Virus record (IMG/VR): IMGVR_UViG_3300034044_000048 | Coordinates: 2,245-66,244 of that record | Source: a virus | Lineage: Duplodnaviria > Caudoviricetes | Reading direction: 5' to 3' (one strand) | DNA length: 64,000 nt | Shown: piece by piece, positions 1 through 64,000 of the stretch | Layout of the letters: each line of letters begins with the position of its first letter | Position numbering within the stretch: the first letter of the stretch is position 1 | Notes under the pieces: generated by a model | Told to the model about the DNA's origin: nothing | What the model saw: only the letters and a program-made list of their open reading frames with translations | The model's database searches: none | Program-made: the position numbers and the translations under genes

Positions 1-414
1 AAAGGTATGGATTTAGGATTTGGATTTGCATATACTTCTTATGTTATTCCTTTCTTAGCAAATGTTAAATTTGTATTGAATCCTGCTTTTGACAACTTAC
101 ATACAAATGATATTGAAAATCCAATCATTGATGGTCATCCATTATCTTCTTACTCATTTATTATTTTTGATATTACAGATTCAGGAAATGATAACATCTT
201 TTTATTAAAACTTAAATGGGATAATCAATTGAAATGGTGGTATCAAAATGGTACAATGGATTACATGGGAAGAACTCAAGGGTTCCAATCATCTGGTCAG
301 TTTAATGGATATAGAGTTATGATGACTCAAACAATGCCAACAATCTGGGTTAAAGATCCAACTAAAGTATTAAAAATTGTTATGAGAAACCCAATTACAG
401 GAGGCTCATTCTAA
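1..414 (+). CDS. Major capsid protein, C-terminal fragment (gene starts upstream of the window), crAss-like
   Basis: Frame is open from base 1. C-terminus (...GYRVMMTQTMPTIWVKDPTKVLKIVMRNP) resembles crAss-like MCP ends; followed by a strong terminator and by the genes that normally follow MCP. Confidence 0.75.
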   Translation, partial: KGMDLGFGFAYTSYVIPFLANVKFVLNPAFDNLHTNDIENPIIDGHPLSSYSFIIFDITDSGNDNIFLLKLKWDNQLKWWYQNGTMDYMGRTQGFQSSGQFNGYRVMMTQTMPTIWVKDPTKVLKIVMRNPITGGSF

Positions 415-430
415 AATAATACACTTAAAT

Positions 431-462
431 AAAAAGGGAGAATTTAAAACTTTCTCCCTTTT
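431..462 (+). terminator. Rho-independent terminator after MCP
   Basis: aaaagggaga-loop-tctccctttt hairpin with a T tract. Confidence 0.8.
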
Positions 463-540
463 AATACTTGGTAATAAAAACTATGATAGGATTGCACCCT
501 ATACCAAGTACTATTATAAACCAACAAAAATAAAATAAAT

Positions 541-1551
541 ATGTCTTTTACAAAAGTAGAAACACCAGGAATTAAAATTAATTCAAAAGTTAGAATTAAA
601 CCATTTTTTGATCCTTCAAAAGAAAATATGGGATTAGAAAAATACAACATGGTTGTTTATGAAGGAGTTTATCATTCAGAACAATTAGCATGTTTAGAAC
701 ACAATGGTATAAAAAGGTACATAACAGGATTGAATGAATTTGATAAATCAGTTCAACTTTTACCAGAAGAAGAAAAAGAAGCAAAAATAAAAGAGATAAG
801 AAAAACAGTATCTCATTTAGAAAAAGTATTAGCTGCAAATGTAATAGATCCTGAAGATCCTGATTTTTGGAATAAAGTTAAATTGTTACATCCTTCAAAT
901 TCTGAGTTTTGGGATAGAATAGAATTAAGAGTTGGAAATGATACTACTTTTTTAGATTCAAAAGATCCATATGATTTAATAAAATTACATGCTATTAAAG
1001 CAGGAGGATTTTCTATACTTGCCCCTTCTTTTGAAGAAGCAAAAAATAGATCAGAAAGTCCAAAATTTTATTTAGATGTAGATGATGTTACAATTGTTTC
1101 TAAAAATGAATTTAGAAAAATAAGAAATAAAGCTTTAGGATTATTACAAGAATTATATGATAAAAATTCAAATAAACTATTATATGTTACAAAAGTAGTT
1201 AGTGTATCATCTGCTCATTTTAAGAAATCTACACCTAATGATGTTTTATATGAATCAATGGATAATTATATTAATGGTTTAGGAGAAGAAAAATCAAAAA
1301 CTAAAGCACCTCAAAGATTTTTAGATATAGCAAGATTATCTCTTAAAGATCTAAAAATGAAAGCTATGATTAAAGATGCTATCTTTTATAAATTTATTAT
1401 ATTAAAATCAGATGGTTATTTATATCATGCTGACACTAGTAGTTTATTAGGTAAAAATATAGCAGACGTGGCTGAATATTTGAGTAATCCATTAAATGAA
1501 GATATTTTAACTAAACTATTAAGTTCAGTTGATGAACAATGGAATAAATAA
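541..1551 (+). CDS. Conserved crAss-like protein downstream of MCP, function unknown
   Basis: 336-aa ORF with A-rich leader; position directly after MCP as in crAss-like capsid modules. Confidence 0.6.
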   Translation: MSFTKVETPGIKINSKVRIKPFFDPSKENMGLEKYNMVVYEGVYHSEQLACLEHNGIKRYITGLNEFDKSVQLLPEEEKEAKIKEIRKTVSHLEKVLAANVIDPEDPDFWNKVKLLHPSNSEFWDRIELRVGNDTTFLDSKDPYDLIKLHAIKAGGFSILAPSFEEAKNRSESPKFYLDVDDVTIVSKNEFRKIRNKALGLLQELYDKNSNKLLYVTKVVSVSSAHFKKSTPNDVLYESMDNYINGLGEEKSKTKAPQRFLDIARLSLKDLKMKAMIKDAIFYKFIILKSDGYLYHADTSSLLGKNIADVAEYLSNPLNEDILTKLLSSVDEQWNK

Positions 1552-1553
1552 AA

Positions 1554-2261
1554 ATGAATAACTCAACTATAATATTAAAGGTTGAAGAAAGACTCAACAA
1601 ATTATCAAGTAATGACTATGATAATATTGAGTGTTGGCAAATAGTTGAAGCTTTTAACAAAGCTCAAATTGAGTGGGTTAGAAGACAGTTAAGAGGAGCT
1701 AACTTATACAGAGATGGTGATGAAAATTCAAGAAGAAGAATAGATGATATTCAAAGATTATTAATAGATGTTCCTTTATCAATTACAGATAAAGGACTCT
1801 ATTTTGAATCTTTAAATGAATTACCTGATAATTATCTTGAATTTAAAAGAATAGATGTAGAAGCTAAAAAAGATTGTTGTGAAAATTCAATTGTAATGGC
1901 TGTATATTTAGCAGAAGAAGATAATAGAAGTCAGCTATTAAGAGATGAACATAAAAATCCATCTTTTGAATGGGGAGAAACTTTTTGTACTTTAATAGGA
2001 AATAAAGTAAGAATTTTTACTAATAATAAATTTTCTTTAGAAAATGCAAAATTGACATATTATAGATTTCCTATATACATTGAAGTTAATGGTTGTGTTG
2101 ATCCTTATACTTCTAATATGAGTACTCAAGATATAAATTGTGAGTTTAAAGATGATATTATAGAATTATTAATTGATGAAGCTGTTGCTATTATTGCTGG
2201 AGATATTGAATCTGGTAATCAATTTAGTAGAGGTAGTGAATCAGCTGAAAGAAATAACTAA
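1554..2261 (+). CDS. Putative tail ring / head-tail connector protein
   Basis: 235 aa; N-terminal helical AFNKAQ segment and C-terminal CEF...IIELLIDEAV segment like crAss ring proteins; synteny. Confidence 0.6.
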   Translation: MNNSTIILKVEERLNKLSSNDYDNIECWQIVEAFNKAQIEWVRRQLRGANLYRDGDENSRRRIDDIQRLLIDVPLSITDKGLYFESLNELPDNYLEFKRIDVEAKKDCCENSIVMAVYLAEEDNRSQLLRDEHKNPSFEWGETFCTLIGNKVRIFTNNKFSLENAKLTYYRFPIYIEVNGCVDPYTSNMSTQDINCEFKDDIIELLIDEAVAIIAGDIESGNQFSRGSESAERNN

Positions 2262-2264
2262 AAG

Positions 2265-2741
2265 ATGAAAGAAAAAAAAACATTAAAAAAACCTTCTTTT
2301 TTTACAATGGAACCTATGAGTCATGAAAAGAAAGAAGAAAAAAAAGAATCTTATGATGAAGAACATGAAGAGTTTGTGAGAATGTTACCCATTTATTTAT
2401 CAAAATTAATGGGAGCAACTACTAAAGGTCATTTAGCTCATTTAACAACTGAAAGTTATTCTGTTCATAAAGCTCTTGATGATTTTTATAAAGGGATTGT
2501 TGATTTAGTAGATAGTGTTGTTGAACAAATTCAAGGAAAATATGAAAAACTTATAGACATAAGTATTGTTACAGCTAATTCATTAAAAACAACAAGAGAA
2601 GTAGTAGAATATTTAAATAGCTTATATGAATTAATTAATGAAATGCAAGAAGGTTGCAATTCAAGTGAAATCATAAATACCTTAGATGAAATTAAATCTC
2701 TTATTAACAAAACAAAATATAAATTATTATTTTTAAAATAA
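2265..2741 (+). CDS. Ferritin/Dps-like four-helix-bundle protein (DUF5856-like)
   Basis: HLAHL...YSVHKALDDFY...DSVVEQIQG and C-terminal DEI...INKTKYKL pattern typical of phage Dps-like proteins. Confidence 0.65.
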   Translation: MKEKKTLKKPSFFTMEPMSHEKKEEKKESYDEEHEEFVRMLPIYLSKLMGATTKGHLAHLTTESYSVHKALDDFYKGIVDLVDSVVEQIQGKYEKLIDISIVTANSLKTTREVVEYLNSLYELINEMQEGCNSSEIINTLDEIKSLINKTKYKLLFLK

Positions 2742-2779
2742 TTAGGAATTTTATATAAAATTCTTTATATTATAGTATA
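2742..2779 (+). promoter_or_regulatory. Candidate phage late promoter (A-run/T-run-TATATTA)
   Basis: Similar motifs occur in the intergenic gaps at ~7385-7420 and ~18915-18951; the AT-rich background weakens significance. Confidence 0.35.
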
Positions 2780-2810
2780 TATATTTATTAACAAAAACAA
2801 AAAATAGAAA

Positions 2811-4208
2811 ATGGCTTATTTTAATCATGCTTTTCAAAAAGTATTCTGGGCAGGTGGAACTTCAGGATACATTAATACAGCAGGTGTAAACTCTGTTGAT
2901 TTAAAACCTACTTATGGTGTAGGTGCAGTTACTTTTGCTGATCAATCAGCTCCAGGGTATCCCTCTGTGGCGGTTGCTCCAACAGGAGGGGAACCTTTAA
3001 CATTAGTAGCTACTTCATTGTATCAAAACGATACAATAGGACCTTTTAATGGAGGTTATCATGAAACTACTAAATCTAAAATGATAAACCCTAAGTTTAT
3101 CAGTAAATTTTATGTAGTTGAACCAAAAACTCCATTAACTCACATTATAGGAGTTGGTGCAACACCTAATTTAAATTTATCTGGAGCAGATGCAGAATGT
3201 TGTCCTACTTTTTACTGTAATGAAACTTATGGTATTAGATTTGATTTAAAAGGATCTCCAGCATTAAGACTTTTAAACCATAATGCTTATCATGTTTCTT
3301 GTGGTTATACAGGATGTTGTTCAGGACCTACTCCTGAATTAGTAGATCCTGCAGATGTAATGTTTGCATGGATGGCAGATGTTTTAGAAGATCCTATTTT
3401 ATCTGGTGTTTATGAACAAAGACAAAGATTAGTAAATGTTGGTGTAACTGTTACATGTGATAATGGAGCTACTTGGGATTTATATTTACCAGCAAATCCA
3501 ACAGCAGGTGTTGCAGGTACTTATTTTGAAGCAGATGGTGTTACATTAACTGCAGATGCTATAGCTTTTCAAAATGATTTGCAAAATAGTACAGGAGTAA
3601 CTTTTACAAATGTTCAACCTTCTACTGCATATACTTCAATCTTCGACCCTGCTAACCCTAACTGTTGTGCAGGTTTAGTAATGCAATCAGCATTTGTAGA
3701 AACTAAATTTGGAGATTGTACTTTCCAAACATCAGATCATTATGAAATTGAACCTTTATTGATTCAAGCATCTATGGTTGATGAAACAGGAGATCCATGT
3801 GTATTTAAACAATTATGTATTTCAGATGGTATTACTCCTTCTGGTACTAATAGTCAAACTGTATATCCTGCTATTCAATTTGGAACTCAAGCAATGGGTA
3901 CTGGTGAAAGTGTTTTAAGAGATCTTATTTTATCAGAAAGATATGGTCAAAATCATTTTCATACTGATCTAAGAATTAGAGAGATAACACAAGGAGATGA
4001 TATTACAGCAGCAGTAAATAGAAATGCACTATATGCTTGTTATTTCATCTTACACTCTGTTCCAAGATATAACAACCCAACAGGGACTTTTGATAATGAT
4101 CAATATTTACTAGCTATTCCTATGGCAGCTAGAGATACTAACTTTGAGAATTTCATGGCTTCATGGTTAGCAGGTGCTAATAACCCTACAACACTACAAG
4201 TATACTAA
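2811..4208 (+). CDS. Abundant virion structural protein (probable auxiliary capsid/decoration protein)
   Basis: 465 aa starting MAYFNHAF; Gly/Ala/Thr/Cys-rich; flanked by its own candidate promoter and terminator, suggesting high expression. Confidence 0.55.
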   Translation: MAYFNHAFQKVFWAGGTSGYINTAGVNSVDLKPTYGVGAVTFADQSAPGYPSVAVAPTGGEPLTLVATSLYQNDTIGPFNGGYHETTKSKMINPKFISKFYVVEPKTPLTHIIGVGATPNLNLSGADAECCPTFYCNETYGIRFDLKGSPALRLLNHNAYHVSCGYTGCCSGPTPELVDPADVMFAWMADVLEDPILSGVYEQRQRLVNVGVTVTCDNGATWDLYLPANPTAGVAGTYFEADGVTLTADAIAFQNDLQNSTGVTFTNVQPSTAYTSIFDPANPNCCAGLVMQSAFVETKFGDCTFQTSDHYEIEPLLIQASMVDETGDPCVFKQLCISDGITPSGTNSQTVYPAIQFGTQAMGTGESVLRDLILSERYGQNHFHTDLRIREITQGDDITAAVNRNALYACYFILHSVPRYNNPTGTFDNDQYLLAIPMAARDTNFENFMASWLAGANNPTTLQVY

Positions 4209-4233
4209 TACTTATAGTATAATAACTAATATA

Positions 4234-4273
4234 AAAGGGAGAGTGAGATATAATTTCTCCTCTCCTTTTTTTT
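4234..4273 (+). terminator. Rho-independent terminator
   Basis: aaagggagagtgaga...tctcctctcctttttttt imperfect hairpin plus T tract. Confidence 0.75.
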
Positions 4274-4287
4274 AATTCATATAAAAA

Positions 4288-4833
4288 ATGGCAAAACATA
4301 GTTTAAGTTTAGAAGTTTTAGAAACAAGAAATGAGTGTCAATTATGTATAATAGATACAAGTATCTATGCTGATAAATTACCAATTGATTGCCCTTATAT
4401 TGATATTTTAGTTCCTGGTTTTACTTGTGCTGTTAGACTAGAAGTTCAACCTAGATTTTGCAATCTTTGTTTTACAGCTTGTGATTTAACAATTCAAACT
4501 TCAGATTGTGGTATTGTATTTAATTCATTACCTGATGGTGTTTATGCTATTAGATATAGTGTTTCTCCAAATGAATATGTTTATGTTGAATATAATCATT
4601 TAAGAATTGCAAAAGCTTTAAATAAATTAAATGAATTATATTGCACAATAGATTCTGGTAATTGTGAACCTTCTGAAAAAAATAAATCATTATTAAAAAA
4701 AGCACAAGAAATTGAAACTTTATTAAAGGCTGCTAAAGCTAAAGTTGAATACTGTCATGAGCCAAAAGAAGGAATGGATTTATATGAATTTGCAATGAAA
4801 AAATTAAATAAAATAAATTGTTCAACTTGTTAA
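4288..4833 (+). CDS. Cys-rich virion structural protein (possible tail hub)
   Basis: 181 aa, LPDGVYAIRYSV beta segment followed by a helical C-terminus; within the structural cluster. Confidence 0.5.
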   Translation: MAKHSLSLEVLETRNECQLCIIDTSIYADKLPIDCPYIDILVPGFTCAVRLEVQPRFCNLCFTACDLTIQTSDCGIVFNSLPDGVYAIRYSVSPNEYVYVEYNHLRIAKALNKLNELYCTIDSGNCEPSEKNKSLLKKAQEIETLLKAAKAKVEYCHEPKEGMDLYEFAMKKLNKINCSTC

Positions 4834-4845
4834 AACCAATAAAAA

Positions 4846-5040
4846 ATGGCAAATTGTTTAAATTGTAAAAGAGAATTAAGTTGTTCTTGTAAAAGAAGAA
4901 CTGCCTCAAATGGAAAATCTGTTTGTACCTATTGTTTATCTACTTATGAACAAATAATAGCTAAGAATAAAAATTTAAATATCAAAGTTAGTGCTAAAGA
5001 TAATGAACCTACTATAATTAACGTAAATGTAAATAAATAA
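4846..5040 (+). CDS. Small Cys-rich protein (CxxC...CxC...CxxC)
   Basis: 64 aa with six Cys; TAATG coupling to the next gene. Confidence 0.55.
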   Translation: MANCLNCKRELSCSCKRRTASNGKSVCTYCLSTYEQIIAKNKNLNIKVSAKDNEPTIINVNVNK

Positions 5041-7103
5041 TGCCTAATTATAAAACATATGTTGTAGGAAATAATGATAAAATCTTTAGAAAAGATGATA
5101 ATCAAGGCTCTTGGATAGATGTATCTCCTAATTCTATAAATGCAGCTCTTTCTTTATCTGATGTAATGACAGATCCTTCTGACCCTAATAAAGTCATAGC
5201 TATAGGTCAAAAGCAAAGAATAAACAATTCAACATCAGGTCAAGGTATTATTGTTTCTAATGATGCAGGTGTTACTTGGACTACTCCTGGTGGAGATTGG
5301 TTGCCTTCTTCCGGAGCTTATGTTTTAGATTTTAAAGAGATATGGTTTGTTGATTCAAATGTTATATGGGTTGTAGGTTCTAAGGGTTTAGTGGTTAAAT
5401 CAACTGATGGTGGTTTAACTTTTAATAGAACTAATCAAATACCAATAACTAATTTAATTACAGTAAATATAGGTAATACTACCACACAACAAGATGGCAA
5501 CTTTACTCATGCAATTCATGCTATAAGTTCAGATGTAGCAATTGTTAGTTGTACAGATGGTATAGGGGGTTATGAATGTTACATTTTTAAAACTACAGAT
5601 GGAGGTGTTACATGGTCTTTACTGAATGGAGGGAACAGTTTGTCTTTATCACCAAATCCTTATAATTATGGAGGATTATTTCAGTCTAGTGAAGGAATTT
5701 GGATGTCTAATGATGAACAAGTTATAATAGTCATTACAGAACCTTTAACTTATAAATCTACTGATGGAGGTTCTACTTTTAATATCATAGAACCTGACGG
5801 TTTAACTACAAAAAATAGAAACTTTCATTTAACATGGTATCCTTCATATACACCTGTTAATTATAAAATAACAGGTACACATGAACCAGATGCTTGTATT
5901 ATTAAAGAAACCACAGATGTAGGATTAACTTGGAATTGTTCACAAAGCTTTGAAGGAAAGTCTTCTAGAGCTGCTCATTTTTATTCACTTTTAGAAGGTT
6001 ATTACATAATAGATAATGGTATTTATCATTCTTCTGATAATGGTTTAACCTCAGATGTTGGACCTGATACTTTTACAGATGCACAAGTTTTATTTGCTGT
6101 ATGGACAGGTAAAGAAGATTCAACTTTTTGTTATACTGCAATAAATTGCAAAGATGATACAGAAATTATCAATATTCAATTTGACACACAAGTAGATACA
6201 TCTTTAATATATACTTTTAATGAGTACCCTGATAAATGTTGGTCTTTAATAACTAATGAAAATTGTGCAGGAACTTTTGTAAATGTCACTTTAAATACAA
6301 ATTATATTACATGTAATGATTGTTTAGGGTATTGTTATAATTTAATTTCTTGCAATGGAGAATGTGAAGATTTAATAAATGTACAAGCAGATGTTGATTT
6401 TAATGTAACCCCTGGAGAATTAGTTATAACAGATTATAATTCAGAATGTGTATATAAAATATATCCATTGTATGAATATTATTTTTTAATGAAAAAAACT
6501 AATCAGTTTTCTTCATTATCAGGACCATTGCAAAACGGAGCTATATATAAATTCACTATAACATCTATTGAAATAAATAATGTAGAGCAACTGCAAGCAC
6601 CTATCAATCCTTATTATATGGATTTAAATAGTTATAACCCTTTATATTGTGTTAATAATAACTGCTCATCTGCATTAATAAATACTTTTGAAAATTCTTG
6701 GTCTAATTTAGTTGATTATTTAAATTTTAATTTTCAGCAATTAAATTTACCATTACAAGCAATAAATACAGGATCTAGTCCTTGTGAAAACATAAGATAT
6801 TCAAATTTTATAATACAAGCTTCTTCTGATTTTAAAATTGTAATTACAGAATCACAAACTAATTCAAATAGTATAATAACTTATACTTATGAAGTAAATT
6901 CAGGAAATGTAATAACCACTATTGATATTAATGGAAATTCTATTAACACTTTTGATGGTTGTGGTGGTAAATTAAAATGTATAGAGAATGAATTTATATA
7001 TTTAATTGACCAATATTCTGGCACATGTCCAGATTCAAAAAAAGAATGTAAATCTCAAAATAGAATTATTAATCCTAATTTTAAAATAAAAGGTTGTGAA
7101 TAA
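5040..7103 (+). CDS. Asp-box/BNR-repeat beta-propeller protein with Cys-rich C-terminal domains (putative fibre/receptor-binding protein)
   Basis: Repeats SNDAGVTW, STDGGLTF, TTDGGVTW, STDGGSTF, TTDVGLTW, SSDNGLTS match the SxDxGxTW Asp-box. Confidence 0.7.
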   Translation: MPNYKTYVVGNNDKIFRKDDNQGSWIDVSPNSINAALSLSDVMTDPSDPNKVIAIGQKQRINNSTSGQGIIVSNDAGVTWTTPGGDWLPSSGAYVLDFKEIWFVDSNVIWVVGSKGLVVKSTDGGLTFNRTNQIPITNLITVNIGNTTTQQDGNFTHAIHAISSDVAIVSCTDGIGGYECYIFKTTDGGVTWSLLNGGNSLSLSPNPYNYGGLFQSSEGIWMSNDEQVIIVITEPLTYKSTDGGSTFNIIEPDGLTTKNRNFHLTWYPSYTPVNYKITGTHEPDACIIKETTDVGLTWNCSQSFEGKSSRAAHFYSLLEGYYIIDNGIYHSSDNGLTSDVGPDTFTDAQVLFAVWTGKEDSTFCYTAINCKDDTEIINIQFDTQVDTSLIYTFNEYPDKCWSLITNENCAGTFVNVTLNTNYITCNDCLGYCYNLISCNGECEDLINVQADVDFNVTPGELVITDYNSECVYKIYPLYEYYFLMKKTNQFSSLSGPLQNGAIYKFTITSIEINNVEQLQAPINPYYMDLNSYNPLYCVNNNCSSALINTFENSWSNLVDYLNFNFQQLNLPLQAINTGSSPCENIRYSNFIIQASSDFKIVITESQTNSNSIITYTYEVNSGNVITTIDINGNSINTFDGCGGKLKCIENEFIYLIDQYSGTCPDSKKECKSQNRIINPNFKIKGCE

Positions 7104-7392
7104 ATTAAAATACATAAAAGAAAAATGTGATTTTGCAAAAGCTGTTTATAATAAATATCTTGAAGAAAGTTATGGTATTAGTATTTGTTGTGATTTAGAT
7201 TTTGAAAAGTCTTTTGTTAAAGTAAGATTACAGGAACTTGCTTCAATATATGATGAAAAAGCTTGTGTTGTTCAGCAACCTATAATAGAGTGTTGTTATC
7301 CTCCGTGTGAAGTTAATGCTGAATTATTTGTTGTAATTCCAGAGCCTTGTGAAGAATGTGAAATAATATCTGTTGAATTTTCAATTGGATAA
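7096..7392 (+). CDS. Small Cys-rich structural protein (GTG start)
   Basis: 98 aa; overlaps the upstream stop; YGISICC motif. Confidence 0.5.
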   Translation: MNKLKYIKEKCDFAKAVYNKYLEESYGISICCDLDFEKSFVKVRLQELASIYDEKACVVQQPIIECCYPPCEVNAELFVVIPEPCEECEIISVEFSIG

Positions 7393-7438
7393 ATGATAAA
7401 AATTTTGTATATTAATAATAAGAGTAAAAATATTTTTT

Positions 7439-8965
7439 ATGTTACCTACTAATTCAGAAATTGCTAAAAAATACGGTTGCAGTCCTACTTCATCAAATTG
7501 TGTAGTTTGGCAGGGACCTGATATAGAATGTATATCTTTATGTAAAGGAGATACAATAACAGATGTTGTATATAAATTGGCGACTGAATTATGTATAATA
7601 ATGGAACAATTTAATCTTAACAACTATGATTTATCATGTTTAAGATCAGATTCAACATTAACAATAAACAATTTACAAGATTTAATACAACTACTTTTAA
7701 CAAGACAATGTAGTATTTTAGAGGGTAATAGTGATGGAAGTCCTATTACAATTTCTAATGATGTTTGTCCAACAAACTGTATTGTACCAATTGCTAAATG
7801 TTTTGAATTTACAAATTCACAAGGAGATCTTGAAAATTCAATGCCTTTATTAGATTATATAAATGCTATAGGAAATAGAGTTTGTTCAATAGTCGATACT
7901 TTAAATACTACTAATAATAGTTTAATAAATACTAGATCTCTTTTAGATTCTACAAATAAAAACATAGAAATATTAGATAATCAAAAAGCAAGTAAAACAT
8001 CTTTACAATATCAATTAAATATAAAAACAGATGGTCTTTCTGAAACATTATTTGTAACAGATGCTTTAAGAAAAGTTGAAAATGAGACTATTAAATCAAA
8101 AGAAGCACTAGGTACTATTGAAAATGTATTTGATGCTATAGTAACAGAAGGAACTATACCTGAAGAAGATCAATTATCTTCTCAAGGAAAAGTTAAAAAT
8201 ATTTTAGGTTATATATTTAAACCTAAAAATATATCAGAATCTCTTACTAATTTGTGGTTAAATATAAGTGATTTAAGAAAAAGTGTAAAATTTATACTTG
8301 ATAACTGGGATAGGAATAGTTGTAATAGTCTTTTTTTAAATTTCCAAACTCAACTATCAGGAACAAGAATTAAATTATATGTAAATGGTTCAACAGGTTT
8401 TACATCAGATTGGGAAGAAATAGGTAATAAAACTGAAATTATAATAAAAGATAAAGATGGTAATGTAACAACAACTAGTTTTACATTATTTAGTTATTTA
8501 TCTGATCCTTCTGGATTTACTATTGATTTAGCACCTACACCAATAGATATAACTAAAGATATTGAAGTAATCCTTGTTACAAAATTTAGAAATAAAGTAT
8601 CAAATACAACTTGTGAAAAAGAATATAAAGATGTTATATATTCAGAAGTTGTATGTCCTTCTGTTACTTTTTCTGTATCTTCTGATTCTATTAATTATCA
8701 ATTTAACTCAACAAAAGGATTTACATATAAATTAAATCTTTATTATTCAGGAAGTACAAATGTTTTAGAAACTCAAATAATTACATCACCTCCTCCTTCA
8801 GTTAATAATTCTTTTATGAATTTAAAAGAAAATACTGATTATGAGTTAGAATTAATTGTAGTTAATTGTTTAAATCAAGAAACTGTTTGTGATAAAAATT
8901 ATTTTAAAACATTAACAAGTCCTTGTTTACCTGTGATTAATGTAACAGCAACCCTAACATATTAA
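7439..8965 (+). CDS. Putative tail fibre/structural protein with C-terminal fibronectin type III-like domain
   Basis: Cys-rich N-terminal domain (NCVVWQGPDIEC), coiled-coil middle, and FMNLKENTDYELEL FN3-like signature. Confidence 0.6.
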   Translation: MLPTNSEIAKKYGCSPTSSNCVVWQGPDIECISLCKGDTITDVVYKLATELCIIMEQFNLNNYDLSCLRSDSTLTINNLQDLIQLLLTRQCSILEGNSDGSPITISNDVCPTNCIVPIAKCFEFTNSQGDLENSMPLLDYINAIGNRVCSIVDTLNTTNNSLINTRSLLDSTNKNIEILDNQKASKTSLQYQLNIKTDGLSETLFVTDALRKVENETIKSKEALGTIENVFDAIVTEGTIPEEDQLSSQGKVKNILGYIFKPKNISESLTNLWLNISDLRKSVKFILDNWDRNSCNSLFLNFQTQLSGTRIKLYVNGSTGFTSDWEEIGNKTEIIIKDKDGNVTTTSFTLFSYLSDPSGFTIDLAPTPIDITKDIEVILVTKFRNKVSNTTCEKEYKDVIYSEVVCPSVTFSVSSDSINYQFNSTKGFTYKLNLYYSGSTNVLETQIITSPPPSVNNSFMNLKENTDYELELIVVNCLNQETVCDKNYFKTLTSPCLPVINVTATLTY

Positions 8966-8969
8966 AAAA

Positions 8970-9737
8970 ATGGCAGAAGATTGTAAAAAAGAAAATTGTA
9001 ACCCTTGTAGAAATGCTATATTAGTACCAACTACATACAGTAATAATCCAGAAGCCTGTCCTGTTTCATCAGAAACTTGTTCAGAAATTTTTGATATAGA
9101 ATGTATATGTTGGACAGGAGTTGATATTTGTGAATTTAATATTAAAAAAGGAGATAGATTAAGATCTATTATAGATAAATTGTTTTTAGGATTAAACACA
9201 TTAGGATGTGAATATTCAAATTCTTTAGCAACAATAGAAACTCTTGAGCAAGAAATAACAAACTTAACTTCTCAAATTCAATCAATCCCACAACCTCAAC
9301 CTCTTGTAAATTATTTTGCTGAAGATAACACAACTGCTGTAATTGATTCTTCTACATATTATTTTCCTCATGTAAATTATCAAGCTTTATCATACACAAA
9401 CCCAGCCTCAGTTTCTAAAACATTTATAGTTCATACAAACTTTACAATAGAATCTGATGGGATTAATGAAATAATAAATACAGTATTTGGTGGAATAATA
9501 AGAACTGATGTTAATTCTATAGATACAACAGAAACAGAAGTTAATACTTATATAGAAACTACCACACCTAATCCTGGAACAAATGGAGCAAATGTAATTA
9601 CCACTAATTTTCATATAATGAAAAAAATAACATTACAACCAAATGAAACAGTTTCTTTAAAATTTAGAAATATTACAGGAATGAGCGGAACTAATTTAAA
9701 GAAAGCTCAATTTTTTATAAATGAATTAAATAATTAA
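8970..9737 (+). CDS. Putative fibre protein; N-terminal domain paralogous to 7439..8965
   Basis: ECICWTGVDICEFNIKKGDRLRSIIDKL aligns with NCVVWQGPDIECISLCKGDTITDVVYKL; short coiled coil then a beta-rich head. Confidence 0.55.
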   Translation: MAEDCKKENCNPCRNAILVPTTYSNNPEACPVSSETCSEIFDIECICWTGVDICEFNIKKGDRLRSIIDKLFLGLNTLGCEYSNSLATIETLEQEITNLTSQIQSIPQPQPLVNYFAEDNTTAVIDSSTYYFPHVNYQALSYTNPASVSKTFIVHTNFTIESDGINEIINTVFGGIIRTDVNSIDTTETEVNTYIETTTPNPGTNGANVITTNFHIMKKITLQPNETVSLKFRNITGMSGTNLKKAQFFINELNN

Positions 9738-9739
9738 TT

Positions 9740-10069
9740 ATGGCAAGTTGTGGATGTATAAGGTGTAACAATTTTGGAAGTAATACTGACTGTTTATCAG
9801 CAACTGATTTACAAGTTGGAAATATTACAAATATTAGTGTTGATTTAATGTGGGTTAATAATTCTCAAATATCAACGGGAATTTCTGTTGAATATAAAGA
9901 TCCGTCTTCTTCTACATGGACCATTTTACCAACATTAGCTTCTACTATAAATAACATAACATTAACGGGCTTAACACCTAATACTGATTATGACATAAGA
10001 ATAAATACTATATGTGGTGAAGAGTTACCATGTATGTCTTTAACAATTAAAATTAAAACTTTAGAATAA
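9740..10069 (+). CDS. Fibronectin type III domain protein
   Basis: LQVGNITNISVDLMW...VEYK...W...LTGLTPNTDYDIRINTIC is a canonical FN3 pattern. Confidence 0.75.
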   Translation: MASCGCIRCNNFGSNTDCLSATDLQVGNITNISVDLMWVNNSQISTGISVEYKDPSSSTWTILPTLASTINNITLTGLTPNTDYDIRINTICGEELPCMSLTIKIKTLE

Positions 10070-11004
10070 TGGCAAATATAACAGCAACAATAACAGTTGA
10101 TTTTCAAGCAAATTATACAGGAAATCATAGAGTCTGTTGGAGAGTACAAGGATCAGGAGATCCTTATGATTGTAATACTTCTGTATCTTGTGTAGGAGGA
10201 GGAGCAGTATGTCAAGCAGTTTTCACAGTTCCTTTAAATAGTACAAGTTGTGATGGAGATGTAATAATTGAAGGGTATGTACAGGCTGAATGTGAAGATG
10301 TTTTATCAACAAATGGTAGAGTTCCTTTTGTCACAAATCCTTTTACCCCTACACCGACTTGTATAAGACATGAAATTACTTGTGATCATGTAGGTATTCT
10401 TTCAGTTTCTATTAGTTCTTCTGGATCAAACTATGCAGTAGGAGATGTTATAAATATAATAAGAAACTCTTCTGATACTGAAACAATGGATGCTTCAATT
10501 ACAGTTTCTTCAGTTGATGGTTCAGGAGGTATTACAGGAGTGAATATATCAAATCCAGGTTCCTATCAAATACAACCAACATATAGTATTACTTCAGCAA
10601 GTGGATCAGGTGCTGTTTTATCAATAATAATGGATACTTGTCCTTCTGTTTCCAATTTAGGTACAGATTGCTCAACAAATACTATATCATTAACAAACGG
10701 TTTAATATTAGGAGAAACTTTTGCAACATGTGTTGTTGGTAGTATAAATTTACCAGAAGGATATACCGATAACACAATTGGATGTTGTATCCCGTCTGAT
10801 ACAGTAAATGATGTATGTTATAATTATGATTTAAATAATACAACAGGTAGTGATGTAACAATACATTATACAGCCTGTAATGGTATAGATAGTAGTATTT
10901 TAGTGCAAGCAGGAACAACTGTTATAATTTGTGCTGTAACGGGAGGTGTAATTAACCCAAACATAACAGGATTTACTATAACACAAACAACAAATTGTGC
11001 TTAA
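10069..11004 (+). CDS. Cys/Ser/Thr-rich virion surface (fibre-like) protein
   Basis: 311 aa with ISSSGSNY and ISNPGSY...GSGAVL repeats common in phage fibre proteins. Confidence 0.55.
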   Translation: MANITATITVDFQANYTGNHRVCWRVQGSGDPYDCNTSVSCVGGGAVCQAVFTVPLNSTSCDGDVIIEGYVQAECEDVLSTNGRVPFVTNPFTPTPTCIRHEITCDHVGILSVSISSSGSNYAVGDVINIIRNSSDTETMDASITVSSVDGSGGITGVNISNPGSYQIQPTYSITSASGSGAVLSIIMDTCPSVSNLGTDCSTNTISLTNGLILGETFATCVVGSINLPEGYTDNTIGCCIPSDTVNDVCYNYDLNNTTGSDVTIHYTACNGIDSSILVQAGTTVIICAVTGGVINPNITGFTITQTTNCA

Positions 11005-11057
11005 TTAAAAATTAAGTTAGATGCAAATTTTGTTGGTTTTATGTATCCTAACAAAAA

Positions 11058-11091
11058 AGAAACCTCTATATTTTTAGGGGTTTCTATTTTT
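11058..11091 (+). terminator. Rho-independent terminator ending the fibre operon
   Basis: agaaacctcta-loop-taggggtttct followed by a T run. Confidence 0.7.
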
Positions 11092-11105
11092 AAAAAATAG
11101 AAATT

Positions 11106-11879
11106 ATGAATAATGGAAGATTATTTTTTGATATTGAAACAAGTTTTAATATAGGATGGTTTTGGAGATCTGGTTATAACCAAACTATTTCTCCAGAGCA
11201 AATAATTGAAGAAAGAAAAGTAATTTGCATTTCTTGGAAATGGGAGGGTGATGATGAAGTATATCATTTAACTTGGGATAAAAACCAAAATGATAAAAAG
11301 ATGATACAAAAGTTTGTAAAAGTAATGCATAAAGCTGATGAAATAATAGCTCATAATGGAGATAGATTTGATGTTAAATGGTTAAAAACTAGAGCTTTAT
11401 ATCACGGAATAGCTACATTACCAAAATATAAAACATTTGATACTTTAAAGTCTGTAAGAAGTCATTTTAATTTTAATTCAAATAAATTAGATTATATAGC
11501 AAAATTTTTAAAGGTTGGAGGTAAGATAGAAACAGGGGGGATTGATTTATGGAAAAAAATAATTTTTGATAAAGATGAAGAATCTTTAAAGAAAATGGTA
11601 GAATATTGTGATAATGATGTTATAATCCTTGAAAAAGTTTTTAATAAAATTAAAAATGCTACAGTTCATAAAATTAATTATGCAACTTTAAAAGGATATG
11701 AAAAATTTTGTTGTCCTGAATGTAGTTCTAAAAGTGTTAGATTATCTAAAACAACAACTACAGCAATGGGTACTTTTAGAAGACAGTTAAGATGTAAAAA
11801 ATGTGATAAAAGTTTTACAGTTAGCAATAAGGTGTATATGGACTTATTACAGTATAAAATAAAAAATAATTTGAAATAA
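11106..11879 (+). CDS. DnaQ/RNase H-like 3'-5' exonuclease with C-terminal zinc ribbon
   Basis: ExoI FFDIET, ExoII HNGDRFD, ExoIII YCDND; CPEC...CKKC at the C-terminus. Confidence 0.8.
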   Translation: MNNGRLFFDIETSFNIGWFWRSGYNQTISPEQIIEERKVICISWKWEGDDEVYHLTWDKNQNDKKMIQKFVKVMHKADEIIAHNGDRFDVKWLKTRALYHGIATLPKYKTFDTLKSVRSHFNFNSNKLDYIAKFLKVGGKIETGGIDLWKKIIFDKDEESLKKMVEYCDNDVIILEKVFNKIKNATVHKINYATLKGYEKFCCPECSSKSVRLSKTTTTAMGTFRRQLRCKKCDKSFTVSNKVYMDLLQYKIKNNLK

Positions 11880-11900
11880 TAGTATTTATGCATATATTTG
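11870..11900 (+). promoter_or_regulatory. Bacteroidota primary-sigma promoter (-33 TTTG, -7 TAnnTTTG)
   Basis: TTTG at 11870-11873, 19-nt spacer, TATATTTG at 11893-11900, upstream of the ORF at 11935. Confidence 0.65.
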
Positions 11901-11934
11901 ATACAAATATGTATTAAAAATAAATAATTAAAAT

Positions 11935-12474
11935 ATGAAAATGTTAAAACCAGCAGATAAAAAAGCACCAAGATTTAGAGTAAGTATAAAAGCAATTTTA
12001 AATCAAAAAACTTATAATGCTTTTAAAAAAGAATATCCTGAACATAAGAACATTACATATAAAGAATTTAAAAATATTATAGTAAATTTTAATAAAACAA
12101 TTATAAAAACTACATTAACAAATAGAGATGGTGTAAAATTACCAGAAAATTTAGGTTATTTATTTATTGCTGCTTGTGATAAACCAAAAAAAGGAAATTT
12201 AGTAAATTGGAGTGTTTTAAATGAACATTCAAAAGTTGTTAAATATAGTAATTGGGAGTCTGATGGCTTATTAGCAAAAATTGTTTATACAAATTATCCA
12301 ATGAGTAATACTTTTCCAGATAGAAATCTTTGGTCATTTATACCTTCTAGAAATTATAAAACAGAAGTTTCTAAAGATTTTTCTGAAAATTATGATAAAT
12401 ATATTAGATTAGATAATAAAACAAATGTTGCAAAATTGTTTTTTAATAAACCAAAAAAAAAATATAATATATGA
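11935..12474 (+). CDS. IHF/HU-like basic DNA-binding protein (crAss-type)
   Basis: Basic 179-aa protein with an HU-like GVKLPENLGYLFI segment; conserved position before the tail tubular/stabilisation genes. Confidence 0.6.
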   Translation: MKMLKPADKKAPRFRVSIKAILNQKTYNAFKKEYPEHKNITYKEFKNIIVNFNKTIIKTTLTNRDGVKLPENLGYLFIAACDKPKKGNLVNWSVLNEHSKVVKYSNWESDGLLAKIVYTNYPMSNTFPDRNLWSFIPSRNYKTEVSKDFSENYDKYIRLDNKTNVAKLFFNKPKKKYNI

Positions 12475-13157
12475 GTACTACAATAGGATATGCTGTGTCA
12501 AGAGTTAGAAATAGTATAAAAGCTGTAAAAGAAGATGCTTTTGTTACAGATAGATATATATGGAGCCTTATTACTAAATATGCTAAATTATTCATTCAAA
12601 GAATGGATGATAGAAATAGATTAAGAAAATTTAATTCTCTATATAAAACTATACCTTGTTTAGAATTAGTTGAAACAGATAAAATAGAAGCTTGTTGTGG
12701 GGGTATAAAAACAAATTGTATTATAATGAGAACTAAAAATCCTATACCAAAACCTTTTCAAGGTCCTTCTGGAATTTTATTAAGAAATGTTACAAGCATT
12801 GATGGTTCTCAAAAAGTATATAAAACAGATCCTTCAACTTATACTTCATTAACAAATACTTCAACTTTTAAGTATGATAAAAAAAAGTATTATTGGTATT
12901 TAAATGGTTATTTATATTTTCCTAATATCAATTGGTCTTCTGTAAAATTAGAAGGTGTTTGGGAAGATGATATAACAGGTGTTTCTTGTGATGCTTCTGA
13001 AGGAAAAGATTTAGAATGTACTCTTATGCAGGACAGACCTTCTAATATACCAGAACAATTATTTGCAGAGATAGAACAACAAGTATTAAATGAAATACTT
13101 CCTTCAGCTAATATTCCTTCAAATGATTCAGATAATAAACAAAATGTATTTAGATAA
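12471..13157 (+). CDS. Tail ring protein
   Basis: 228 aa; YWYLNGYLYF...VKLEGVWED pattern; ATGA overlap; synteny. Confidence 0.6.
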   Translation: MSTTIGYAVSRVRNSIKAVKEDAFVTDRYIWSLITKYAKLFIQRMDDRNRLRKFNSLYKTIPCLELVETDKIEACCGGIKTNCIIMRTKNPIPKPFQGPSGILLRNVTSIDGSQKVYKTDPSTYTSLTNTSTFKYDKKKYYWYLNGYLYFPNINWSSVKLEGVWEDDITGVSCDASEGKDLECTLMQDRPSNIPEQLFAEIEQQVLNEILPSANIPSNDSDNKQNVFR

Positions 13158-14056
13158 TGGGACATAATAATTATTCACTAAAATATAGAAAATTTGATCA
13201 ACTTTATGATGATGTTGTTATTGATTTTAGAAATTTTAATTTAGAAGGTTTAATTGATTCTCAAAACTTAATTAAAATTGCAAGAAGATGTAATTATGAA
13301 TTGGGTTGGAGAATTTATAGAACTAGACAAGATGTATTAGAAATTGAAAATGGTAAAGTGAGATTACCAGATGATTTTTATATTTTAAATTATGCTTTTG
13401 TATGTGGAGAATATGAAGTTGTAACAGCTTTACCACAAGGAACCGATATTGAAGAAAGATTAATTGTACCTGATTATGTTTGTGAACCTGGACAACCAGA
13501 TACTTGTTCTGAACCACCAACAGACCCTTGTGAAATAGAAGATCCTTGTACAGGAACCTGTTTAACAAAATGTGGAGATGAATATCAATTAATACAAAAA
13601 ATAAAAACAACAAAGAGGGTTTATAAATATAGTTTTCCTTTACATTTACAAGAAAGTTCATTAATTGATTGTAATTGTCCTAACTTAAAAGAAAATAATA
13701 CTTTAAATAAAGGATATATAGAAAATGGATTTTTATATGTAAATTTTGATTCGGGTAAAGTTTATATTAATTACATGGGGGATATGATTGATGATGAAGG
13801 TAGTTTATTAGTCCCTGACCATGAATTAATAAATGAATATTATGAATATGCTTTAAAAGAAAGAATACTTGAAAATTTAGCTATGAATGGAGAAGATGTA
13901 AGTAATCTTTATAGTTTAATTTCAAGTAAACTAAGAGCTGCAAGAAATAATGCTTATAGTATTGTTAATACTCCTAACTTTAAGGAGTTACAAAAAATGT
14001 GGAAAACTAATAGAAAAGCTCAATATCATAAATATTATAATATGTTTAAATCATAA
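13157..14056 (+). CDS. Tail tubular/ring protein (P22 gp4-like position)
   Basis: IENGKVRLPDDF and YIENGFLYVNFDSGKVYINY...DDEGSLLVPD motifs; directly upstream of the muzzle gene. Confidence 0.65.
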   Translation: MGHNNYSLKYRKFDQLYDDVVIDFRNFNLEGLIDSQNLIKIARRCNYELGWRIYRTRQDVLEIENGKVRLPDDFYILNYAFVCGEYEVVTALPQGTDIEERLIVPDYVCEPGQPDTCSEPPTDPCEIEDPCTGTCLTKCGDEYQLIQKIKTTKRVYKYSFPLHLQESSLIDCNCPNLKENNTLNKGYIENGFLYVNFDSGKVYINYMGDMIDDEGSLLVPDHELINEYYEYALKERILENLAMNGEDVSNLYSLISSKLRAARNNAYSIVNTPNFKELQKMWKTNRKAQYHKYYNMFKS

Positions 14057-14061
14057 TAGAG

Positions 14062-17000
14062 ATGGCTAAAAAAAATAAAGGATTAGGAAATACAGCTTCT
14101 GTAAGCACAAGAACTTTTAATAAAGGTATGGTTAAAGACCTTAATAAAAGTTTAATTTCAGAAGGTGCTTATTTACATGCAAGAAATGCAATAAATAACT
14201 CAAAAACAGGAGATATGGGAGTTATTGAAAATGAACCTTCTAATCTTTTATGTGCAAGAATACCTTATACTGTAATTGGTTCAATCCATTTATATGAAGA
14301 TAAATGGGCTATTTTTTCAACTGATGATGTAAATTCAGAAATAGGTTTATTTGAAGAAGACCTTTGTAAATATACTACAGTTGTTAATGATTCTTGTTTA
14401 AATTTTAAAAAAAGTAATTTAATAACAGGAGTAGCTAGAGAAAATTTTGAGTGTGAATGGATTATTTATTGGGCTGATAATTTAAATCCTGATAGGAGAA
14501 TGAGTATAGATAACCCTCCATATATTCAAATTCCTGATCCTAATAATACAGATCCAAATTGTAATGTTACAATAGACAGTCCAAATTTAGATTGTGATAA
14601 AATAAGGATTGCCAGAACTGTTAAACAACCTTGTATAAAAATAAAACCAGCAGGTTATGGTGGAGAATTATTAAATGGCTCATATCAAGTTACAATTGCA
14701 TATTTAGAAAATGGATTAAGAGTAACTGATTATTCTAATTTAAGTAATATTGTATCTTTATTTGACCATAGTAATGTTAATGGTAATATTGAAATTCATA
14801 TTGATAATTTAGATGAGAATTATGATACTTATGAATTAGTGGTTTTATCTTTTATTAATAATAAATTAGTTGCTAAAAGGATTGGAGAATATTCAACAAA
14901 CCAGTCAGATATTTCAATAGATAGAATTGATCCTTCTTTAATTTCAGTACCTCTTGAGTTTTTATTATTAGACATACCAGCTTATGAAAAATCTGAAGCA
15001 ATTTTTAAAAATGGACCTTATTTATTAAGGGTTGCACCAACAACTAAATTTGATTTTAATTATCAAATATTAGCAAATCAAATAGAAGCAGAATATGTTG
15101 TAGTAAAATATCCTGCAAATTATTATAGAAATGCTGGTGTAAATGTAGGGTATATGAGAGATGAAGTATATTCTTTTTTTATAAGATGGGTATATGATAC
15201 AGGAGATAAAACTTCTTCTTTTCATATACCAGGAAGACCTCCTCAAGGAAATGATTTAACAACAGTACCTTCCAACGTTTATGGAGGTACTGAATATTTA
15301 TTTGAATCTACAAACACAGCTGGAACTCCTTTACCTGATTCAGGAACCACAAGTGATGGAGGTATTATCTTTAAAAAAGGTAGAATGGCTTATTGGCAAT
15401 CTACAGAAAAATACCCAGATGATAAACCAGAAGTTTGGGGAAATTTATGTGGTGATTACATAAGACATCATAAATTTCCAGACAATTCAATTATAAATCA
15501 TTTTGAACAAGGTGGTCAATATATAAATGTTTTAGGTATTAGATTTAAAAATATACCTTTTCCTGTTGATAATCAAAATAATCCAATAAAAGGAATAGTA
15601 GGTTATGAAATTTTAAGAGGTAGTAGAGAAGGAAACAAAACTGTTTTAGCAAAAGGTCTTATAAACAATATGGGTACTTATAGAAATTATGATAATAATG
15701 GAAATTTTGAAACCATTTACTATCAAAATTATCCATATAATGATTTAAGAAAAGATCCTTTTTTGTCAGTTTCAAAATTAAAAAATGACAAAGATAATGA
15801 TGTTTTAGGAGGGAATGTTCAATCTTATGGTGGAAGTTGGTATAAGAGAAATTCATTTTCATTTCATTCTCCTGATACACAATTTAAACATCCTTTTTTA
15901 TCTGCAAAAGAATTAAAAATTTACAATAATCATTTTGGAGATACGGAAGGTGTATTTGTTTCTCCTTATAAACATCCAAGATTTAAAATAATAAACAATG
16001 CAGCTTTTTTTATAAGTATTCTTGTAGGTTTAGGTTTAGCATTTAAAAAATTAAAAGGTGAAGAAAAAACAATTATAACATCAGGAAATACAACTGATAC
16101 AGTATTTATTCCAGCTCCGACAGGCTCTACAAATGCCGTAGGAGCTGGTGCTGCTGCATCAGGTGTATTTACTATAAATGGTAATATAGCAGCTATTTCA
16201 GCATCATACGGAGCGGGAATAGAATCTCTATTAGCTTTGGGAGGATTTTCTGGAATAGCAAAACCTGGAAATGCAACAGCAGCGACATCTATTCTAGTAT
16301 CTAATTTAATTCCGGGTTTAAATTCAAGTGTTATATATGAATTTGATCCTGTTGGTTTTGGGTTACCTGGTTTTTTAAAGCAGGCTAATTCAACTGCTTC
16401 TTTTTTAGCTTTTTGGGGTCAAAATACAGATGATTTTATAGAATTAATAAAAAACTTTAGTGCTTATAGACATCATGCAACAGCTTATCAATCTCATGCT
16501 TTTTATAATCATTATTCATCAGAACAAGTACAAGGTTTTAAAATAGAAAATGCTTCTTATATAAAAGATAGACTTCATAGTTTTGATAATATAACAATAA
16601 ATAATTTATTTAGAAATGGGTTTATTGCTTTAAAAACTACTCAACAATTGCCTGATCCTGTTATAACAGATGATTCAAGGTTTACAATGGGACAGTCTAT
16701 AGGGGTTGATGAATCTAATTTAAATAAACATTTTAAAAAAGGAAAAGCAAGTTCCCATTATGTAGCATTAAAGCAAAAGTTAAGAAATCAATATGGACAA
16801 TTAGAAGGTATTATTCAAGTTCCAACAGCTTCTTGTTTTAAAGCTTGGGAAACTGATTTATCTAATCCACCAAATGCTACATCAGATATTATATTCGGAG
16901 GTGACACTTACATAGGTAGATATACTGAAAAAAATACTTTTTTTTATTTTTTTGATTGGTTATATGATATGCCTGACGGTTTAGAATATGATTATTTATT

Positions 17001-18900
17001 AAGAAAAATGATACCTTTTCCAACATATTGGATGAATACAGATGATTATCAAATTAATGATTTCTTTAATGGTGTATTTAGTGGTTTGTGTGATGGTAGT
17101 GATTCTCCTTCAGGAGATAGTGATTCATCTGGAATATTACCTAATTCTTTTCATAATTTTGAAACTTCTTATAATACTAATATTGATGATAACACAAACA
17201 ATTGGCTTTGTAATGGTGGAATATCTTTAATAGTTAAAGATGCATTTATGTATTTATTTAACTCAGGGGTTAGAGATTTTTTTGTTGAATCTGAAGTTAA
17301 TGTTGAATATAGAGATTGGGGAGATAAAGAAGAAGAGAGACATTATGATCCTTATTTACATACCGCATATAGTGAGTTATTTAGAACAGACAGGATAAAA
17401 ATTTTAAATTATTATAAGTATGATTACAGCTTGTCTATTTCAAGATATTATCAAGCCTACTCAAGTGTATCTTCATTACATGCTAGAGATTATGATCCAA
17501 ATAAAGCAGAAACTTGTTATACACATTATGCAAAAAGAATTTTATATTCTTTACCTCAACAGTTAGAAGCTAAAAAAGATTACTGGTCAATATTTCTTGT
17601 AGATAATTATAAAGATTTTACAAGTAGAATTACTACTGTAAAACCTGTTGCTAAAAATGGTGCTTTCATATTATTTGAAACAGAAGCTCCTGTGCAATTT
17701 CTAGGTGTTGATACTTTAGAAACAGATTTGGGTACTAAAATTACTTTAGGAGATGGTGGATTATTTAAACAAGCTTTACAAAATGTAGTAAATACTGATA
17801 GCTCTTATGAGTATGGTTCTTGTCAAAATAGATTATCGGTAATAAATACTCCTGCTGGTTTATTTTGGATTTCACAAAATCAAGGTAAGATTTTTCAATA
17901 TGCTAATACTTTAATAGAAATATCAGCAAAAGGAATGAAGTGGTGGTTTGAAGAATTTTTACCATATAAATTATTAGAAGATTTTCCTAATTTTGAATTA
18001 ACTGATAATACTGTTATAGGAATAGGAACTCATTCAATATATGATAATAATAATAGTCTTTTATATTTTTCAAAAAAAGATTATAAAGTTAAACCTGAAT
18101 ATAAAGGTTTAATAAATTATATTTCTAATGATGATTTTGAAATAAATGGATTACCAATAAAATTAGGAGATTTAAGATATTTTGATTCAGCTTCTTGGAC
18201 AGTTTCTTACGATCCTAAAACACAATCTTGGATTTCTTTTCATGATTGGCATCCTAGTTTCATGTTGCCTTCTAAAAATAGTTTTATGACTATTTTAAAT
18301 GATTCAATTTGGACACATAATAACAGATGTGATAGTTATTGTAATTTCTATGGTGTTGATTATCCTTTTGAAGTTGAAGTGGTTAATCCTACAGGTCAAA
18401 ATGTAAACACTTTAAAATCTATAGAATATTTAATGGAAGTTTATGAATGGGCAGATAATTGTGTAGATAAGCATCATGTTTTAGATTTTAATTTTGACAG
18501 AGCTGTAGTTTATAATTCAGAACAAGTTTCAGGAGAATTAAGGTTAAATTTAAAACCAAAAAATGATCCAATTGCAACATTAAGTTATCCTAGAACTAAT
18601 TTTAACAATATTGATATACTGTACTCTAAAGAAGAACAAAAATATAGATTTAATCAATTTTGGGACATAACAGATAATAGAGGGGAGTTTTCAAATGCAA
18701 GAAGAGATATTTGGGTAACAGAAGCAAATGGTTATATTAAATCATTAAATCCTTTAAATTTAAATTATCAAAAAAACAATTTAGAAAGAAAAAGATTTAG
18801 ACATTATGAAGCAAGTTTGTTACTTAAAAGAAGAGTTTCAGGAGCTCACAATATGCAACTTAAACTTATAAACAACAAAAATCAATATTCAATTAGATAA
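14062..18900 (+). CDS. Tail stabilisation / muzzle protein (P22 gp10-like)
   Basis: 1612 aa; N-terminal FNKGMVKD...ARNA, YMRDEVYSFFI, FGGDTYI, and WTVSYD...WISFHDWHP, as in crAss-like tail-stabilisation proteins. Confidence 0.8.
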   Translation: MAKKNKGLGNTASVSTRTFNKGMVKDLNKSLISEGAYLHARNAINNSKTGDMGVIENEPSNLLCARIPYTVIGSIHLYEDKWAIFSTDDVNSEIGLFEEDLCKYTTVVNDSCLNFKKSNLITGVARENFECEWIIYWADNLNPDRRMSIDNPPYIQIPDPNNTDPNCNVTIDSPNLDCDKIRIARTVKQPCIKIKPAGYGGELLNGSYQVTIAYLENGLRVTDYSNLSNIVSLFDHSNVNGNIEIHIDNLDENYDTYELVVLSFINNKLVAKRIGEYSTNQSDISIDRIDPSLISVPLEFLLLDIPAYEKSEAIFKNGPYLLRVAPTTKFDFNYQILANQIEAEYVVVKYPANYYRNAGVNVGYMRDEVYSFFIRWVYDTGDKTSSFHIPGRPPQGNDLTTVPSNVYGGTEYLFESTNTAGTPLPDSGTTSDGGIIFKKGRMAYWQSTEKYPDDKPEVWGNLCGDYIRHHKFPDNSIINHFEQGGQYINVLGIRFKNIPFPVDNQNNPIKGIVGYEILRGSREGNKTVLAKGLINNMGTYRNYDNNGNFETIYYQNYPYNDLRKDPFLSVSKLKNDKDNDVLGGNVQSYGGSWYKRNSFSFHSPDTQFKHPFLSAKELKIYNNHFGDTEGVFVSPYKHPRFKIINNAAFFISILVGLGLAFKKLKGEEKTIITSGNTTDTVFIPAPTGSTNAVGAGAAASGVFTINGNIAAISASYGAGIESLLALGGFSGIAKPGNATAATSILVSNLIPGLNSSVIYEFDPVGFGLPGFLKQANSTASFLAFWGQNTDDFIELIKNFSAYRHHATAYQSHAFYNHYSSEQVQGFKIENASYIKDRLHSFDNITINNLFRNGFIALKTTQQLPDPVITDDSRFTMGQSIGVDESNLNKHFKKGKASSHYVALKQKLRNQYGQLEGIIQVPTASCFKAWETDLSNPPNATSDIIFGGDTYIGRYTEKNTFFYFFDWLYDMPDGLEYDYLLRKMIPFPTYWMNTDDYQINDFFNGVFSGLCDGSDSPSGDSDSSGILPNSFHNFETSYNTNIDDNTNNWLCNGGISLIVKDAFMYLFNSGVRDFFVESEVNVEYRDWGDKEEERHYDPYLHTAYSELFRTDRIKILNYYKYDYSLSISRYYQAYSSVSSLHARDYDPNKAETCYTHYAKRILYSLPQQLEAKKDYWSIFLVDNYKDFTSRITTVKPVAKNGAFILFETEAPVQFLGVDTLETDLGTKITLGDGGLFKQALQNVVNTDSSYEYGSCQNRLSVINTPAGLFWISQNQGKIFQYANTLIEISAKGMKWWFEEFLPYKLLEDFPNFELTDNTVIGIGTHSIYDNNNSLLYFSKKDYKVKPEYKGLINYISNDDFEINGLPIKLGDLRYFDSASWTVSYDPKTQSWISFHDWHPSFMLPSKNSFMTILNDSIWTHNNRCDSYCNFYGVDYPFEVEVVNPTGQNVNTLKSIEYLMEVYEWADNCVDKHHVLDFNFDRAVVYNSEQVSGELRLNLKPKNDPIATLSYPRTNFNNIDILYSKEEQKYRFNQFWDITDNRGEFSNARRDIWVTEANGYIKSLNPLNLNYQKNNLERKRFRHYEASLLLKRRVSGAHNMQLKLINNKNQYSIR

Positions 18901-18951
18901 AATAAATTTATTAAGTTTATATATTTAATTAAATTTTTATTATATTATTAT

Positions 18952-20787
18952 ATGAAGCAATTTATTAAGAAAAATAAAAGAAAAGTTTCTAGTAAAGAAA
19001 ATAACTTTACTACTTCAGAATCAGTCATTTCAAATAAAGATAACAATTTTATGACATGGCTAACTACTTCTGCTATGATGTCACAAACTGATAAACTTAA
19101 TATGTTTAATGACAAAGCAGAAGATGGTAAAGAATTTATAGATTGGAATAATCAACCTATAACTGTTGATAATAGAAATGGAACTTATCAAAAAACAAAT
19201 AATAATATAGAGAGCTTTAAAAATGAATATTTAAAAGGTTTATCTCATGATCAAAATATATTAAGAAACATAATTCCATTAGTTGATACTTTAACAGGAC
19301 CTAAAAAATTTGAATATAAAGGTGAAATAGTACCAGAAGGATTTGATGCAAATGGTATTAAAGTAAATGATATTAGTAAAAGTGGTTTTCTTAACAGAAA
19401 TAGAACTTTAAATTATACATTAGAAGGAAGTGATAATTATAAACCAACTGATCCTAATAAATTAAAGAAACAAAACATAAATCAAGAACAAGAAATAAAT
19501 AAAATTTTTAATAATAAGGATTTAAAGGAGAATGAAAGTGATATACCTGTGTTAAATCAAGATCAACTAAAAGGAGCGGGTTATGAAGATTATCAATATT
19601 CACAACCTTCTAATATAAAACCTTCAACTACAAAATTTAATCCTCAAGATTTTCCAAACATGCTTTCTCTTTTTGAAAATGGAGGTTATTATGATCCAAA
19701 TACAGGGATGATGTTTTCTGAAGGAGGTCCTGTAAATCCAAATTCAGAAGTTAAAAAGAGATATATAAAAGACATAAATACACATGTTGTAACCCCAGAT
19801 ACTGGATATATTTTTAAAAATCAAGAAAACAATCCAGATGAGGTTTATTATCCTGATAATGATTTTGGTGAAGAAGAGTCTTTTAATCCAGGTGTATATT
19901 CTGATGTTTCTCTTATAAATGGAGTTAATCTTTTAATGTCTGGAGATTTAAATGGTCGTGAGAAAATGTTAAAAAAAGTAAATAGGAATAACTTTTTAGG
20001 TTATCATGGTTTCAGAGGAAAAGATTGGAAAAATGGAATGTCTAAAGAAGAAATTGATAACTTTAAGAAAGAAAATCCATTTTTTGAAAAAGGTAGAAAA
20101 AGAATCATTAATTATGATCTTAGAAATAATATAGATACTCCTGAAAAAAGAGTTGAATACAAGCATCTTGATAAAGCTGAAATGGGAACCTTTTTTCCAA
20201 CAGATGGTTATGATCCAACATTACTGAATGATATGTTTGGATCAAAAGGTTTTAGAGATTTATCAAGTATGGATCCTTCTCAATTAACAACCACACACGG
20301 TTCAATGGATTTTACAAAAGCATTAGGGGATAAAGTTGCAGAAAACACAGGAACTCCTAAAACTGAATTAGACCCTAGACCTTCTCCTTATGAAGATGAT
20401 AGTCCGGACCTTTATGAAGGAAATGCTGAGTTTAAAAGAGTGTCAAGATTTAAAGATAATCCTGCAGCACAATCTTTAGCAATATCTGCTGGTATAAATA
20501 CAATAAATGCTATAGGAAATAAAGTTAGAACTAATAAAAGAGAAGAGGCTTTAAGAAAAAAAATATCTGACCCTTTTAGTTATTATGGTGTATCAGGTTC
20601 AGATAGAGGAGATTACATGTTTAATACCCCAACAGGTCCAAACTTTAGACCAGATGATTATACAAGAATAGGATATGGTACTAAAAATGCTTCTTTAGGT
20701 TTAGAAGTAGGCTCAGAACTTGAATTATCAGATGCTGAAATTGAAGCTCTAAAAGAACAAGGATATGAAATTGAATATTTAGATTAA
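18952..20787 (+). CDS. Putative virion cargo/internal protein
   Basis: 611 aa, no Cys seen, low complexity, FxxGG motifs; first gene after the muzzle gene. Confidence 0.55.
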   Translation: MKQFIKKNKRKVSSKENNFTTSESVISNKDNNFMTWLTTSAMMSQTDKLNMFNDKAEDGKEFIDWNNQPITVDNRNGTYQKTNNNIESFKNEYLKGLSHDQNILRNIIPLVDTLTGPKKFEYKGEIVPEGFDANGIKVNDISKSGFLNRNRTLNYTLEGSDNYKPTDPNKLKKQNINQEQEINKIFNNKDLKENESDIPVLNQDQLKGAGYEDYQYSQPSNIKPSTTKFNPQDFPNMLSLFENGGYYDPNTGMMFSEGGPVNPNSEVKKRYIKDINTHVVTPDTGYIFKNQENNPDEVYYPDNDFGEEESFNPGVYSDVSLINGVNLLMSGDLNGREKMLKKVNRNNFLGYHGFRGKDWKNGMSKEEIDNFKKENPFFEKGRKRIINYDLRNNIDTPEKRVEYKHLDKAEMGTFFPTDGYDPTLLNDMFGSKGFRDLSSMDPSQLTTTHGSMDFTKALGDKVAENTGTPKTELDPRPSPYEDDSPDLYEGNAEFKRVSRFKDNPAAQSLAISAGINTINAIGNKVRTNKREEALRKKISDPFSYYGVSGSDRGDYMFNTPTGPNFRPDDYTRIGYGTKNASLGLEVGSELELSDAEIEALKEQGYEIEYLD

Positions 20788-20788
20788 T

Positions 20789-23098
20789 ATGAGAAAGATA
20801 AAAATAAAGAAAAAACCATCTAAATCTAATTTAAAAAAATTTTTAGAAGGAGGAAATATTAAATCTGTTAATAGAGGAAATGCTAACATTGAAGCAGAAA
20901 AAGGAGAAAGTGTTGTTGTTTCTGGAAATGATGGTTTAGATGAACATTATTCAATAGGTGGTAAAAAACATTCACAAGGAGGTACCCCTTTAAGTTTAGA
21001 TACTGGTTCTTTTATTTTTTCTGATAATAAAAAGAAATTAAAAATAAAAGATAAAAATATTTTAGAAGATTTTGGAATAACAGGAAGTAAAGGTAAGACT
21101 CCATCAGAAATAGCTAAAAAGTTTGATATAAATAAATATAAAAAAGTATTAAAAGATCCAAACTCTGATAAGCTAGAAAAAGAAACAGCTAAAAAGATGA
21201 TTAACAATTATAATATGAAATTATCTAAACTAGCTTTACTTCAAGAAGGCATGAAAGGATTTCCTAATGGGATACCTCAAATGGCTATGCCTTATGTTGA
21301 AGCAAAAGGTTTAGGAGATTACATAGGACAATTGAGTCAATCATTACAACAACAAAATATGCAGCAATCTCCTCAATTTAAAAATGGAGGTTCTATTCCT
21401 AAATATGCTAATGGTGGACCTGGAGATCCAGAAAAGAAAAAAACAATAGACCCTAAGTATAAAAAGAATCCTATTTATGACCAATCTTCAGATCAATTTG
21501 ATTGGAATAATATAAAAGTAGGAGATGTAATAAAAACTAAAGATGGTAAATGGGTTACTGTTAAAAATATTCCTAAAAAATATGATTATACACAAGAAGA
21601 CTTTAAGACAGTTTTTAATAATGATGAAACAGTAGCTGATAACTATGCTTATTTAGAAGCAATGTTTAATGATCCTGAAATAAAAAAGGAGTATGCAGAA
21701 AAAGTAAGAAAAGCATTATTAAATAAAGACTATTACAAAAGTAAGTATGGGAATACTTCAGAAATGTATGATGAAGATTATATTAATGGTTTAGACGAAG
21801 ATCAAATTATAAAGCATTTTCTTACTGGTCAAAAAAGAAACATGTCATTACAAGCACATAAAATTGACCCTAAAGATTTTAATGATGTAGGTAGTGGTTT
21901 TAAAAAGGGCTTGTCTGAAGATAAAAAAGCATATTATGAAAAATTAGGTATTAAATCTTTACCAGAAGCTTTTGAATATGCAGGAATACCTATCACAGAA
22001 GAAAATATAAAAGGTGGAGATTTAGGAATACAACAAGCAACTTATTGGGGATATAATGATTTATTAAAAGAAAAAGATAAATATTCCCCAGAAATGCAAC
22101 AAAAACTATCTAATTTTGATATTCCACAATATGGTGAATCAGATGAACCTTTAGTTGCTACAATATCTCCAATAGATTCAAAAGGTAAAAACTTATGGGG
22201 AAATACTTCAGCTGGACAATTATCAGTAGTTAAAGGTAATAATTTTGAATATGAACCAATTGAATTAGAAGATGAACCTATTAAACCAATAGAAGACCCT
22301 GAATACAAACAAGATACTGCAAGAGATGAGTGGTGGGCACAAGATTTAGGTAATATGGGTAATCTGTTTGGTCAAAGAATGAGATTAAAAAAATATTTAC
22401 CAAATTCAGCTCAAATAGATTTAGAAGATCCTGAAGTTGTTTATTATGATCCATCAAGAGCTTTAGCTGCAAATGCTGAACAGTCTAATATAGCAGCTCA
22501 ATCTGTAACTGCTTTTGCAGGACCTCAAAGCACTCATAGATTAACAGGGATACAAGGTAAGTCTTTTGCTAATGCAGCTAATACATTAAGTAATTATGAA
22601 GATAAAAATGTTGCTGTTGCAAATAATTATTTACAAAATGTAAATCAAATTCATAATAAAGAAAATTTAGCTAATGCTCAAAGGATGAATACTTTACATG
22701 ATCAAACCACAATAGCTAATCAACAGTATGATAATTCAAGAAGACAAGCTAATAGAAATTTATTTGAGGCTTGGAGACAAGGTTTAACAAATAAAAAGAT
22801 GACACAAGCTGTTAATTCTATGTTTGACCAATATGAAACAATTCCTTCATTTGGTGGCGGTGTTTATTTTAAAGAAGGAAGACCTCAAGATCCATCAAAA
22901 GGATCAAGTTCTTCACAGACTTCTACTGATTATATATCTGCTTACAGAAAATTAAAAGAACAAAATCCAGATGTTCCTGATCAAATATTGAAAAAACAAT
23001 TAGACTCACAATTTTCTAACACTCAACAATCTTTTGAAGATCCTGAATTAGAAAAAAAGAAACAATATTTAAAAATGATTTCTGGAATATTGGGATAA
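20789..23098 (+). CDS. Putative virion cargo protein
   Basis: N-terminal NIEAEKGE...GGKKHSQGGTPL...FIFSD domain typical of crAss cargo proteins; Gln/Asn/Ala-rich helical C-terminus. Confidence 0.6.
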   Translation: MRKIKIKKKPSKSNLKKFLEGGNIKSVNRGNANIEAEKGESVVVSGNDGLDEHYSIGGKKHSQGGTPLSLDTGSFIFSDNKKKLKIKDKNILEDFGITGSKGKTPSEIAKKFDINKYKKVLKDPNSDKLEKETAKKMINNYNMKLSKLALLQEGMKGFPNGIPQMAMPYVEAKGLGDYIGQLSQSLQQQNMQQSPQFKNGGSIPKYANGGPGDPEKKKTIDPKYKKNPIYDQSSDQFDWNNIKVGDVIKTKDGKWVTVKNIPKKYDYTQEDFKTVFNNDETVADNYAYLEAMFNDPEIKKEYAEKVRKALLNKDYYKSKYGNTSEMYDEDYINGLDEDQIIKHFLTGQKRNMSLQAHKIDPKDFNDVGSGFKKGLSEDKKAYYEKLGIKSLPEAFEYAGIPITEENIKGGDLGIQQATYWGYNDLLKEKDKYSPEMQQKLSNFDIPQYGESDEPLVATISPIDSKGKNLWGNTSAGQLSVVKGNNFEYEPIELEDEPIKPIEDPEYKQDTARDEWWAQDLGNMGNLFGQRMRLKKYLPNSAQIDLEDPEVVYYDPSRALAANAEQSNIAAQSVTAFAGPQSTHRLTGIQGKSFANAANTLSNYEDKNVAVANNYLQNVNQIHNKENLANAQRMNTLHDQTTIANQQYDNSRRQANRNLFEAWRQGLTNKKMTQAVNSMFDQYETIPSFGGGVYFKEGRPQDPSKGSSSSQTSTDYISAYRKLKEQNPDVPDQILKKQLDSQFSNTQQSFEDPELEKKKQYLKMISGILG

Positions 23099-23153
23099 AT
23101 GTTTAAACTTAAAAGGTTTAAAATTATTAAATAATAAATATTAATTTAGCAAT

Positions 23154-26100
23154 ATGGCTACTTATTTACAAGGAATAACAGATATAATACCACAAGTACA
23201 ACCTTGGGATCCAAATTTAAATTTTTACAGTTCTATATTAGGAACAAAACAACAAAAATATAATCAAGGTTGGCAACAGGTTAATAATATCTATAGTAGT
23301 GTTTTAAATTCTCCTATGATGAGAGAAGATACAAATGCTAAAAGAGATCAATTTTTTAAAGATATTGAAAATCAAATAAAACAACTTTCATCTGTTGATT
23401 TATCTTTAGCTCAAAATATAGATATGGCGGGTGAAATATTTAAACCTTTTTATGAAGATGAATTAATATTAAAGGATTTAGGATTTACAAAAAAATATCA
23501 AGATGAAATGGCTTTAGCAGATAGATATAGAAAATGTCTTGATGATTCTTGTAAAGGTAAATATTGGAAAGGTGGTGTTAAAGCTTTACAATATCAAGCT
23601 GAAGATTTTAGAAATGCAGATAAAAACTCTGCTTTAAGAGCTTCTTTACCTGAATACACCCCATATGTAAATGCTATGGAGAAATATAGTAAAGCTATTA
23701 AAGATATGGGTTTTTCTATGACTTATGATGAAATAAAGGGAGGTTATATAGTAACTACAAAAAACGGTCCTAAATTACAAGCTCCTTTAATGAATTTTAT
23801 AATGTCAAGATTTGGTGATGATCCTGAATTAAATGATTTTTATAATACTAAATCTTATTTAATGTTAAAAGAAAACCCTGAACAAGCTACAATGATGTAT
23901 CAAGCAGCAATGATGTCTCAGGGTCAATTAAATGAAGAAGACGTAAAAAAAGAAGTAGAATCAGTAGATTTACAGAATAAATATCAAAAAAGTAAAGCTG
24001 ATATTAAAAAACTAAGAGAAGAAGAAGCAGGTAGAAAACAAGTAATAGAACAAAGACTTAACATTTTACAAGAAGAAAAGAAAAAAGGAAATATAATTCC
24101 AGGTTCAAAAGCTGAAATGAGTTTTCAACAATTAATTGAAGCATATAATAATCAAGAAATATCTTTAAAAAATCTTGATAGTGTAAATAAAACAATTAGA
24201 ACAATTGATCAAAATTTAAAAGATCTTGGTATTAATGCTCAAAAAGAACAAGTTCAAGCTGTTATAGCAAATTCTATGAAATATGGAGACATGATGGCTT
24301 CTGCTTCTATAATGGCTTTTAGAGATTTTGAACAAAAAATAAAAAAAGATCCTTATGCTTCAGCAAGATATAAATATTCTCTTGAAAATTCAAAAAGTTA
24401 TTCAGGTGAGGGAAGTAATAAAAATGGATCAAATGCTTTAAACACTATTAGTGAGAGTCCTTTATCTGCTTCTTTAAATAAGGGTTCTTTAACAAAAAGT
24501 AATAAAACTTATATTAAAAAGAAAACATCTTCTTATTTAGAAGAACTTAAAGATTCAGGTAAAATTAGTAAAGCAGATTATGAAAAGTTAAATGATAATT
24601 TAAACGTTGGTGATTATAACACTTTTAAAGAAATTGTGTTTAAAACTGAACAATTATATAATAATCATCTTTTAGAAAAGGAACAAAAACAAAATGAAAT
24701 TAAATCTGTAAAACCTTTAGGCAAAGATTATGGTGATAATGAACTAATAAAAGACATTGAAAAAGCACAAGATTCTGGTCAAAATTCAGATTATTATAAA
24801 GCTTTTTCTAAATATCAACATAAACAAAAGTATAAAGCTTCTGTTTATGTACAAAAAGCAAATGAATTAAAAAATTCTTTAAATAATAAATATTTAAATG
24901 CTGTTGTAACATCTGCTAAAAATGGTAATGAAAAAGCTTTACAAGAAATATTATATATAGGAGATAATGTACAAAATCTTAAAAAATCAACTTATTTTAG
25001 TACATTGCCAAAAGGTGTTAAAGAAGTATTAAATGAATTTCCGCATACTAAAGATCCTTCTAATTTAACAGCAGAAAATTTATATAAACTTTCATCTATT
25101 GCAAATGATGGTAGTTTATTAAATATTTTAGGAGACCCCGCAAAAGTTAATAAAATACTGTTTGATGAAGATGGTGTTTATAATAAAAAAGATTATAACT
25201 CTTCAAATCCTGACATGAGTACAATGTCTGAAGAAGATTTAAAAAAGTATAACTATATATTAAACAATGAAGTTGTAGAATTTAATAGAAGGTTTGGTAA
25301 AGAAGAAGAAATTTCTTTTTATGATGAATGGATAAAAGAAAATTTAGATATAAAAGCAGATTTATTAGTTGCAAAAACACTAGATGCTTCTTATAATACA
25401 TTAGTAGATAATCATAATAAACAAGTAAAACAAATTGTAAATAAATTATCAGGTAAATTTCCTTTAGATGATAGTACATTAAGTGAAGCTGAAGGTTTAT
25501 CTGGAATTATAGCAAGAAATTTATTTGAATTTAAAGATGGAGATTTTGCAAGATTAAAAAGTTTTAGAGAAATAGAAGAAGAATTATATAAAACAAAATA
25601 TAGACCTTCTTTTTACACTACTACAAGAGATAGTTGGGGGGATTGGGACTCTTGGAGGGAGGCTGGAAGTAGCCCTTTGCAGACTTTAACTATATCTGAA
25701 TTAGAACAATCTAATAATGATGCTGGATCTGAAACAAGTGCAAGATATAAACCTTCAACTGTTTTAAATTTATTAGCTAATTCAGAAGCTTATACCCCAT
25801 ATGTAGAACCTTTTAAAGATGAAATTTATGATAAGGATAAAGTATGGAAATTAGCAAATAGTTTATCTAAAAATTATAATGAAAATCCTTTTAAAATTTT
25901 AAAACATAATGAAGATAAATTAAACTTAAAAAGAGTTGGAAATAAATTAGAAATTTCATTAAAACCTGAGTATAAAAAAGAATTAGGGTTCAATGATAAA
26001 GTTATAGTTAATTTTGAAGATGTTGAAGTAAATGATCCTTTATTAGAAGCTGTATGGGATGATGGTGTTACAGCTTATCAACAGATTGTTACTGAATTTA

Positions 26101-26876
26101 CTAAAAATTTATCAGAAGTAATTTCATCATCTGATAGTGGTTTAAAAGGAAAAGGTCAGTTTATTGCTGACACTCAGCTTTTTGATGTTCCTACTAATAC
26201 TTCCTCTGATTTATGGGGCTATTCTAAAGATTTAATTGAAACAGTATTAACTAATAACCCACTTAAAACAGAAAGTGAATTAAATAAAGATGATAAAAAA
26301 GAATTTGGGTATTTTTTATTAAATGAATATAACTCATGGATGGAAGACTATACTGTGGGTCAAAATGATAAGTTTAAACCTGCTTCTATTGAATATAATC
26401 CAATTAAAGGAAGTGTATATAATAGTGAAATGAAAATTACTTTTCCATCAACCTTTATAGAAGATGTGTCTAAAAAATTAGATTTAGAAGAAAAAGAAGT
26501 AAAAAAAATGACAGAACCTTATGTTTTTAATATTAAAAATGATGAATCAAAAATAAAAAAAGCTACTCAATACAAACCTTTAAATACAATTGTTCCTAAT
26601 CCAGGAGATGAATTTACAATAGATTCAGGTTTTGGAAATAGCAATATTACTTTTCAAAATATTAATGGTAATCTTTATTATAAGGTTAATGTTCCTAGAT
26701 TTAATGAAACAACAAATGAAATTGTAGAAAGTTTTGAAAGTGATCAATTACCTAAAGATTATAGTTTAGAAGATTTTTTTAAAAATTATGTTCCTTATTT
26801 ATATACACTTGAGGAAGCAAAAAATCAAATTTTAAAAGAAATAAATGGAAAAACCAAACAACAACCTACCGAGTAA
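23154..26876 (+). CDS. Large virion cargo/ejection protein
   Basis: 1240 aa, mostly helical/coiled coil, MATYLQG start; within the cargo block. Confidence 0.55.
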   Translation: MATYLQGITDIIPQVQPWDPNLNFYSSILGTKQQKYNQGWQQVNNIYSSVLNSPMMREDTNAKRDQFFKDIENQIKQLSSVDLSLAQNIDMAGEIFKPFYEDELILKDLGFTKKYQDEMALADRYRKCLDDSCKGKYWKGGVKALQYQAEDFRNADKNSALRASLPEYTPYVNAMEKYSKAIKDMGFSMTYDEIKGGYIVTTKNGPKLQAPLMNFIMSRFGDDPELNDFYNTKSYLMLKENPEQATMMYQAAMMSQGQLNEEDVKKEVESVDLQNKYQKSKADIKKLREEEAGRKQVIEQRLNILQEEKKKGNIIPGSKAEMSFQQLIEAYNNQEISLKNLDSVNKTIRTIDQNLKDLGINAQKEQVQAVIANSMKYGDMMASASIMAFRDFEQKIKKDPYASARYKYSLENSKSYSGEGSNKNGSNALNTISESPLSASLNKGSLTKSNKTYIKKKTSSYLEELKDSGKISKADYEKLNDNLNVGDYNTFKEIVFKTEQLYNNHLLEKEQKQNEIKSVKPLGKDYGDNELIKDIEKAQDSGQNSDYYKAFSKYQHKQKYKASVYVQKANELKNSLNNKYLNAVVTSAKNGNEKALQEILYIGDNVQNLKKSTYFSTLPKGVKEVLNEFPHTKDPSNLTAENLYKLSSIANDGSLLNILGDPAKVNKILFDEDGVYNKKDYNSSNPDMSTMSEEDLKKYNYILNNEVVEFNRRFGKEEEISFYDEWIKENLDIKADLLVAKTLDASYNTLVDNHNKQVKQIVNKLSGKFPLDDSTLSEAEGLSGIIARNLFEFKDGDFARLKSFREIEEELYKTKYRPSFYTTTRDSWGDWDSWREAGSSPLQTLTISELEQSNNDAGSETSARYKPSTVLNLLANSEAYTPYVEPFKDEIYDKDKVWKLANSLSKNYNENPFKILKHNEDKLNLKRVGNKLEISLKPEYKKELGFNDKVIVNFEDVEVNDPLLEAVWDDGVTAYQQIVTEFTKNLSEVISSSDSGLKGKGQFIADTQLFDVPTNTSSDLWGYSKDLIETVLTNNPLKTESELNKDDKKEFGYFLLNEYNSWMEDYTVGQNDKFKPASIEYNPIKGSVYNSEMKITFPSTFIEDVSKKLDLEEKEVKKMTEPYVFNIKNDESKIKKATQYKPLNTIVPNPGDEFTIDSGFGNSNITFQNINGNLYYKVNVPRFNETTNEIVESFESDQLPKDYSLEDFFKNYVPYLYTLEEAKNQILKEINGKTKQQPTE

Positions 26877-29800
26877 TAACTTATTAAATAGTGAAAATAC
26901 TCCAGAGAATCCTCATAAAGAATTAGTAAAACAATTTAATGAATCAGTAAGTAGTTCATTTAAAAATGTTTTAGATAAAAAAAGTTATTATACTAAACCT
27001 AAATTTGGAACAACTTCTGAATTTGGTGATTATGATACTTTTACTCATCTTTATGACCATAGTGCTTTTGATAAACTAGGCTTTAACCCTTATAGAGATA
27101 ATGAAAGTTATTATAATGAAAATACAGATTGGTATTCAGATTTAGGAAGAACTACAAGTAATTGGTTTGAATTGGCAAAGTTACCTTTTCAAGAAGTAGC
27201 TGGTACATATACACCTCAACAAGAAGCTTTTTATTATGGAGAAGCTGCAAGGAGAGGTTCAACATCAAGAGGTGGAACTTTTGGTTTTGTTAATGATTTA
27301 TATCTTAATTCAGGTTATACTATTGGTTTAATGGCTGAAATAGGACTTGAAACTTTAGCATTAGCAGGATTAGAAGCTATAACGGCAGGGGGTGCTTCCG
27401 GTTTAGTAGCAGGAAGATTTGCACAAAAAGCTTTTAAATTAGGAAAAGGTTTAACTAAAGGTTTAGGTACTGCTGAAAAAGGAGCAGCTACTATTCAAAA
27501 AGGTTTATCAGTTGCTGAAAAAAGTAAAAAACTAAAAAATACTCTTGAATCTATAAATGCTTTAAAAGATGCTAATAAAGCTAAATCTTTTTGGAACGCA
27601 GAAAGAGCAGGTGGAAAAATTTTAAATACATTAAATCCTTTATCAGGAACCACAGAAATTATAAAAGGATTAAAAAACGGAGATGCTGCTTTAAGCGGGT
27701 TGCCAGGATTAACAAAATCTGCAATTGCTTTTTATGAAGATGTTAGAGATTTAAGGTTAGTTCATTCTGAATCTTTATTAGAATCTGGTTTTGCTATGAA
27801 TGATACCTATGACCAATTATATAAAGAATATGTTGATAAATATAAAAAAGAACCTAGTAAAGGAGATTTAGAAGACATGCAAAAAAAGGCTTTAAATGCT
27901 GGTAGTATGGCTTATTATTCTAATTTAGGTTTGATATATGCAACAAATGCAATTACTTTTAAGTCTATATTTAGAAAATACGGTTATAAATTTGGAGATG
28001 ATACTTTTGATTTTGGAGTTGGTAAAATAAAATACAATAAAGGTAATTTAAAAAAGGGGAAACCTGTTGCTTCTTATGAGGCTAATAAATCATGGAGAGA
28101 ATCAATTAAATCTGGATTTCAAAAAAGTAAAAAATTATTTAAAAAAGAAACATGGACTATTCCAAAATTAAAAAGTTTTACTTACTCAAATGCAATGTCA
28201 GGATTAAAAACTGGGCTAAGCTATACTAAAAAGAATTTTTCAGAAGGGATTCAAGAACTTGGTCAAGAAATTATTCAAGATTTAAGTATTCAATATTATA
28301 AAGATGATTATAATAGAACAATAAGAGGTGGTTATTGGAATTATCTTGCTAAATCAAGTTCTAAATTTTTATCTGGGGAAGGATTAAATGTGTTTGCTTC
28401 CGGGTTTTTTATGGGATCTGTTGTTGGAGGTGTACACGGAATACAAAATAAAATTGTTGAAAAAACTCCAAATATTTATAAAAAAGTTTTTAAAAAAGAA
28501 GATTATGAAAAAGGTATTTTAGATAAAGAAAGAAAAGAAAAACAAATAAAAAAACAAGTTGAGATTATAAATAAAGTTGTATCAGATCCAATAAAATTTT
28601 TTAATAAAATTCATGATGTAGTAGATTTAACTAATGTAAGTAATGAATTAGAAAAAAAAGGTAATGAAAAAAGGATTAAAGAATATATGGATTTAAAAGA
28701 TGAAGAAGATGCCTTATCCTTTTTAAATATCATAAATTCTTCTCAATTTGATAATATTTTAGAAACTTTAGATGAATATAAAAAATTCAATTTAGAAGAT
28801 TTAAAAGAACATTTTGGAGATTCTTATACTGATGAAGATTTAATGGATTTTAGAAATGATATAGATAATAAAAAAGATAAAATTAAAAAATTTAAAAAAG
28901 TTTCTGATTACATTAATGAAGAATTTGAAAATCCATTTGCTGTAGATTTTAATTTAATAGAAGATGAGAAAGAAAAAGAAAAAGCTCAAATAAAATTTAT
29001 AAGCTTTGAAAAAGCAAAAGAAGAAGTGATAAAGAAGCAATATTCTTTAATGAGAACTTTAGATAGACAAAAGAGTTTATATGATAAAATAGTAAGTGAA
29101 TATTCACCTCTTTCTGACAAAGCTTCTTCTATTGATTTTGAAGTATTATTAGATCAAGAAACTTTTGATAAAGAAATACAATTTATAACTGAAGAAATAA
29201 AAAATTTAGAAGAAACAATTAAATATGAATCAAAAAATAAAGATTTAAAAGAAGAATTAAAATATAAAAAAGAAAAATTAGAAAGTCTTAAAAAAATTGG
29301 AGATATTATTCATCAAAAGAACCGTATTTCTGAAATACTTGAAGAGAAAGCTAAAGAATTAAATAAAGATTTAGTAGGAGCCATTGTCAGAACTAAAAAC
29401 GGAACTGTTTCAAAAATAGTAGATAAAGTTTTTAAAAGAAAAGGAGAACCTGTATATAAACTTGAAAATGGATTTCATATATTACAAAATGAAGTTGAAA
29501 AAGTTTTAAAAAGAAATTCTGAAGTAATCAGAGAAGATTTAGAGGTTGATTCATTTAAAGAATTTCAAAAAGCTTTTAATGAATATTTTAATGTTATAGG
29601 TTTAGGTAATAAAAGTTATGAAAAAAACAAATTAATAAATAAAATAACACAAGAAATATTAGATTATAAAGTATTAACATTGGATGGTAAAAATCTTCAT
29701 GAGGAGGTTCAATTTTTATTAGACCCTGAAGGATTTTCTGAACAAGTAGATAGAACTGAAAAAGTTTTTGAATATCATTGGGAAAACAGAAAAGAAGAAA

Positions 29801-31476
29801 TAGAAAATGATTTAAGAACTTTTTTAACAAAAACAGAATCTAATAAAATACTTAACACACTACATGAAAAGTATGGTGTTTTCATTTTAGAAGAAGATTT
29901 AAAAGATTTCTTAGATAACCATAAGATGCCTGCTGTTTTTATAGATGAAGAAACTTTAAAGCCTATAACTAAAAGAGATTCAAGATATAATGATATAATT
30001 AAAGAAGTCTTAGATTTTTTTGATAAAACCGGAAAAACAGAAGAAAAAGAAAAAGCAGAAAAAGAAATTGAAAAAAAGGTTAAACAAAAAGAAACAACTA
30101 TAGATACTCCATTAGAAGAATGGGATTCTGAATTAAAAAAACAATTACAAGAATTAATGGAAAAAGATAATAATGCAATAAAAAATTCAGATAAATTAGA
30201 TGAAGAAGTTAAAAAAGGACTTATAATCAATTCTCTTGAAGATTATTTAAATTTAAAATCAAAAAGAGCTAAAATTCAAAAGTTAATTAATGATTTTTAT
30301 GGAATACTTCCAGAAGAAGAAGTTGAAACATCTTCTGAAGAAGGTACAGGTACAGAAACAGGTACAGAAACAGGTACAGAAACAGATAAAAAAGAAGATG
30401 TAAAAAATAATAAACCAAATAAATCTTTAATTTCTGAAGGTCCTAACAACACAATAATGTTAAATTTAGATGATGAATTAATTAAAAAGATTACAAATAA
30501 TAAAGTTGAAATTTTTACATTAAATAGTAAAAAAGAAATAGATGAATTAGTAAAAATATTAAATAAATATGGTTATTTAAATAGTAAAGATATTAATGAT
30601 TTAGAAGGAGCTAAAGAACTTCATGTTCAATTAAAAGATTCTAAAGGTAAAATTATAGATGTTACTTTAATTTTTGCAGGTAAACTAAAATCATTAGCTT
30701 TTGGAAGTCCTCTTATAACATTATCTAAAGTTGGATATTCAAATAAAAAAACTAAACATTATAATGTACCGATAACATTATCAGATGAAGTTTATTTTGT
30801 AGATAGTGAATCAACTAAATCATGGTTAGAAGGGGAAGGAGAAAAAATAACATTTTATATAGCAGGTGCTCAAGAAGCTGTTCCTGAAATAGATACAGAA
30901 AAAGAATATAAAAAATGGAAAAAAGAAGTAGAAGATAAATTAAATAAAGTTAAAGACATTGAAGAACTTGAAGCTTTATTTAAAAGATTGGTTAAAACTA
31001 ATCTCCAAAGAAGTGAATTAAATTTAAAACAAATTAAAACAGAAGAATTAGATAAACTTTATAAAAAAGCTAAAAAGAAAATAATAAATAGTATTAAAAC
31101 ATCGGATTATACTGTTGGTACCCTTCATGAAATGAAAGGAAATTTAAAAAAGAAAGGTCCTTCAGTAATTAAAAAAATAACAAAAACAGAAATAATTTTA
31201 GAATCTGTAAAAGATAAAAAAGAATTTGTTGTATCTTTGGATCAAATCCCTTATAATATTGGTATGGAAATAACAGATATAAATGAAGAAGTTTCAGAAT
31301 CTCAAACTAAAGATGTTGAACTTACTGAAACGGAAAAAGAAGTTGTAAAAGATTCAAAAGAAAATCTTGAAAAATTTGAAGATGATCCTGAATCAATTAA
31401 AAAACTAATAGAAAAAGCTAAAAATATGTCAGAAGAAGAAGCTGAATCTAACATAATAGATGATTTGGATTGTTAA
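26845..31476 (+). CDS. Large ejection protein with Gly/Ala-rich hydrophobic segments; ends in Cys
   Basis: 1543 aa; hydrophobic YTIGLMAEIGLETLALAGLEAITAGGASGLVAG and GLNVFASGFFMGSVVGG segments; the only Cys seen is the last residue. Confidence 0.6.
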   Translation: MEKPNNNLPSNNLLNSENTPENPHKELVKQFNESVSSSFKNVLDKKSYYTKPKFGTTSEFGDYDTFTHLYDHSAFDKLGFNPYRDNESYYNENTDWYSDLGRTTSNWFELAKLPFQEVAGTYTPQQEAFYYGEAARRGSTSRGGTFGFVNDLYLNSGYTIGLMAEIGLETLALAGLEAITAGGASGLVAGRFAQKAFKLGKGLTKGLGTAEKGAATIQKGLSVAEKSKKLKNTLESINALKDANKAKSFWNAERAGGKILNTLNPLSGTTEIIKGLKNGDAALSGLPGLTKSAIAFYEDVRDLRLVHSESLLESGFAMNDTYDQLYKEYVDKYKKEPSKGDLEDMQKKALNAGSMAYYSNLGLIYATNAITFKSIFRKYGYKFGDDTFDFGVGKIKYNKGNLKKGKPVASYEANKSWRESIKSGFQKSKKLFKKETWTIPKLKSFTYSNAMSGLKTGLSYTKKNFSEGIQELGQEIIQDLSIQYYKDDYNRTIRGGYWNYLAKSSSKFLSGEGLNVFASGFFMGSVVGGVHGIQNKIVEKTPNIYKKVFKKEDYEKGILDKERKEKQIKKQVEIINKVVSDPIKFFNKIHDVVDLTNVSNELEKKGNEKRIKEYMDLKDEEDALSFLNIINSSQFDNILETLDEYKKFNLEDLKEHFGDSYTDEDLMDFRNDIDNKKDKIKKFKKVSDYINEEFENPFAVDFNLIEDEKEKEKAQIKFISFEKAKEEVIKKQYSLMRTLDRQKSLYDKIVSEYSPLSDKASSIDFEVLLDQETFDKEIQFITEEIKNLEETIKYESKNKDLKEELKYKKEKLESLKKIGDIIHQKNRISEILEEKAKELNKDLVGAIVRTKNGTVSKIVDKVFKRKGEPVYKLENGFHILQNEVEKVLKRNSEVIREDLEVDSFKEFQKAFNEYFNVIGLGNKSYEKNKLINKITQEILDYKVLTLDGKNLHEEVQFLLDPEGFSEQVDRTEKVFEYHWENRKEEIENDLRTFLTKTESNKILNTLHEKYGVFILEEDLKDFLDNHKMPAVFIDEETLKPITKRDSRYNDIIKEVLDFFDKTGKTEEKEKAEKEIEKKVKQKETTIDTPLEEWDSELKKQLQELMEKDNNAIKNSDKLDEEVKKGLIINSLEDYLNLKSKRAKIQKLINDFYGILPEEEVETSSEEGTGTETGTETGTETDKKEDVKNNKPNKSLISEGPNNTIMLNLDDELIKKITNNKVEIFTLNSKKEIDELVKILNKYGYLNSKDINDLEGAKELHVQLKDSKGKIIDVTLIFAGKLKSLAFGSPLITLSKVGYSNKKTKHYNVPITLSDEVYFVDSESTKSWLEGEGEKITFYIAGAQEAVPEIDTEKEYKKWKKEVEDKLNKVKDIEELEALFKRLVKTNLQRSELNLKQIKTEELDKLYKKAKKKIINSIKTSDYTVGTLHEMKGNLKKKGPSVIKKITKTEIILESVKDKKEFVVSLDQIPYNIGMEITDINEEVSESQTKDVELTETEKEVVKDSKENLEKFEDDPESIKKLIEKAKNMSEEEAESNIIDDLDC
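30349..30384 (+). repeat. 12-bp tandem repeat (ggtacagaaaca x3) encoding a GTET linker
   Basis: Seen directly in the sequence. Confidence 0.9.
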
Positions 31477-31493
31477 TAAAAAATATTATAAAA

Positions 31494-34400
31494 ATGAATT
31501 GTGCTTTAACACCTAAAAAATTAGAAAATTTATATATATATAATTTTAAAATATTATTAAAATATACAAATGATGATAAAAAAGAATTTAATTTAAAAGA
31601 ACATATAAAATCAATTTATGATTCAATATATAATAAATCAAAAGATAGTAATCTAGCTACTTTATATGCTCAGCAAGTTCCTAGAATGACAGTTTTAGCA
31701 ATATCAAATGATAGAGAGTTATCTAAAACTATTAGAAAAAAAGGATTAGATGTAGCTGAGTTATATGATTTTGACGATCGTTATGAAGATTTTGAAGAGG
31801 TTATTAAAGATCTTTCAAATGATTCAGATCAATCTGTTAAAGAAGAAGATGTAGAGTCTATTAGAGATGAGATTAAAGAAACTGCTAAACGAAAACAAAC
31901 TAATCCAAAACCAGAAGGTACTCCAGAAGATATTGAAAAAGAAGAGGATAAAAAAGAATCTAATAAAAAAGAAATAAAAAGAGATATATATAGTGCTAAA
32001 CCTTCTACAGCTTTGGCATTAACAGGGCAAGAAGAAAAATTCAATGAAGAAACAGGTTTATGGGAAGAAGATCCTGAAAAATCTTTTTATTATGATTTTT
32101 TAAGATTAATTTTTGATAAATCTAATGATGGGTATATTGATGCAGAAAATCTTAAAATAGGTAATCATAAAGGTTTTAAAATAAAGGTAATAAGTAAAAG
32201 TAAATTACCTATAGATAAAGCAATGCCTGATGAACAAGAACTATTTAAAAATGAGCCTTCTAGAATGCCTGATTATGAAAAAGGAATTGGTGCTTTTATT
32301 ACAGATTTAGAAGGTAATATTTTATATTTTGATAAAAATTATAATACCGTTTCAAAAGAAGAGGGTATGCCTATTTATTTTAATTTAAGAACTCCTATTA
32401 AAAATGAAGATGGTAGTTTTTATTTAATGAAGGCTAAAATACAAACACCTGAAGAAATATTAAACAATGAGTTAAGAAATGGAGGTTTTGATGTTGCAGA
32501 GTATAAAAAAGAATATCCAGAATTATATAAACAATCACTAAAAGAAATTTATAATGTACAACAAGAAGAATTAAAACAAATTTCAAAAATAAGAAATGCT
32601 TTAAATGAAGATAAAAATAAAGAGTTTTTATTAAAAATTAATGCTGTTTCAAGAGGTATGTTAAATTACAGCTATAACTCTTATGAAGATCCAAATAACA
32701 TTAATTGGGATAAATCCGATGTTTCTTTTAATCCTGTAAAAATTATTAATGATGGTGATGTTAGACCTGGAGAATTTAAAGGTGGTATTTTTTTAAGAAT
32801 ACCTGGTCAAAGATCAATTAGGTTACAATCAAAAAATATATCTGACAAAGATATAAACATAATTTTAGAATTATTATTTAATCCTGATTTAAAATTAAAT
32901 AATAAACCTTTAAGTTTTGATATGAGGAAACACCTATTAGAAACTTTAGTTTATACAAATAAAAACTCTTTTCAATTAATTAAATCATCTGATAAATTTA
33001 TAGTTAAAGTTGAAGGTAAGCTGATAGATATTACTTCAGAAAAAAGTTTATTAGAAGCAAAAGAAAAAGTAAAAGAAATATTAACTAAGCCTTATAGTAA
33101 AAATTCTTCTTTTAATACTATATATGGTATTTATAATTTTAAAACTAATGACAAAAACAATATAGATGAAGTAGTTTCTATAAAGGATAATAAAGTTGAA
33201 TTAAAAGAAGTTCCTTTTGATGTGTATGCTAAAAGTCATACTTTATTAAAAATTAATTTATCAAATAAATCTGAAAAAACATTAAAATATGCAAATAATT
33301 ATTTAATGTTTTCAGTTGAAGGAGAGATAGTTAAAGAAGAAGAAGAAAGAAAAGAAGAGGAAGGAAAAGAAGGAATTAAAAAATCTGATACATCACAAAA
33401 AAAGATAGCAAAAATAAAAAATCCTACAATTAAAAAGGAAAGAAAAAAAATAGTTAGAAGAAAAAGAGAAAAAATAACCAGAAAGAAAAAAGACCATTTA
33501 GAAGCAAATAAAAAGATTTTACTTAAAAATTCTAAAAAACAAATTGATAAAGCAAAAAAATGGTTTGATAATTCAGAGTTATCTAAATATATAAAATTAG
33601 AAGATCTAACTAGCATAATTAATTCTGAAGCTTGGGCTAAATTTAAAGATTCTGCAATAACTCTTTATAAAGGTTCTAATTACACATTACTTTATCATGA
33701 ATCTTGGCATGCTTTTTCTCAACAGTTTTTATCTAAAACTGAACAAATTACTTTATACAAAGCTTTTGAAAAAACAAGGTTAGGTAAAGATTTAATTGAA
33801 AGAAAAACAGAAGAAGAAGAAAGAGAATTAACAGAAGAAGAAAAATACTTAGTTTTAGAAGAGTATATAGCTGAAGATTTTAGAGAATTTATGATTTATG
33901 GCACTTCTGAGTTATATGATAATAAAAAAGTAAAATCAATTTTTAAAAGGATATTAAATTTTTTAAAATCAATATTTACAAAAGAAGGAAGATTTAAATT
34001 AAAAATAAAAAAATATTTTAATGATTTAAAAACAGGAAATTTTAAACAATATGATCAATCTCAATTAAATTATTATTTTACAGGTAAAGATTTACATGCT
34101 AGGTTTGAGCCTGTTGAAGGTGTAGAAGAAGATTATAACATATCTGAAGATGATACAATTAGATTAATTAAATCTACTGATTCATTATTATTAAGTTTAA
34201 TACATGAGGAAAATATTAAAGTAAAATCTTCAAAATTTTTAATGTCTGTTTTACAAAATCCTAAAAAGAACTTACCTTTCTTTATGGATAAAGTTTATGA
34301 TAAATTAATTGACAGATATAATGAATTAATAGAAGAATTAGAAACTATAGAAAATGATAATGAATATTTAATATTAGATGAAAAAGTAAATGCTTTAGAA

Positions 34401-37400
34401 ACTTTAATTTCTCATTTTGGATTAAATGAAGATAATATATTTGAATCAACAGGGTTTGTTAAATTATACTTAGAAAAATCTATTTTAAACACTTTAGAGG
34501 TTGATTTATCAAAAGAACAATCTTTTTTTGAAAAACAGTTATCAGATAAAGAGGAAAGTCTTTTAGAAAAATTAGATGTTTATACTAAATTTTTATTATC
34601 TATAAATAAAGAAAGAGATGAATATGGTAATTTAGTAAAAGATGAATTTGGAGTACCTAAACTTTTACCTTTTAATGATGCTTATGCATTAATTAAATCT
34701 TTAAGTTATCAAAATAATGATTCTCCTAAAACTATTATAAATAAATTAAAAGAAGAATTATCTAATAATAGAAATTATTGGGTAAAAGAATTAATTGATA
34801 ATTTAGGTGATCCTAATACAGGTGATACAGACTTATTTAGATTACAAAGTAAATTTTGGCAAGACTTTTTTTACTCAAAAACTCCATTAATTCAAACAAA
34901 TATAGATCTTAAAAATCAAAATTCAAATACTCAACAATCAAGAACAGTTGATGTAAAAGTAGGAGAAGCTTCAGCTGTTCATAGAAATTTAGCTAATGAT
35001 ATAACTAGTCATTTTAAAACTGTTAGAAGTAATAGATTTATTAAATTTGTAGAAGGTGTTGGTAATGTTTTAGATACCGATGCTATATTAAAAAAATATA
35101 ATGAAAAATATACAGCTTCAAATAATTATAATGAATTTTTTAAAGATATTGGTTTAAATTTAAGTTATAAACCTGATTTAAAAAATAAAGATTCAGATAT
35201 TTTAAGAGATGCTGCAGGTAGATTTATAACTTTAATTAGAGAAAAAAATAAAATAGGATACCAGATTACAGATATAATTAAAGATTTAAGAGAAAAAACT
35301 ATTTATTATGAAAAAGATGTAAAAAAAGTTTTAGAAGGAGAAAATACTTCTTTAAGAAATGTTTTAAATTTAGAATTAAAAAATTCTATTAAATATGCTA
35401 ATGTAGGATTATCAACTCCAGATGGTAATGTAAAATTTGAAGACCATCAGTTTAGCACTATTGATATTTTAATTAAAGATATTAATAATTTAAATCATTA
35501 TAGTGAAATTTATAAATACCCTCATTTAAGTGAGTTTTGGATTGAAAATAATGATTGGGTTAAAAATTCAGCAATTTTCCATTCCTTATTCATTTGGAAT
35601 GAAAGTTTGCAAACTTTTGAAGATAGAAATAAAAGTGTTAAACTTGAAAAAAAAGAAATATCAGGAACTCAAGTAATTGAAGATGATCATTCTAATTTAG
35701 ATTATAGTGCTAAAACATCAAATGTTGATGAAAGTACCAGAATATTACAAGATATTCATAATGGTCTTTTATTAGGAGCTTTTTCTAACATAACACCATC
35801 TGATAAAGGTACTATAATATCTGTAACAACTAATGTTGTAAGTAGTTATAAGAATGAAGACACAGCCTCAAAAACAAAAAGATTATATGTTGATTATCAA
35901 GGTTTTGGTAAATTAGTTGGTAAACATAATGCTGCAATAGTCAAAGCTGGTAATATAATGATTGGCTATTTAGATGCTGAATTAAAAAGAATAAATAAAG
36001 TTAAAAAACATCAAGAAACAGGTGAAGAATTACCAAATATATTAGGATATACTGTTCCTGATAGTAGAGGAAATATAAGAGGTTTAGAATTTGGTATATT
36101 AGATGATGTTTTAAATTTTAAAAAAGGATTAAAAGAAAAACTTTTAAAATTAGAAAATGCAGACAGTTTAAAATCATTTGAAAATTTAGAGTTGTATAAT
36201 GAATTTTTAGATGCTGTAAATGATTATTTTAATTGGTCTTATGAACAAACACTAGGTGCTATAGAACCTTCTTTATTTTTCATTACTAAAGAAATTTTAA
36301 ATACTGCTAAAAAACAACTTAAAGATTTAGGTTTTGAGAATAAAGATTTAACCTTAGAAGCTTTAAGAAGAGTAGCATTAAAAACTTATGTTGTTAATTC
36401 TTTTTTACATCATGCTGAAAATTTTATTTTTTCTTATGGAGATTTAGCTCAGTATAAAGATATATTTAAAAGAAATTATGCTTTCCAATCTCAAGGTAAT
36501 ATGCATAGAACAGATCAAGAAGCTGTTGATTTTGTAAATGGTGTATTAGGAAGACCTTTTGAAAAAAAATATAAAAAAGAAAAAGGAATTGATGAACCTA
36601 TTAGAAGATATGATAATAAATTAAATACTGTTGTTTTTGAAGAAGTTACTGTTCAATCTGAATTAATAGGTGTTAATGATGATGGTTCATATAAAGAATA
36701 TACAAAAGCTGTAATAGAAGATTTAATTGAAAGAGGATATTCAAAAGAATTAGCTATTGAGATTGAAAAGATTGTAAATAAAGCTTATTATTCAATGGAT
36801 GAAGGAGATGCTGGTGCTTGCCTTAATTTTGATACTTATAGAATATTAAGTTATTTAAATGATTCTTGGAGTGATAAGCAAGAAGAATTATATCAAAAAA
36901 TACTTAATAATCCTGAAGAAATTTTAACAACAGACATATTAGAATATTTTCCTCCAAGAAAGTTTCAATATTTTGGAGCTTTAGAAATGAGTAAATTTAA
37001 TGCTAAAGCTTTACATAAGTATTCTTTATTTCCATTAATACCAACTGTAATTAAAAATACTAATTTAGAAAGGTTATCTGAAATAATGTATGAACAAGGT
37101 ATTGATTATGCAACTTATGAATCAGGATCAAAAGTTAGTACTATTGTACCAAAAGGAAAAAAATCAGGAGAAACTCTTTATTCAGATTTAAAAAATAGAA
37201 TTTTAGAAAGTAGAGAAAATGGAGAACCTTTAGTTAAAAATGTTATATATACTCATTTTTTAAAAGATCAATTAAAAATAAATTCTAAATTTAAAAAGAA
37301 AACAATATTTTCTACACAATTAAGAACTTTAATAGAAGACTCATTAATTGAAAATGGTATTCCTGTTGATTTTGAAAAAGATTTACCTTTTTTTGATAGA

Positions 37401-40400
37401 AAAGAAAAATGGGAATCTTTAACTGAATTAGAAAAATTTAAAAAATCTTTTTTTTACTCAAAGTTTAGAAGATACGAAAATAAAATTTCTAAATATATTG
37501 AAGTTCAAAAAATATTATTAAAAAAAGAATTAGGACTTTATGATCAAAACTCAGATAAAACTAAATTGGTTTCTGTAATAAAAGAAGAGTTATCAAGAGA
37601 AGATTTAGCTGAACACGAATTAGATTTTATTAGAGTTGATGAAAATGGCAAATTAGATATTGATTTATCTTTTTCACCATCTGCAGCAAAAATAGAAAGA
37701 ACTTTAAATGCTATTGTTAATAACAGAATAGTTAAACAGAAAATGAAAGGGGAATCTTTAGTACAGGTTCCTACCACTTTGTTTGAACCAAGAAAAGCAA
37801 CACAAGCTGAAAAAAAGAAGTATGGTGCAACTAATGATATGAAAAGTTACACTAAAGATCCAAAAACAGGTAAAACAAATGCTGCAGAATTTAAAATAGC
37901 TTTACAAGGAGATTTTAAAAAACTTTTACATCTTAAACACAAAGATGGAAAAAAAATAATGGTATATAAGAAAAGAATTTATACAAAACCAGATGGTACA
38001 ACCAAATATATAAAAGAAGTTGATCAAAAAGAAAGTTTAAAAAGATTAAATGAAACTATTCAAGATGCTGAATGGAGAAGTAAAGAAGAAAATAAAAGAT
38101 TAATTTCAATGATTGGTGTTAGAATACCTGTACAAGGTTTAAATTCAATGGAACACATGATTGTTTGGGAATTTTTACCAGAAGAAGCTGGTAATATAAT
38201 TATCCCTCCATCAGAAATAGTTGCTAAATCAGGTGCCGATTTTGATGTTGATAAACTTACTGTTCTTTTTCCGGGATTAGAATTAATAAATGGTGAAGTT
38301 CATTTTATAGAAGATACTAATGATTCATCTAGTGCACAAGAATCATTAGACAAAGTAGAATCATTAAAGGAAAAAATAAAAGAATTAGAAAAACAAAAAA
38401 ATGATTTAAGAAAAAAATATTCTTTAGAATATTCAAAAATATCAAATTCTGAATTAACTGAAAAACAAAGGTTAGAGAGAAATGAAATATTGAAACCTTT
38501 TTATGATGAATCAGATGAATTAGAACCTTATGCTGACTTAATAGAATCGCAAATTGATAAATTAGAATCTATAAAAAATAAATCAAAAAAACAACAACAA
38601 AAGTTAGAAGAATTATATGAACAATATGATGATATAATGAATAAAATAGATGATTTATATGATAGATTTGAAAAAGCTAAAAAAGAAATAGGTAAAAAGT
38701 TTTTTGAAGAAAAGTTTAAAAAGTTTGAAGAAACAAGAGATGCTGAGTTAAATCCTGTTTTAAATGAACTTAAATCATTAAAATTAGAAACACTTTCTAA
38801 TAGCACAAGTGCAATTCAAAATTCAATATTAATTGAAATGAGAGATATATTGAGTTTAGAATATAATTTTTTAAATTTAATAAGACCTAATAGTACTGAT
38901 TTATTTACAAGTGGGGGAGGTATTGTAGATGAGATGTCTACATATAAAGATTCTTATTTTAAATCTACATCGCCAACAAGAGCTTTAGAACCAAAGAAAA
39001 ATGCAAATGTTCATGCAAGAAACTCTATTGGTAAAAGTACTTTAGGTATATCTGCTAATGCAAATGTCTTTAATACATTGTTAAATAGAATTGGTGCTGT
39101 ATTAAATCATTCTTATAGAACTAAAAAAGGTGAAAAAAGAAAAGTTTTTATAAAATTAAATCATAATAAAATAGGAAATAATATTTCATTAAGTAATATA
39201 TTTTCTAAAGATGGTGTTAGAATATCAGATATAATTAATCAATTAATGAATGGTTATGTTGATATTGCAAAAGAAGATTGGGTATTTGATATAAATGCAG
39301 GTCAAGAAGCTGCACCAACTTTATTATTTTTAATTATGGCAGGGGTTCCTTATAAAGAAGCTATTTATTTTTTATCAAATCCTTTAATTAAAGAATATAT
39401 AAAAGAAAGACAAAACTTAGCATCAAGTTTTAGTAAAGCTACTGGTTATTCAGCAGAATCTATTGTTTTTAATAAAAATAAAGCAAAATTTAACATTTTA
39501 TCAAAATTTGAAGAATTAGAATTTGTTTTAGACTATGATAAATCATCAGTTAAACAAGGAAAGTTATATAACTATACATATAATAAATTAAAAAAGGTAG
39601 ATACTTTTGATGTAGAAAGAATAGGAAAAATGTTTTTTGAAGAAGCTTTAGATGATGAAGAAGCTTTATTAGGGTTTTTACATTTTTTACAATTAGAAGA
39701 TATAGGTAAGCATTTAAACTATTTTAGAAAAGCTGTTAAGCTTGATACTGTTAAAAATACAACTTTATTTGATGCTATTAATAAAGAAAATGAAATCAAA
39801 AAATTAAGTGAAGTTGGTTTACTTGATGAAAGTTATATTAAAAAAGCCTTTGAAGAAACCCCAACTGGTAAATTTAGAGTTGGTCCATATCAACTTGAAT
39901 TATGGCAACCTTTATTTAAAATAAGAACACATCCAAGAGTTACAAGTTATTTAAGTGATGTTTATGACACTTATAAATTTAATAAAGATGTTAGAATGAC
40001 ATTTAACGATGAGGAAAAATACATAGAAGAATTTAAAAATGATTTAATAATTGCAATTTTTGAAAATAGTTTATTACCAAAATCAGAATCAATATTAAAT
40101 GAAGGTTCTTACAAAGGTGTAGAGATTATTAAAACAGATGAGGATTTATTAATAGAATTATTTGAAGAAGATGAGGAAATTAAGTTTAAAATAAATTTAG
40201 AAAAATTAAAAGAAGCTTATGATAAATCTTTATTTTCTGAAACTAAAAGTTCATTAGAAAATAGTTTTGATAAGTTAGGTTTAAACTCTTTACCTTTATA
40301 TACTTTTTCTGATGGGTACTTTGATTCTTTTTTTAATTATATGTTAGAGCTTACTTATTTAAGATATGATTTTCATATTGATTATTTAAAACATACAAGA

Positions 40401-43298
40401 TTATTTAATCAAGAATATGCAAAACATTATAACCAAATTGAAGATTTAGAAAAAGATGATCAAATAAACTTTGTTTATGAAAAACTTATATCAAAATTAG
40501 CTTTAAATAGAACTTTAAATCCAAGAAAAATATTTAAAAGTTCTGAATCTTTAGCAAATGAAATCTTTGAGTTAATGGATATTTACCCAGAATTAAAAGA
40601 AAAATATTATTTGCTATCACAATTAAAAATTTCAAGTACTAAAACTGATGATTCTAAAAAAATTAAAATAACCAATTTAGCATTAATTGATACAAAAGTT
40701 GATTCTGATATTTATAAGTTAATGAACTCAAATATGTTAGATTTAATGTCTGAAGATAACATATCAGTAAACGATAGTCCGGAAGGTGTTGATATTACTT
40801 GGTTTGAAAATAGATTAGTTGCTGAATATTTTAAAACTTTACAATATGCTGCTTTTATGCAATCTGGTTTAAATACTAAAGACTTTTTATCTTTAATAAG
40901 AATAATGGATCAATCTTTAATAGCTAAAGAATTAGACAATGTAAATATTGATTCGCTATTTTACAGACCAAATTTTTTTAAGGGATATAGCTCTTTATTT
41001 TATAATAATAATTCAATTAATAATGTTGCAAATAGAAAGAGATTTAAAAACTATTTTGATTCTATACTGTTTCATGGAATGTCTAAATCAAAAAGTGTTA
41101 ATACATCTGATGAAGAATCTTCTATTGATGAATCTTCAGTTTTAAATCCTGAAGATTTTGTAAATCATTCTGGTGGAGCCTATGGAGCAGATACATTATG
41201 GGACATTATAGGAAGAGAATTTGGAGTAACTGATCATAAGCATTACAGAGATAAAGAAAACTCTAATTTATCAAAGAAATTAAAAAACATCACTAATGCT
41301 ACTATTTTAACAAAAGATCAAATAAATGAAAGTAGAGAAAAAGTAAATAAATTACTCAATAAAAATTATAAAGATGATATACAAGGTAATTTACAAAGTC
41401 GTAATTATTACCAAGTTAAAAATGCAGATGCTGTATTTGCTATTTCTAAATTAAAAAACAATAAAAGAGAAGTTTCTGGAGGAACTAATACTGCTGTACA
41501 ATTAGCTATTATTATGGAAAAACCTGTTCATGTTTGGGATGTAAATACTGAAAAATGGTACACATATAAAAATGGAAAATTTGTTGAAGAAGATACACCT
41601 ACTTTAACAAAGAATTTTGCAGGTGTAGGTACAAGAGATATAGAAAATTATAATACATTTAATAAAGCTACTAAAAAATGGGAGTCTAGAGAACAATATG
41701 TTGGTGATGAAAAAGCCAAAAAGGCTGAGCAAGCTATAAGAGATGTATATGAAAAGACATTTAATAAAAAGTCATCACAAACTACACCTACATTACAAGA
41801 TGTATCAGAGTATTCAAATGGTAAAACAGAAAGTCCTAATGTTGTTATTCCAAAAAAGTCTTCTAAAATACAACCGCCTAAAGGTACTATTAATGTGTAT
41901 TGGGGACAAAGCGAATCAGAAAAATCTACAAGAATATTATCAAATCTTGCACCAAGAAAATTTACTTATACTAGTACAGATGGTATAGAAAGAGAATATG
42001 GTTCTGTCGAACATGCTTATCAATCTAATAAAAATGGTAAATTTGATAAAGCTGTATATGATGCTTATATTAAAAAGGGGGGATATGGTGTAAAAATATC
42101 TCCTAAATTAACTGAAGTTGGTAAGAGGGGTAATTTACAACTTATGAAAGATTTAGTTGTAGAATCTTTTATACAGAATCCTAATTCAGAAGCAGCCAAA
42201 AAATTATTAATGTATGAAAATTTTACTCATAATACTAATCAATTAATTGATAAAGCATTTTTAGAAGGATTAAAACTAGCACAAAAAGAATTATTTGAAA
42301 TAATAAAAGAAATAAATAAAAATGTTGATATATCTGATAATAAGACTTTTAACACTAAAGTGTCTATAATAGATAAATATGATGTTAATATAGTTAAAAA
42401 TAATCCTGATAAAATTTATATATTTGGAGATAATGTTGTAGGTAAAGGTAAAAAAGGACAAGCTATAATTAGAGATGAAGAAAATTCTTTTGGTATTCCT
42501 ACTAAAAAATTACCATTTACTTCTGAAGAATCTTACTTTTCCGATAAAGAATTTAAAGAAAACAAAGAGTATATTGATAAAGCTATAGATAAAATAAAAA
42601 AGGATGGAAGAGAAATAGTATTTCCGAAAGATGGTATAGGAACAGGATTAGCTAAATTAAAAGAGAAAGCTCCTAAAACTTGGGAATATTTAAATAAAAA
42701 GTTATTAGATGAATTTGGATTTAATAATGAAACAGGTGAAGTTATAAGACAACAATCACAAACTCAAGAAACAACACAACCTGTATCAGAAACACTGACA
42801 GGCAGAATACAAAAAAAATACCCAAAAGAAATTGAATGGGAAACTTTAGCTGGAAAAGCCGATACTAAAAAATTACAAGAAATTGCTAATTTAAAACCTA
42901 ATAAAATAGTTCCTTTTAAAAAGGGTACACCTTATGGGGATATTGTAGAGAAATTATATGGAAAACACGCAGCAAGATATGTAAGAGATACAGAATCAGA
43001 ACTTTCTGAAAATGAAGGAGAATTTTTAAGAGATAATCCGGAATTTGCTAAAAACTTTATATCAGATTTTTTAGAATCTGAATTAGGAGAAGGCGAAACA
43101 ATGCAATCTTTTGCTAAGAAATTACTTGAAAAATATGTAATTAAAATAGATACTTTTCAAACTTCATTGTTTGATAATTATTATGTATCAGAAATACTAA
43201 CAGAAAGTGGAGATACTATAGAATCATTAGGAATAACCCAAGAAGAATGGGATAACTTAACCCAAGAAGAAAAAGATAATATTATTAAATGCGGATAA
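31494..43298 (+). CDS. Giant virion-packaged RNA polymerase polyprotein (zincin + crAss-type RNAP + SLOG + NADAR-like + macro-like domains)
   Basis: RIPVQG (~38121) and SGADFDVDK catalytic motif (DFDVD 38238-38252); HESWH zincin motif at 33696-33710. The ATG at 31494 after an A-rich leader is preferred over the TTG at 31470. Confidence 0.85.
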   Translation: MNCALTPKKLENLYIYNFKILLKYTNDDKKEFNLKEHIKSIYDSIYNKSKDSNLATLYAQQVPRMTVLAISNDRELSKTIRKKGLDVAELYDFDDRYEDFEEVIKDLSNDSDQSVKEEDVESIRDEIKETAKRKQTNPKPEGTPEDIEKEEDKKESNKKEIKRDIYSAKPSTALALTGQEEKFNEETGLWEEDPEKSFYYDFLRLIFDKSNDGYIDAENLKIGNHKGFKIKVISKSKLPIDKAMPDEQELFKNEPSRMPDYEKGIGAFITDLEGNILYFDKNYNTVSKEEGMPIYFNLRTPIKNEDGSFYLMKAKIQTPEEILNNELRNGGFDVAEYKKEYPELYKQSLKEIYNVQQEELKQISKIRNALNEDKNKEFLLKINAVSRGMLNYSYNSYEDPNNINWDKSDVSFNPVKIINDGDVRPGEFKGGIFLRIPGQRSIRLQSKNISDKDINIILELLFNPDLKLNNKPLSFDMRKHLLETLVYTNKNSFQLIKSSDKFIVKVEGKLIDITSEKSLLEAKEKVKEILTKPYSKNSSFNTIYGIYNFKTNDKNNIDEVVSIKDNKVELKEVPFDVYAKSHTLLKINLSNKSEKTLKYANNYLMFSVEGEIVKEEEERKEEEGKEGIKKSDTSQKKIAKIKNPTIKKERKKIVRRKREKITRKKKDHLEANKKILLKNSKKQIDKAKKWFDNSELSKYIKLEDLTSIINSEAWAKFKDSAITLYKGSNYTLLYHESWHAFSQQFLSKTEQITLYKAFEKTRLGKDLIERKTEEEERELTEEEKYLVLEEYIAEDFREFMIYGTSELYDNKKVKSIFKRILNFLKSIFTKEGRFKLKIKKYFNDLKTGNFKQYDQSQLNYYFTGKDLHARFEPVEGVEEDYNISEDDTIRLIKSTDSLLLSLIHEENIKVKSSKFLMSVLQNPKKNLPFFMDKVYDKLIDRYNELIEELETIENDNEYLILDEKVNALETLISHFGLNEDNIFESTGFVKLYLEKSILNTLEVDLSKEQSFFEKQLSDKEESLLEKLDVYTKFLLSINKERDEYGNLVKDEFGVPKLLPFNDAYALIKSLSYQNNDSPKTIINKLKEELSNNRNYWVKELIDNLGDPNTGDTDLFRLQSKFWQDFFYSKTPLIQTNIDLKNQNSNTQQSRTVDVKVGEASAVHRNLANDITSHFKTVRSNRFIKFVEGVGNVLDTDAILKKYNEKYTASNNYNEFFKDIGLNLSYKPDLKNKDSDILRDAAGRFITLIREKNKIGYQITDIIKDLREKTIYYEKDVKKVLEGENTSLRNVLNLELKNSIKYANVGLSTPDGNVKFEDHQFSTIDILIKDINNLNHYSEIYKYPHLSEFWIENNDWVKNSAIFHSLFIWNESLQTFEDRNKSVKLEKKEISGTQVIEDDHSNLDYSAKTSNVDESTRILQDIHNGLLLGAFSNITPSDKGTIISVTTNVVSSYKNEDTASKTKRLYVDYQGFGKLVGKHNAAIVKAGNIMIGYLDAELKRINKVKKHQETGEELPNILGYTVPDSRGNIRGLEFGILDDVLNFKKGLKEKLLKLENADSLKSFENLELYNEFLDAVNDYFNWSYEQTLGAIEPSLFFITKEILNTAKKQLKDLGFENKDLTLEALRRVALKTYVVNSFLHHAENFIFSYGDLAQYKDIFKRNYAFQSQGNMHRTDQEAVDFVNGVLGRPFEKKYKKEKGIDEPIRRYDNKLNTVVFEEVTVQSELIGVNDDGSYKEYTKAVIEDLIERGYSKELAIEIEKIVNKAYYSMDEGDAGACLNFDTYRILSYLNDSWSDKQEELYQKILNNPEEILTTDILEYFPPRKFQYFGALEMSKFNAKALHKYSLFPLIPTVIKNTNLERLSEIMYEQGIDYATYESGSKVSTIVPKGKKSGETLYSDLKNRILESRENGEPLVKNVIYTHFLKDQLKINSKFKKKTIFSTQLRTLIEDSLIENGIPVDFEKDLPFFDRKEKWESLTELEKFKKSFFYSKFRRYENKISKYIEVQKILLKKELGLYDQNSDKTKLVSVIKEELSREDLAEHELDFIRVDENGKLDIDLSFSPSAAKIERTLNAIVNNRIVKQKMKGESLVQVPTTLFEPRKATQAEKKKYGATNDMKSYTKDPKTGKTNAAEFKIALQGDFKKLLHLKHKDGKKIMVYKKRIYTKPDGTTKYIKEVDQKESLKRLNETIQDAEWRSKEENKRLISMIGVRIPVQGLNSMEHMIVWEFLPEEAGNIIIPPSEIVAKSGADFDVDKLTVLFPGLELINGEVHFIEDTNDSSSAQESLDKVESLKEKIKELEKQKNDLRKKYSLEYSKISNSELTEKQRLERNEILKPFYDESDELEPYADLIESQIDKLESIKNKSKKQQQKLEELYEQYDDIMNKIDDLYDRFEKAKKEIGKKFFEEKFKKFEETRDAELNPVLNELKSLKLETLSNSTSAIQNSILIEMRDILSLEYNFLNLIRPNSTDLFTSGGGIVDEMSTYKDSYFKSTSPTRALEPKKNANVHARNSIGKSTLGISANANVFNTLLNRIGAVLNHSYRTKKGEKRKVFIKLNHNKIGNNISLSNIFSKDGVRISDIINQLMNGYVDIAKEDWVFDINAGQEAAPTLLFLIMAGVPYKEAIYFLSNPLIKEYIKERQNLASSFSKATGYSAESIVFNKNKAKFNILSKFEELEFVLDYDKSSVKQGKLYNYTYNKLKKVDTFDVERIGKMFFEEALDDEEALLGFLHFLQLEDIGKHLNYFRKAVKLDTVKNTTLFDAINKENEIKKLSEVGLLDESYIKKAFEETPTGKFRVGPYQLELWQPLFKIRTHPRVTSYLSDVYDTYKFNKDVRMTFNDEEKYIEEFKNDLIIAIFENSLLPKSESILNEGSYKGVEIIKTDEDLLIELFEEDEEIKFKINLEKLKEAYDKSLFSETKSSLENSFDKLGLNSLPLYTFSDGYFDSFFNYMLELTYLRYDFHIDYLKHTRLFNQEYAKHYNQIEDLEKDDQINFVYEKLISKLALNRTLNPRKIFKSSESLANEIFELMDIYPELKEKYYLLSQLKISSTKTDDSKKIKITNLALIDTKVDSDIYKLMNSNMLDLMSEDNISVNDSPEGVDITWFENRLVAEYFKTLQYAAFMQSGLNTKDFLSLIRIMDQSLIAKELDNVNIDSLFYRPNFFKGYSSLFYNNNSINNVANRKRFKNYFDSILFHGMSKSKSVNTSDEESSIDESSVLNPEDFVNHSGGAYGADTLWDIIGREFGVTDHKHYRDKENSNLSKKLKNITNATILTKDQINESREKVNKLLNKNYKDDIQGNLQSRNYYQVKNADAVFAISKLKNNKREVSGGTNTAVQLAIIMEKPVHVWDVNTEKWYTYKNGKFVEEDTPTLTKNFAGVGTRDIENYNTFNKATKKWESREQYVGDEKAKKAEQAIRDVYEKTFNKKSSQTTPTLQDVSEYSNGKTESPNVVIPKKSSKIQPPKGTINVYWGQSESEKSTRILSNLAPRKFTYTSTDGIEREYGSVEHAYQSNKNGKFDKAVYDAYIKKGGYGVKISPKLTEVGKRGNLQLMKDLVVESFIQNPNSEAAKKLLMYENFTHNTNQLIDKAFLEGLKLAQKELFEIIKEINKNVDISDNKTFNTKVSIIDKYDVNIVKNNPDKIYIFGDNVVGKGKKGQAIIRDEENSFGIPTKKLPFTSEESYFSDKEFKENKEYIDKAIDKIKKDGREIVFPKDGIGTGLAKLKEKAPKTWEYLNKKLLDEFGFNNETGEVIRQQSQTQETTQPVSETLTGRIQKKYPKEIEWETLAGKADTKKLQEIANLKPNKIVPFKKGTPYGDIVEKLYGKHAARYVRDTESELSENEGEFLRDNPEFAKNFISDFLESELGEGETMQSFAKKLLEKYVIKIDTFQTSLFDNYYVSEILTESGDTIESLGITQEEWDNLTQEEKDNIIKCG

Positions 43299-43321
43299 TA
43301 ATAAAAAATTAATAAATATAT

Positions 43322-46300
43322 ATGGCAAATTGTATAAATAAATCACTTCCTGAATTTAAAATTCTTGTTCAAAAAACAGGAATGAATAAACATATATTGG
43401 CTGCTAAAATAGCTATATGGCAAGATAAAAATAATACATTAGGTGTATTTCCAACAATAGAACAAATAATTGGTGATAACTCTACTAAATTAACAAATGT
43501 ATCTAATCAAGAAAGACTATATCAAAAAGGTTATATTAATGATAACTTAAAAGAAACTGAATTTGGTATTAGAGATTTAGCAGCAAGATTAGCTAATAGA
43601 ATTGGTGGAGAAGTTGAATTTATTTCTGATTTAACAAAAGATTTTTCTGGTTATAATGAAGGTAGTAAATATGTCATCAACTTAGCCAAAGCCACTTTAG
43701 ATACACCTATACATGAAATAGTAGGACATCCTATTATTAGAGCTATTAAAGATAATAAAACTATTAAAGACAACTATAAGGAATTACTGGATTCTGTTGA
43801 TAATATTGAAGGTGATTTTACTACTTATGAGAAAATAAATGGAAAATGGTATAGTGTATTTAATGGTATCAATGGAAGGGAATTAACTAAAGAAGACCCT
43901 AACTCTGATTCTTTTAAAACTGTAGTAAGAAATGCCAAATCTTTAAAAGACAAGTTTAAAAAAAGAGAAGAGTCTGAATTATATCAAAACTTACTAAAAG
44001 AACTTGAAACAGGTTATGGTAAAGAAGTATTAGATAGAATTAAAAAAGAGTATGTTTATAAAGAAATTAGTACTTCTTTACAAAATGAATTAAATGATGA
44101 GGATGATTTTGATTTTGATATAGCTAAAGAACTTGAAACTAAAACTTTAAATGGTAAAAAATATATACACAGAATACAAGATAATATAGGAAGATGGTAC
44201 GAACAAGTACCAATGTCTTTAGAAGAACAGCAGGAAGAGGCATTAGTACAATTATTAGGAGAACTTACAGCAGGGAAAATAAAAGAAACTAAAGAAAATA
44301 AAAATCTTATTAGTTTACTTAAACGGTTGTTAAAAGAAATGACTGCTTACATGAGAAGTTTATTTAACTCTAAAGAAATAGAGATAGATAAATTATCAGC
44401 AGATATGACATTAAACGACTTAGCTAATTTACTTGCTTATACGAATAGTAAAATTATATTACCTGGAAGTAGAGTTGAATATACTACTCCTGATAATAGT
44501 AAATTTAGTACTTATCAAGAAGCAAGTAATCATATTAGTAAATTGTTTAAAGAAAGTAAAGATGTTGATTTAAGTGATGTTGGTTTAGATTTAAGAAAAA
44601 AAGTAAATAATAGTATTGAAATTCCTGTTTCTAAATTTACAGATGAATTTACAAATGATGTATTCATTAAAAAAGACAATAGTTGGTACTATGAAAATAC
44701 TGACAAAAAAGTTGATGATGCGTTAATTATTCACACATGGAATAATAATATTTCTGATAATGTAATAGGTAAATCCGGAGTAGAAGGTTTTATAGAAAAA
44801 AATAAACCATTTGAACAATCTAAAGAAATAATAGAAATTTGGAAGAAAGAAAATAATATTAAATATAATCCTGAAGAAGTTTATTCAAGAGGGCAAGGTT
44901 TTTATTCTTCTATTGGTGCTTATAGTACTATAGAGTTAGATTTACTTTTACAAAATTTATTACACCATATTGAAGATAACAAAAAAGCTAGTGGTAAATT
45001 TGCTATATCTGCATTTACTAAACCTGTTGGTAAAAGAATAAAACATTTAGAAGGAGAATCTTCTGTTAGATTTAAAATATACCCTAAATCAGAAGATATA
45101 TTATGGGCAGCACCTACTGATGTATTTAGTGGAAGTGTATGGGATGCTAGTGAAAAAGTAAGTAAGAATAAAAAATCTGAATTACTAGGTGTATCTCATA
45201 CTAAAGCTCCTTCTTTAAATAATATCAATGAGGTAAGCCCTAATCTTGCCGATATTATTGATAAAAGAAGTCATGATCATAATGAATTGGGAATTGAATT
45301 AACTCATACTAATTTTAGATTAGAATATGATGAAACAGTTCCTTATGAAATTAAAAAACTTGTTAATTCTATTAATAGTATTTTAGATAGTAAATATGGT
45401 AAAATAGTTAAGCCTGAAATTAAACAAAAAGGAGAAAAAATAATACAATATGGTATATTTAGTGAAGGTGCAAATGATATATTAGACTGGTTTGATACAA
45501 AAGAAGAAGCTCAAGCTAAGGTTGATGAATCTAATCAACAGCTTATAGATTTAGGACTAAATCCTGATTTTAGTGTCAAACCTATTACCAAACCAATAGG
45601 TATCCAACCAACTAAAACTAAAGAAAATACTACAAGTATTGAGAGTGTTAAAGACAAGGTATTAAGAAATACTGATAAATATGTATTACAGCAACATGGG
45701 GATAAATTTGTAATATATGATATTGAAGAACAAGAACCTTTAGATATTTTTGAGAATAAAGAAAATGCTTTAAAAGAAATTAAAAAATTAACTGGACAAG
45801 AAAGCTTAAAAGAAAAAGAATACACTTCTCAAGCATTAACTAATACTAAAATAGCTATGCTTAAAGAAATAGCTAAAAAATACCCAAGAAGTTTAATTAC
45901 AAGTAAGGTAGTTAATAATCAAAGTAGTGAAAGACAGTATCAAAAAAATAAAAGAACTAAAGATGTATTTAATCAAAAAGAATTTAAAAATCAAGTTAAT
46001 TATTCATTAAAAACTGTTGATATATTATCTTCTGATAAAGCCAAACAAGTATTTGCTAAAGGAGAAAAGAATGGCTGGAGTTTAAATAAAATTCTAACAG
46101 AACTTCAAATACCTAAAGAACAAAAACAAATTATATTAGATAAGAATATAAAAAATCCTAATATACTTAACAGTAAAGAAGAGTTAGATAAAATAGCTAA
46201 TAGTAATTCCAGATTATCTAAAGTTGCTAAATTAATAGCTAATAAAATTTCAAGTGCTACTAATAGAATAGTTTATGCAGATTTTAATATTATTGATAAA

Positions 46301-47299
46301 AGTAACGCAGCCGGAGTAGCATATAGTTCTTTAGAAGATGGAATATTAAAAACAGATGTAGGATTAAATAAAAGTACTATAGAACAAGTAATTAAATATA
46401 GAAAAGATTTATCTGATTTTAAAGAAGAAACTATAGTTCACGAAGAAATACATAGATTTACTCAGTTATTATTTCAAATAGATAGAGTAAAAGGCGATAA
46501 AACATTAAAAGAAATAGGATTTAGTAAGGCTGAAATAGATTTTGTTGAAGAAGTAAAAAGTTTATATTCTCAATATAAAGCTACTAATAATACTAATAAT
46601 GATTTTAACCAACCTAATACTTCTATTGAAGAATTTATTACTTATGGTTTAACTAATGGTGAGTTTATTAAACACATATCTAAAATTAAAGTAAAAAATA
46701 CTACTGTATTAGAAAAATTAATATCTATACTGACTAAACTTTTTGGAAATGATATTTCTATTAAACAAGCATTAGATAAATCTTTTGAAGATTTTATGTT
46801 AGCAGATACCATATTAGAAGAAATATCTGAACAATCAGATTTTTTAAAACCTGATAATTTTAACCTAAGAGAAGAAATAATCACATCTTTATTAAATGAT
46901 GTTAATAAATTTAAAAATTTAAAAGATAATAGATCAACATTAGAAAAGGAATTAAAATTTAATTTTAAATCTTTTAAAGATGAAACAGAAGAAAATAAAA
47001 ATATAGAAGGTTTAAGATTAAAAATTGATCATTTTGAAGTAATTAAAAATGAAGATGGTTATTTTTATAATAACGGTAATGAAATTACAGATGAAACAAT
47101 AATTAATAAATTTGAAATTAGAAAAGAATTAAGAGAAGGTAAATTAAGAATTGGAGAATATAATAATAATAATTATTTTGTGCTATCAAATGGTAAGATA
47201 TTAGGCTCTGGTAAAACTAATTTAGGTAAAGAAACAATCTCAGATCCTAAAATAAAAGAAGAGATTTTAAAAAATGCTATTAAATATAAAAATTGTTAA
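43322..47299 (+). CDS. Large polyvalent-type cargo protein with two zincin-like motifs
   Basis: HEIVGH (43712-43729) with downstream EEALV, and HEEIH (46439-46453) with downstream EEFIT. Confidence 0.65.
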   Translation: MANCINKSLPEFKILVQKTGMNKHILAAKIAIWQDKNNTLGVFPTIEQIIGDNSTKLTNVSNQERLYQKGYINDNLKETEFGIRDLAARLANRIGGEVEFISDLTKDFSGYNEGSKYVINLAKATLDTPIHEIVGHPIIRAIKDNKTIKDNYKELLDSVDNIEGDFTTYEKINGKWYSVFNGINGRELTKEDPNSDSFKTVVRNAKSLKDKFKKREESELYQNLLKELETGYGKEVLDRIKKEYVYKEISTSLQNELNDEDDFDFDIAKELETKTLNGKKYIHRIQDNIGRWYEQVPMSLEEQQEEALVQLLGELTAGKIKETKENKNLISLLKRLLKEMTAYMRSLFNSKEIEIDKLSADMTLNDLANLLAYTNSKIILPGSRVEYTTPDNSKFSTYQEASNHISKLFKESKDVDLSDVGLDLRKKVNNSIEIPVSKFTDEFTNDVFIKKDNSWYYENTDKKVDDALIIHTWNNNISDNVIGKSGVEGFIEKNKPFEQSKEIIEIWKKENNIKYNPEEVYSRGQGFYSSIGAYSTIELDLLLQNLLHHIEDNKKASGKFAISAFTKPVGKRIKHLEGESSVRFKIYPKSEDILWAAPTDVFSGSVWDASEKVSKNKKSELLGVSHTKAPSLNNINEVSPNLADIIDKRSHDHNELGIELTHTNFRLEYDETVPYEIKKLVNSINSILDSKYGKIVKPEIKQKGEKIIQYGIFSEGANDILDWFDTKEEAQAKVDESNQQLIDLGLNPDFSVKPITKPIGIQPTKTKENTTSIESVKDKVLRNTDKYVLQQHGDKFVIYDIEEQEPLDIFENKENALKEIKKLTGQESLKEKEYTSQALTNTKIAMLKEIAKKYPRSLITSKVVNNQSSERQYQKNKRTKDVFNQKEFKNQVNYSLKTVDILSSDKAKQVFAKGEKNGWSLNKILTELQIPKEQKQIILDKNIKNPNILNSKEELDKIANSNSRLSKVAKLIANKISSATNRIVYADFNIIDKSNAAGVAYSSLEDGILKTDVGLNKSTIEQVIKYRKDLSDFKEETIVHEEIHRFTQLLFQIDRVKGDKTLKEIGFSKAEIDFVEEVKSLYSQYKATNNTNNDFNQPNTSIEEFITYGLTNGEFIKHISKIKVKNTTVLEKLISILTKLFGNDISIKQALDKSFEDFMLADTILEEISEQSDFLKPDNFNLREEIITSLLNDVNKFKNLKDNRSTLEKELKFNFKSFKDETEENKNIEGLRLKIDHFEVIKNEDGYFYNNGNEITDETIINKFEIRKELREGKLRIGEYNNNNYFVLSNGKILGSGKTNLGKETISDPKIKEEILKNAIKYKNC

Positions 47300-47302
47300 A
47301 AT

Positions 47303-48259
47303 ATGGCAGGAACATGTAACATAAAAAAAGAAATTAGAAAAAAAGTTAATAAAGAAATTTATGAAATTTATAAAAATTATGAAGTATTAAACTCTTTTTC
47401 TAAAGCAACTGAATTAAATAATAAAATTAATAATTTATATAATTACAATATATCAAAGATAATACCTATAGATGATAAATTCAAAGTAGCAATAAAAGAA
47501 AACAATTTGGAAAAAGTTATTGAAGAAAAAACAATAAAACAAATTTCTTTACAAGAAAAACTTGAAAAAACACATTCCTTTTTAAAAGATGATTTATTTG
47601 TATCTAATAAAACATCTAAAAAAAATAATATTAAGGAAGAAGTTAAAAATGACAAATATTCATCTAAATTATTACTTGAATCAATTAAAAAGCATTATGG
47701 AGATGATGCTTATGAAGTGAGAAGAAATCTTATTGAAGATATTGGTAATATTTTTAAAGGTAATGCTAATTCAATAGTGATTAATGAAGAATTTCCATCA
47801 TTAATAACTGTTAATTATAATAAAAGATTTAGACCTAAAACTGATAAACAAGCTAAAGCTATGTTAATTTCTAATATAGAAAGGGTTAGAAAAAGAATAT
47901 CTGAAAAGTTAGGAGATAAAGTTAAAGCGGACCAATGGATAAAATTTGGATTTAATGGAAATAATCATTATGTTTCAATTAACATTCCTAATAATTTTCT
48001 AGTTTTTATTAATGAAGAATTTGAAAAATATTATATAGAAGAAGAGCATAAAATAAATAATACTAAAACATTTACAGGTAGAAATTTAGATTATTTTAAT
48101 AATGATGAAGCTTTATATGAACAAGAAGAACTTAATTTAAATAATTTAACTAAATTAGAAGTTTTAAATAATTTTACAAAAAGTGAATGGTCTAAATTGA
48201 CTTATAAAGAAAAAAATAAAATAAACAAAGAGGGAACAAAAGATGAAATGTGCGATTAA
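47303..48259 (+). CDS. Hypothetical cargo protein with terminal cysteines
   Basis: 318 aa; MAGTC start, MCD end; C-terminal motif resembles that of the RNAP polyprotein. Confidence 0.55.
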   Translation: MAGTCNIKKEIRKKVNKEIYEIYKNYEVLNSFSKATELNNKINNLYNYNISKIIPIDDKFKVAIKENNLEKVIEEKTIKQISLQEKLEKTHSFLKDDLFVSNKTSKKNNIKEEVKNDKYSSKLLLESIKKHYGDDAYEVRRNLIEDIGNIFKGNANSIVINEEFPSLITVNYNKRFRPKTDKQAKAMLISNIERVRKRISEKLGDKVKADQWIKFGFNGNNHYVSINIPNNFLVFINEEFEKYYIEEEHKINNTKTFTGRNLDYFNNDEALYEQEELNLNNLTKLEVLNNFTKSEWSKLTYKEKNKINKEGTKDEMCD

Positions 48260-51200
48260 AACAGATGCTGAATTTATTCAGTTACAAGAAGAGCTTAAAA
48301 TTGATAAAAACAGCTTATTGGTAAGAACTGCTTTATGGATTAAAGAAAACAATTCAGACAGATACCCAACACCTAATGAATTGAAAAAGTTTTATGAAGA
48401 TAATTTTGATGTAATTCCTTTTGAAAAGGCTGTTAAAGACTTTTTTAATGAGAAAAAACAAACTATAGAAAAATCAGAAGATTTTTTAATTGAGTTTAGC
48501 TCTAAATTGACTTCTAATTTAGGTCTGAAAAATAACATAATTGAATTTATAACACCTGAAAATGCAAAAATATTAACTCAAGATAGTAAAAATCCATATA
48601 CAAATCAAAAATCTTTTTTTTATAAAGGGAAAATCTATTTTGTTAAAGGCAATTTTAATTTTGAAACTGTTATTCATGAGTTTTCACACATTTTTGTTAA
48701 AGCTATCTCAATTGATAATGAAAAATTATTTAATAAACTTTTTGATGATATAATAAAAACAGATAAAGGTAAATTATTTTTAAAAGAATCCTTAGAAGAA
48801 TATCCAGGTCTTACAAAAAACCACTCTCAAATAAAAGAAGAAGTTATTGTAAAAACAATTACTGATTATCATTTAAATAATTCTAATGAAACTAAAAATA
48901 TTATTGATAGAATTATTTTTGCAATAAAACAATTAATAAGAAAAATATTTAAAGTTAATCCTAAAAATCTTTCATTAAATACATCAATTAAAGAATTATC
49001 TGAACTAATAGTTGATGGTTCTTGGAATGTAAACATGAATGTAATATCAGATTCTAATATTGTTTCTTATTTAAGTGAATACAAAGAAAGATATAAAAGT
49101 TTTAAAAAAGCTTTTGAATCAGAAGAAGGTAGAATGGCTATATTGCATCAATTAACTCTAAATTCTAAAATAGTAAGAAATCAATTAAAAAGATTATCTG
49201 AAACTGAAGACAATATAAAAGAACAATTAACAGAAACTTTCACTACACTATCAGATGAGTTTTTATTTGATGTAATGCAGTCTAATATAGGAAAACAATT
49301 AGATAGTAGAGAAAAAATAAAATTAGCAGCTTCAGAAAAAATTGATGAATTAAAAGAGTTTGAGAAAAAAATTGAAGCTCTTGCTTTTAATTTAGATACT
49401 TTAGATGAGATGTTAATAAATATAGAAAGTGATATAGCATATATGAAAACATCTCCAGGTTATATAGAAAATTTAAAAAAGACTGCTTTTTATGATGAAA
49501 GTTTAGACCAATGGATTAAATATTTAGAAGAATTTAAACTCAATTTAGAAGATTCAAATGTTAGCATAGTATCTGCTCTTTATAAAGATATATCTGAACT
49601 GCAAGATAAGGCTACTATTTTAAAAAGAAAAGCTAAAAAAATATATGAAAAAGGTATGGGAAAAACTTTAAGTGAAGTTTTTGAACCTACTAAAGATAAA
49701 ATGCTTGAACATTTTAATGAACAAATAGCAGAAAAAGAAAAACAATTAAAAAAAGTTAAAAAAGGTACTAAAGTATATGATCTTTTAGTTAAAGATATTG
49801 AAGGTTTAAAAAAAGTTATTGAAAGAATTAATATTGATCCAGAAGAAATGATAAAACATTTAACTGGTAAAAAAGGAGATATTGGTTTTTTACATGCATA
49901 TCTTGAAAATTTCTTATCAAATCAAGATCCTTCAATTGCTTCATTTGCTTTATTTGTCAAAGAACATTTGAGTAATACACAAGCTAAAGTTCATAATGAT
50001 TATTCAGAATTTCTTACAAAAATATCACCTAAGTTAAATAAACTAGGAGTAAAACCTTCAGAAATGTCAAAATTTGCTAAATTGTTTTTATTTACTGATA
50101 AAACTTATAAGTATAATGATGATGGAGAAATTGAAGAATTTGAAGTTTTAACTTATTTAAATGAATATCAGAATTATAAATATACATTAAAGAAAATTAA
50201 TCACGAATTAGAAAAAGCTAATTTAAATTATGATAGAAAAAGAACTCCTGAAAATTTAAAAAAACTTGAAGAAATTCAAAAGTTAAAAGACACACATCTT
50301 GATTTGTTTTTTAAAAAGAAATTTGTTGATGAATTTTATCAAGCAAATAAAATATTAGATAATTCAAAATATGGAGAAGAATTAAAAAATGAAATAGAAA
50401 GAATCTTTTCAGAAATTAGAATGTATCAAAGTTCACATCCAGATCCTCATGTTGTTTATGATGATTATGAAATAGTAGAATCTTTATTATCAGAATATAA
50501 ATCTTTATTTAGTTTACATGACAAATATGGTAATAAAAAAACAGGTGAAGAGTTAGAAAAAGCTGAAATTTTAAACAAATGGAGAAATGAGAAAAATAAA
50601 TTTTATAGATGGGAAACTAAACATGGAGCTTTTAAATCTGCTTATGAGAATTTTATAAAAAAATTAGAAATCAGTTTAGAAAAACAAAATATTAAAAAAG
50701 GTTCTGAAGAATGGGATATTGAGTACAATAAACAAAAAAAAGAATGGGAAAGATTAAATCTTTCTACAAAGATAAAAGATTCTTTTTATGAAGAAAGATC
50801 TAAAATATTAAGTTTAATAAATGAAATATTAGGAAGAGAAGAACAAGATCTTCCGGAGTATTATGAAGACATTATTGACAATTTAAATCCTGAAAAAGAT
50901 TCTGATGGTATTCCTAATGGAACCATAATGACAGAAGAAAAATTAAAAAATATTTTAGAATTAAATAAAAAAGCTGAAGAACTAAGAGAAATTTCATCAC
51001 AAAATACTTTATCTTTTTCAGAAAAAAAAGAATTAAATTTATTAATTAGAAAATTAGCAAGCGGTAAAACATTAACTGAAAAAGAAATAAAAAGAAAAAA
51101 AGAATTAGAACAAAAAAATAAACCTTTAAGTAAAGCTTTAAAAACTCAATTAAATATTTTGTATCAAAAGTTAAATAAATTACAAGAAAGAACACCAACT

Positions 51201-53813
51201 AATTATTATTATGATATTTTAAATAACTTTTATAGAAAGATCCAAATAGCTGATGGAGTAGAAGATGGGGATATAGAAGTAATTACAAGCGACAACATTA
51301 AAAAATTCAAAAATCCATTTTTTATTGAAAGAATTTTAGAAAAAGATGAAGAATTTAAAAATTGGTTTTTGAATAATCATTATGAAAAAGAAGTATTTAA
51401 TACTAAAACTTTTGAAAAAGAAATTATATATGAACCTTCACATGCCTGGACTTATGTTAAACCAAGAGATGAGAAATATTATGAAAAAACTGAAATATTA
51501 GAAGAAGATGGTATAACAGTTAAAGAAGTTTTACATGGTGTACCTAATATGAAATATAAGGAAAAAATAGTTAAAGATGAATACTATGTAGGATATGATA
51601 AAGAAACAGGTAAAATAGATAATTCAGTTTGGAAAGATGTTCAAGGTAACCAATTACCTAAATCTTTAGAAGAAATGGAAAAAGTAGATAAAGATTTACT
51701 TGATGAACATAATATTGAATTAGAAAAGTTTTTTGGAAATAAATTTTCTTATGATCATTACATTAACAGAAATTATTTAAAATTAAAAGAAGAAAATGAT
51801 ACAAGATTTGAAGTATTAGAAGAATTAAAAAATTTTCATTTAAAAAATCAAGAAAAAGCTCATAAACATGCAAGATTAGGTTATGAATTACCAAGATTTA
51901 GAAAAACTACTGATCAATATATATTAAATAGTTCAACTGATGATGATAATAAATCAATAGGTGGAAGATTATGGGGTGGTATTTCTGCAAAATTTGTAAA
52001 AAAGGCAGATGATTTTGAAGAAGTAGGTGCTAATTTTGATTCTGAAGCTTTATATGTTGATTTAGATATATTTGCTAATGATAATGTTAAAATACCTGTA
52101 AGAGGTAAGTTTAATTTACCTATAGATCAAGTTAATTTAGATGTTATAGGCTCTACAATGGCATATTATTTATCAATTGAACAACATCAAACTTTATCTA
52201 AATTGCATCCTTTTGCTAGAGCTATGTCTAGATTATCTGAAGAAAACCCTGTTGATATTAAAAAAGTTTTAATTAATAGTTATACTAAAAGATTAATACC
52301 TGGAAAAACTAATAATAGAAAAGAAGTAATTGAAGCTATGATTGCTATGACCTTTGAAGGAAAAAAATTAAAAGATAGCAATAATAATGCAACTTTAATT
52401 AGAATCATGAATACTATGTTAAAGACAGCTTCTCATACTTATTTTGCTTTAGATGTTCAATCAGCTGTAAAGAACTATTTAGGTGCTAGATGGCAAATTT
52501 CTCAAGAATCTTTTAGAGGAAAATATTACACATATAAAGATTATGTAAAAGCAAGACCTTGGGCTGTAAAAACATCAACTCAAATATCACAAGAAATATA
52601 TAGTACAACTGCTAAATCTTTAAATGTACAATTAACGGAAGTTTTTGATGTTCCTCAAGGTAGAATGACTTCTAAATTTGGAGAATCTCCTGGGAGGTCT
52701 TTAAAAAGAGATGTTTTTAATTTTACTTGGTTTACTTCACACAGAAAATGGTTAGAATTAGAAGCAAGTTTAGAGCAATTTGGAGCATTGATGAATGCAA
52801 CAATGATAAAAATTAAAACAGAAGATGGAGAAAAGGAAATAAGTTATTTAAAAGCTTGGGAAATAGATGAAAAAGGAAGACTTAAATTAAAAGAAGGAAT
52901 TGATAAAAAATATGATATTAATGGTTCTGAATTTAATAGACTTAAACATTTAAATCATGAACTATCTAATAAAAAACAAGGGGCTTATGCAGAATTAGAA
53001 CAACCTGCTGCTTCAAGATATTTAATGTTTAGACCTGTAATAGCTTTAAAAAAATATTTTAGTCCTATGTTGATAGATAGATGGGGTCATGTAAATTTAA
53101 GATGGGAGTCTGGTCTTAGAGCGGATCCTAGAATTAATCTAGGAATGGGTCAAGAGCATATGGGTTGGTATATTCAAAATTTAGTAACTTTTTCAAAATT
53201 AATTGAAAGTAGATTCAAATATGCACTTACCATGACTAAAGAAGAAAAAAGAGCTTTAATGTTAGGAGCTTTAGGTGTGCTAAGATTAAAAGTTTTCTCT
53301 TTAATATTAACCCTTCTATGGGATCTTACTGATGGAATGTGGGGTTGGGATGATGATGATGAAGATAGAAATGATAAATTAAAAGCTAGAAGTGGGGCTC
53401 TTCCTTCTTTTTGGACAGAAGAAAAATATACTAAAGATTTTAATGTAGTCGGTTGGTTATCTTCTCATTTAACTCTTATGGCTATTGAAGCTCAATCTGA
53501 ATATGAAAATTTTATACCTTTACCAGGATATGGTCTTAATTCTCAATATCAAACAGTTGCAGAAGATTTTTCTATTGCTTTTGGAGGTTCTATAAAAATT
53601 TATAGAAATATATTGGAAGATCTATATTTTACAGCTACAGGAAATAAAATAGTTGAATATCAAAAAAAAGCCGGTGTTATGAAGTTTCAACAAGAGGGTT
53701 CTAATAAATTTTGGGCTGATTTTTGGAGATTAGTTGGTGTAAAAGAAAAATACTTCGATCCTTCAAAAGGTATTAAAAATAGACATTCAATTTCAACCTC
53801 ATATAGAAGATAA
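48243..53813 (+). CDS. Large ejection/cargo protein with N-terminal zincin and C-terminal hydrophobic helix
   Basis: HEFSH (48675-48689) plus EEVIV; ALMLGALGVLRLKVFSLILTLLW near the C-terminus; last gene of the plus-strand block. Confidence 0.65.
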   Translation: MKCAIKTDAEFIQLQEELKIDKNSLLVRTALWIKENNSDRYPTPNELKKFYEDNFDVIPFEKAVKDFFNEKKQTIEKSEDFLIEFSSKLTSNLGLKNNIIEFITPENAKILTQDSKNPYTNQKSFFYKGKIYFVKGNFNFETVIHEFSHIFVKAISIDNEKLFNKLFDDIIKTDKGKLFLKESLEEYPGLTKNHSQIKEEVIVKTITDYHLNNSNETKNIIDRIIFAIKQLIRKIFKVNPKNLSLNTSIKELSELIVDGSWNVNMNVISDSNIVSYLSEYKERYKSFKKAFESEEGRMAILHQLTLNSKIVRNQLKRLSETEDNIKEQLTETFTTLSDEFLFDVMQSNIGKQLDSREKIKLAASEKIDELKEFEKKIEALAFNLDTLDEMLINIESDIAYMKTSPGYIENLKKTAFYDESLDQWIKYLEEFKLNLEDSNVSIVSALYKDISELQDKATILKRKAKKIYEKGMGKTLSEVFEPTKDKMLEHFNEQIAEKEKQLKKVKKGTKVYDLLVKDIEGLKKVIERINIDPEEMIKHLTGKKGDIGFLHAYLENFLSNQDPSIASFALFVKEHLSNTQAKVHNDYSEFLTKISPKLNKLGVKPSEMSKFAKLFLFTDKTYKYNDDGEIEEFEVLTYLNEYQNYKYTLKKINHELEKANLNYDRKRTPENLKKLEEIQKLKDTHLDLFFKKKFVDEFYQANKILDNSKYGEELKNEIERIFSEIRMYQSSHPDPHVVYDDYEIVESLLSEYKSLFSLHDKYGNKKTGEELEKAEILNKWRNEKNKFYRWETKHGAFKSAYENFIKKLEISLEKQNIKKGSEEWDIEYNKQKKEWERLNLSTKIKDSFYEERSKILSLINEILGREEQDLPEYYEDIIDNLNPEKDSDGIPNGTIMTEEKLKNILELNKKAEELREISSQNTLSFSEKKELNLLIRKLASGKTLTEKEIKRKKELEQKNKPLSKALKTQLNILYQKLNKLQERTPTNYYYDILNNFYRKIQIADGVEDGDIEVITSDNIKKFKNPFFIERILEKDEEFKNWFLNNHYEKEVFNTKTFEKEIIYEPSHAWTYVKPRDEKYYEKTEILEEDGITVKEVLHGVPNMKYKEKIVKDEYYVGYDKETGKIDNSVWKDVQGNQLPKSLEEMEKVDKDLLDEHNIELEKFFGNKFSYDHYINRNYLKLKEENDTRFEVLEELKNFHLKNQEKAHKHARLGYELPRFRKTTDQYILNSSTDDDNKSIGGRLWGGISAKFVKKADDFEEVGANFDSEALYVDLDIFANDNVKIPVRGKFNLPIDQVNLDVIGSTMAYYLSIEQHQTLSKLHPFARAMSRLSEENPVDIKKVLINSYTKRLIPGKTNNRKEVIEAMIAMTFEGKKLKDSNNNATLIRIMNTMLKTASHTYFALDVQSAVKNYLGARWQISQESFRGKYYTYKDYVKARPWAVKTSTQISQEIYSTTAKSLNVQLTEVFDVPQGRMTSKFGESPGRSLKRDVFNFTWFTSHRKWLELEASLEQFGALMNATMIKIKTEDGEKEISYLKAWEIDEKGRLKLKEGIDKKYDINGSEFNRLKHLNHELSNKKQGAYAELEQPAASRYLMFRPVIALKKYFSPMLIDRWGHVNLRWESGLRADPRINLGMGQEHMGWYIQNLVTFSKLIESRFKYALTMTKEEKRALMLGALGVLRLKVFSLILTLLWDLTDGMWGWDDDDEDRNDKLKARSGALPSFWTEEKYTKDFNVVGWLSSHLTLMAIEAQSEYENFIPLPGYGLNSQYQTVAEDFSIAFGGSIKIYRNILEDLYFTATGNKIVEYQKKAGVMKFQQEGSNKFWADFWRLVGVKEKYFDPSKGIKNRHSISTSYRR

Positions 53814-53823
53814 AAATCCATTC

Positions 53824-53863
53824 AAAAAAAAAAAGGGGGTAAGCTTAATAGCCTACCCCCTTG
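53824..53863. terminator. Terminator between the convergent late and early blocks
   Basis: A run + ggggtaagct-taat-agcctacccc hairpin; the long U tail is on the minus strand. Confidence 0.75.
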
Positions 53864-53954
53864 TGTTAATTTTAAATTTCCAAAATAATATTATTATTTT
53901 ACACTTTATAATATTCTTCAAAAACTGAAGAGTTTAGAAATATAGTATTATTTT

Positions 53955-54329
53955 TTATGGAATCATTCCCATTGATTCCATTTCTTTATAATCCATAAAA
54001 ATGATTTTATTATCACCAATGTTTATTTCATTTCTATCAAAAAATTCTTTTTTTATAACAGCTAGATTACCTGTTCTATAAGGATTTTTCATATCTTCTG
54101 TTTTTTCAGGATCTATTCCTATCACTACAATTCCTAGTTTTGTATATAATTCACATTTTTCACAAGGTTTTTCTGAAATACCTACTACTTTATTATGTAA
54201 TTCTTTTATTTCTTGAGCCTTTTTTTCTGTTAATATTTGATTCATTACTAGTGGTCCGTCCATTTCTTTTAAACAAACAGGACATAATTCTTTTGTTAAA
54301 GCTACTTCTAAATTATTATTATTTTTCAT
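53955..54329 (-). CDS. Hypothetical zinc-binding protein
   Basis: 124 aa with CPVC and CEKC. Confidence 0.6.
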   Translation of the reverse strand: MKNNNNLEVALTKELCPVCLKEMDGPLVMNQILTEKKAQEIKELHNKVVGISEKPCEKCELYTKLGIVVIGIDPEKTEDMKNPYRTGNLAVIKKEFFDRNEINIGDNKIIFMDYKEMESMGMIP

Positions 54330-54666
54330 CTTTTATTATTTTTATTTCTATTTTATTTTTATCAACAGCTTTTATTAATTCTCCAATATAAGCTATTTTA
54401 TCTGGTTCTAAAGAACTTAATTTTTTAGAAATTTCTAAAATCCCTTCTTCTACCATTCTTGATATTTCTTCATCTTTTTCCCAAATAGTATTAATGTAAT
54501 TATCACAAACTTTTGAAATTTGTGTTTCAAACCTTTTACAACTGTTTTTTAAAGAAGTTTTATAAAAATTTGTATTTTGTAAATCATCTAAACTTTCATG
54601 TAAAATTTGTGAAGCTACTAATGCTGTTATTAAAATAAGTGATAATTTTTCTTCTTTTTCATTCAT
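54319..54666 (-). CDS. Hypothetical protein
   Basis: 115-aa ORF tightly packed in the operon. Confidence 0.55.
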   Translation of the reverse strand: MNEKEEKLSLILITALVASQILHESLDDLQNTNFYKTSLKNSCKRFETQISKVCDNYINTIWEKDEEISRMVEEGILEISKKLSSLEPDKIAYIGELIKAVDKNKIEIKIIKDEK

Positions 54667-54833
54667 ATTAAATTAAATTCTTTTAAAAAATAAATAACAG
54701 GAAAAGATATTCCTATTACACCTATTATTTTAAGTAATATTTTAATTAACAATTTAGAATCTATTTCTGCTAAAATCCAAAACATAGATTGTATCATTGC
54801 TATTATCATTACTGTTATTATCATTATTTTCAT
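54663..54833 (-). CDS. Small two-helix membrane protein (absent from the ORF track)
   Basis: Manual translation MKIMIITVMIIAMIQSMFWILAEIDSKLLIKILLKIIGVIGISFPVIYFLKEFNLI*; fills the gap and has an ATGA overlap with the next gene. Confidence 0.6.
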   Translation of the reverse strand: MKIMIITVMIIAMIQSMFWILAEIDSKLLIKILLKIIGVIGISFPVIYFLKEFNLI

Positions 54834-54835
54834 AG

Positions 54836-55219
54836 TTATTTAAAATTTTTTGTTGTTTTAATATATATATAAGTCCAAACACCTCTTAATAATAAAAACA
54901 ATAAAATATTTTCATAAATTGATAAAATATATTTTTGATTTATTATTAAAATTGCTAAAATGATTATTATACTTGAAGTTATAAATTTAATAAGTTCATT
55001 AAATCCAGTTAAAAAACTAAAAAAATAGACTGAACCTAAAAATTTATTACCTTTTTTAATAAAAGGTTTTTTGTATTTATTTTTCCAAGATTTAGTTGGA
55101 TTAAAGTATTCATCATTTAAGTTTTTAAAAGCTGATTTTTTATATCTAAAACTTATCACTTCTTGAACTGCCAATAACATTGCTGTTATTCCTAAAAGGG
55201 TTGATATAATTATTTCCAT
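54836..55219 (-). CDS. Membrane protein
   Basis: 127 aa with several hydrophobic segments and SWKNKY motif. Confidence 0.55.
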   Translation of the reverse strand: MEIIISTLLGITAMLLAVQEVISFRYKKSAFKNLNDEYFNPTKSWKNKYKKPFIKKGNKFLGSVYFFSFLTGFNELIKFITSSIIIILAILIINQKYILSIYENILLFLLLRGVWTYIYIKTTKNFK

Positions 55220-55317
55220 TTATTTTTTTTTTAAAATTATTAATATTTTTTTTATTATGTGTTTATAAATATAAAACACTTCTTTTGAAGTACTGTATTG
55301 TTTATTTTCTAAATTCA

Positions 55318-57300
55318 TTAGAATAAAGTTAATTGATTTTCTTTGTTACTTAATATGTTATTTATTTCATCATATATGTTTTTTATATAATAAGAGTTTT
55401 CTATTTTATAGTCTTTCCATTCTTTTTTTTCTACTTTATTAAATATTTTGCTTAACCATCTACCACTTTCAACTTGTATTTCTCTACCGTCTGTTTTATT
55501 GCATTTAATTATTTTACTTCCTTCTTTTGATACATAATACCTAATTACTTTTTGTTGCTTCTTTTTTTTATAGATTCCTTTTTCAATATATCTTTCTTCA
55601 AAATACCAATCTCCTTTTATTTTTTTACCTATACAATAATCAAATATGTTTTTATTTTCTTCTATTGTGGTTTCTGGTGTTTTATTTAATAAAAAGAAAT
55701 TATATACAGCTTTTCTTATTATTAATGAACTTTTATTTTTATGAAGAGGAATTTCTTCAAAAGCATATCTTCCTTTACATTTAGTTTTTGCTTCATAATA
55801 TTTACCATTTTCTTTTTTCATTAATGAAAATTCTGTTCTTTTTTCATATTTTTCTTTTGTTATTTCTTCATAAGGATGTACACCTATATAATTATTTACA
55901 TCACTTAATATTATTTTTTGATAGGTTTCATGTTCTAACACCATTTTAGTAAGAGTTTCCCAGTTTTTACAAATTTCCATATATTTATCTTTTTGATTTC
56001 TAGGTATATGCATTTCTAATCCATCTGTGTTAATCATTATAAGTTTAGAACCTGGTATTCCTTCTAAAAGTCGTTCATATAACATTAATAAGGATAATTG
56101 ACCATTTATTGTATTTCGCATTGTAAATTCAGGATCATATAAAAAAGAATGTTTCTCATTACTTAAACCATAAGTTGCATTTAAAATAATTTTATAGATG
56201 TAATTTCTTATATCTGTTTTTGGTATTTTAATTCTTTCATTGTAAAACCATTCATATAAGTCATAAAATATTTTATTTGGTATATGAGCAGGAGACCATT
56301 TATTTCTTATTGATAAATTTGGATAATACGATTTTACATCAGAAGACATAATAATTAAATCTTCATTTTCTTCATATATACCCTGCTTTGATGCTCCATG
56401 AATACCACCTAAACCAAAATCTATAGTTACATCTTCTTGTTTTAAACTTAATTTAATTGCACCCTTCATTTTTAAAGGGTCTATTATTAAACTTTTAAAT
56501 TTTTCATGAATTACTTTAAAGTTATTTCTTTTAAAGGTTATATAAGGTAATATAATGTCTTTTACTACTATTTCTTTTCTATAAGTTTTCTTATATTTAA
56601 AATATTTTTTAGGCTTATTTGTTTTCTTACTTAAGAAATGTAGAAATAATTCTTTTGAGATTTTAGGTTCTGATGCACTATATAGATTTATTTTATATTG
56701 TTTACTTAATTTGTTTCTTAAATTTATTTCTTTTTTTGAAAGATATAGAATATTTTTAGTTGCCTTTACATCATTAATACAATAATTAATTATTTCATCA
56801 ATTTGATCTTGGGTTTCAATTTTTGTTGAATGATGGATAGGCATATCTTTTAAATTATACCAATCCATTGAAAATTCAATCCATTTTAAAGAACTTCTTT
56901 TTTGTGGATTATCCCAATGATTTAGTTTAAATAAATCTAATTGTAAAATTCTCATTTTAAATTCAGGATAATCTAACCATTCTTTATTTTTTGATTTTTT
57001 GATTACTTTTTGTGAATATTTATAAATAATATTAGCTAATTCTTCATTTTTTAATTGTGAAAAGTAAAGTTCATTATCTAATATAAATTCTGTGATTTGA
57101 CTATCAAAAGCTAATCCATTAAAATGTATATGTCTTTCTTTATTTTTAATATTTGTTTTTAAAAAATCTAAAAAAGGAATTATTTCATTTTTAAATTTAT
57201 CAATTCTGAAGATTTTTATTTCATCAGTTTTATGTTCTATAAATACAGCACAAAAACAATTGACTAAAGTTTCATAATCCATTACCCAATGTTTTTTCAT
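55318..57300 (-). CDS. polB: Family B DNA polymerase with 3'-5' exonuclease
   Basis: Exonuclease motifs DYET, FNGLAFD, YCIND; polymerase motif A DVKSYYPN, motif B KIILNATYG, motif C NTDG. Confidence 0.9.
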   Translation of the reverse strand: MKKHWVMDYETLVNCFCAVFIEHKTDEIKIFRIDKFKNEIIPFLDFLKTNIKNKERHIHFNGLAFDSQITEFILDNELYFSQLKNEELANIIYKYSQKVIKKSKNKEWLDYPEFKMRILQLDLFKLNHWDNPQKRSSLKWIEFSMDWYNLKDMPIHHSTKIETQDQIDEIINYCINDVKATKNILYLSKKEINLRNKLSKQYKINLYSASEPKISKELFLHFLSKKTNKPKKYFKYKKTYRKEIVVKDIILPYITFKRNNFKVIHEKFKSLIIDPLKMKGAIKLSLKQEDVTIDFGLGGIHGASKQGIYEENEDLIIMSSDVKSYYPNLSIRNKWSPAHIPNKIFYDLYEWFYNERIKIPKTDIRNYIYKIILNATYGLSNEKHSFLYDPEFTMRNTINGQLSLLMLYERLLEGIPGSKLIMINTDGLEMHIPRNQKDKYMEICKNWETLTKMVLEHETYQKIILSDVNNYIGVHPYEEITKEKYEKRTEFSLMKKENGKYYEAKTKCKGRYAFEEIPLHKNKSSLIIRKAVYNFFLLNKTPETTIEENKNIFDYCIGKKIKGDWYFEERYIEKGIYKKKKQQKVIRYYVSKEGSKIIKCNKTDGREIQVESGRWLSKIFNKVEKKEWKDYKIENSYYIKNIYDEINNILSNKENQLTLF

Positions 57301-57321
57301 ATCTTTTTTTTTATTAAAACC

Positions 57322-57349
57322 AAAAAAAGACCTAAGTATTTAGGTCTTT
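57322..57349 (-). terminator. Terminator/attenuator hairpin just upstream of polB
   Basis: aaagacctaa-gtat-ttaggtcttt with a U tract on the minus strand. Confidence 0.7.
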
Positions 57350-57373
57350 AATTGGTTCATGTTTAACTAAAAA

Positions 57374-57805
57374 TTATTTTATTATTAAATTTGGTTCTAA
57401 AACTTTTTTATCATTTGGTGAATCCATAGTTTCCATATTTAAAAATTGTTTGTAATCAAACTCTTTTTCATTAATTGCAAAAGTTTCAATAAATTTTTCA
57501 ATTTCTTTTTCATTAGTTATATAGTATTCACTATAAGTTTCTTGACTTATTCTTTGCATTTTATAAGGTTTTTCTGGATTAGAAGCTCCTTTTTTTCTTA
57601 AAGGCTCTCCATTATCATCTAACCTAGGAACTTGATGAAAAGTTTCTTTTTTGTTTTTTCCTATAATTGCTAAAACTTTTCCTTGAGGATTGTATAGAGC
57701 CTCAACATATGGACAATTAATATCAGTTGGTATCAAGTTAAATGTTTTAACAGGTCCCCAATTACTGCTGATAAGCATCATGTTTTGTGTTGGTTTTGTA
57801 TTCAT
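57374..57805 (-). CDS. Conserved hypothetical protein
   Basis: Probable start MNTKPTQ at 57805; the longer track start overlaps a TATATTTG promoter element. Confidence 0.6.
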   Translation of the reverse strand: MNTKPTQNMMLISSNWGPVKTFNLIPTDINCPYVEALYNPQGKVLAIIGKNKKETFHQVPRLDDNGEPLRKKGASNPEKPYKMQRISQETYSEYYITNEKEIEKFIETFAINEKEFDYKQFLNMETMDSPNDKKVLEPNLIIK

Positions 57806-57833
57806 AAAAAATATTTTTTGTTTGTTATTTTTA

Positions 57834-57841
57834 CAAATATA
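57834..57841 (-). promoter_or_regulatory. Bacteroidota -7 promoter element TATATTTG
   Basis: Lies about 30 nt upstream of the ATG at 57805; no canonical -33 TTTG seen. Confidence 0.45.
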
Positions 57842-57844
57842 CAA

Positions 57845-58432
57845 TTATTTTTCTATTTTTTCTATTTTAAAAGTCTCTTTTTCTAAATCTGTTAATGAAC
57901 ATAATTCATTAACCTGCTTTAAAAGAGTTATCATTTGTGGTATATCTGTTTTATTTGTGCAAAGTAAATTTGCATATAATGTATAATAGTTTTCAGGATA
58001 CAAGAATGTGTCTAAAAATGCATAATTTGCAGAGTTTATTCCATAATATTTTTTAATTGCTTCTTTTGCATCCTTTGAAAGTTTTGAAAATTTACTTTTT
58101 ATTACATTTTCAAAATCTTGTTTGTATTTTATAGAGTAATCAAATGTGTAAATTACATTTGATTTATCTATTTTTATGTAATCAGAAAATAATTGATGAC
58201 TATATAGAAATTCATCTTCAAATTTTTTGAAATCTTTTGAATTATCATCTTTAAATAAACATATTAACTTATTTTCTTCTATATCTATTTTATTTTCCCA
58301 AGATAGGAAAGTATTAATAGGTTTTATTTCATTTTTAGAAATAATATTTAATCTAGGGTATAAAAATACCTTTGATTTTTGAAAATAATTTCTATATATA
58401 TCATCAATCATTTTTAATTGTTTTTTTGCCAT
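57845..58432 (-). CDS. Conserved hypothetical protein
   Basis: 195-aa ORF with YFQKSKVFLYP motif, adjacent to the nuclease gene. Confidence 0.6.
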   Translation of the reverse strand: MAKKQLKMIDDIYRNYFQKSKVFLYPRLNIISKNEIKPINTFLSWENKIDIEENKLICLFKDDNSKDFKKFEDEFLYSHQLFSDYIKIDKSNVIYTFDYSIKYKQDFENVIKSKFSKLSKDAKEAIKKYYGINSANYAFLDTFLYPENYYTLYANLLCTNKTDIPQMITLLKQVNELCSLTDLEKETFKIEKIEK

Positions 58433-58442
58433 GTAGTATATA

Positions 58443-59444
58443 CTATAATGTTATATGCCCCATAGCAAACTCGAAGGGTAGTGTGTAGTCTTTGTTTGTA
58501 TAATGATAGTTAGTAATTTTTAATATTTCTTCCAATTGAGCTTGCCAATCAAGCAATGTTTTGTCAGTTACTTTAAACACATAAGATTGTTTATAATTAT
58601 CTATTACTATGAAATTAAATTTGAATTTAAAGTCAGTTATATTTTCATAGTTTTCTTTAACAAGTTTTAAATAAATTGCTGCTTGTAACCAATATTTGTA
58701 AAAATCAATAGTTTGTTTAAAATCTATTAAAGATTTATTTGTTGTTTTTAAGTCGTTAATAGTTACAATTTTATTTTCATAATCAATTGTTAAATTATCA
58801 ATTATACCATGTAAACCGAAAGGGTAATCTTTTAATTTACATTTTAAATATTTCTCATTCTCGACTAAAACTAACTCAAAGCCTGATGAATTAGGTTTAA
58901 TTAAATTATAAGCTTCTTTATTTGATTTAATAATTTTTACTTTTTCTAAACATATATTATAAGTTTCAGTATCTATTTGTGTTTTATTTTTTAATTCACA
59001 TAAATGTTTAAAATATTCAATATTATTTTTTGTTAATATTTTTTCAATTCTTTTATCATCTTCTTTTAAGCTTTGATGTAAATTATTTTCAGATAACCAA
59101 TTTAAAATTTCTTTTTTATAGTCAGTTAAATCATTACTTGCTTTTTTATTTCTAAATATGTCATATAATAATTTTAATGTGTTACCTGTTGGTGTTTTAT
59201 TTGGTACTATTACAAATTGTTTTTTAAAATTTTTAGGTTCTAATAATAAACAATGTATAATCCTACCCTCAACTAGATAGGATTCTAATTTTTCTTCTCT
59301 CTTATTAAGTATATAATGAGAGTAAAAAGATGAGGGTAGGAATAATAATTTGTTTAAACTAGAATAACTAAAATAAAAATCTTTTTTGTAAAATTCTTCT
59401 TCTAATTCTAATTTATTTTTTAACATAACCAAAATGTTTTTCAA
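58443..59444 (-). CDS. PD-(D/E)xK nuclease (RecB/Cas4-like exonuclease)
   Basis: FSYSSL, GRIIHCLLLEP, GIIDNL, DLKTT and YWLQAAIY motifs. Confidence 0.8.
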   Translation of the reverse strand: MKNILVMLKNKLELEEEFYKKDFYFSYSSLNKLLFLPSSFYSHYILNKREEKLESYLVEGRIIHCLLLEPKNFKKQFVIVPNKTPTGNTLKLLYDIFRNKKASNDLTDYKKEILNWLSENNLHQSLKEDDKRIEKILTKNNIEYFKHLCELKNKTQIDTETYNICLEKVKIIKSNKEAYNLIKPNSSGFELVLVENEKYLKCKLKDYPFGLHGIIDNLTIDYENKIVTINDLKTTNKSLIDFKQTIDFYKYWLQAAIYLKLVKENYENITDFKFKFNFIVIDNYKQSYVFKVTDKTLLDWQAQLEEILKITNYHYTNKDYTLPFEFAMGHITL

Positions 59445-59850
59445 GCCATTTGTTTACTTCAGGACTTGTTTTTTTTATTAAGTGTTTATAAGATCTAATA
59501 TCTTTATCTTTATACCAAACTACATAACCTTTATGAGTTCTTAAATCAAATCCTAAACCACTTGTTTTATTTGCTAATTTTTGTTTTCCTGTGTATTTAA
59601 ACCAAACATGTAACCCATTATTTTTAGTATCATAATTTAAAGTTTTAGAAAACTCAATTAACATTTTTTCAGGAATATTATCAAAACCATTTACATTTCC
59701 GTGTTTATCTATGTCTATTACAATATATCCTTTAGAGGGTGTTGTTAGTAATGTATATCCTTCTGGAACTTTTCCTTTAAAATATGTTTCATCAGGTAAC
59801 ATCCCCCATTTAATAATGGGTTTTTTATTTTTTCCTAAAAAAGTCTTCAT
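59413..59850 (-). CDS. Bifunctional primase/polymerase (Prim-Pol) N-terminal domain protein
   Basis: VIDIDKH, TKNNGLHVWF and DLR...GYVV AEP motifs; start MKTFLG at 59850 is coupled (TAATG) to the upstream gene. Confidence 0.75.
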   Translation of the reverse strand: MKTFLGKNKKPIIKWGMLPDETYFKGKVPEGYTLLTTPSKGYIVIDIDKHGNVNGFDNIPEKMLIEFSKTLNYDTKNNGLHVWFKYTGKQKLANKTSGLGFDLRTHKGYVVWYKDKDIRSYKHLIKKTSPEVNKWLEKHFGYVKK

Positions 59851-60146
59851 TAATATATGTATTGTTTTTTTGCAGTTTTTGTTTTCCAAAAGTTTCCATA
59901 ATTATTAGCTTTTGCAAAATTAAAAACTCTTTCAAACTCTTTTTCTAAAAAAAATGAAATTTCATATGATTCTTTTATTAAATTTAAAACATATTCTGAA
60001 GTTATCATTTTTTCACCAGGCTCTAATTCATCATTTAAATGACAAATGTATCCTGCTAATATTACACAATTTCCATTTAAACCGCTTTCTTCATCAGAAA
60101 AAGTTAAATGATTTTCATCTATAAATTTTTTTATTTTTTCTTTCAT
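59850..60146 (-). CDS. Small helical protein, possibly a PriCT-like primase accessory domain
   Basis: 98 aa, GLNGNCVILAGY segment; translationally coupled to Prim-Pol. Confidence 0.4.
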   Translation of the reverse strand: MKEKIKKFIDENHLTFSDEESGLNGNCVILAGYICHLNDELEPGEKMITSEYVLNLIKESYEISFFLEKEFERVFNFAKANNYGNFWKTKTAKKQYIY

Positions 60147-60156
60147 TTTTTATGTT

Positions 60157-60354
60157 TTATATGTTACTATATGGATTATTTTCTATCCAATCTTTTAAAA
60201 AACTATCTAGTTCTGAGTCGGTCATTCCTAATTCTGAAAATTTATCTCTTCCTCCGATTCTTGACCAAGTTTCTTCTGTATTTTCTAAATTGATTTCTTT
60301 AACATTATTTTCTAATGCTTCTAATAAATCATCTATTGTTGTCTTTTTTTCCAT
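60157..60354 (-). CDS. Small acidic hypothetical protein
   Basis: 65 aa, coupled to the upstream gene. Confidence 0.55.
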   Translation of the reverse strand: MEKKTTIDDLLEALENNVKEINLENTEETWSRIGGRDKFSELGMTDSELDSFLKDWIENNPYSNI

Positions 60355-61100
60355 TATATTTCTGTTATTACATTGTTAATAGTTTCAATTTGTTTTTCTG
60401 ATATTTCATGGGTTTCTAACCATTTTAAACAAATTTCTTTTACAATTTTTGTATTTTCAATACTTTTTAATATTGTTTTTTGATATTCTTTTGAATAAGA
60501 TTCTAATTCATGATTAATAATATTATCAAGCATTGATACATACTTTAATACAATTTCATCTGTATTATAACCTCTTTTATGATACTTAAAACATCTTACT
60601 AATTGTCTTAATAATCTATTTGTTTGCCAAATAGTAGTTGAATAAAAAGCTTCATTCCATTTATTCCAAGTTGCTTTTTTATTTGGTAAATTTTCACTTA
60701 AATTTAAATATTTTTTTGTCTTGATATCGTAACATTTTGCAATAATATCCATATCAAAAGAAGATATAACAGCAAATGCATTTGTACAACCTTTTTTATA
60801 TATAATATTTACATCAACACAAGTATTATACTTAAATTTTATAGTTAATAATCCAAAATTTTTAAAATTGTGACCTTCATAAATGTATCTTTCAGCTTTT
60901 CTTTTTTCTTTTTTATCTAACAATTGAAAGTTTTTATTATTATACATTGTATAAAATAAAGTATTAAAAGAAGCTTCTGAATATGCAAAAACATCTACAT
61001 CTTGTCCTTCAAAATAATCTAATAATGAACTTCCTGTTATACAACCATTTATTGGTTGTTTTTTTATCCACTTTTTTACTTTTTTTATTTGTTTTTTCAT
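60354..61100 (-). CDS. Pol-beta-superfamily nucleotidyltransferase-like protein
   Basis: ITGSSLL...DVDVF (GS + DxD), later VDVNII and SFDMDI. Confidence 0.65.
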   Translation of the reverse strand: MKKQIKKVKKWIKKQPINGCITGSSLLDYFEGQDVDVFAYSEASFNTLFYTMYNNKNFQLLDKKEKRKAERYIYEGHNFKNFGLLTIKFKYNTCVDVNIIYKKGCTNAFAVISSFDMDIIAKCYDIKTKKYLNLSENLPNKKATWNKWNEAFYSTTIWQTNRLLRQLVRCFKYHKRGYNTDEIVLKYVSMLDNIINHELESYSKEYQKTILKSIENTKIVKEICLKWLETHEISEKQIETINNVITEI

Positions 61101-61110
61101 ATTTCATATA

Positions 61111-61136
61111 AAAAGAGGGGATTACTCCCCTCTTTT
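61111..61136 (-). terminator. Rho-independent terminator (symmetric)
   Basis: aaaagaggggattactcccctctttt hairpin. Confidence 0.8.
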
Positions 61137-61152
61137 GTTAATTAAAAAGTTA

Positions 61153-61644
61153 TTAATCTAATAAATCAATTATCTCATGTACTGCTTCTGTGATTTCTTT
61201 TACAGTATATATTTTATTTAATTTACAAATTTCTTCTTCAAAAAATAATCCAAATTCTTCAAAATCTTTTAACACATTAAATCTTTGTAAATAATTATTC
61301 ACTTTTTTAATAGATTCTTTTTTGTCAGAAGCTTGCATAAAATCTAATGCTTCTTTTTTTAATTTTTCATTTAATGTTTGTTTTGGTAATTCAGGTTCTT
61401 CTATATACACTTCTTTTTTAGAACATAAAAGTTTTATTACTTCTTCTTTAACTTCTTTAATTGAATCAGCTTGTTTTCCTTTAAAATCTTTACCTTTACA
61501 CATTTTAGCAAATGTAACAACATATTCAGCTCTTTCTTGTGCTGCTATAAACTCTCCGTTATAAACAGGTTTTCCATCTTTTGAGATTAAGTATCCTCCA
61601 TTTTTAATCTCTACTTCATCGCTTTTTAAAAATCTTTTACTCAT
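61153..61644 (-). CDS. Hypothetical protein
   Basis: 163-aa ORF with its own leader and terminator. Confidence 0.6.
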   Translation of the reverse strand: MSKRFLKSDEVEIKNGGYLISKDGKPVYNGEFIAAQERAEYVVTFAKMCKGKDFKGKQADSIKEVKEEVIKLLCSKKEVYIEEPELPKQTLNEKLKKEALDFMQASDKKESIKKVNNYLQRFNVLKDFEEFGLFFEEEICKLNKIYTVKEITEAVHEIIDLLD

Positions 61645-61704
61645 TTTTTATTTATTTAAAATTTATTTATTGCCTACTCTATAAAGTTTTCAGCTTCCCT
61701 TTTT

Positions 61705-62028
61705 TTAAATTTTTAATTTCACTAAGTTTCTGGAAATAACTTCTCCAATTTTGTTTTTATTTTCTTTAATTCTTACTTCTGGAACAAAAACAGTTGATAC
61801 CGTTCTTTCCCATTTAATTTCAGATAAGGGTCCTGTGTAATATCCTTTTTCAGCTGTAGATTCAATAATACAACCTACATCTTTTATTTCCATAGCTCTA
61901 ATTGATTTTAATAATAATTCTTCTTCAGAAAAACTTTTATTAATTAACTTAAAAAGATCAGAATCTCCCCAGGTTTTTATATCTTTATTTATTTTACCAT
62001 TATTTTTATTTTTTAATGAATTGTTCAT
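61705..62028 (-). CDS. Hypothetical protein
   Basis: 107-aa ORF in the operon. Confidence 0.55.
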   Translation of the reverse strand: MNNSLKNKNNGKINKDIKTWGDSDLFKLINKSFSEEELLLKSIRAMEIKDVGCIIESTAEKGYYTGPLSEIKWERTVSTVFVPEVRIKENKNKIGEVISRNLVKLKI

Positions 62029-62036
62029 TTTATAGT

Positions 62037-63056
62037 TTATTTTAAATACTTAACCCAATCTAAAATATGTACTGTTTCTTTAGGTTCAAACCATCTAGCA
62101 TAACCTGCTATTTCTTTAAAATTTCTACCTTTATAATTATGTGTATGTAAATTTATTAACTTATCAATAGTCCATTTGCAAAGTTTTTTACCATCTTCGT
62201 CTGAAATAGTATGTTTACCATTCCATCTACCTCCTGGATGATCGTTGTCTCCAAATACTATTGCAGTACCATATTTTCTTTCATCTTTTTCTAATAAAGC
62301 TTTAAAATATTTTTGGTCATTGTTTTGACCTATCTCATAAATAGTTTCTTCATTTAAGTCTCTTATATTTTCATAATCATATAATATTGATTTAGTTCCT
62401 GTTATTAAAATGTCCGCATAAAAGTTTTCAGAAAAGTTTTTAGCTAATAATAAACAAGTAGAAGATACAGCTCTAGGTATAGAACCACTAATGTCAATAA
62501 TAACTAAATTTCTTTTAGGAGATTTTAATTCATATTCTCCATAAACTCCATCTAATTTTTTATTATACATATAAGGATTAAAATGTGAAAAGTTATGTAT
62601 GTTTTGACTTAAACTTTCTTCTACATCTGTCAGCCAAACAGGGAATACATTTAATTCTTTTAACTTTCTAACATCTACTTTAACAGAAGCATCTTTAATA
62701 AATTTTCTAAATTTTTCAGTAGATTCACAAGAATTATCTAATTTTTCTAATTTTTCATTTTCTAAAGGATCTCCTGTTGTTTCATAATTTATATATGTGT
62801 TTTTATAATATTTAAAATTTTCTATATCTTTAAAACCATTTTCAATTAATATTTTTCTCCAGTTAAATTTATATCCTAACTTTTGAGCATTTTCCCAAAG
62901 AACTTCAAACTCAAGAAATTGAATAACATGTTCTTTCATATATTCAGATCCATATATAAAGGGAATACCTATAGGTAGATCTTTAATTTCTTCTCTATCT
63001 GTTATGTAATATACAATAGGTAATTCTATACCTTTTTTACTAACTAATTTTTCCAT
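62037..63056 (-). CDS. vWA (MIDAS) domain protein, partner of the MoxR ATPase
   Basis: VIIDISGSI (DxSxS) and IVFGD; adjacent to the AAA+ gene. Confidence 0.7.
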   Translation of the reverse strand: MEKLVSKKGIELPIVYYITDREEIKDLPIGIPFIYGSEYMKEHVIQFLEFEVLWENAQKLGYKFNWRKILIENGFKDIENFKYYKNTYINYETTGDPLENEKLEKLDNSCESTEKFRKFIKDASVKVDVRKLKELNVFPVWLTDVEESLSQNIHNFSHFNPYMYNKKLDGVYGEYELKSPKRNLVIIDISGSIPRAVSSTCLLLAKNFSENFYADILITGTKSILYDYENIRDLNEETIYEIGQNNDQKYFKALLEKDERKYGTAIVFGDNDHPGGRWNGKHTISDEDGKKLCKWTIDKLINLHTHNYKGRNFKEIAGYARWFEPKETVHILDWVKYLK

Positions 63057-63066
63057 TTATTTTTTT

Positions 63067-63834
63067 TTAAAATTTTTTAACCATATCAAACCATGGCATT
63101 GTTTCACCGGGTTTTATTATCTTTCCGTTATCTAAGACTACTTCCGTTTCTAGTTTGTTTTCAATTGGTTTACTTAGAATAGGCATTAAATGATCATAAT
63201 AAGGAGTTGGGCAATCAATTAATAGTTGTTTTAATGCTTTAACTATACTTCTTGGTGTAAAAAAGTTTTCAGTTTCAAATTTTTCATTAATAATAAGATT
63301 AGCTAATTTATCTATTATTACTTTAGGCATTTTAAAGTTAGCTTTCATATAATTTCCCCACATTTCTTTATTAAACTTTACATCATAATAAATAAATCTT
63401 TCTTTAATCTGAGGAGTTAATGGAACCATTCCCTGTGGATTAGCCGCTGCAACTATCATTATATTTGGTAAATCTTTTCCACTAATTGTTTTTCTACTTT
63501 CTAAAAAAGTTAAACAAGCATTTAAAGTTGTAGGATTTCCATTAAAAACTTCATCAAAAAATACTATATCTCCATCTTTTAAATTTTCAATTAAATCAAA
63601 ATCCCAATATGATACTTTTTTTGTATCCCTATCTGGCATCATCATTCCTGATATTTCCATAGGATTTCTTTGTGAAGTGATAAATTCAAACAATCTTGCT
63701 TTTTTCTTTTTTGCAAACTCTTCTATTATTACAGTTTTTCCTAAACCTGGATTTCCTATAAATAAGGGTACTGTTTCTTTTCTTAATTCTTCATTTTCAT
63801 AAGTCTTTTCTAAGACTTTCATCATTTTATTCAT
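63067..63834 (-). CDS. MoxR-family AAA+ ATPase
   Basis: Walker A GNPGLGKT, Walker B FFDEV, sensor AAANP and arginine finger ERF. Confidence 0.8.
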   Translation of the reverse strand: MNKMMKVLEKTYENEELRKETVPLFIGNPGLGKTVIIEEFAKKKKARLFEFITSQRNPMEISGMMMPDRDTKKVSYWDFDLIENLKDGDIVFFDEVFNGNPTTLNACLTFLESRKTISGKDLPNIMIVAAANPQGMVPLTPQIKERFIYYDVKFNKEMWGNYMKANFKMPKVIIDKLANLIINEKFETENFFTPRSIVKALKQLLIDCPTPYYDHLMPILSKPIENKLETEVVLDNGKIIKPGETMPWFDMVKKF

Positions 63835-64000
63835 TTTTTATTATTTATATTGGTTATTTTTTATTTATTATTTTCATAAGGGGTATTGTAAAACATATAA
63901 TCTTCATACTTAACATTTCTTATATCTGATGAAAATAATAAATAAAAAATAACCAATATAAATAATAAAAAATGAATAAAATGATGAAAGTCTTAGAAAA
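63806..64000. repeat. Perfect inverted repeat, arms 63806-63877 and 63929-64000 (at least 72 bp, runs off the window)
   Basis: Base-by-base reverse-complement identity with a 51-bp spacer. Confidence 0.95.

Follow-up and report, generated by a model that had tools for sequence, protein, structure and literature searches.

Terminal cysteine pairs in the giant cargo proteins of a crAss-like phage suggest a disulfide-linked chain

Identity and genomic context of the cargo block

The window analysed here is a 64,000-nucleotide stretch of the IMG/VR record IMGVR_UViG_3300034044_000048 of an uncultured virus. A crassvirus muzzle protein gene lies at 14062..18900 on the plus strand (1612 aa; Pfam PF25731 crAss_MUZ, E 2.7e-26; virion structural protein in PHROGs), and a block of cargo genes follows directly downstream on the same strand, in the gene order seen in crAss001. 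The first genes after the muzzle gene are three Cys-poor ORFs (18952..26876, plus strand) of 611, 769 and 1240 aa; the first two contain no Cys and the third has Cys 128 and Cys 133. These occupy the position of the cargo genes gp45 and gp46 in crAss001, and have no family match in Pfam or PHROGs. Five further ORFs, referred to as links 1 to 5, are found on the plus strand at 26845..31476 (link 1, 1543 aa), 31494..43298 (link 2, 3934 aa from its ATG), 43322..47299 (link 3, 1325 aa), 47303..48259 (link 4, 318 aa) and 48243..53813 (link 5, 1856 aa). All five are open under table 11, and the direction of the genes changes downstream of link 5, the last of the series.

Link 2 combines a virion RNA polymerase with effector-type domains. 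The initial annotation had labelled this protein a polymerase, and the label is backed by a DFDVD sequence at residue 2249 (DFDxD catalytic motif) and by blastp matches to crAss001 gp50 (E 1e-18), phi14:2 g066 (E 3e-18) and p-crAssphage gp44 (E 5e-12). With phmmer, link 2 has no matches among PDB sequences, and the window proteins have none among the proteins of crAss001, phi14:2 and other references, where blastp did give matches. Further along link 2 there is a DprA-like PHROG match (residues 3215-3358), a DUF7831 domain (residues 3632-3735), which is the sole Pfam match above cut-off in the cargo proteins of the window, and a match to phrog_8831 at the tail of the protein (residues 3907-3931). 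PHROGs contains no match for the other four cargo proteins or for the 1240-aa ORF, and its three matches on link 2 are weak or partial. Link 3 has no tblastn match among phages, and link 4 as query in the related-locus search returned no relatives. Homologs of link 3 bear ART-PolyVal, NADAR, AlkB, zeta and AAA_33 domains (PF18760, PF08719, PF13532, PF06414 and PF13671). Link 5 is weakly similar by blastp to protein 81 of a Leptolyngbya phage and has an HExxH motif at residue 145, identified by regular expression. Judged by sequence, the phage is crAss-like and links 1 to 5 make up its polymerase-centred cargo block. The five giant proteins, known here from their genes alone, are probably packed into the virion and injected; mass-spectrometric virion data are reported for the relatives crAss001 and phi14:2 (PMC10172136; 10.1101/2020.03.07.982082).

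Cysteine layout of the five links

Translation of the five ORFs gives 8,976 residues with nine Cys in total. The sole Cys of link 1 is its last residue (codon 31471-31473), and its N-terminus has none. Link 2 has Cys 3 (31500-31502), Cys 3933 (43290-43292) and a single internal residue, Cys 1776 (36819-36821), within the sequence '...GACLN...'. Link 3 has Cys 4 (43331-43333) and Cys 1325 (47294-47296), link 4 has Cys 5 (47315-47317) and Cys 317 (48251-48253), and the sole Cys of link 5 is residue 3 (48249-48251), with none at the C-terminus. Eight of the nine are found at the eight termini that adjoin another link, no more than 5 residues from the end, and the two outer termini have none. If nine Cys were placed at random in 8,976 positions, the probability of at least eight falling within 5 residues of a terminus would be 8e-18. 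This layout had been described in the initial annotation, and its Cys codon positions at all junctions, the Cys on both sides of every junction with outer ends free of Cys, and the single internal Cys of the polymerase all prove exact on translation. The three upstream ORFs carry no terminal Cys, and are therefore not counted as links of the series.

The scarcity of Cys is not a property of the whole genome, as the genes at 1554-14056 of the same window show: the 12 ORFs of this region contain 0.6-7.2% Cys, with at least 2.5% in 10 of them, compared with 0-0.63% in the block at 18952-53813. For link 2, the ORF listing offers an alternative TTG start at 31470 that would shift the N-terminal Cys to residue 11; the ATG at 31494 fits the pattern of the family. 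At junction 4 the genes of links 4 and 5 overlap, and the two Cys codons (TGT at 48249-51 and TGC at 48251-53) share one base only, so that neither Cys is forced by the other. This bears on the earlier caveat that one of these two residues could be incidental.

Conservation in related loci

The initial annotation had suggested counting Cys in homologous loci, and both terminal enrichment and pairing in gene order are found there. The 119 homologs of link 3 contain 176 Cys in 192,399 residues, and 166 of these are terminal (106 at position 7 or below and 60 in the last 15 residues), leaving 10 internal. In 38 IMG/VR loci, consecutive Cys-poor ORFs meet at 42 unique junctions, 39 of which have Cys on both sides; these counts and the Fisher tests include related sequences that share ancestry and so are not independent trials. 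The remaining junctions comprise none with Cys on the tail side only, one with Cys on the head side only and two with neither, one of which is the end of a block. Chain ends follow the same arrangement. Among 25 homologs of link 1, 24 carry a Cys at a distance of 0-3 residues from the C-end and none carries one at the N-terminus, while 51 of the 119 link 3 homologs, proteins of ~2000-2300 aa among them, carry an N-terminal Cys only. A profile of the head region matches 710 representative proteins; among the matches listed, the match starts at residue 1-5 in 148 of 150, and a Cys occurs at position 8 or below in 144 of 146 proteins new to the comparison. An exception is found in one locus (L039), in which a 557-aa protein with an N-terminal Cys and no C-terminal Cys is followed by a 629-aa ORF with four internal Cys, and then by a protein with an N-terminal Cys that lacks an upstream partner.

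Fused and split genes

Relatives spread the same cargo material over two to four genes. In one of them (L014) a protein of 4291 aa holds giant-like and 1325-like regions in one chain and has a single Cys, at 4290, and in two others the 1325-like and 1856-like regions are joined (L024, 2789 aa, one Cys at 4; L037, 3212 aa, one Cys at 6). There is no Cys at the fusion point in any of the three. Where the genes are split, a tail peptide closes the upstream protein and a head module opens the downstream one, each with one Cys, located 0-13 residues from the C-end in tails and at residues 3-7 in heads. In the window, a type-a tail module forms approximately the last 23 residues of link 2 (43227..43295, plus strand; '...TQEEWDNLTQEEKDNIIKCG'), and a second forms the C-terminal ~26 residues of link 4 (48179-48256, plus strand). 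These are followed by type-A head modules in the first ~50 residues of link 3 (43322-43471, plus strand) and at the start of link 5 (48243-48392, plus strand). With classes that were drawn up after seeing the data, every one of the 9 type-a tails precedes a type-A head, two of these junctions lying in this window, and a '...KEC' tail is paired with a 'CKYKY' head in 5 of 6. One head type also appears at different break points in two loci (L005 and L021). L021 served to test whether a 'CKYKY' head at another break point is preceded by a '...KEC' tail, and its tail does end '...KEC'.

Invariant columns are T and C in the alignment of tails (A2), and C, W and P in the alignment of heads (A3). A complex prediction for tail A2 with head A3 gave an ipSAE of 0.45 (runs 0.44-0.47) against 0.00 for the best of three controls, with a partner pLDDT of at least 71 and at least 90% of contacts shared between runs. 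Of 80 solved complexes, 58 attain the mark used, as do 2 of 110 mismatched pairs, and this pass is a weak one because at ipSAE values of 0.60 or below only 7 of the 80 solved complexes pass, together with both of the passing mismatches.

In related loci, a conserved domain is cut mid-way by a GIY-YIG-type ORF that occupies the gap from stop to start at the split junction, and a 16-aa Cys-ended tail and a 28-aa Cys-started head are added exactly at the break. An intron at the split junction was considered and rejected, as Rfam has no match at E <=0.1 in L005 11800-13000. Free-standing homing endonucleases (mob/seg-type genes) split phage genes elsewhere, giving rise to 'genes in pieces', and the related loci likewise show a GIY-YIG-type ORF between two halves of a domain, with no intron or intein. 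Unlike in those phage genes, each half here bears an added Cys-tipped peptide.

A Cys on either side of a break recalls intein or native-ligation chemistry, and homing endonuclease genes are present at some of the breaks. The Cys could then perform ligation (through a thioester or a trans-splicing-like acyl shift), which would process the protein ends or join the proteins through some bond that is not a disulfide. However, given the known sizes of inteins, split-intein halves would be longer than the tails (~16-25 aa) and heads (~28-50 aa), and Pfam detects no Hint/intein domain in links 1 to 5. In heads, the Cys occupies one of residues 3-7 rather than residue 1, and the distance from the tail Cys to the end of the protein ranges over 0-13 residues. 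Ligation chemistry is thus a highly improbable explanation.

Named crassvirus genomes

The same arrangement is present in named and cultured crassviruses. In crAss001, Cys is found at residue 2339 of gp47, residues 5 and 2404 of gp50 and residue 5 of gp49, with gp47 on the opposite strand. In phi14:2, g067 has C1797 as its last residue, g066 has C3 and C2179, and g065 has C3, the three proteins being otherwise free of Cys over 5,398 residues. The terminal-Cys rule is also kept in DAC15, where partner genes again lie on opposite strands, and in cr3_1, cr118_1, p-crAssphage and Leptolyngbya phage Lbo-JY46. In crAss002, gp32 contains one Cys, at 2019, and in gp33 there is a Cys at residue 35 as counted from the annotated start; this would be residue 3 if translation begins at the internal Met 33, and the rule holds in this phage only in that case. 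Some lineages have multiple internal Cys (10 in IAS virus gp056, 8 in p-crAssphage gp44), and the IAS gp055/gp056 junction is masked by Ns and so falls outside the comparison.

Rather than being a protein feature, the position of the Cys at gene ends could in principle stem from nucleotide signals at gene boundaries, wrong gene calls, introns or recoding. Overlapping genes at junction 4 are in keeping with such an origin, and introns and alternative codes are abundant in crass-like genomes (PMC7886860). However, the partner genes on opposite strands in crAss001 and DAC15 share no boundary, which largely refutes a nucleotide-signal reading. The spacing from the Cys codon to the stop or start codon also varies, the Cys codons of junction 4 have just a single base in common, Rfam finds no intron at the L005 split junction, and the five ORFs are open under table 11. 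The chance that the pattern arose in this way is negligible.

A further alternative is that the terminal Cys bind something other than the neighbouring protein, for example in N-N or C-C homodimers or by attachment to the portal, the capsid or DNA, and that the pairing in gene order is coincidental. Orphan residues would agree with this: the one Cys of p-crAssphage gp47 (857 aa) is residue 856, that of protein '85' of the Leptolyngbya phage is residue 5, and no partner is visible for either. In addition, the cargo protein gp45 of crAss001 binds portal and tail (PMC10172136). However, binding to non-neighbours does not predict first links without an N-terminal Cys (0/25), last links without a C-terminal Cys (51/119 with an N-terminal Cys only), the loss of Cys at fusion points or a tail type that predicts the head type (9/9). 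Homotypic dimers are rejected on the chain-end rule, and binding to non-neighbours in general is very unlikely.

A proposed chain of cargo proteins

The terminal-Cys pattern is real and functional. Cargo proteins are packed in crassvirus virions and must partially unfold to exit (PMC10172136; 10.1101/2020.03.07.982082), and in some phages the cargo material is fused into a single polyprotein (bioRxiv 10.1101/2020.03.07.982082). The pattern suggests, with a probability that we place at roughly 60%, that the cargo proteins are joined head-to-tail into a disulfide-linked linear chain in the crassvirus virion. Tail and head modules would dock specifically, and their two thiols would form an inter-protein disulfide in the virion, giving one linear hetero-chain in gene order (1543 + 3934 + 1325 + 318 + 1856 = 8,976 residues) that would be the equivalent of a fused polyprotein. 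A link at the extreme termini would leave the product nearly linear. Cys is purged from the rest of the cargo, plausibly because stray disulfides in the dense cargo would block the unfolding needed for passage through the portal and tail. Such a chain would allow the proteins to be packaged together in equimolar amounts and ejected in order as a single thread, after which the host cytoplasm would reduce the bond.

The initial annotation had proposed a C-to-N chain of this kind, and its pairing in gene order is now supported by conservation, chain ends, fused forms, cognate module types and the cultured crassviruses. As to the bond itself, we infer by analogy that a disulfide forms in crassviruses. 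The hosts and habitats of these phages are largely anaerobic, which counts against it and makes the oxidation of buried cargo thiols an assumption.

Alternatively, tail and head could dock without a disulfide, their Cys being part of a non-covalent interface or of a metal site (Zn, Fe or Cu) that bridges the two proteins. The logic of the junction pairing suits any junction-specific contact, anaerobic hosts disfavour oxidation, and the weak pass of the A2 and A3 prediction addresses docking and is silent on a bond. For a metal site, however, there is one Cys per terminus with no conserved His, Asp or second Cys nearby in A2 or A3, which leaves too few ligands for the usual site. Moreover, the same signature in cyanopodophage A4 (Anabaena phage A-4L) is a disulfide (PMC12002296), and disulfides do occur in crAss001 virions, both in gp57 and in the tail (PMC10172136); the legend of the disulfide list in that paper (Extended Data Table 2) names the tail assembly. 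Docking without a disulfide seems unlikely on this evidence.

A literature search gave no description of a cargo disulfide chain for Crassvirales; the word 'cysteine' is absent from the main texts of PMC10172136 and 10.1101/2020.03.07.982082, and neither mentions a cargo disulfide. The statement in the initial annotation that no description was known needs qualification, since a disulfide pair of this kind has been reported in A4 (PMC12002296).

Tentatively, and with some doubt, the Cys-tipped tail and head peptides may be regarded as portable connectors that provide a third, splicing-free route, beside introns and inteins, to harmless gene fission. A homing-endonuclease cassette would sometimes cut a cargo gene and bring a connector along, and the cut pieces would be rejoined after translation through docking and a terminal disulfide. 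The virion would then inject a 'polyprotein by disulfide' in which the order of the links sets the order of entry and which the host cytoplasm unties. Among phages of the human gut, crassviruses are the most abundant. A conserved terminal-Cys code would explain their interchangeable fused and split gene layouts and the near absence of Cys in the cargo, and natural small connector peptides would suggest themselves for ordered protein coupling. It would also relate two architectures, as split proteins would be joined, beside the fused polyproteins that are assumed to be cleaved in 10.1101/2020.03.07.982082, a paper whose main text does not propose a joining of split proteins.

Comparison with known systems

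The polyvalent proteins of phages and conjugative elements (Iyer et al. 2017, PMC5512222) are giant and multi-domain, and are thought to be delivered with the DNA; the cargo proteins of the window may resemble them. Several effector domains of this kind, ART-PolyVal among them, occur in link 3 homologs, and the window itself has the DUF7831 domain, the DprA-like PHROG match and HExxH motifs. The main text of PMC5512222 contains neither 'cysteine' nor 'disulfide' (0 occurrences), and links between separate proteins are not described there. In coliphage N4, the ejection proteins gp50 (the virion RNA polymerase), gp51 and gp52 also avoid Cys, with 0 Cys in 3500, 644 and 150 residues. N4 differs in lacking terminal Cys altogether and in having its polymerase as a single polypeptide, and accordingly shows no sign of a chain. 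The closest counterparts among the crassviruses are gp47/gp50/gp49 of crAss001 and g067/gp66/g065 of phi14:2 (PDB 6vr4), which resemble the window in their position after the muzzle gene, the homologous polymerase and the terminal Cys. The window has five links and extra effector-type domains, compared with three links in these two phages.

The precedent for the bond is found in the pre-ejectosome of A4, in which a 3.4-3.6 A cryo-EM map shows a disulfide between Cys1715 of gp27 and Cys5 of gp26 (PNAS 2025, PMC12002296). The C-terminal helix of gp27 is docked in gp26 and locked by this bond. In the sequences, gp27 (1717 aa) and gp26 (1114 aa) have these residues as their single Cys. As in the window, the two are encoded by consecutive ejection-protein genes, with a Cys near the C-end of the upstream protein and near the N-end of the downstream one, and all four junctions of the window show this A4-type signature, with a Cys near the C-end upstream and within the first ~7 residues downstream. 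The text of PMC12002296 treats the bond as a structural detail, with no general rule, fused-versus-split logic or portable modules. A blastp comparison of A4 gp26-gp29 with the window cargo and all locus proteins gave no match at E <=0.01, and the precedent is therefore an analogy, a likeness in mechanism and not in family. A4 belongs to the T7-like podophages, and its bond staples an ordered core that is pentameric, a role in threading not being among what the structure shows. Whereas A4 has one such pair, the crassvirus cargo would form a chain of up to five proteins.

Cysteine layout of the cargo block

The window, part of an IMG/VR contig from an uncultured phage (CheckV completeness 55%), contains an ORF at 14062–18900 that matches the Pfam crassvirus muzzle family, and its cargo block occupies the position of the crAss001 cargo genes gp45–gp50. 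Six large ORFs at 23154–53813 (table 11) all run in the same direction. Five of them are referred to here as links 1–5 (plus strand, 26845–31476, 31494–43298, 43322–47299, 47303–48259 and 48243–53813) and the boundaries between them as junctions 1–4. Link 2, the giant of 3934 aa, contains a DFDVD motif at residue 2249, a DUF7831 and a DprA-like region, and aligns by blastp with crAss001 gp50, p-crAssphage gp44 and phi14:2 g066, a virion RNA polymerase with a solved structure (PDB 6vr4). Polyvalent-protein-type domains are present in homologs of link 3.

In translation, link 1 (1543 aa) has Cys only at its last residue, 1543; link 2, read from the ATG at 31494, has Cys 3, 1776 and 3933; link 3 (1325 aa) has Cys 4 and 1325; link 4 (318 aa) has Cys 5 and 317; and link 5 (1856 aa) has Cys 3. 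This amounts to nine Cys in 8,976 residues: one at each of the eight ends adjoining another link and one internal, the two outermost ends of the series having none. Under random placement, the probability that at least eight of nine Cys fall within five residues of an end is 8e-18. The description of the five ORFs in the initial annotation agrees with the translation residue for residue. Its concern that one Cys at junction 4 might be incidental, given overlapping codons, is unfounded because the two codons have a single base in common.

Cys 1776 of link 2 (36819–36821; '...GDAGACLNFD...') is the sole internal Cys in the chain. Of the related giants, several likewise contain a single internal Cys, roughly as far into the protein by residue number (e.g. 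1763 in locus L005, 1705 in L031). The 1240-aa ORF at 23154–26876, whose last 32 bases (26845–26876) are shared with the beginning of link 1, has internal Cys 128 and 133 and no terminal Cys.

The scarcity of Cys is not a genome-wide trait. Cys content is 0–0.63% across 18952–53813, compared with 0–3.2% in the minus-strand genes and 0.6–7.2% in the genes at 1554–14056. Ten of these 12 upstream ORFs are Cys-rich (2.5–7.2%), contrasting with the cargo block. The phage tail of crAss001 is disulfide-stabilised according to the accessible text of its structure paper (PMC10172136).

Conservation among related loci

The pairing of terminal Cys by gene order, originally claimed for the window, holds when counted across relatives. 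A profile of the link 3 family yielded 38 IMG/VR loci, in which junctions between consecutive Cys-poor ORFs were scored for Cys within the last eight residues upstream (tail) and the first seven downstream (head). Five further junctions were left out beforehand, since one partner exceeded 0.7% Cys and was taken as an inserted or non-cargo gene. Cys is present on both sides of 39 of the 42 unique junctions, on the head side alone in one, on neither side in two and on the tail side alone in none. The final gene of each block has a terminal Cys at its N-end only.

The 119 homologs of link 3 (730–2313 aa; 192,399 residues) contain 176 Cys, of which 106 are at position 7 or earlier, 60 within the last 15 residues and 10 internal. 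Both ends carry Cys in 55 homologs, only the N-end in 51, only the C-end in five and neither in eight; several of the last have a cut N-end, judging from a longer twin in the same set. An N-terminal Cys is absent from all 25 homologs of link 1 (49,169 residues, 25 Cys), and 24 of them have Cys 0–3 residues from the C-end; the single Cys-free homolog is apparently cut at its C-terminus. In locus L039 (4265–10660) the chain is apparently interrupted at a 557-aa protein with an N-terminal Cys, no C-terminal Cys and instead Cys 491, followed by a 629-aa ORF with four internal Cys, after which comes a 942-aa protein that has Cys at both ends.

Named phages show the same layout. Three links occur in crAss001 (gp47, sole Cys 2339 of 2341; gp50, C5, C1334 and C2404 of 2412; gp49, sole Cys 5), phi14:2 (g067, sole Cys 1797, the last residue; g066, C3 and C2179 of 2180; g065, sole Cys 3) and DAC15 (gp078, sole Cys 2220; gp076, five Cys including C5 and the last residue, C2265; gp077, C4 and C619). 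The middle link is lacking in cr3_1 (gp23, sole Cys 2057, the last residue; gp24, C3), p-crAssphage (gp45, C1956 of 1957; gp44, C3), cr118_1 of the Suoliviridae (gp14, C4943 of 4946; gp15, sole Cys 3) and Leptolyngbya phage Lbo-JY46 (p82, sole Cys 1552, the last residue; p81, sole Cys 4). In crAss001 and DAC15 the first-link gene lies on the opposite strand to the other two, so the Cys pattern is not a product of a shared gene boundary.

In crAss002 (L042, 9270–9380) the Cys of gp33 is at residue 35 from the annotated start. A start at internal Met 33 would read 'MSC...', the usual head, and the rule would then be obeyed; the annotation probably places the start 32 codons too far upstream. The gp055/gp056 junction of IAS virus is unreadable, as runs of N in the public sequence coincide with the boundary (L046, 11476–11510), and the apparent split of its polymerase gene may be an assembly artefact. 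Two proteins have a lone terminal Cys and no facing Cys in the adjoining genes: p-crAssphage gp47 (L049, 14787–17360; Cys 856 of 857 aa) and Leptolyngbya phage protein '85' (L048, 2626–4650; 674 aa, Cys 5).

Matching tail and head modules

Junctions 2 and 4 of the window have the same pair of modules. The tail takes the form '..T..EW..L...EK..I..C' (alignment A2), with invariant Thr and Cys, and the ~50-residue head the form 'M..C[IV]N..P.F..L......AAKI..WQ.KNN...FP' (alignment A3), with invariant Cys, Trp and Pro. Across 43 unique Cys-Cys junctions, A2-type tails are followed by A3-type heads in 9/9 cases, 'KEC' tails by 'CKYKY' heads in 5/6 and 'C..PF' tails by 'PPC/PKC' heads in 2/2; the classes were set post hoc from related sequences, and Fisher values for the pairing are therefore descriptive.

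A profile search with the head module found 710 representative proteins (E ≤1e-3) among 1.84 billion. The match begins at residue 1–5 in 148 of the 150 matches listed, and 144 of the 146 new proteins among them have Cys at position 8 or earlier; the two exceptions are a false match and a match from an internal Met. Complex prediction for A2 with A3 gave an ipSAE of 0.45 (0.44–0.47; best of three controls 0.00), graded 'weak support' by the tool, for which passes up to 0.60 are weak; in its calibration, 58 of 80 solved pairs attained the mark, as did 2 of 110 mismatched ones. Partner pLDDT was at least 71 and runs shared at least 90% of contacts; there was no contact list. On the comparative evidence, consecutive cargo proteins are very likely (roughly 0.85–0.9) coupled through their paired terminal Cys.

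Fused and split genes

In three loci, neighbouring links are fused into a single polypeptide with one Cys: giant-like and 1325-like regions in L014 (4291 aa, Cys 4290), and 1325-like and 1856-like regions in L024 (2789 aa, Cys 4) and L037 (3212 aa, Cys 6). None of the three has Cys at the fusion point. A conserved domain, unbroken in dozens of homologs, is cut mid-way in L005, L016 and L039. At the cut, 16 residues ending in Cys are added to the upstream half as a tail, and 28 residues beginning M-A-C to the downstream half as a head, with the domain resuming at the next residue. A 246-aa ORF with, by eye, a GIY-YIG-type N-terminus spans the gap from stop to start, and no Rfam intron match was found there in L005 (11800–13000, E ≤0.1). 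L004, L021 and L027 also have similar ORFs in gaps at their junctions; the gap ORFs of all six loci (L005, 12025–12765) are 180–247 aa long, with a tail ending in Cys upstream and a head with Cys at its start downstream. L021 has the L005-type head at another break point, and its upstream tail likewise ends K-E-C. Cargo-gene junctions seem to be favoured insertion sites. Other junction gaps contain small ORFs of 117–162 aa (L003, 9500–9997; L012, 4343–4747; L021, 9603–9988), those of L012 and L021 being mutually alike.

Comparison with known systems

Coupled links would be co-packaged in equimolar amounts, ejected as one thread and released by reduction. We found no literature on terminal cysteines in Crassvirales. 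The accessible text of the crAss001 structure paper gives disulfides for the tail and gp57 only; its main text, as far as available, lacks the word 'cysteine' and for the order of the cargo points to 'interactions with one another' (PMC10172136). The accessible portions of the phi14:2 preprint, which presumes that fused polyproteins are cleaved (10.1101/2020.03.07.982082), and of the polyvalent-protein paper (PMC5512222) contain no mention of cysteine or disulfide. A single disulfide pair of this kind is already in print (cyanopodophage A4); we found no published description of a rule that holds across the order, of chains with as many as five links, of the logic relating fused to split genes or of portable matched connectors.

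The ejection proteins of coliphage N4, gp50 (the 3500-aa virion RNA polymerase), gp51 and gp52 (L051), contain no Cys at all. Avoidance of Cys is thus common to another ejected polymerase, and terminal Cys go with split chains.

In the A4 pre-ejectosome, cryo-EM as presented in the accessible text reveals a disulfide between gp27 Cys1715 and gp26 Cys5 (PMC12002296). The genome of this phage (Anabaena phage A-4L) encodes one Cys in each protein (Cys 1715 of 1717 aa in gp27; Cys 5 of 1114 aa in gp26), so that in one phage the signature seen in the window corresponds to an observed disulfide. Blastp (E ≤0.01) found no similarity between the A4 proteins and the cargo proteins of the window and related loci. 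A disulfide is the likeliest bond between the terminal Cys, favoured with some reserve over its main rival, a metal or purely non-covalent contact. According to the same text, the disulfide in A4 staples an ordered core, and a purely structural role is therefore possible for such a bond.

What the first reader, a model, noticed from the sequence alone, without database searches (positions are those of the whole stretch)
43200..48400. Repeated cognate C-terminal/N-terminal docking-motif pair at two cargo junctions
Seen: the RNAP C-terminus GITQEEWDNLTQEEKDNIIKC resembles the 318aa C-terminus NFTKSEWSKLTYKEKNKINK...C (TxxEWxxLTxxEKxxI). The proteins that follow each one share an N-terminal motif: MANCINKSLPEFKILVQKTGMNKHILAAKIAIWQDKNNTLGVFPT and MKCAIKTDAEFIQLQEELKIDKNSLLVRTALWIKENNSDRYPT (C..EF..L..L....A.W...NN...PT). 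The same tail type is therefore followed by the same head type twice, while the other two junctions use different sequences. Inference: these are portable docking domains, analogous to PKS/NRPS docking domains. The 1325aa+318aa pair would be a cassette slotted between the RNAP and the 1856aa protein while keeping compatible ends, i.e. a modular way to load effectors into the virion.
Basis: partly seen in the sequence, partly recalled or inferred. Interest (0 to 1): 0.85.

Follow-up and report, generated by a model that had tools for sequence, protein, structure and literature searches.

The report
Cysteine-capped docking ends chain phage cargo
The giant proteins that this crAss-like phage packs into its particle carry matching end-pieces, each holding the protein's only cysteine, that look built to clip the proteins head-to-tail into one chain; the same design runs through the crAss phage order and I found no description of it.

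Summary
The tail and head motifs stand at the stated ends. Profiles built without the window recognise the RNAP tail (E 2e-5), the 1325-aa head (E 3e-8) and, weakly, the 1856-aa head (E 0.02). The 318-aa tail rests on pairwise likeness only.

The five consecutive giant proteins (1543, 3934, 1325, 318, 1856 aa) hold 9 cysteines in about 8,976 residues. Eight of these flank the four junctions, one on each side.

The rule holds widely:
- 63 of 63 related junctions;
- 13 of 13 further loci;
- 5 of 5 relatives read across the whole chain;
- 9 of 10 named crassviruses, including phi14:2, crAss001 and prototypical crAssphage. cr273_1 is the exception.

Elsewhere these proteins are about 80-fold depleted in cysteine.

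The head is a large family: 649 representatives, and 146 of the best 150 have their first Cys at position 3-6. It sits on unrelated protein bodies. Relatives join the RNAP directly to the 1856-aa homologue, so 1325+318 is an insert with compatible ends.

Best reading, 0.55: cognate docking ends plus an interchain disulfide tie the virion-packaged RNAP-module proteins into an ordered chain. Binding and the disulfide are inferred; the complex prediction gave only weak support. My paper searches found no report of this.

The parts
26845..31476 (+). First chain member, 1543 aa. Its single Cys is the last residue (codon 31471-31473). No N-terminal Cys.
   Evidence: Homologues in 5 relatives (1645-2206 aa) each hold one Cys, in the last 1-2 residues.
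31494..43298 (+). Giant virion RNA polymerase-like protein, 3934 aa from the ATG. Cys3 (31500-31502), Cys3933 (43290-43292) and one internal Cys at 1776. C-terminal add-ons: a DprA-like domain and DUF7831.
   Evidence: BLASTP to phi14:2 g066 (E 3e-18), crAss001 gp50 (E 1e-18) and relatives (E from 0.0 to 1e-65 for the upstream ORFs of L002-L038). Relatives' RNAPs start M.C 1-3 nt after the upstream stop.
43230..43295 (+). RNAP tail: two 8-residue units (ITQEEWDN / LTQEEKDN), then IIKCG.
   Evidence: Tail profile without window sequences: E 2.1e-5, one residue from the C-terminus. DNA tandem repeat D10.
43322..47299 (+). Inserted cargo protein, 1325 aa. Cys4 (43331-43333) and Cys1325, the last residue (47294-47296), are its only Cys. 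Two HExxH motifs seen by eye.
   Evidence: Homologue P0149 (1075 aa, 47.5% identity over 461 aligned positions) also has Cys4 and a last-residue Cys. No homologue in the 68 related loci.
43322..43456 (+). Head domain of the 1325-aa protein (residues 1-45): Cys, then a predicted three-helix module.
   Evidence: Head profile: E 2.6e-8. Family of 649 representatives. AlphaFold2 model: mean pLDDT 76, helices at 10-19, 23-37 and 46-51.
47303..48259 (+). Inserted orphan protein, 318 aa. Cys5 (47315-47317) and Cys317 (48251-48253) are its only Cys.
   Evidence: No homologue of near length other than itself.
48170..48256 (+). 318-aa tail: FTKSEWSK / LTYKEKNK units, then ...EMCD.
   Evidence: BLASTP against the RNAP tail: 10/22 identical, E 0.016. 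Not hit by the tail profile.
48243..53813 (+). Last chain member, 1856 aa. Its single Cys is at position 3 (48249-48251). No C-terminal Cys. HExxH at 146-150. It overlaps the 318-aa gene, and the two Cys codons share a base.
   Evidence: All 7 homologues have Cys at position 3-6 and none near the C-terminus. 0 of 56 complete homologues have Cys in the last 10 residues.
48243..48371 (+). Head domain of the 1856-aa protein (residues 1-43).
   Evidence: Head profile: E 0.019, model positions 1-52, at the extreme N-terminus. BLASTP to the 1325-aa head: 13/42 identical.

Best explanation
The window holds the virion-packaged RNA-polymerase module of a divergent crAss-like phage. Its five giant proteins are built to be joined head-to-tail in gene order: 1543 ~ RNAP ~ 1325 ~ 318 ~ 1856.

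Each joint has two parts:
(i) A cognate pair of terminal elements. The upstream protein ends in a short amphipathic helical tail. The downstream protein starts with a small helical head domain. These dock non-covalently and set the order.
(ii) One cysteine within 1-8 residues of each of the two ends. These form an interchain disulfide once the particle is outside the reducing cytoplasm.

The rest of each protein is kept almost free of cysteine, so no wrong disulfide can form.

The chain would give equimolar co-packaging. It would let one thread of unfolded protein be pulled through the narrow tail. The host cytoplasm would then reduce the links and free the parts.

The 1325-aa and 318-aa proteins are an insert carrying a compatible head and tail, so extra cargo rides in the chain.

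Shown: the sequence pattern, its conservation, its complementarity, the portability of the ends, and the cysteine depletion.
Inferred: physical docking, the disulfide chemistry, and the role in packaging and ejection.
For: 1. Window. 9 Cys in about 8,976 residues, and 8 of them lie within 5 residues of the eight junction-facing ends. The first protein has none at its N-terminus and the last has none at its C-terminus. By my arithmetic the chance is about 1e-18.

2. Relatives.
- 63 of 63 focal junctions have Cys in the last 10 and the first 10 residues. These come from 68 loci; 5 were dropped for a missing or cut ORF.
- 13 of 13 further loci conform.
- 5 of 5 relatives read across the whole chain show the pattern 'C-end only / both ends / N-end only'.

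3. Named crassviruses: 9 of 10.
- phi14:2: g067 C1797; g066 C3 and C2179; g065 C3. No other Cys.
- crAss001: gp47 C2339; gp50 C5 and C2404; gp49 C5.
- Also cr128_1, cr108_1, cr118_1, p-crAssphage gp45/gp44, cr4_1, cr52_1 and cr7_1.

4. Depletion. 113 non-redundant chain proteins total 249,538 aa. They hold 113 junction Cys and only 17 others (0.007%). Other ORFs of the same loci hold 0.575%.

5. The signal is not at the nucleotide level. crAss001 and cr128_1 gp47 lies on the strand opposite gp50. Junction gaps vary from -13 to +34 nt.

6. Where two members are fused (p-crAssphage gp44 = gp50-like + gp49-like), no Cys lies in the estimated fusion zone, about residues 2370-2680.

7. Heads and tails fall into types that go together. 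In the window the same pair type occurs twice.

8. Interchain disulfides are already documented in the crAss001 virion, in the tail and in gp57. gp47, gp49 and gp50 are in the virion but unresolved (PMC10172136, passages read).

9. Complex prediction: RNAP tail (60 aa) with the 1325-aa head (60 aa, alignment A2).
- Verdict: weak support. ipSAE 0.41 median, best of 3 controls 0.00.
- The mark was reached by 58 of 80 solved complexes and by 2 of 110 mismatched pairs.
- At 0.60 or under it was reached by only 7 of those 80 solved complexes and by both mismatches that passed.
- The runs agree in at least 90% of their contacts; the partner's pLDDT is at least 69.
- My own alignment was used, so these counts hold only roughly.
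Against: - No direct evidence of binding or of a disulfide. The complex prediction is weak, and the tool calls such a pass more often wrong than right unless the guess was likely beforehand.
- cr273_1 lacks the tail Cys: its upstream protein ends ...DIDF followed by two stops. It and cr7_1 carry 9-14 Cys per protein, so the rule is relaxed in some Suoliviridae.
- The 318-aa tail is not recognised by the tail profile.
- The tail motif is found at only part of the junctions with this head type: 4 of 17 by a strict pattern.
- Type co-variation follows clades, so it is not independent evidence.
- Single Cys at ends could also form homodimers, or an intramolecular N-to-C link in the middle members. 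Sequence alone cannot exclude this.
- Gut crassviruses live in an anoxic habitat, though tail disulfides are seen in crAss001.
- L038 shows an RNAP split without Cys. It may be an intron or an assembly fault.
Confidence: 0.55

Rival explanations
1. The paired terminal cysteines join neighbouring proteins through a metal rather than a disulfide. One form is a Zn or Fe-S site shared by several ends. Another is a 'cysteine switch', in which a terminal Cys caps the zinc of the HExxH (zincin-like) domain that follows many heads and keeps it latent until ejection.
For: Many head-bearing proteins carry an HExxH domain about 100 residues after the head. This domain supplied the pattern used to find the relatives, and the distant loci L045-L069 match only around query residues 86-304, which hold it (invariant E146 and H149). 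The 1325-aa and 1856-aa proteins both show HExxH. The complementarity of the ends fits any Cys-to-Cys bridge.
Against: One Cys per end is too few for a usual Zn site. I saw no conserved His or Cys partner next to the ends. Several head-side proteins show no HExxH close to the head, judged by eye: in the 318-aa protein I saw none, and in the window RNAP it lies about 720 residues in. The MMP-type switch is recalled knowledge, not tested here.
Confidence: 0.12
2. Heads and tails do not bind each other. They are packaging or ejection signals read by a third virion component (portal, scaffold, capsid inner surface or tail barrel). Each terminal Cys links to that component, or pairs with the same end of a second copy to form homodimers.
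For: N-terminal capsid-targeting peptides exist in other phages (T4, recalled). crAss001 cargo gp45 binds the portal and the tail barrel (PMC10172136). The complex prediction is only weak. Sequence cannot tell hetero-pairing from homo-pairing.
Against: The strict polarity is what end-to-end pairing predicts, and independent signals would not need it. The first member never has the N-terminal Cys and the last never has the C-terminal one: 0 of 56 complete last members, 5 of 5 whole chains, and phi14:2 and crAss001. Inserted proteins always carry both ends. Tail and head types change together. The candidate partner proteins are not Cys-depleted, so this gives no reason for one Cys per end.
Confidence: 0.18
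3. The similarity and the cysteines have no function of their own. They are chance, a leftover of a polyprotein cut into genes, or a by-product of a nucleotide signal for translational coupling at the gene boundaries.
For: These proteins are fused in some crassviruses (bioRxiv 10.1101/2020.03.07.982082, passage; BLASTP). Junction genes are tightly spaced. 44 of 49 tail and 43 of 49 head Cys codons are TGT, though that is expected in AT-rich DNA.
Against: The feature is conserved at 22-35% protein identity and across families. The Cys position varies (1-8 residues from the end) and the gap varies (-13 to +34 nt). The pair is kept when the genes lie on opposite strands. There is an 80-fold Cys depletion elsewhere in these proteins. 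No DNA repeat links the two window junctions.
Confidence: 0.03

Closest known systems
Docking domains of modular PKS/NRPS assembly lines (recalled knowledge)
   Same: Short helical elements sit at the C-terminus of one polypeptide and the N-terminus of the next. Cognate pairs set the order of separate proteins. The elements are portable between protein bodies.
   Different: No sequence or fold likeness was found (Pfam; Foldseek against PDB, no match at E <= 0.001). This is a phage virion, not a biosynthetic line. Each joint also carries a conserved Cys pair, which suggests a covalent lock. Binding is not shown here.
Cysteine-free ejection proteins of Schitoviridae (N4 gp50 vRNAP; DEV gp71-gp73), PMC11445570, passages read
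   Same: These are giant virion RNAPs and their ejected partners with cysteine nearly abolished. That paper reports 0.00075% for gp71 homologues against 0.865% proteome-wide, and explains it by passage through the oxidising periplasm. The window's chain proteins show the same depletion (0.007% against 0.575%).
   Different: The Schitoviridae proteins have no conserved Cys at all. In Crassvirales exactly one Cys is kept at each junction-facing end.
Crassvirales virion RNAP module: phi14:2 g067/g066/g065; crAss001 gp47/gp50/gp49 (PMC10172136; bioRxiv 10.1101/2020.03.07.982082)
   Same: The window's 1543-aa, RNAP and 1856-aa proteins hold the same places in the same order. The RNAP is homologous. 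All are virion proteins in the studied phages. Some phages have them fused.
   Different: The window has two extra proteins inserted. In the text I searched, neither paper mentions terminal cysteines or end-to-end linkage of these proteins ('cysteine' occurs 0 times in each). The only solved structure is gp66 alone, 6VR4.
Interchain disulfides of the crAss001 virion (tail hub, ring proteins, gp57), PMC10172136
   Same: This is a precedent that disulfides between different virion proteins form in a crassvirus particle.
   Different: Those stabilise the fixed tail and portal vertex. Here the proposed links would join mobile cargo end to end.
Polyvalent proteins of phages and conjugative elements (PMC5512222)
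   Same: These are giant multi-domain proteins delivered with the DNA. They show a zincin-like HExxH module and domain shuffling. In the window: a DprA-like PHROG domain and the shared segment between P0121 and the 1325-aa protein.
   Different: That concept covers many domains in one polypeptide, perhaps cut by the peptidase. Here separate polypeptides look to be joined through their ends. The paper has 0 occurrences of 'cysteine' or 'disulfide'.

Membership tests
Crassvirales virion RNA-polymerase module | Giant protein homologous to the catalytic virion RNAP (phi14:2 gp66 / crAss001 gp50) | tested here: met
   BLASTP of the window RNAP: phi14:2 g066 E 3e-18; crAss001 gp50 E 1e-18; p-crAssphage gp44 E 5e-12. 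tblastn finds 56 phage records, nearly all crAss-type by name.
Crassvirales virion RNA-polymerase module | RNAP flanked by an upstream large partner and a downstream zincin-bearing partner, placed after the tail and muzzle genes | tested here: met
   Gene order. Homologues of the 1543-aa protein lie just upstream of the RNAP in 5 of 5 relatives. The 1856-aa protein has HExxH with invariant E146 and H149. The 1612-aa ORF matches virion structural PHROGs.
Cys-capped head domain (family defined here) | Match to a head profile built from other phages, at the extreme N-terminus, with Cys at position 3-6 | tested here: met
   1325-aa protein: E 2.6e-8. 1856-aa protein: E 0.019, borderline. Family: 649 representatives at E <= 1e-3. 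146 of the best 150 have their first Cys at position 3-6.
Cys-capped tail with T..EW..L...EK units (family defined here) | Match to a tail profile built from other phages, at the extreme C-terminus, with Cys in the last 8 residues | tested here: inconclusive
   RNAP tail: met, E 2.1e-5. 318-aa tail: not hit, though it has the Cys and a 10/22 BLASTP match to the RNAP tail.
PKS/NRPS docking domains | Sequence or fold homology to known docking domains | tested here: not met
   No Pfam family at the termini at E <= 0.1. The head model has no PDB match at E <= 0.001.
PKS/NRPS docking domains | Specific binding of the cognate C-terminal and N-terminal elements | tested here: inconclusive
   Complex prediction gave weak support: ipSAE 0.41 against a best control of 0.00. 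No measurement was possible.
Cysteine-suppressed phage ejection proteins (Schitoviridae type) | Near absence of Cys in the ejected proteins compared with the rest of the proteome | tested here: met
   17 non-junction Cys in 249,538 aa (0.007%) against 284 in 49,365 aa (0.575%).
Cysteine-suppressed phage ejection proteins (Schitoviridae type) | No conserved Cys at all | tested here: not met
   One conserved Cys stands at each junction-facing end: 63 of 63 junctions.
Polyvalent proteins (Iyer et al. 2017) | Recognised polyvalent-protein domains (MPTase, ART and others) in one polypeptide | tested here: inconclusive
   HExxH motifs were seen by eye, but no Pfam peptidase hit. A DprA-like PHROG domain and DUF7831 lie in the RNAP C-terminal part. 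Homologues P0001 and P0002 carry PF18760; I recall its name as ART-PolyVal, which no call confirmed.

The most novel reading that the evidence does not exclude
Crassvirales load their virion RNA polymerase and accessory effectors as a single covalent 'protein train'. Orthogonal tail/head docking codes fix the order of the carriages. A lone cysteine on each side locks every coupling by a disulfide in the particle. The train is threaded through the tail and uncoupled by the reducing host cytoplasm. New cargo is gained simply by inserting a gene that carries a compatible head and tail, as the 1325-aa and 318-aa pair did here. This would be a general and so far undescribed principle for ordered, stoichiometric protein delivery by one of the most abundant virus groups of the human gut. 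It would also be a natural handle for loading foreign proteins into such particles.
Probability: 0.4. Interest if true: 0.92.

Novelty: categorically new. Interest (0 to 1): 0.88.

Why it matters
How crassviruses pack about 5 MDa of cargo protein, keep the right amounts of each, and eject them in order through a narrow tail is an open question. [quoted passage not shown]

A conserved, complementary, cysteine-capped end code gives a concrete hypothesis that can be tested at once in two cultured systems, phi14:2 and crAss001. The tests are a non-reducing gel, disulfide mapping and a few point mutants. Reduced and non-reduced mass-spectrometry runs of crAss001 virions were already made for that paper and could be searched again.

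The finding also explains why these giant proteins are almost free of cysteine yet always keep one at an end. It gives a simple sequence rule for finding ejected cargo in uncultured crass-like phages. It also shows a route by which new effectors join the injected set.

Tried and rejected
- Single-protein locus searches with the 1856-aa and 318-aa proteins found no relatives. An alignment of distant homologues was needed.
- Pfam and PHROGs give no family for the heads, tails, 1325-aa, 318-aa or 1856-aa proteins. A weak phrog_8831 hit on the RNAP tail (E 8.6e-4) was not followed up.
- A tail profile made from the last 45 residues of the type-B relatives does not hit the window tails. Those tails carry the W..LT.E.K element further upstream, followed by an extra helix.
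- A strict pattern for that element found it in only 4 of 17 non-redundant head-B junctions, 0 of 32 others, and 8 of 1,802 background windows. The pattern is too strict to be a good test.
- The 318-aa protein has no homologue of near length; longer and shorter lengths were not searched.
- No DNA repeat links the two junctions, so a recent duplication is rejected.
- The head model (pLDDT 76) has no PDB match.
- An alignment meant to lay heads and tails on P0098, a database protein that reads from a tail into a head, came out misaligned and was not folded. P0098 is probably a frameshifted prediction.
- A nucleotide-level or translational-coupling explanation was rejected (see the rivals).
- Ligation of the native-chemical or intein type was rejected. 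The Cys is at position 3-8, not at the very N-terminus, and no intein-sized element is present (inference).
- PDB holds only gp66 alone, 6VR4, and nothing for g065.
- Paper searches gave nothing on cargo-end cysteines: crAss001 + disulfide; crAss-like + virion RNA polymerase + cysteine; Crassvirales + cysteine; Crassvirales + disulfide; crAss-like phage + gp66 + RNA polymerase. For most hits I saw listings only. One search was swamped by 'crassa'.
- Supplements and extended-data tables were closed. The crAss001 disulfide table (Extended Data Table 2) was seen by its legend only.

Full report
**What is there.**
The window is 64,000 of the 66,244 bases of an IMG/VR virus record rated 55% complete. 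It is AT-rich, about 25% G+C.

Its + strand carries a structural block. A 1612-aa ORF matches virion structural PHROGs. Five very large ORFs follow in a row:
- 26845-31476, 1543 aa;
- 31494-43298, 3934 aa from the ATG;
- 43322-47299, 1325 aa;
- 47303-48259, 318 aa;
- 48243-53813, 1856 aa.

The 3934-aa protein is a homologue of the virion RNA polymerase of crAss-like phages: phi14:2 g066 E 3e-18, crAss001 gp50 E 1e-18. tblastn finds 56 phage records, nearly all crAss-type by name. Replication genes lie on the - strand to the right. The phage is a distant member of the crass-like group. Its 1856-aa protein finds only cr118_1 among deposited phages, over 7% of its length.

**Checking the observation.**
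The four peptides are exactly as quoted.
- BLASTP aligns the two heads at 13/42 identities, residues 4-45 against 3-43, with E 0.11 for the whole-protein search space.
- It aligns the two tails at 10/22 identities with E 0.016.

These numbers are modest, so I tested the elements with profiles that hold no window sequence.
- A head profile from 13 other phages hits the 1325-aa N-terminus at E 2.6e-8 and the 1856-aa N-terminus at E 0.019. Every significant hit lies at the extreme N-terminus of a large protein, and the best unrelated hit is E 0.43.
- A tail profile from six other phages hits the RNAP C-terminus at E 2.1e-5, one residue from the end, with the next unrelated hit at E 0.71. It does not hit the 318-aa tail.

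The 318-aa tail is its weakest element. Each tail is a tandem of two 8-residue units, which in the RNAP is visible even in the DNA.

**The stronger signal.**
Counting cysteines changes the picture. The five proteins hold 9 Cys in about 8,976 residues. Eight of them are the residues nearest the eight junction-facing ends:

| Junction | Upstream Cys | Downstream Cys |
|---|---|---|
| 1543 / RNAP | C1543 | C3 |
| RNAP / 1325 | C3933 | C4 |
| 1325 / 318 | C1325 | C5 |
| 318 / 1856 | C317 | C3 |

The first protein has no N-terminal Cys and the last has no C-terminal Cys. At the overlapping 318/1856 boundary the two Cys codons lie in different frames and share a base. By my arithmetic, 8 of 9 Cys falling in 40 named positions has a chance near 1e-18.

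**Conservation.**
All seven distant homologues of the 1856-aa protein (22-35% identity) have Cys at position 3-6, 1-3 Cys in all, and none at the C-terminus. An alignment of them brought in 68 viral loci.
- Using the first ATG of each frame, the junction upstream of the matched protein could be read in 63 loci. Five were dropped: four had no upstream ORF of 150 aa or more within 150 nt, and one had a cut ORF.
- 63 of 63 have Cys in the last 10 residues upstream and the first 10 downstream; 49 of these pairs are non-redundant.
- The tail Cys lies 1-8 residues from the end. The head Cys is at position 3-8.
- The 113 non-redundant chain proteins total 249,538 residues. They hold the 113 junction Cys and only 17 others (0.007%). 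Other ORFs of the same loci hold 0.575%.
- Among 56 other complete ORFs, 11 have Cys in the first 10 residues and 5 in the last 10. Of the 12 ORFs behind these counts (four have Cys at both ends), five are chain members of junctions I had dropped, or secondary chain members.
- 0 of 56 complete last members have a Cys near the C-terminus.
- Small proteins inserted in relatives (L015, L027, L039/L041, L096, L099, L088) carry Cys at both ends.
- In five relatives read across the whole chain, the first member has one Cys in its last 1-2 residues. All five RNAPs have Cys at position 3-4; the four complete RNAPs have exactly two Cys, the second in the last 1-3 residues, and the fifth RNAP is cut at its 3' end in that locus. 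The third member has Cys at 3-5. The protein upstream of the chain has no terminal Cys.

**Named phages.**
- phi14:2: g067 has C1797 only, g066 has C3 and C2179 only, g065 has C3 only.
- crAss001: gp47 has C2339 only; gp50 has C5 and C2404 plus one internal Cys; gp49 has C5 only. cr128_1 is alike.
- cr108_1, cr118_1, prototypical crAssphage gp45/gp44, cr4_1, cr52_1 and cr7_1 keep the junction pair.
- cr273_1 does not. Its upstream protein ends without Cys before a double stop. It and cr7_1 carry many internal Cys.

That is 9 of 10 named phages. In crAss001 and cr128_1 the gp47 gene lies on the strand opposite gp50, so the pairing does not depend on gene adjacency. Together with variable gaps of -13 to +34 nt, this removes a nucleotide-level explanation.

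**The heads and tails as modules.**
The head profile finds 649 representatives at E <= 1e-3 and 109 at E <= 1e-10 in 1.84 billion proteins.
- Of the best 150, 146 have their first Cys at position 3-6. Three have mis-called starts and one has no Cys.
- Of the 48 hits of 1000 aa or more, 40 hold exactly one Cys.
- The head sits on unrelated bodies: gp49/g065-type proteins, catalytic RNAPs (P0085, P0144, which also have a C-terminal Cys), a 1325-aa homologue (P0149, Cys4 plus a last-residue Cys), and a 1856-like protein.
- It models as three short helices after the Cys, pLDDT 76. It has no PDB match and no Pfam or PHROG family.

Heads and tails come in types that go together by clade. The window's type recurs with its tail in other loci.
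- L088, L092, L094, L095, L097 and L100 have tails with the T..E(W/F)..L...E(E/K) units directly before a window-type head.
- All 13 loci of that search have both Cys.
- crAss001 gp47 ends with the same kind of tail, and gp50 starts with the same kind of head. So the pair sits at junction 1 there, at junction 2 in other clades, and twice in the window.
- The tail element is not universal with this head: 4 of 17 by a strict pattern.
- All type co-variation is confounded by descent.

**The cassette.**
In L002-L038 the ORF upstream is the RNAP homologue (E from 0.0 to 1e-65) and the ORF downstream is the 1856-aa homologue. The 1325-aa and 318-aa proteins have no hit at E <= 1e-5 in any of the 68 loci. 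The 318-aa protein has no homologue of near length at all.

Some carry 500-1,750 extra residues fused to its N-terminus instead. In prototypical crAssphage the gp50-like and gp49-like parts are one polypeptide, and none of its Cys lies in the estimated fusion zone. The phi14:2 preprint notes that the three proteins are in virions and are fused in some phages.

**Mechanism.**
I commit to docking plus an interchain disulfide, with confidence 0.55.
- The polarity of the pattern argues for pairing between neighbours.
- The near-total loss of other Cys argues for thiol chemistry that must not be scrambled.
- Cysteine suppression in ejected proteins is known for N4-like phages and is explained by passage through the oxidising periplasm (PMC11445570).
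- Interchain disulfides exist in the crAss001 particle (PMC10172136).
- The one complex prediction gave weak support: ipSAE 0.41, best control 0.00. The tool's own counts mark such a pass as unreliable.

Binding, the disulfide and the role in packaging and ejection are all inferred. The rivals are a metal bridge or cysteine switch (0.12), signals read by a third component or homodimers (0.18), and no function (0.03).

**Novelty.**
In the text I could search, neither the crAss001 structure paper ('cysteine' 0 times) nor the phi14:2 preprint ('cysteine' 0, 'disulfide' 0) nor the polyvalent-protein paper (0 and 0) mentions the feature. Five further searches gave nothing relevant. PDB holds only gp66 alone.

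Noticed in passing
L094 and L097 (about 10001-10240, and the upstream ORF ends): In-frame TGA stands where relatives have Trp. One example is the head's ...N*PT against ...(W/F)PT; another is ETQES*DAK in L097 against ETQESWDAK in L094. These crass-like phages probably read TGA as Trp. Their giant ORFs look fragmented under table 11.
   Followed up: partly
L101, L102, L103, L104 (cr4_1, cr273_1, cr7_1, cr52_1): The annotated giant proteins hold 5-148 in-frame stops under table 11. This fits the stop-codon recoding known for some Suoliviridae (recalled).
   Followed up: no
L102 24066-24161 (cr273_1): This is the only examined crassvirus whose pre-junction giant protein lacks the terminal Cys. 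It ends ...DIDF followed by two stops. The next protein keeps Cys3. Both proteins carry many internal Cys.
   Followed up: partly
L073 21845-22136 (cr108_1): The RNAP is annotated as two ORFs broken inside the catalytic aspartate motif, with a 290-nt gap between them. An intron or an assembly fault seems likelier than a true junction. There is no Cys pair at this break.
   Followed up: no
L038 4282-4429: The RNAP homologue is split into 1422-aa and 1226-aa ORFs with a 147-nt gap. About 480 residues of the query are unmatched, and there is no terminal Cys at the split.
   Followed up: no
window 4288-4833, 5040-7103, 8970-9737, 9740-10069: Several structural-block proteins are Cys-rich at their ends (...NCSTC, ...KGCE, MAEDCKKENCNPC..., MASCGCIRCNN...). 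This contrasts with the Cys-poor cargo chain and may mark disulfide or metal sites in the tail or fibres.
   Followed up: no
window 43234-43279: A 22-nt direct repeat (86% identity, 24-nt spacing) encodes the two 8-residue units of the RNAP tail.
   Followed up: yes
window 26845-26876: The 1543-aa ORF overlaps the end of the preceding 1240-aa ORF by 32 nt. The 1240-aa protein has two Cys (128, 133), none terminal, so the chain starts at the 1543-aa protein.
   Followed up: partly
P0098 (129 aa): This database protein reads from a tail-like sequence with the W..LS.EEQ element straight into an MKC... head with no stop. It is probably a frameshifted gene call, but could be a natural fusion.
   Followed up: partly
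window 58443-59889 and 63067-63834, - strand: Replication-side genes: a PD-(D/E)XK nuclease, a Prim-Pol domain protein and a MoxR-like AAA ATPase. I saw no thioredoxin in the ten ORFs scanned. p-crAssphage, cr108_1 and cr128_1 have thioredoxin genes annotated in the regions I fetched around their RNAP module.
   Followed up: no
window 41000-43200 (RNAP residues about 3215-3739): The window RNAP carries C-terminal add-ons absent from phi14:2 gp66: a DprA-like PHROG domain (3215-3358) and DUF7831 (3632-3735). Relatives L057-L064 and L069 share parts of this region (RNAP residues about 3456-3776).
   Followed up: no

Follow-up and report, generated by a model that had tools for sequence, protein, structure and literature searches.

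The question raised by this locus is what the long C-terminal tail of a giant phage RNA polymerase (RNAP) is for. The window, that is, the entire stretch of 64,000 nucleotides that was analyzed, contains, on the plus strand like all the features described below, an ORF of 3942 aa (P0001; positions 31470..43298) that starts with TTG, overlaps the 3' end of the preceding 1543-aa ORF and is not interrupted by any stop codon. Judging from homology, the body of the encoded protein is a crAss-like virion RNAP, as the earlier note on this DNA had held. A profile (A3) built from the RNAP core segment of the window together with the relatives L006-L008 matches PDB 6vr4_A, the phi14:2 DNA-dependent RNAP gp66, with an E-value of 1.1e-55 and with the DFDxD motifs aligned. 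The gp66-like, two-barrel catalytic core region spans positions 36360..40067, and its DFDVD motif is located at aa 2257-2261 (nt 38238-38252).

The last ~720 aa of the polymerase consist of separate folded domains. The earlier note had singled out three segments of this tail, read as SLOG, NADAR and macrodomain-like, and the signal in all three is far beyond chance. The motifs by which they were recognized are found where they had been placed, HSGGAYGAD at aa 3233 (nt 41166), LSNLAPRKF at aa 3490 (nt 41937), YIFGDN at aa 3650 (nt 42417) and GIGTGLA at aa 3722 (nt 42633), and the window copy of each domain retains every residue that is invariant in its family. Linkers rich in Ser, Thr, Gln and Pro had been described as well, which is accurate in part: the Ser/Thr/Pro/Lys-rich linker between SLOG and NADAR (41772..41855; AF2 model residues 212-239, pLDDT <50) is predicted to be disordered, whereas the spacer between NADAR and the third domain, DUF7831, is not notably Ser/Thr/Gln/Pro-rich.

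The first domain (41139..41765) belongs to the SLOG superfamily, in the DUF2493/YpsA/MoCo-carrier-like clade, by both sequence and fold. It matches phrog_768, labeled 'DprA-like' in PHROGs, with an E-value of 3.4e-14, and Pfam cpYpsA under the cut-off (E 0.014), with no match to Pfam DprA; an exhaustive search yields 1327 relatives at E<=1e-3. The AF2 model, with pLDDT >92 throughout, matches 3imk with Z 12.7 (Foldseek prob 1.00), YpsA (2nx2) with Z 7.2 and DprA structures with Z 7.5-6.7 (3maj at Z 7.5).

The second domain (41868..42335) is a phage-type (gp30.3/AdfN-like) NADAR, an assignment that draws on its relatives, its fold and its catalytic residues. The window sequence itself scores E 0.045-0.07 and 14 bits against Pfam NADAR (cut-off 35.1); 9 of the 10 aligned relatives match NADAR (PF08719) at E<=0.1 (best 7.7e-8), and 3 of the 10 weakly match Phage_30_3. 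The AlphaFold model aligns with 8bau over 132 aa (Z 11.0, rmsd 2.9; Foldseek prob 0.95), with 2b3w (Z 10.9; Foldseek prob 0.98) and with 8bat (Z 7.0). Glu3514 (nt 42009-42011), Lys3521 (nt 42030-42032) and His3587 (nt 42228-42230) form a Glu-x6-Lys motif (Lys at +7) followed by a His after the last strand, and E52, K59 and H125 are conserved among the relatives in alignment A1; these residues correspond to the catalytic E43/K50 pair and to the 'histidine in phage NADARs (gp30.3)' known from the literature (PMC11543638, PMC11125620). The lack of a clear WG motif in the C-terminal half, remarked on previously, is genuine: the window clade has I-D-K in place of the MWGE retained by the relatives P0027 and P0028.

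The third domain (42357..42743) is DUF7831 (PF25176), which is small, of alpha/beta type and carries a pair of Gly-rich loops, FGDN..GKGKKGQA and DGIGTGLA. Pfam recognizes it with an E-value of 9.5e-37 and 125.9 bits (cut-off 27), and AF2 models it with a pLDDT of 92.1. The macro-like character ascribed to this segment is a lead rather than a result. Macrodomains are the best structural matches, and 7 of the 10 best rows in a wide structure comparison (Z 5.3-4.4) are titled macro or X domains, but the Z-scores are only 4.0-5.9 throughout (5.9 for TARG1, 2l8r; 4.0 for DarG, 5m3i), Foldseek gives no match at E<0.3, and none of the 43 DUF7831 members matches the Pfam Macro model. Sequence and profile comparison links DUF7831 to neither Macro nor SLOG; the ThsA SLOG is among its weak structural matches.

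The C-terminal region that follows (42801..43295), ending in ...IIKCG, shares 37% identity with the C-terminus of the giant ORF of L009, and its final ~25 aa weakly match DUF7167/phrog_8831. The terminal Cys is conserved: 53 of 77 giant proteins end in cysteine, against 0.6 expected.

SLOG, NADAR and DUF7831 recur together, in arrangements that are shuffled from protein to protein, both in many giant polymerases and in small stand-alone proteins. Among the 150 best SLOG representatives, over which domain content was counted, 55 contain the RNAP core, 17 the window-type NADAR and 18 DUF7831; in these relatives, the tail domains may precede or follow the polymerase, and small proteins without a polymerase combine SLOG with DUF7831 (P0250, P0261) or with NADAR. 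The tail of cr130_1 (Suoliviridae) is likewise SLOG-NADAR-DUF7831-like, two N4-like virion RNAPs contain an embedded SLOG of the window's clade, and the close relatives L006-L008 lack both SLOG and DUF7831. Between phages with ~25% identical polymerase bodies, the identity of the NADAR domain is 70-80%, which implies either strong constraint or recent exchange. The 56 longer DUF7831 proteins include 12 family B DNA polymerases that carry DUF7831 as an insertion, 4 SF1 helicases, 2 SNF2 helicases, 3 AlkB-like oxygenases and 1 RNase HII, and 7 of the 56 also contain the window-type NADAR; DUF7831 is also fused to DUF488-N3a and is present in Yasminevirus, Tupanvirus and Hyperionvirus. The polymerase, helicase, oxygenase and RNase HII fusions suggest that DUF7831 acts on DNA and lend indirect support to tethering to a DNA-tracking enzyme.

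We consider it moderately probable, by analogy with characterized systems, that the tail is polyvalent, co-injected cargo that reverses nucleic-acid ADP-ribosylation. This cargo would be a chain of domains that fold on their own and are connected by flexible linkers, namely, a SLOG that would bind or cleave nucleotide or ADP-ribose derivatives, a phage-type NADAR glycohydrolase and DUF7831. Virion delivery is expected from homology to phi14:2 gp66, reported to be packaged in the virion, translocated into the cell and active on ssDNA (bioRxiv 10.1101/2020.03.07.982082), and from crAss001, in which RNAP-associated proteins were reported as virion cargo by mass spectrometry (PMC10172136). With the polymerase packaged in the capsid and entering with the DNA, the tail domains would be in the cell before any phage gene expression. 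The counter-defence role is predicted from the activity of phage NADARs such as T4 gp30.3 (AdfN), which, together with two others, is reported to strip guanine ADP-ribose and overcome DarTG1, guanine-ADPr in DNA being the target given for all phage NADARs so far assayed (PMC11825919). With respect to substrates, we infer that NADAR most likely clears guanine ADP-ribose set by DarT1-like host toxins on single-stranded phage DNA, ssDNA also being the template form used by the crAss-type virion polymerase class. SLOG and DUF7831 would most likely handle related adducts or ADP-ribose breakdown products, in a division of labor, and DUF7831, going by its fusion partners, would target DNA rather than free signals. 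The phage probably brings the antidote to a bacterial ADP-ribose defence mark along with its genome. Several points count against this reading: the YbiA NADAR is described as acting in riboflavin-intermediate metabolism and swarming (PMC11125620), AdfN-T4 reportedly worked only in the T-even context, and the window NADAR falls below the Pfam cut-off and has no WG motif. In addition, the tail might be lost by cleavage or might not regain its fold once ejected.

A further objection is that phage Macro, NADAR and SLOG domains have been proposed to counter mainly soluble ADP-ribose derivatives (Iyer et al. 2022, PMC9503650). Under this published view (also PMC7824862), which we find unlikely to apply here, the tail would break down soluble NAD+/ADP-ribose-derived immune signals or toxins (e.g., Thoeris-type cyclic ADPR isomers or ADPr-1''-phosphate) rather than repair DNA, with SLOG cleaving or sequestering the signal, and NADAR and DUF7831 processing the products. 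The SLOG structures nearest to that of the window are those of ligand-binding or ligand-cleaving proteins (3imk, YpsA, LOG), the ThsA match and the DUF488-N3a fusion of DUF7831 point the same way, and ribose-linked phosphates are the predicted substrates of the related DUF4326 (PMC9503650). However, the assayed phage NADARs act on DNA, the partners of DUF7831 are mostly DNA-tracking or DNA-repair enzymes, and a few polymerase-tethered copies would poorly clear a diffusible signal.

It appears rather improbable that the tail serves the polymerase itself, with a DprA-like SLOG binding the ssDNA template or promoter, and NADAR and DUF7831 processing RNA 5' ends (e.g., NAD caps) or the ADP-ribosylation of early transcripts. 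The fold similarity to DprA, the ssDNA template reported for gp66 (bioRxiv 10.1101/2020.03.07.982082), the occurrence of this SLOG clade in two unrelated virion RNAP classes and the reported theme of RNA ADP-ribosylation reversal (PMC11833690) are set against the polymerase-free SLOG-DUF7831 and SLOG-NADAR proteins, the variable placement of the tail domains around the polymerase, the lack of SLOG and DUF7831 in the close relatives L006-L008 and the missing Pfam DprA match. Very improbable, in our estimate, is a mainly structural tail, in which decayed, inactive domains would serve for packaging, spacing or ejection: its family-invariant residues are all in place, and the high NADAR identity between divergent polymerases indicates constraint or exchange. 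The conserved Cys-containing motif at the extreme C-terminus does resemble a targeting or anchoring signal, and the C-terminal part of the N4 vRNAP is required for encapsidation.

The interpretation of the tail as co-injected anti-ADP-ribosylation cargo extends a concept that is already published, both for polyvalent virion proteins (Iyer 2017) and for SLOG, Macro and NADAR in DNA viruses (Iyer 2022). Compared with phi14:2 gp66 (6vr4; 2180 residues), with which it shares a homologous catalytic core and the DFDxD motif, the window protein adds ~1600 N-terminal residues and the ~720-residue tail. DarG/TARG1-type macrodomains, which take thymidine-linked ADP-ribose off DNA, resemble DUF7831 in having two Gly-rich loops after beta-strands; macrodomains also have an Asn of which the invariant Asn of the DUF7831 GDN motif is a possible counterpart. 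DUF7831 differs from them in its size (~125 aa), fewer strands, Z below 6 and lack of sequence or profile similarity. Like T4 AdfN and other phage NADARs described as acting against DarTG1 (PMC11825919, PMC11125620), the window domain is phage-encoded and combines the NADAR/YbiA fold with Glu and Lys 7 residues apart and a His where YbiA has Glu and DarG1 has Asp. However, it is a minimal, ~130-aa version without the WG motif and is part of a 3942-aa virion polymerase, whereas AdfN is a free early protein. The polyvalent proteins, among them N4-like vRNAPs with fused ART, lysozyme, RNase or peptidase domains (Iyer et al. 2017, PMC5512222), likewise place several conflict-related domains on one giant virion-delivered protein, but the carrier in the window is an unrelated two-barrel, crAss-type RNAP, and the cargo is SLOG, NADAR and DUF7831; the main text of PMC5512222 mentions neither SLOG nor NADAR. 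The SLOG/Macro/NADAR (and DUF4326) combinations described by Iyer et al. (2021, 2022; PMC7824862, PMC9503650) similarly join SLOG and NADAR within a single polypeptide, have a predicted early action and are found in phages as well as in giant eukaryotic viruses; crAss phages do not figure in these papers, 'crass' having no occurrence in PMC9503650. The third partner in the window is DUF7831 rather than a recognizable Macro or DUF4326 domain, and whereas the phage versions in these accounts are typically stand-alone proteins, those in the window are fused to a polymerase.

The 3942-residue, stop-free giant ORF of the window (31470..43298, + strand) encodes a polymerase of the type of gp66, the virion RNA polymerase of phage phi14:2, that bears three intact, conserved and independently folding domains, SLOG, NADAR and DUF7831, which travel together in many phages. 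The record that holds the window comprises 66,244 bp, with ~25% G+C and a completeness estimate of 55%. Pfam and PHROGs were silent over the first ~3200 residues of the protein, and a phmmer comparison of the whole protein with the PDB left the body unmatched. With no body match from these single-sequence PDB, PHROG and Pfam searches, the body is recognised solely because a profile of the RNAP core (A3) was built from window residues 1631-2866 and the corresponding, ~25% identical parts of the giant ORFs of three IMG/VR loci, L006-L008. Against the PDB, this profile matches the gp66 crystal structure, 6vr4_A, with E 1.1e-55 (192 bits), and DFDVD at aa 2257 of the window ORF aligns with DFDID of 6vr4, the DFDxD catalytic motif; the RNAP body claimed in the earlier note is therefore real. 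The three large flanking ORFs, of 1543 aa (26845-31476), 1325 aa (43322-47299) and 1856 aa (48243-53813), could be assigned to no family in Pfam or PHROGs; they probably represent other "transcription block" or cargo proteins of crAss-like phages. A PHROG scan of ten neighbouring large ORFs returned only a DNA polymerase and families of virion structural proteins, so the polymerase is the sole basis for placing the phage in Crassvirales.

On re-check, the tail segments lie where the earlier note had put them, and its assignments of the first two hold. The first (41139-41765) is, by its modelled structure, a SLOG domain with the Rossmannoid SLOG fold. It matches phrog_768 ("DprA-like") at E 3.4e-14 and, weakly, Pfam cpYpsA (E 0.014), where its 15.6 bits stay below the cut-off, 26.2. 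The AlphaFold2 model of the SLOG and NADAR segments has a mean pLDDT of 87.4, with both domains mostly >90 and the linker between them (model residues 212-239) <50. The best VIA match of the SLOG part of the model is the SLOG protein 3imk, which aligns over 146 aa with Z 12.7 and rmsd 3.5; next come DprA, YpsA, TM1055, MCP, ShosA and LOG at Z 7.5-5.2, and Foldseek finds 3imk with probability 1.00 and E 0.011. We rejected the assignment to DprA proper: Pfam DprA PF02481 (DNA_processg_A) is absent among the Pfam matches of the window at E<=1, DprA structures score below 3imk, and "DprA-like" is a PHROG label only.

The second segment (41868-42335) is identified as NADAR by its fold and by the profile matches of its relatives, although its own score against Pfam PF08719, 13.8-14.4 bits, is under the cut-off of 35.1. 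Nine of the 10 aligned relatives match PF08719 at E<=0.1 (best 7.7e-8), and three of the 10 weakly match the T4 gp30.3 family. In VIA, the model matches 8bau at Z 11.0 (132 aa, rmsd 2.9), 2b3w at Z 10.9 (141 aa) and 8bat at Z 7.0; together with 3imk, these structures stand clear of the remaining list for the SLOG+NADAR model. A PDB search with the NADAR profile (A1) reached YbiA and 8bau at E ~0.8 only, and the tail by itself gave no meaningful sequence match in the PDB. The literature describes a NADAR catalytic Glu followed seven residues later by a phosphate-binding Lys, E43/K50 in PnNADAR and E36/K43 in AdfN, the T4 gp30.3 protein (PMC11543638, PMC11825919), and, in the last strand, a third catalytic residue, for which YbiA uses Glu, DarG1 Asp and the phage gp30.3 type His (PMC11543638, PMC11125620, PMC11825919). 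The window NADAR contains SVE3514-HAYQSN-K3521, with the Glu and the Lys each at least 90% conserved in A1, and H3587 of a Thr-His pair, invariant in A1, sits directly behind the model's last strand, E361-363. The remark that this domain lacks a WG motif is correct for the clade. Compared with the versions in L006-L008, the NADAR domain shows 70-80% identity, while the polymerase bodies are ~25% identical; at the nucleotide level, identity is 74-78% between window 41877-42347 and L006:9268-9738, L007:10001-10462 and L008:10001-10546. Such identity on diverged bodies suggests either that the module was exchanged recently or that it is very strongly constrained. Third codon positions of the region are 69-70% identical among conserved codons, a value that at 25% GC does not separate transfer from selection.

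The third segment (42357-42743) was labelled macro-like in the earlier note and belongs to the Pfam family DUF7831 (PF25176; E 9.5e-37, 125.9 bits, cut-off 27), all 15 invariant columns of which are kept in the window copy. Its motifs FGDN..G.GGQA and GIGTGLA resemble, to our eye, the two Gly-rich loops through which, together with an Asn, macrodomains bind ADP-ribose. In structural comparison of the model (pLDDT 92.1), entries titled macro/X domain occupy 7 of the 10 top rows in VIA (Z 5.3-4.4), with DarG further down at Z 4.0, and the first 11 rows of a second VIA comparison are all macrodomains, headed by TARG1 bound to ADP-ribose (Z 5.9). However, these matches (Z 5.9-4.0, rmsd ~4 A) score, by VIA's own caveat, too low to serve as proof of a shared fold. 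Pfam Macro PF01661 finds no match across the whole 66-kb record, the same model being positive in 8 of 14 control genomes, and none of 43 DUF7831 members matches Pfam Macro at E<=10. The low Z scores and the lack of a Macro profile match therefore leave "macro-like" as a plausible lead. Foldseek against the PDB places dual-specificity phosphatases first (E 0.3-2, TM ~0.25-0.3, none better than E 0.3); these same phosphatases reach just Z 2.5-3.0 in VIA, and a phosphatase fold was therefore dropped. Two other candidates were set aside as well: a divergent SLOG (hhalign of the DUF7831 and SLOG alignments, A2 vs A5, probability 0.2) and a triosephosphate-isomerase homolog, the local loop match of profile A2 to the PDB (E 0.07) being read as a shared phosphate-loop motif. 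An ESM Atlas search returned DUF7831 clusters only.

The module recurs in many arrangements. An exhaustive SLOG-domain search recovered 1327 proteins with E<=1e-3; at the stricter E<=1e-30, 135 clusters remain, and 77 of the best 150 SLOG representatives are proteins of at least 2000 aa. Scanned with local HMMs from our own alignments, these 150 contain an RNAP core in 55 cases, NADAR in 17, DUF7831 in 18, and NADAR together with DUF7831 in 3; SLOG alone was detected in 75, a count to be read with the fact that a 4-sequence RNAP profile will miss distant cores. The domain orders include SLOG-NADAR, NADAR-SLOG, DUF7831-SLOG-NADAR and SLOG-DUF7831, the last also as small stand-alone proteins (P0250, P0261), and the module lies either C-terminal or N-terminal to the polymerase. 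The giant ORFs of the closer relatives L006-L008 stop directly after NADAR, with neither SLOG nor DUF7831. The gut phage cr130_1 (Suoliviridae; L001, NC_055901.1 gp79) encodes a polymerase-type giant protein with a SLOG-NADAR-DUF7831-like tail; the only annotation of this 17.4 kb gene is "DprA-like DNA recombination-mediator protein", and its in-frame stops under table 11 fit TAG recoding, which has been reported for some crAss-like phages. The same SLOG clade, at 36% and 29% identity, occurs at ~aa 970-1250 inside virion RNAPs from two members of the Schitoviridae, Klebsiella phage Pylas (L002, locus 5950-6600) and Alteromonas phage vB_AemP_PT15-A5 (L005, locus 4001-4465). Here the clade was recruited independently, onto the N4-like single-subunit virion RNAP, which is also injected but unrelated to the crAss-type polymerase.

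Other giant crAss proteins carry DUF7831 too, as do giant viruses of eukaryotes. Among 56 longer homologues (273-2000 aa) surveyed for fusion partners, 12 are family B DNA polymerases with the domain as an insertion that separates the exonuclease part from the polymerase part (P0337, P0339, P0341-P0343 and P0345-P0351; for example, aa 367-482 of P0343). Further partners are helicases (PIF1/RecD-like in 4 of the 56, SNF2-type in 2), AlkB-like 2OG-Fe(II) oxygenases (3), and RNase HII, PRA-PH and DUF488-N3a (1 each); a Pfam-recognised SLOG accompanies DUF7831 in 4 of the proteins and a window-type NADAR, detected with our own HMM, in 7.

A fourth C-terminal region of the giant protein (window 42801-43295) shares ~37% identity with the C-terminal end of the giant ORF of another relative, L009; elsewhere in its tail, the L009 ORF matches phrog_16227 "virion structural protein" (E 1.8e-126). 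The window region is also similar to an internal stretch of the protein P0192, and its last ~25 aa weakly match DUF7167/phrog_8831. The protein ends ...IIKCG (43281-43295). A Cys is found within the last five residues of the window protein and of all 7 other giant ORFs examined (L001, L003, L004, L006-L009), as well as in 53 of the 77 SLOG-bearing representatives of at least 2000 aa, where just 0.6 are expected because the Cys frequency is 0.15%; at control positions lying 50, 100, 200 and 500 residues before the end, Cys occurs in 1, 1, 2 and 0. This conserved C-terminal Cys may act as a signal for packaging, anchoring or covalent attachment. The best 10 of 71 literature matches on crAss and C-terminal cysteine contained nothing relevant.

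According to the respective reports, packaged gp66 reaches the cell together with the DNA and uses single-stranded DNA as its template (bioRxiv 10.1101/2020.03.07.982082), the polymerase-associated proteins of crAss001 are capsid cargo ejected partly unfolded (PMC10172136), and phage NADARs strip guanine-linked ADP-ribose and defeat DarTG1 (PMC11825919); in the same reports, virion packaging and injection of a crAss-like polymerase are known for phi14:2 and crAss001 only. Given this background, we infer that the tail is polyvalent counter-defence cargo, which would clear ADP-ribose adducts off the incoming DNA ahead of any phage gene expression. The main rival, which we consider improbable, is that the SLOG/NADAR/Macro sets of phages act mainly by destroying soluble signals derived from ADP-ribose; this is the published view of such sets (PMC9503650), and it is hardest to set aside for the SLOG domain. 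That DUF7831 is joined preferentially to DNA-tracking enzymes speaks for DNA as its substrate too.

A more far-reaching proposal is put forward tentatively, and we regard it as rather doubtful. Under this proposal, DUF7831 would be a domain so far unrecognised as one that reverses adducts on nucleic acids, in effect a minimal, macro-like de-ADP-ribosylase (acting, for example, on thymidine-linked ADP-ribose), repeatedly recruited onto DNA-tracking enzymes, namely virion polymerases of the crAss type and of other types, family B DNA polymerases, SF1/SNF2 helicases, AlkB-like oxygenases and RNase HII. Joined with NADAR and SLOG, it would make a polymerase that cleans its own template of host ADP-ribose, and the C-terminal Cys would mark the giant proteins for packaging or anchoring.

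Among the literature matches listed, the main texts contained neither SLOG/NADAR/DUF7831 cargo on crAss-type polymerases, an architecture that supplements may list, nor the SLOG clade of the window in N4-like vRNAPs; no mention of DUF7831 was found in main texts, and a search on Crassvirales and DprA found nothing. To our knowledge, phage NADARs have been shown to defeat DarTG1 only recently and only as free early proteins. If the proposed delivery is true, NADAR arrives with the genome and therefore would act before transcription, leaving no time for DarT-type toxins. Crassvirales dominate the human gut virome, and the tail strategy may therefore be common there; the SLOG-bearing module is widespread, as its 135 clusters attest, and DUF7831, a family common to phages and giant eukaryotic viruses, gains a testable function. 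As for known systems, the KP8 paper describes separate small DUF2493 and ADP-ribosylglycohydrolase early genes only. SLOG+Macro+NADAR combinations in DNA viruses (PMC7824862, PMC9503650) and phage NADAR counter-defences (PMC11825919, PMC11543638) have already been published, and polyvalent virion proteins were first defined from fusions of the N4 vRNAP (Iyer 2017, PMC5512222).
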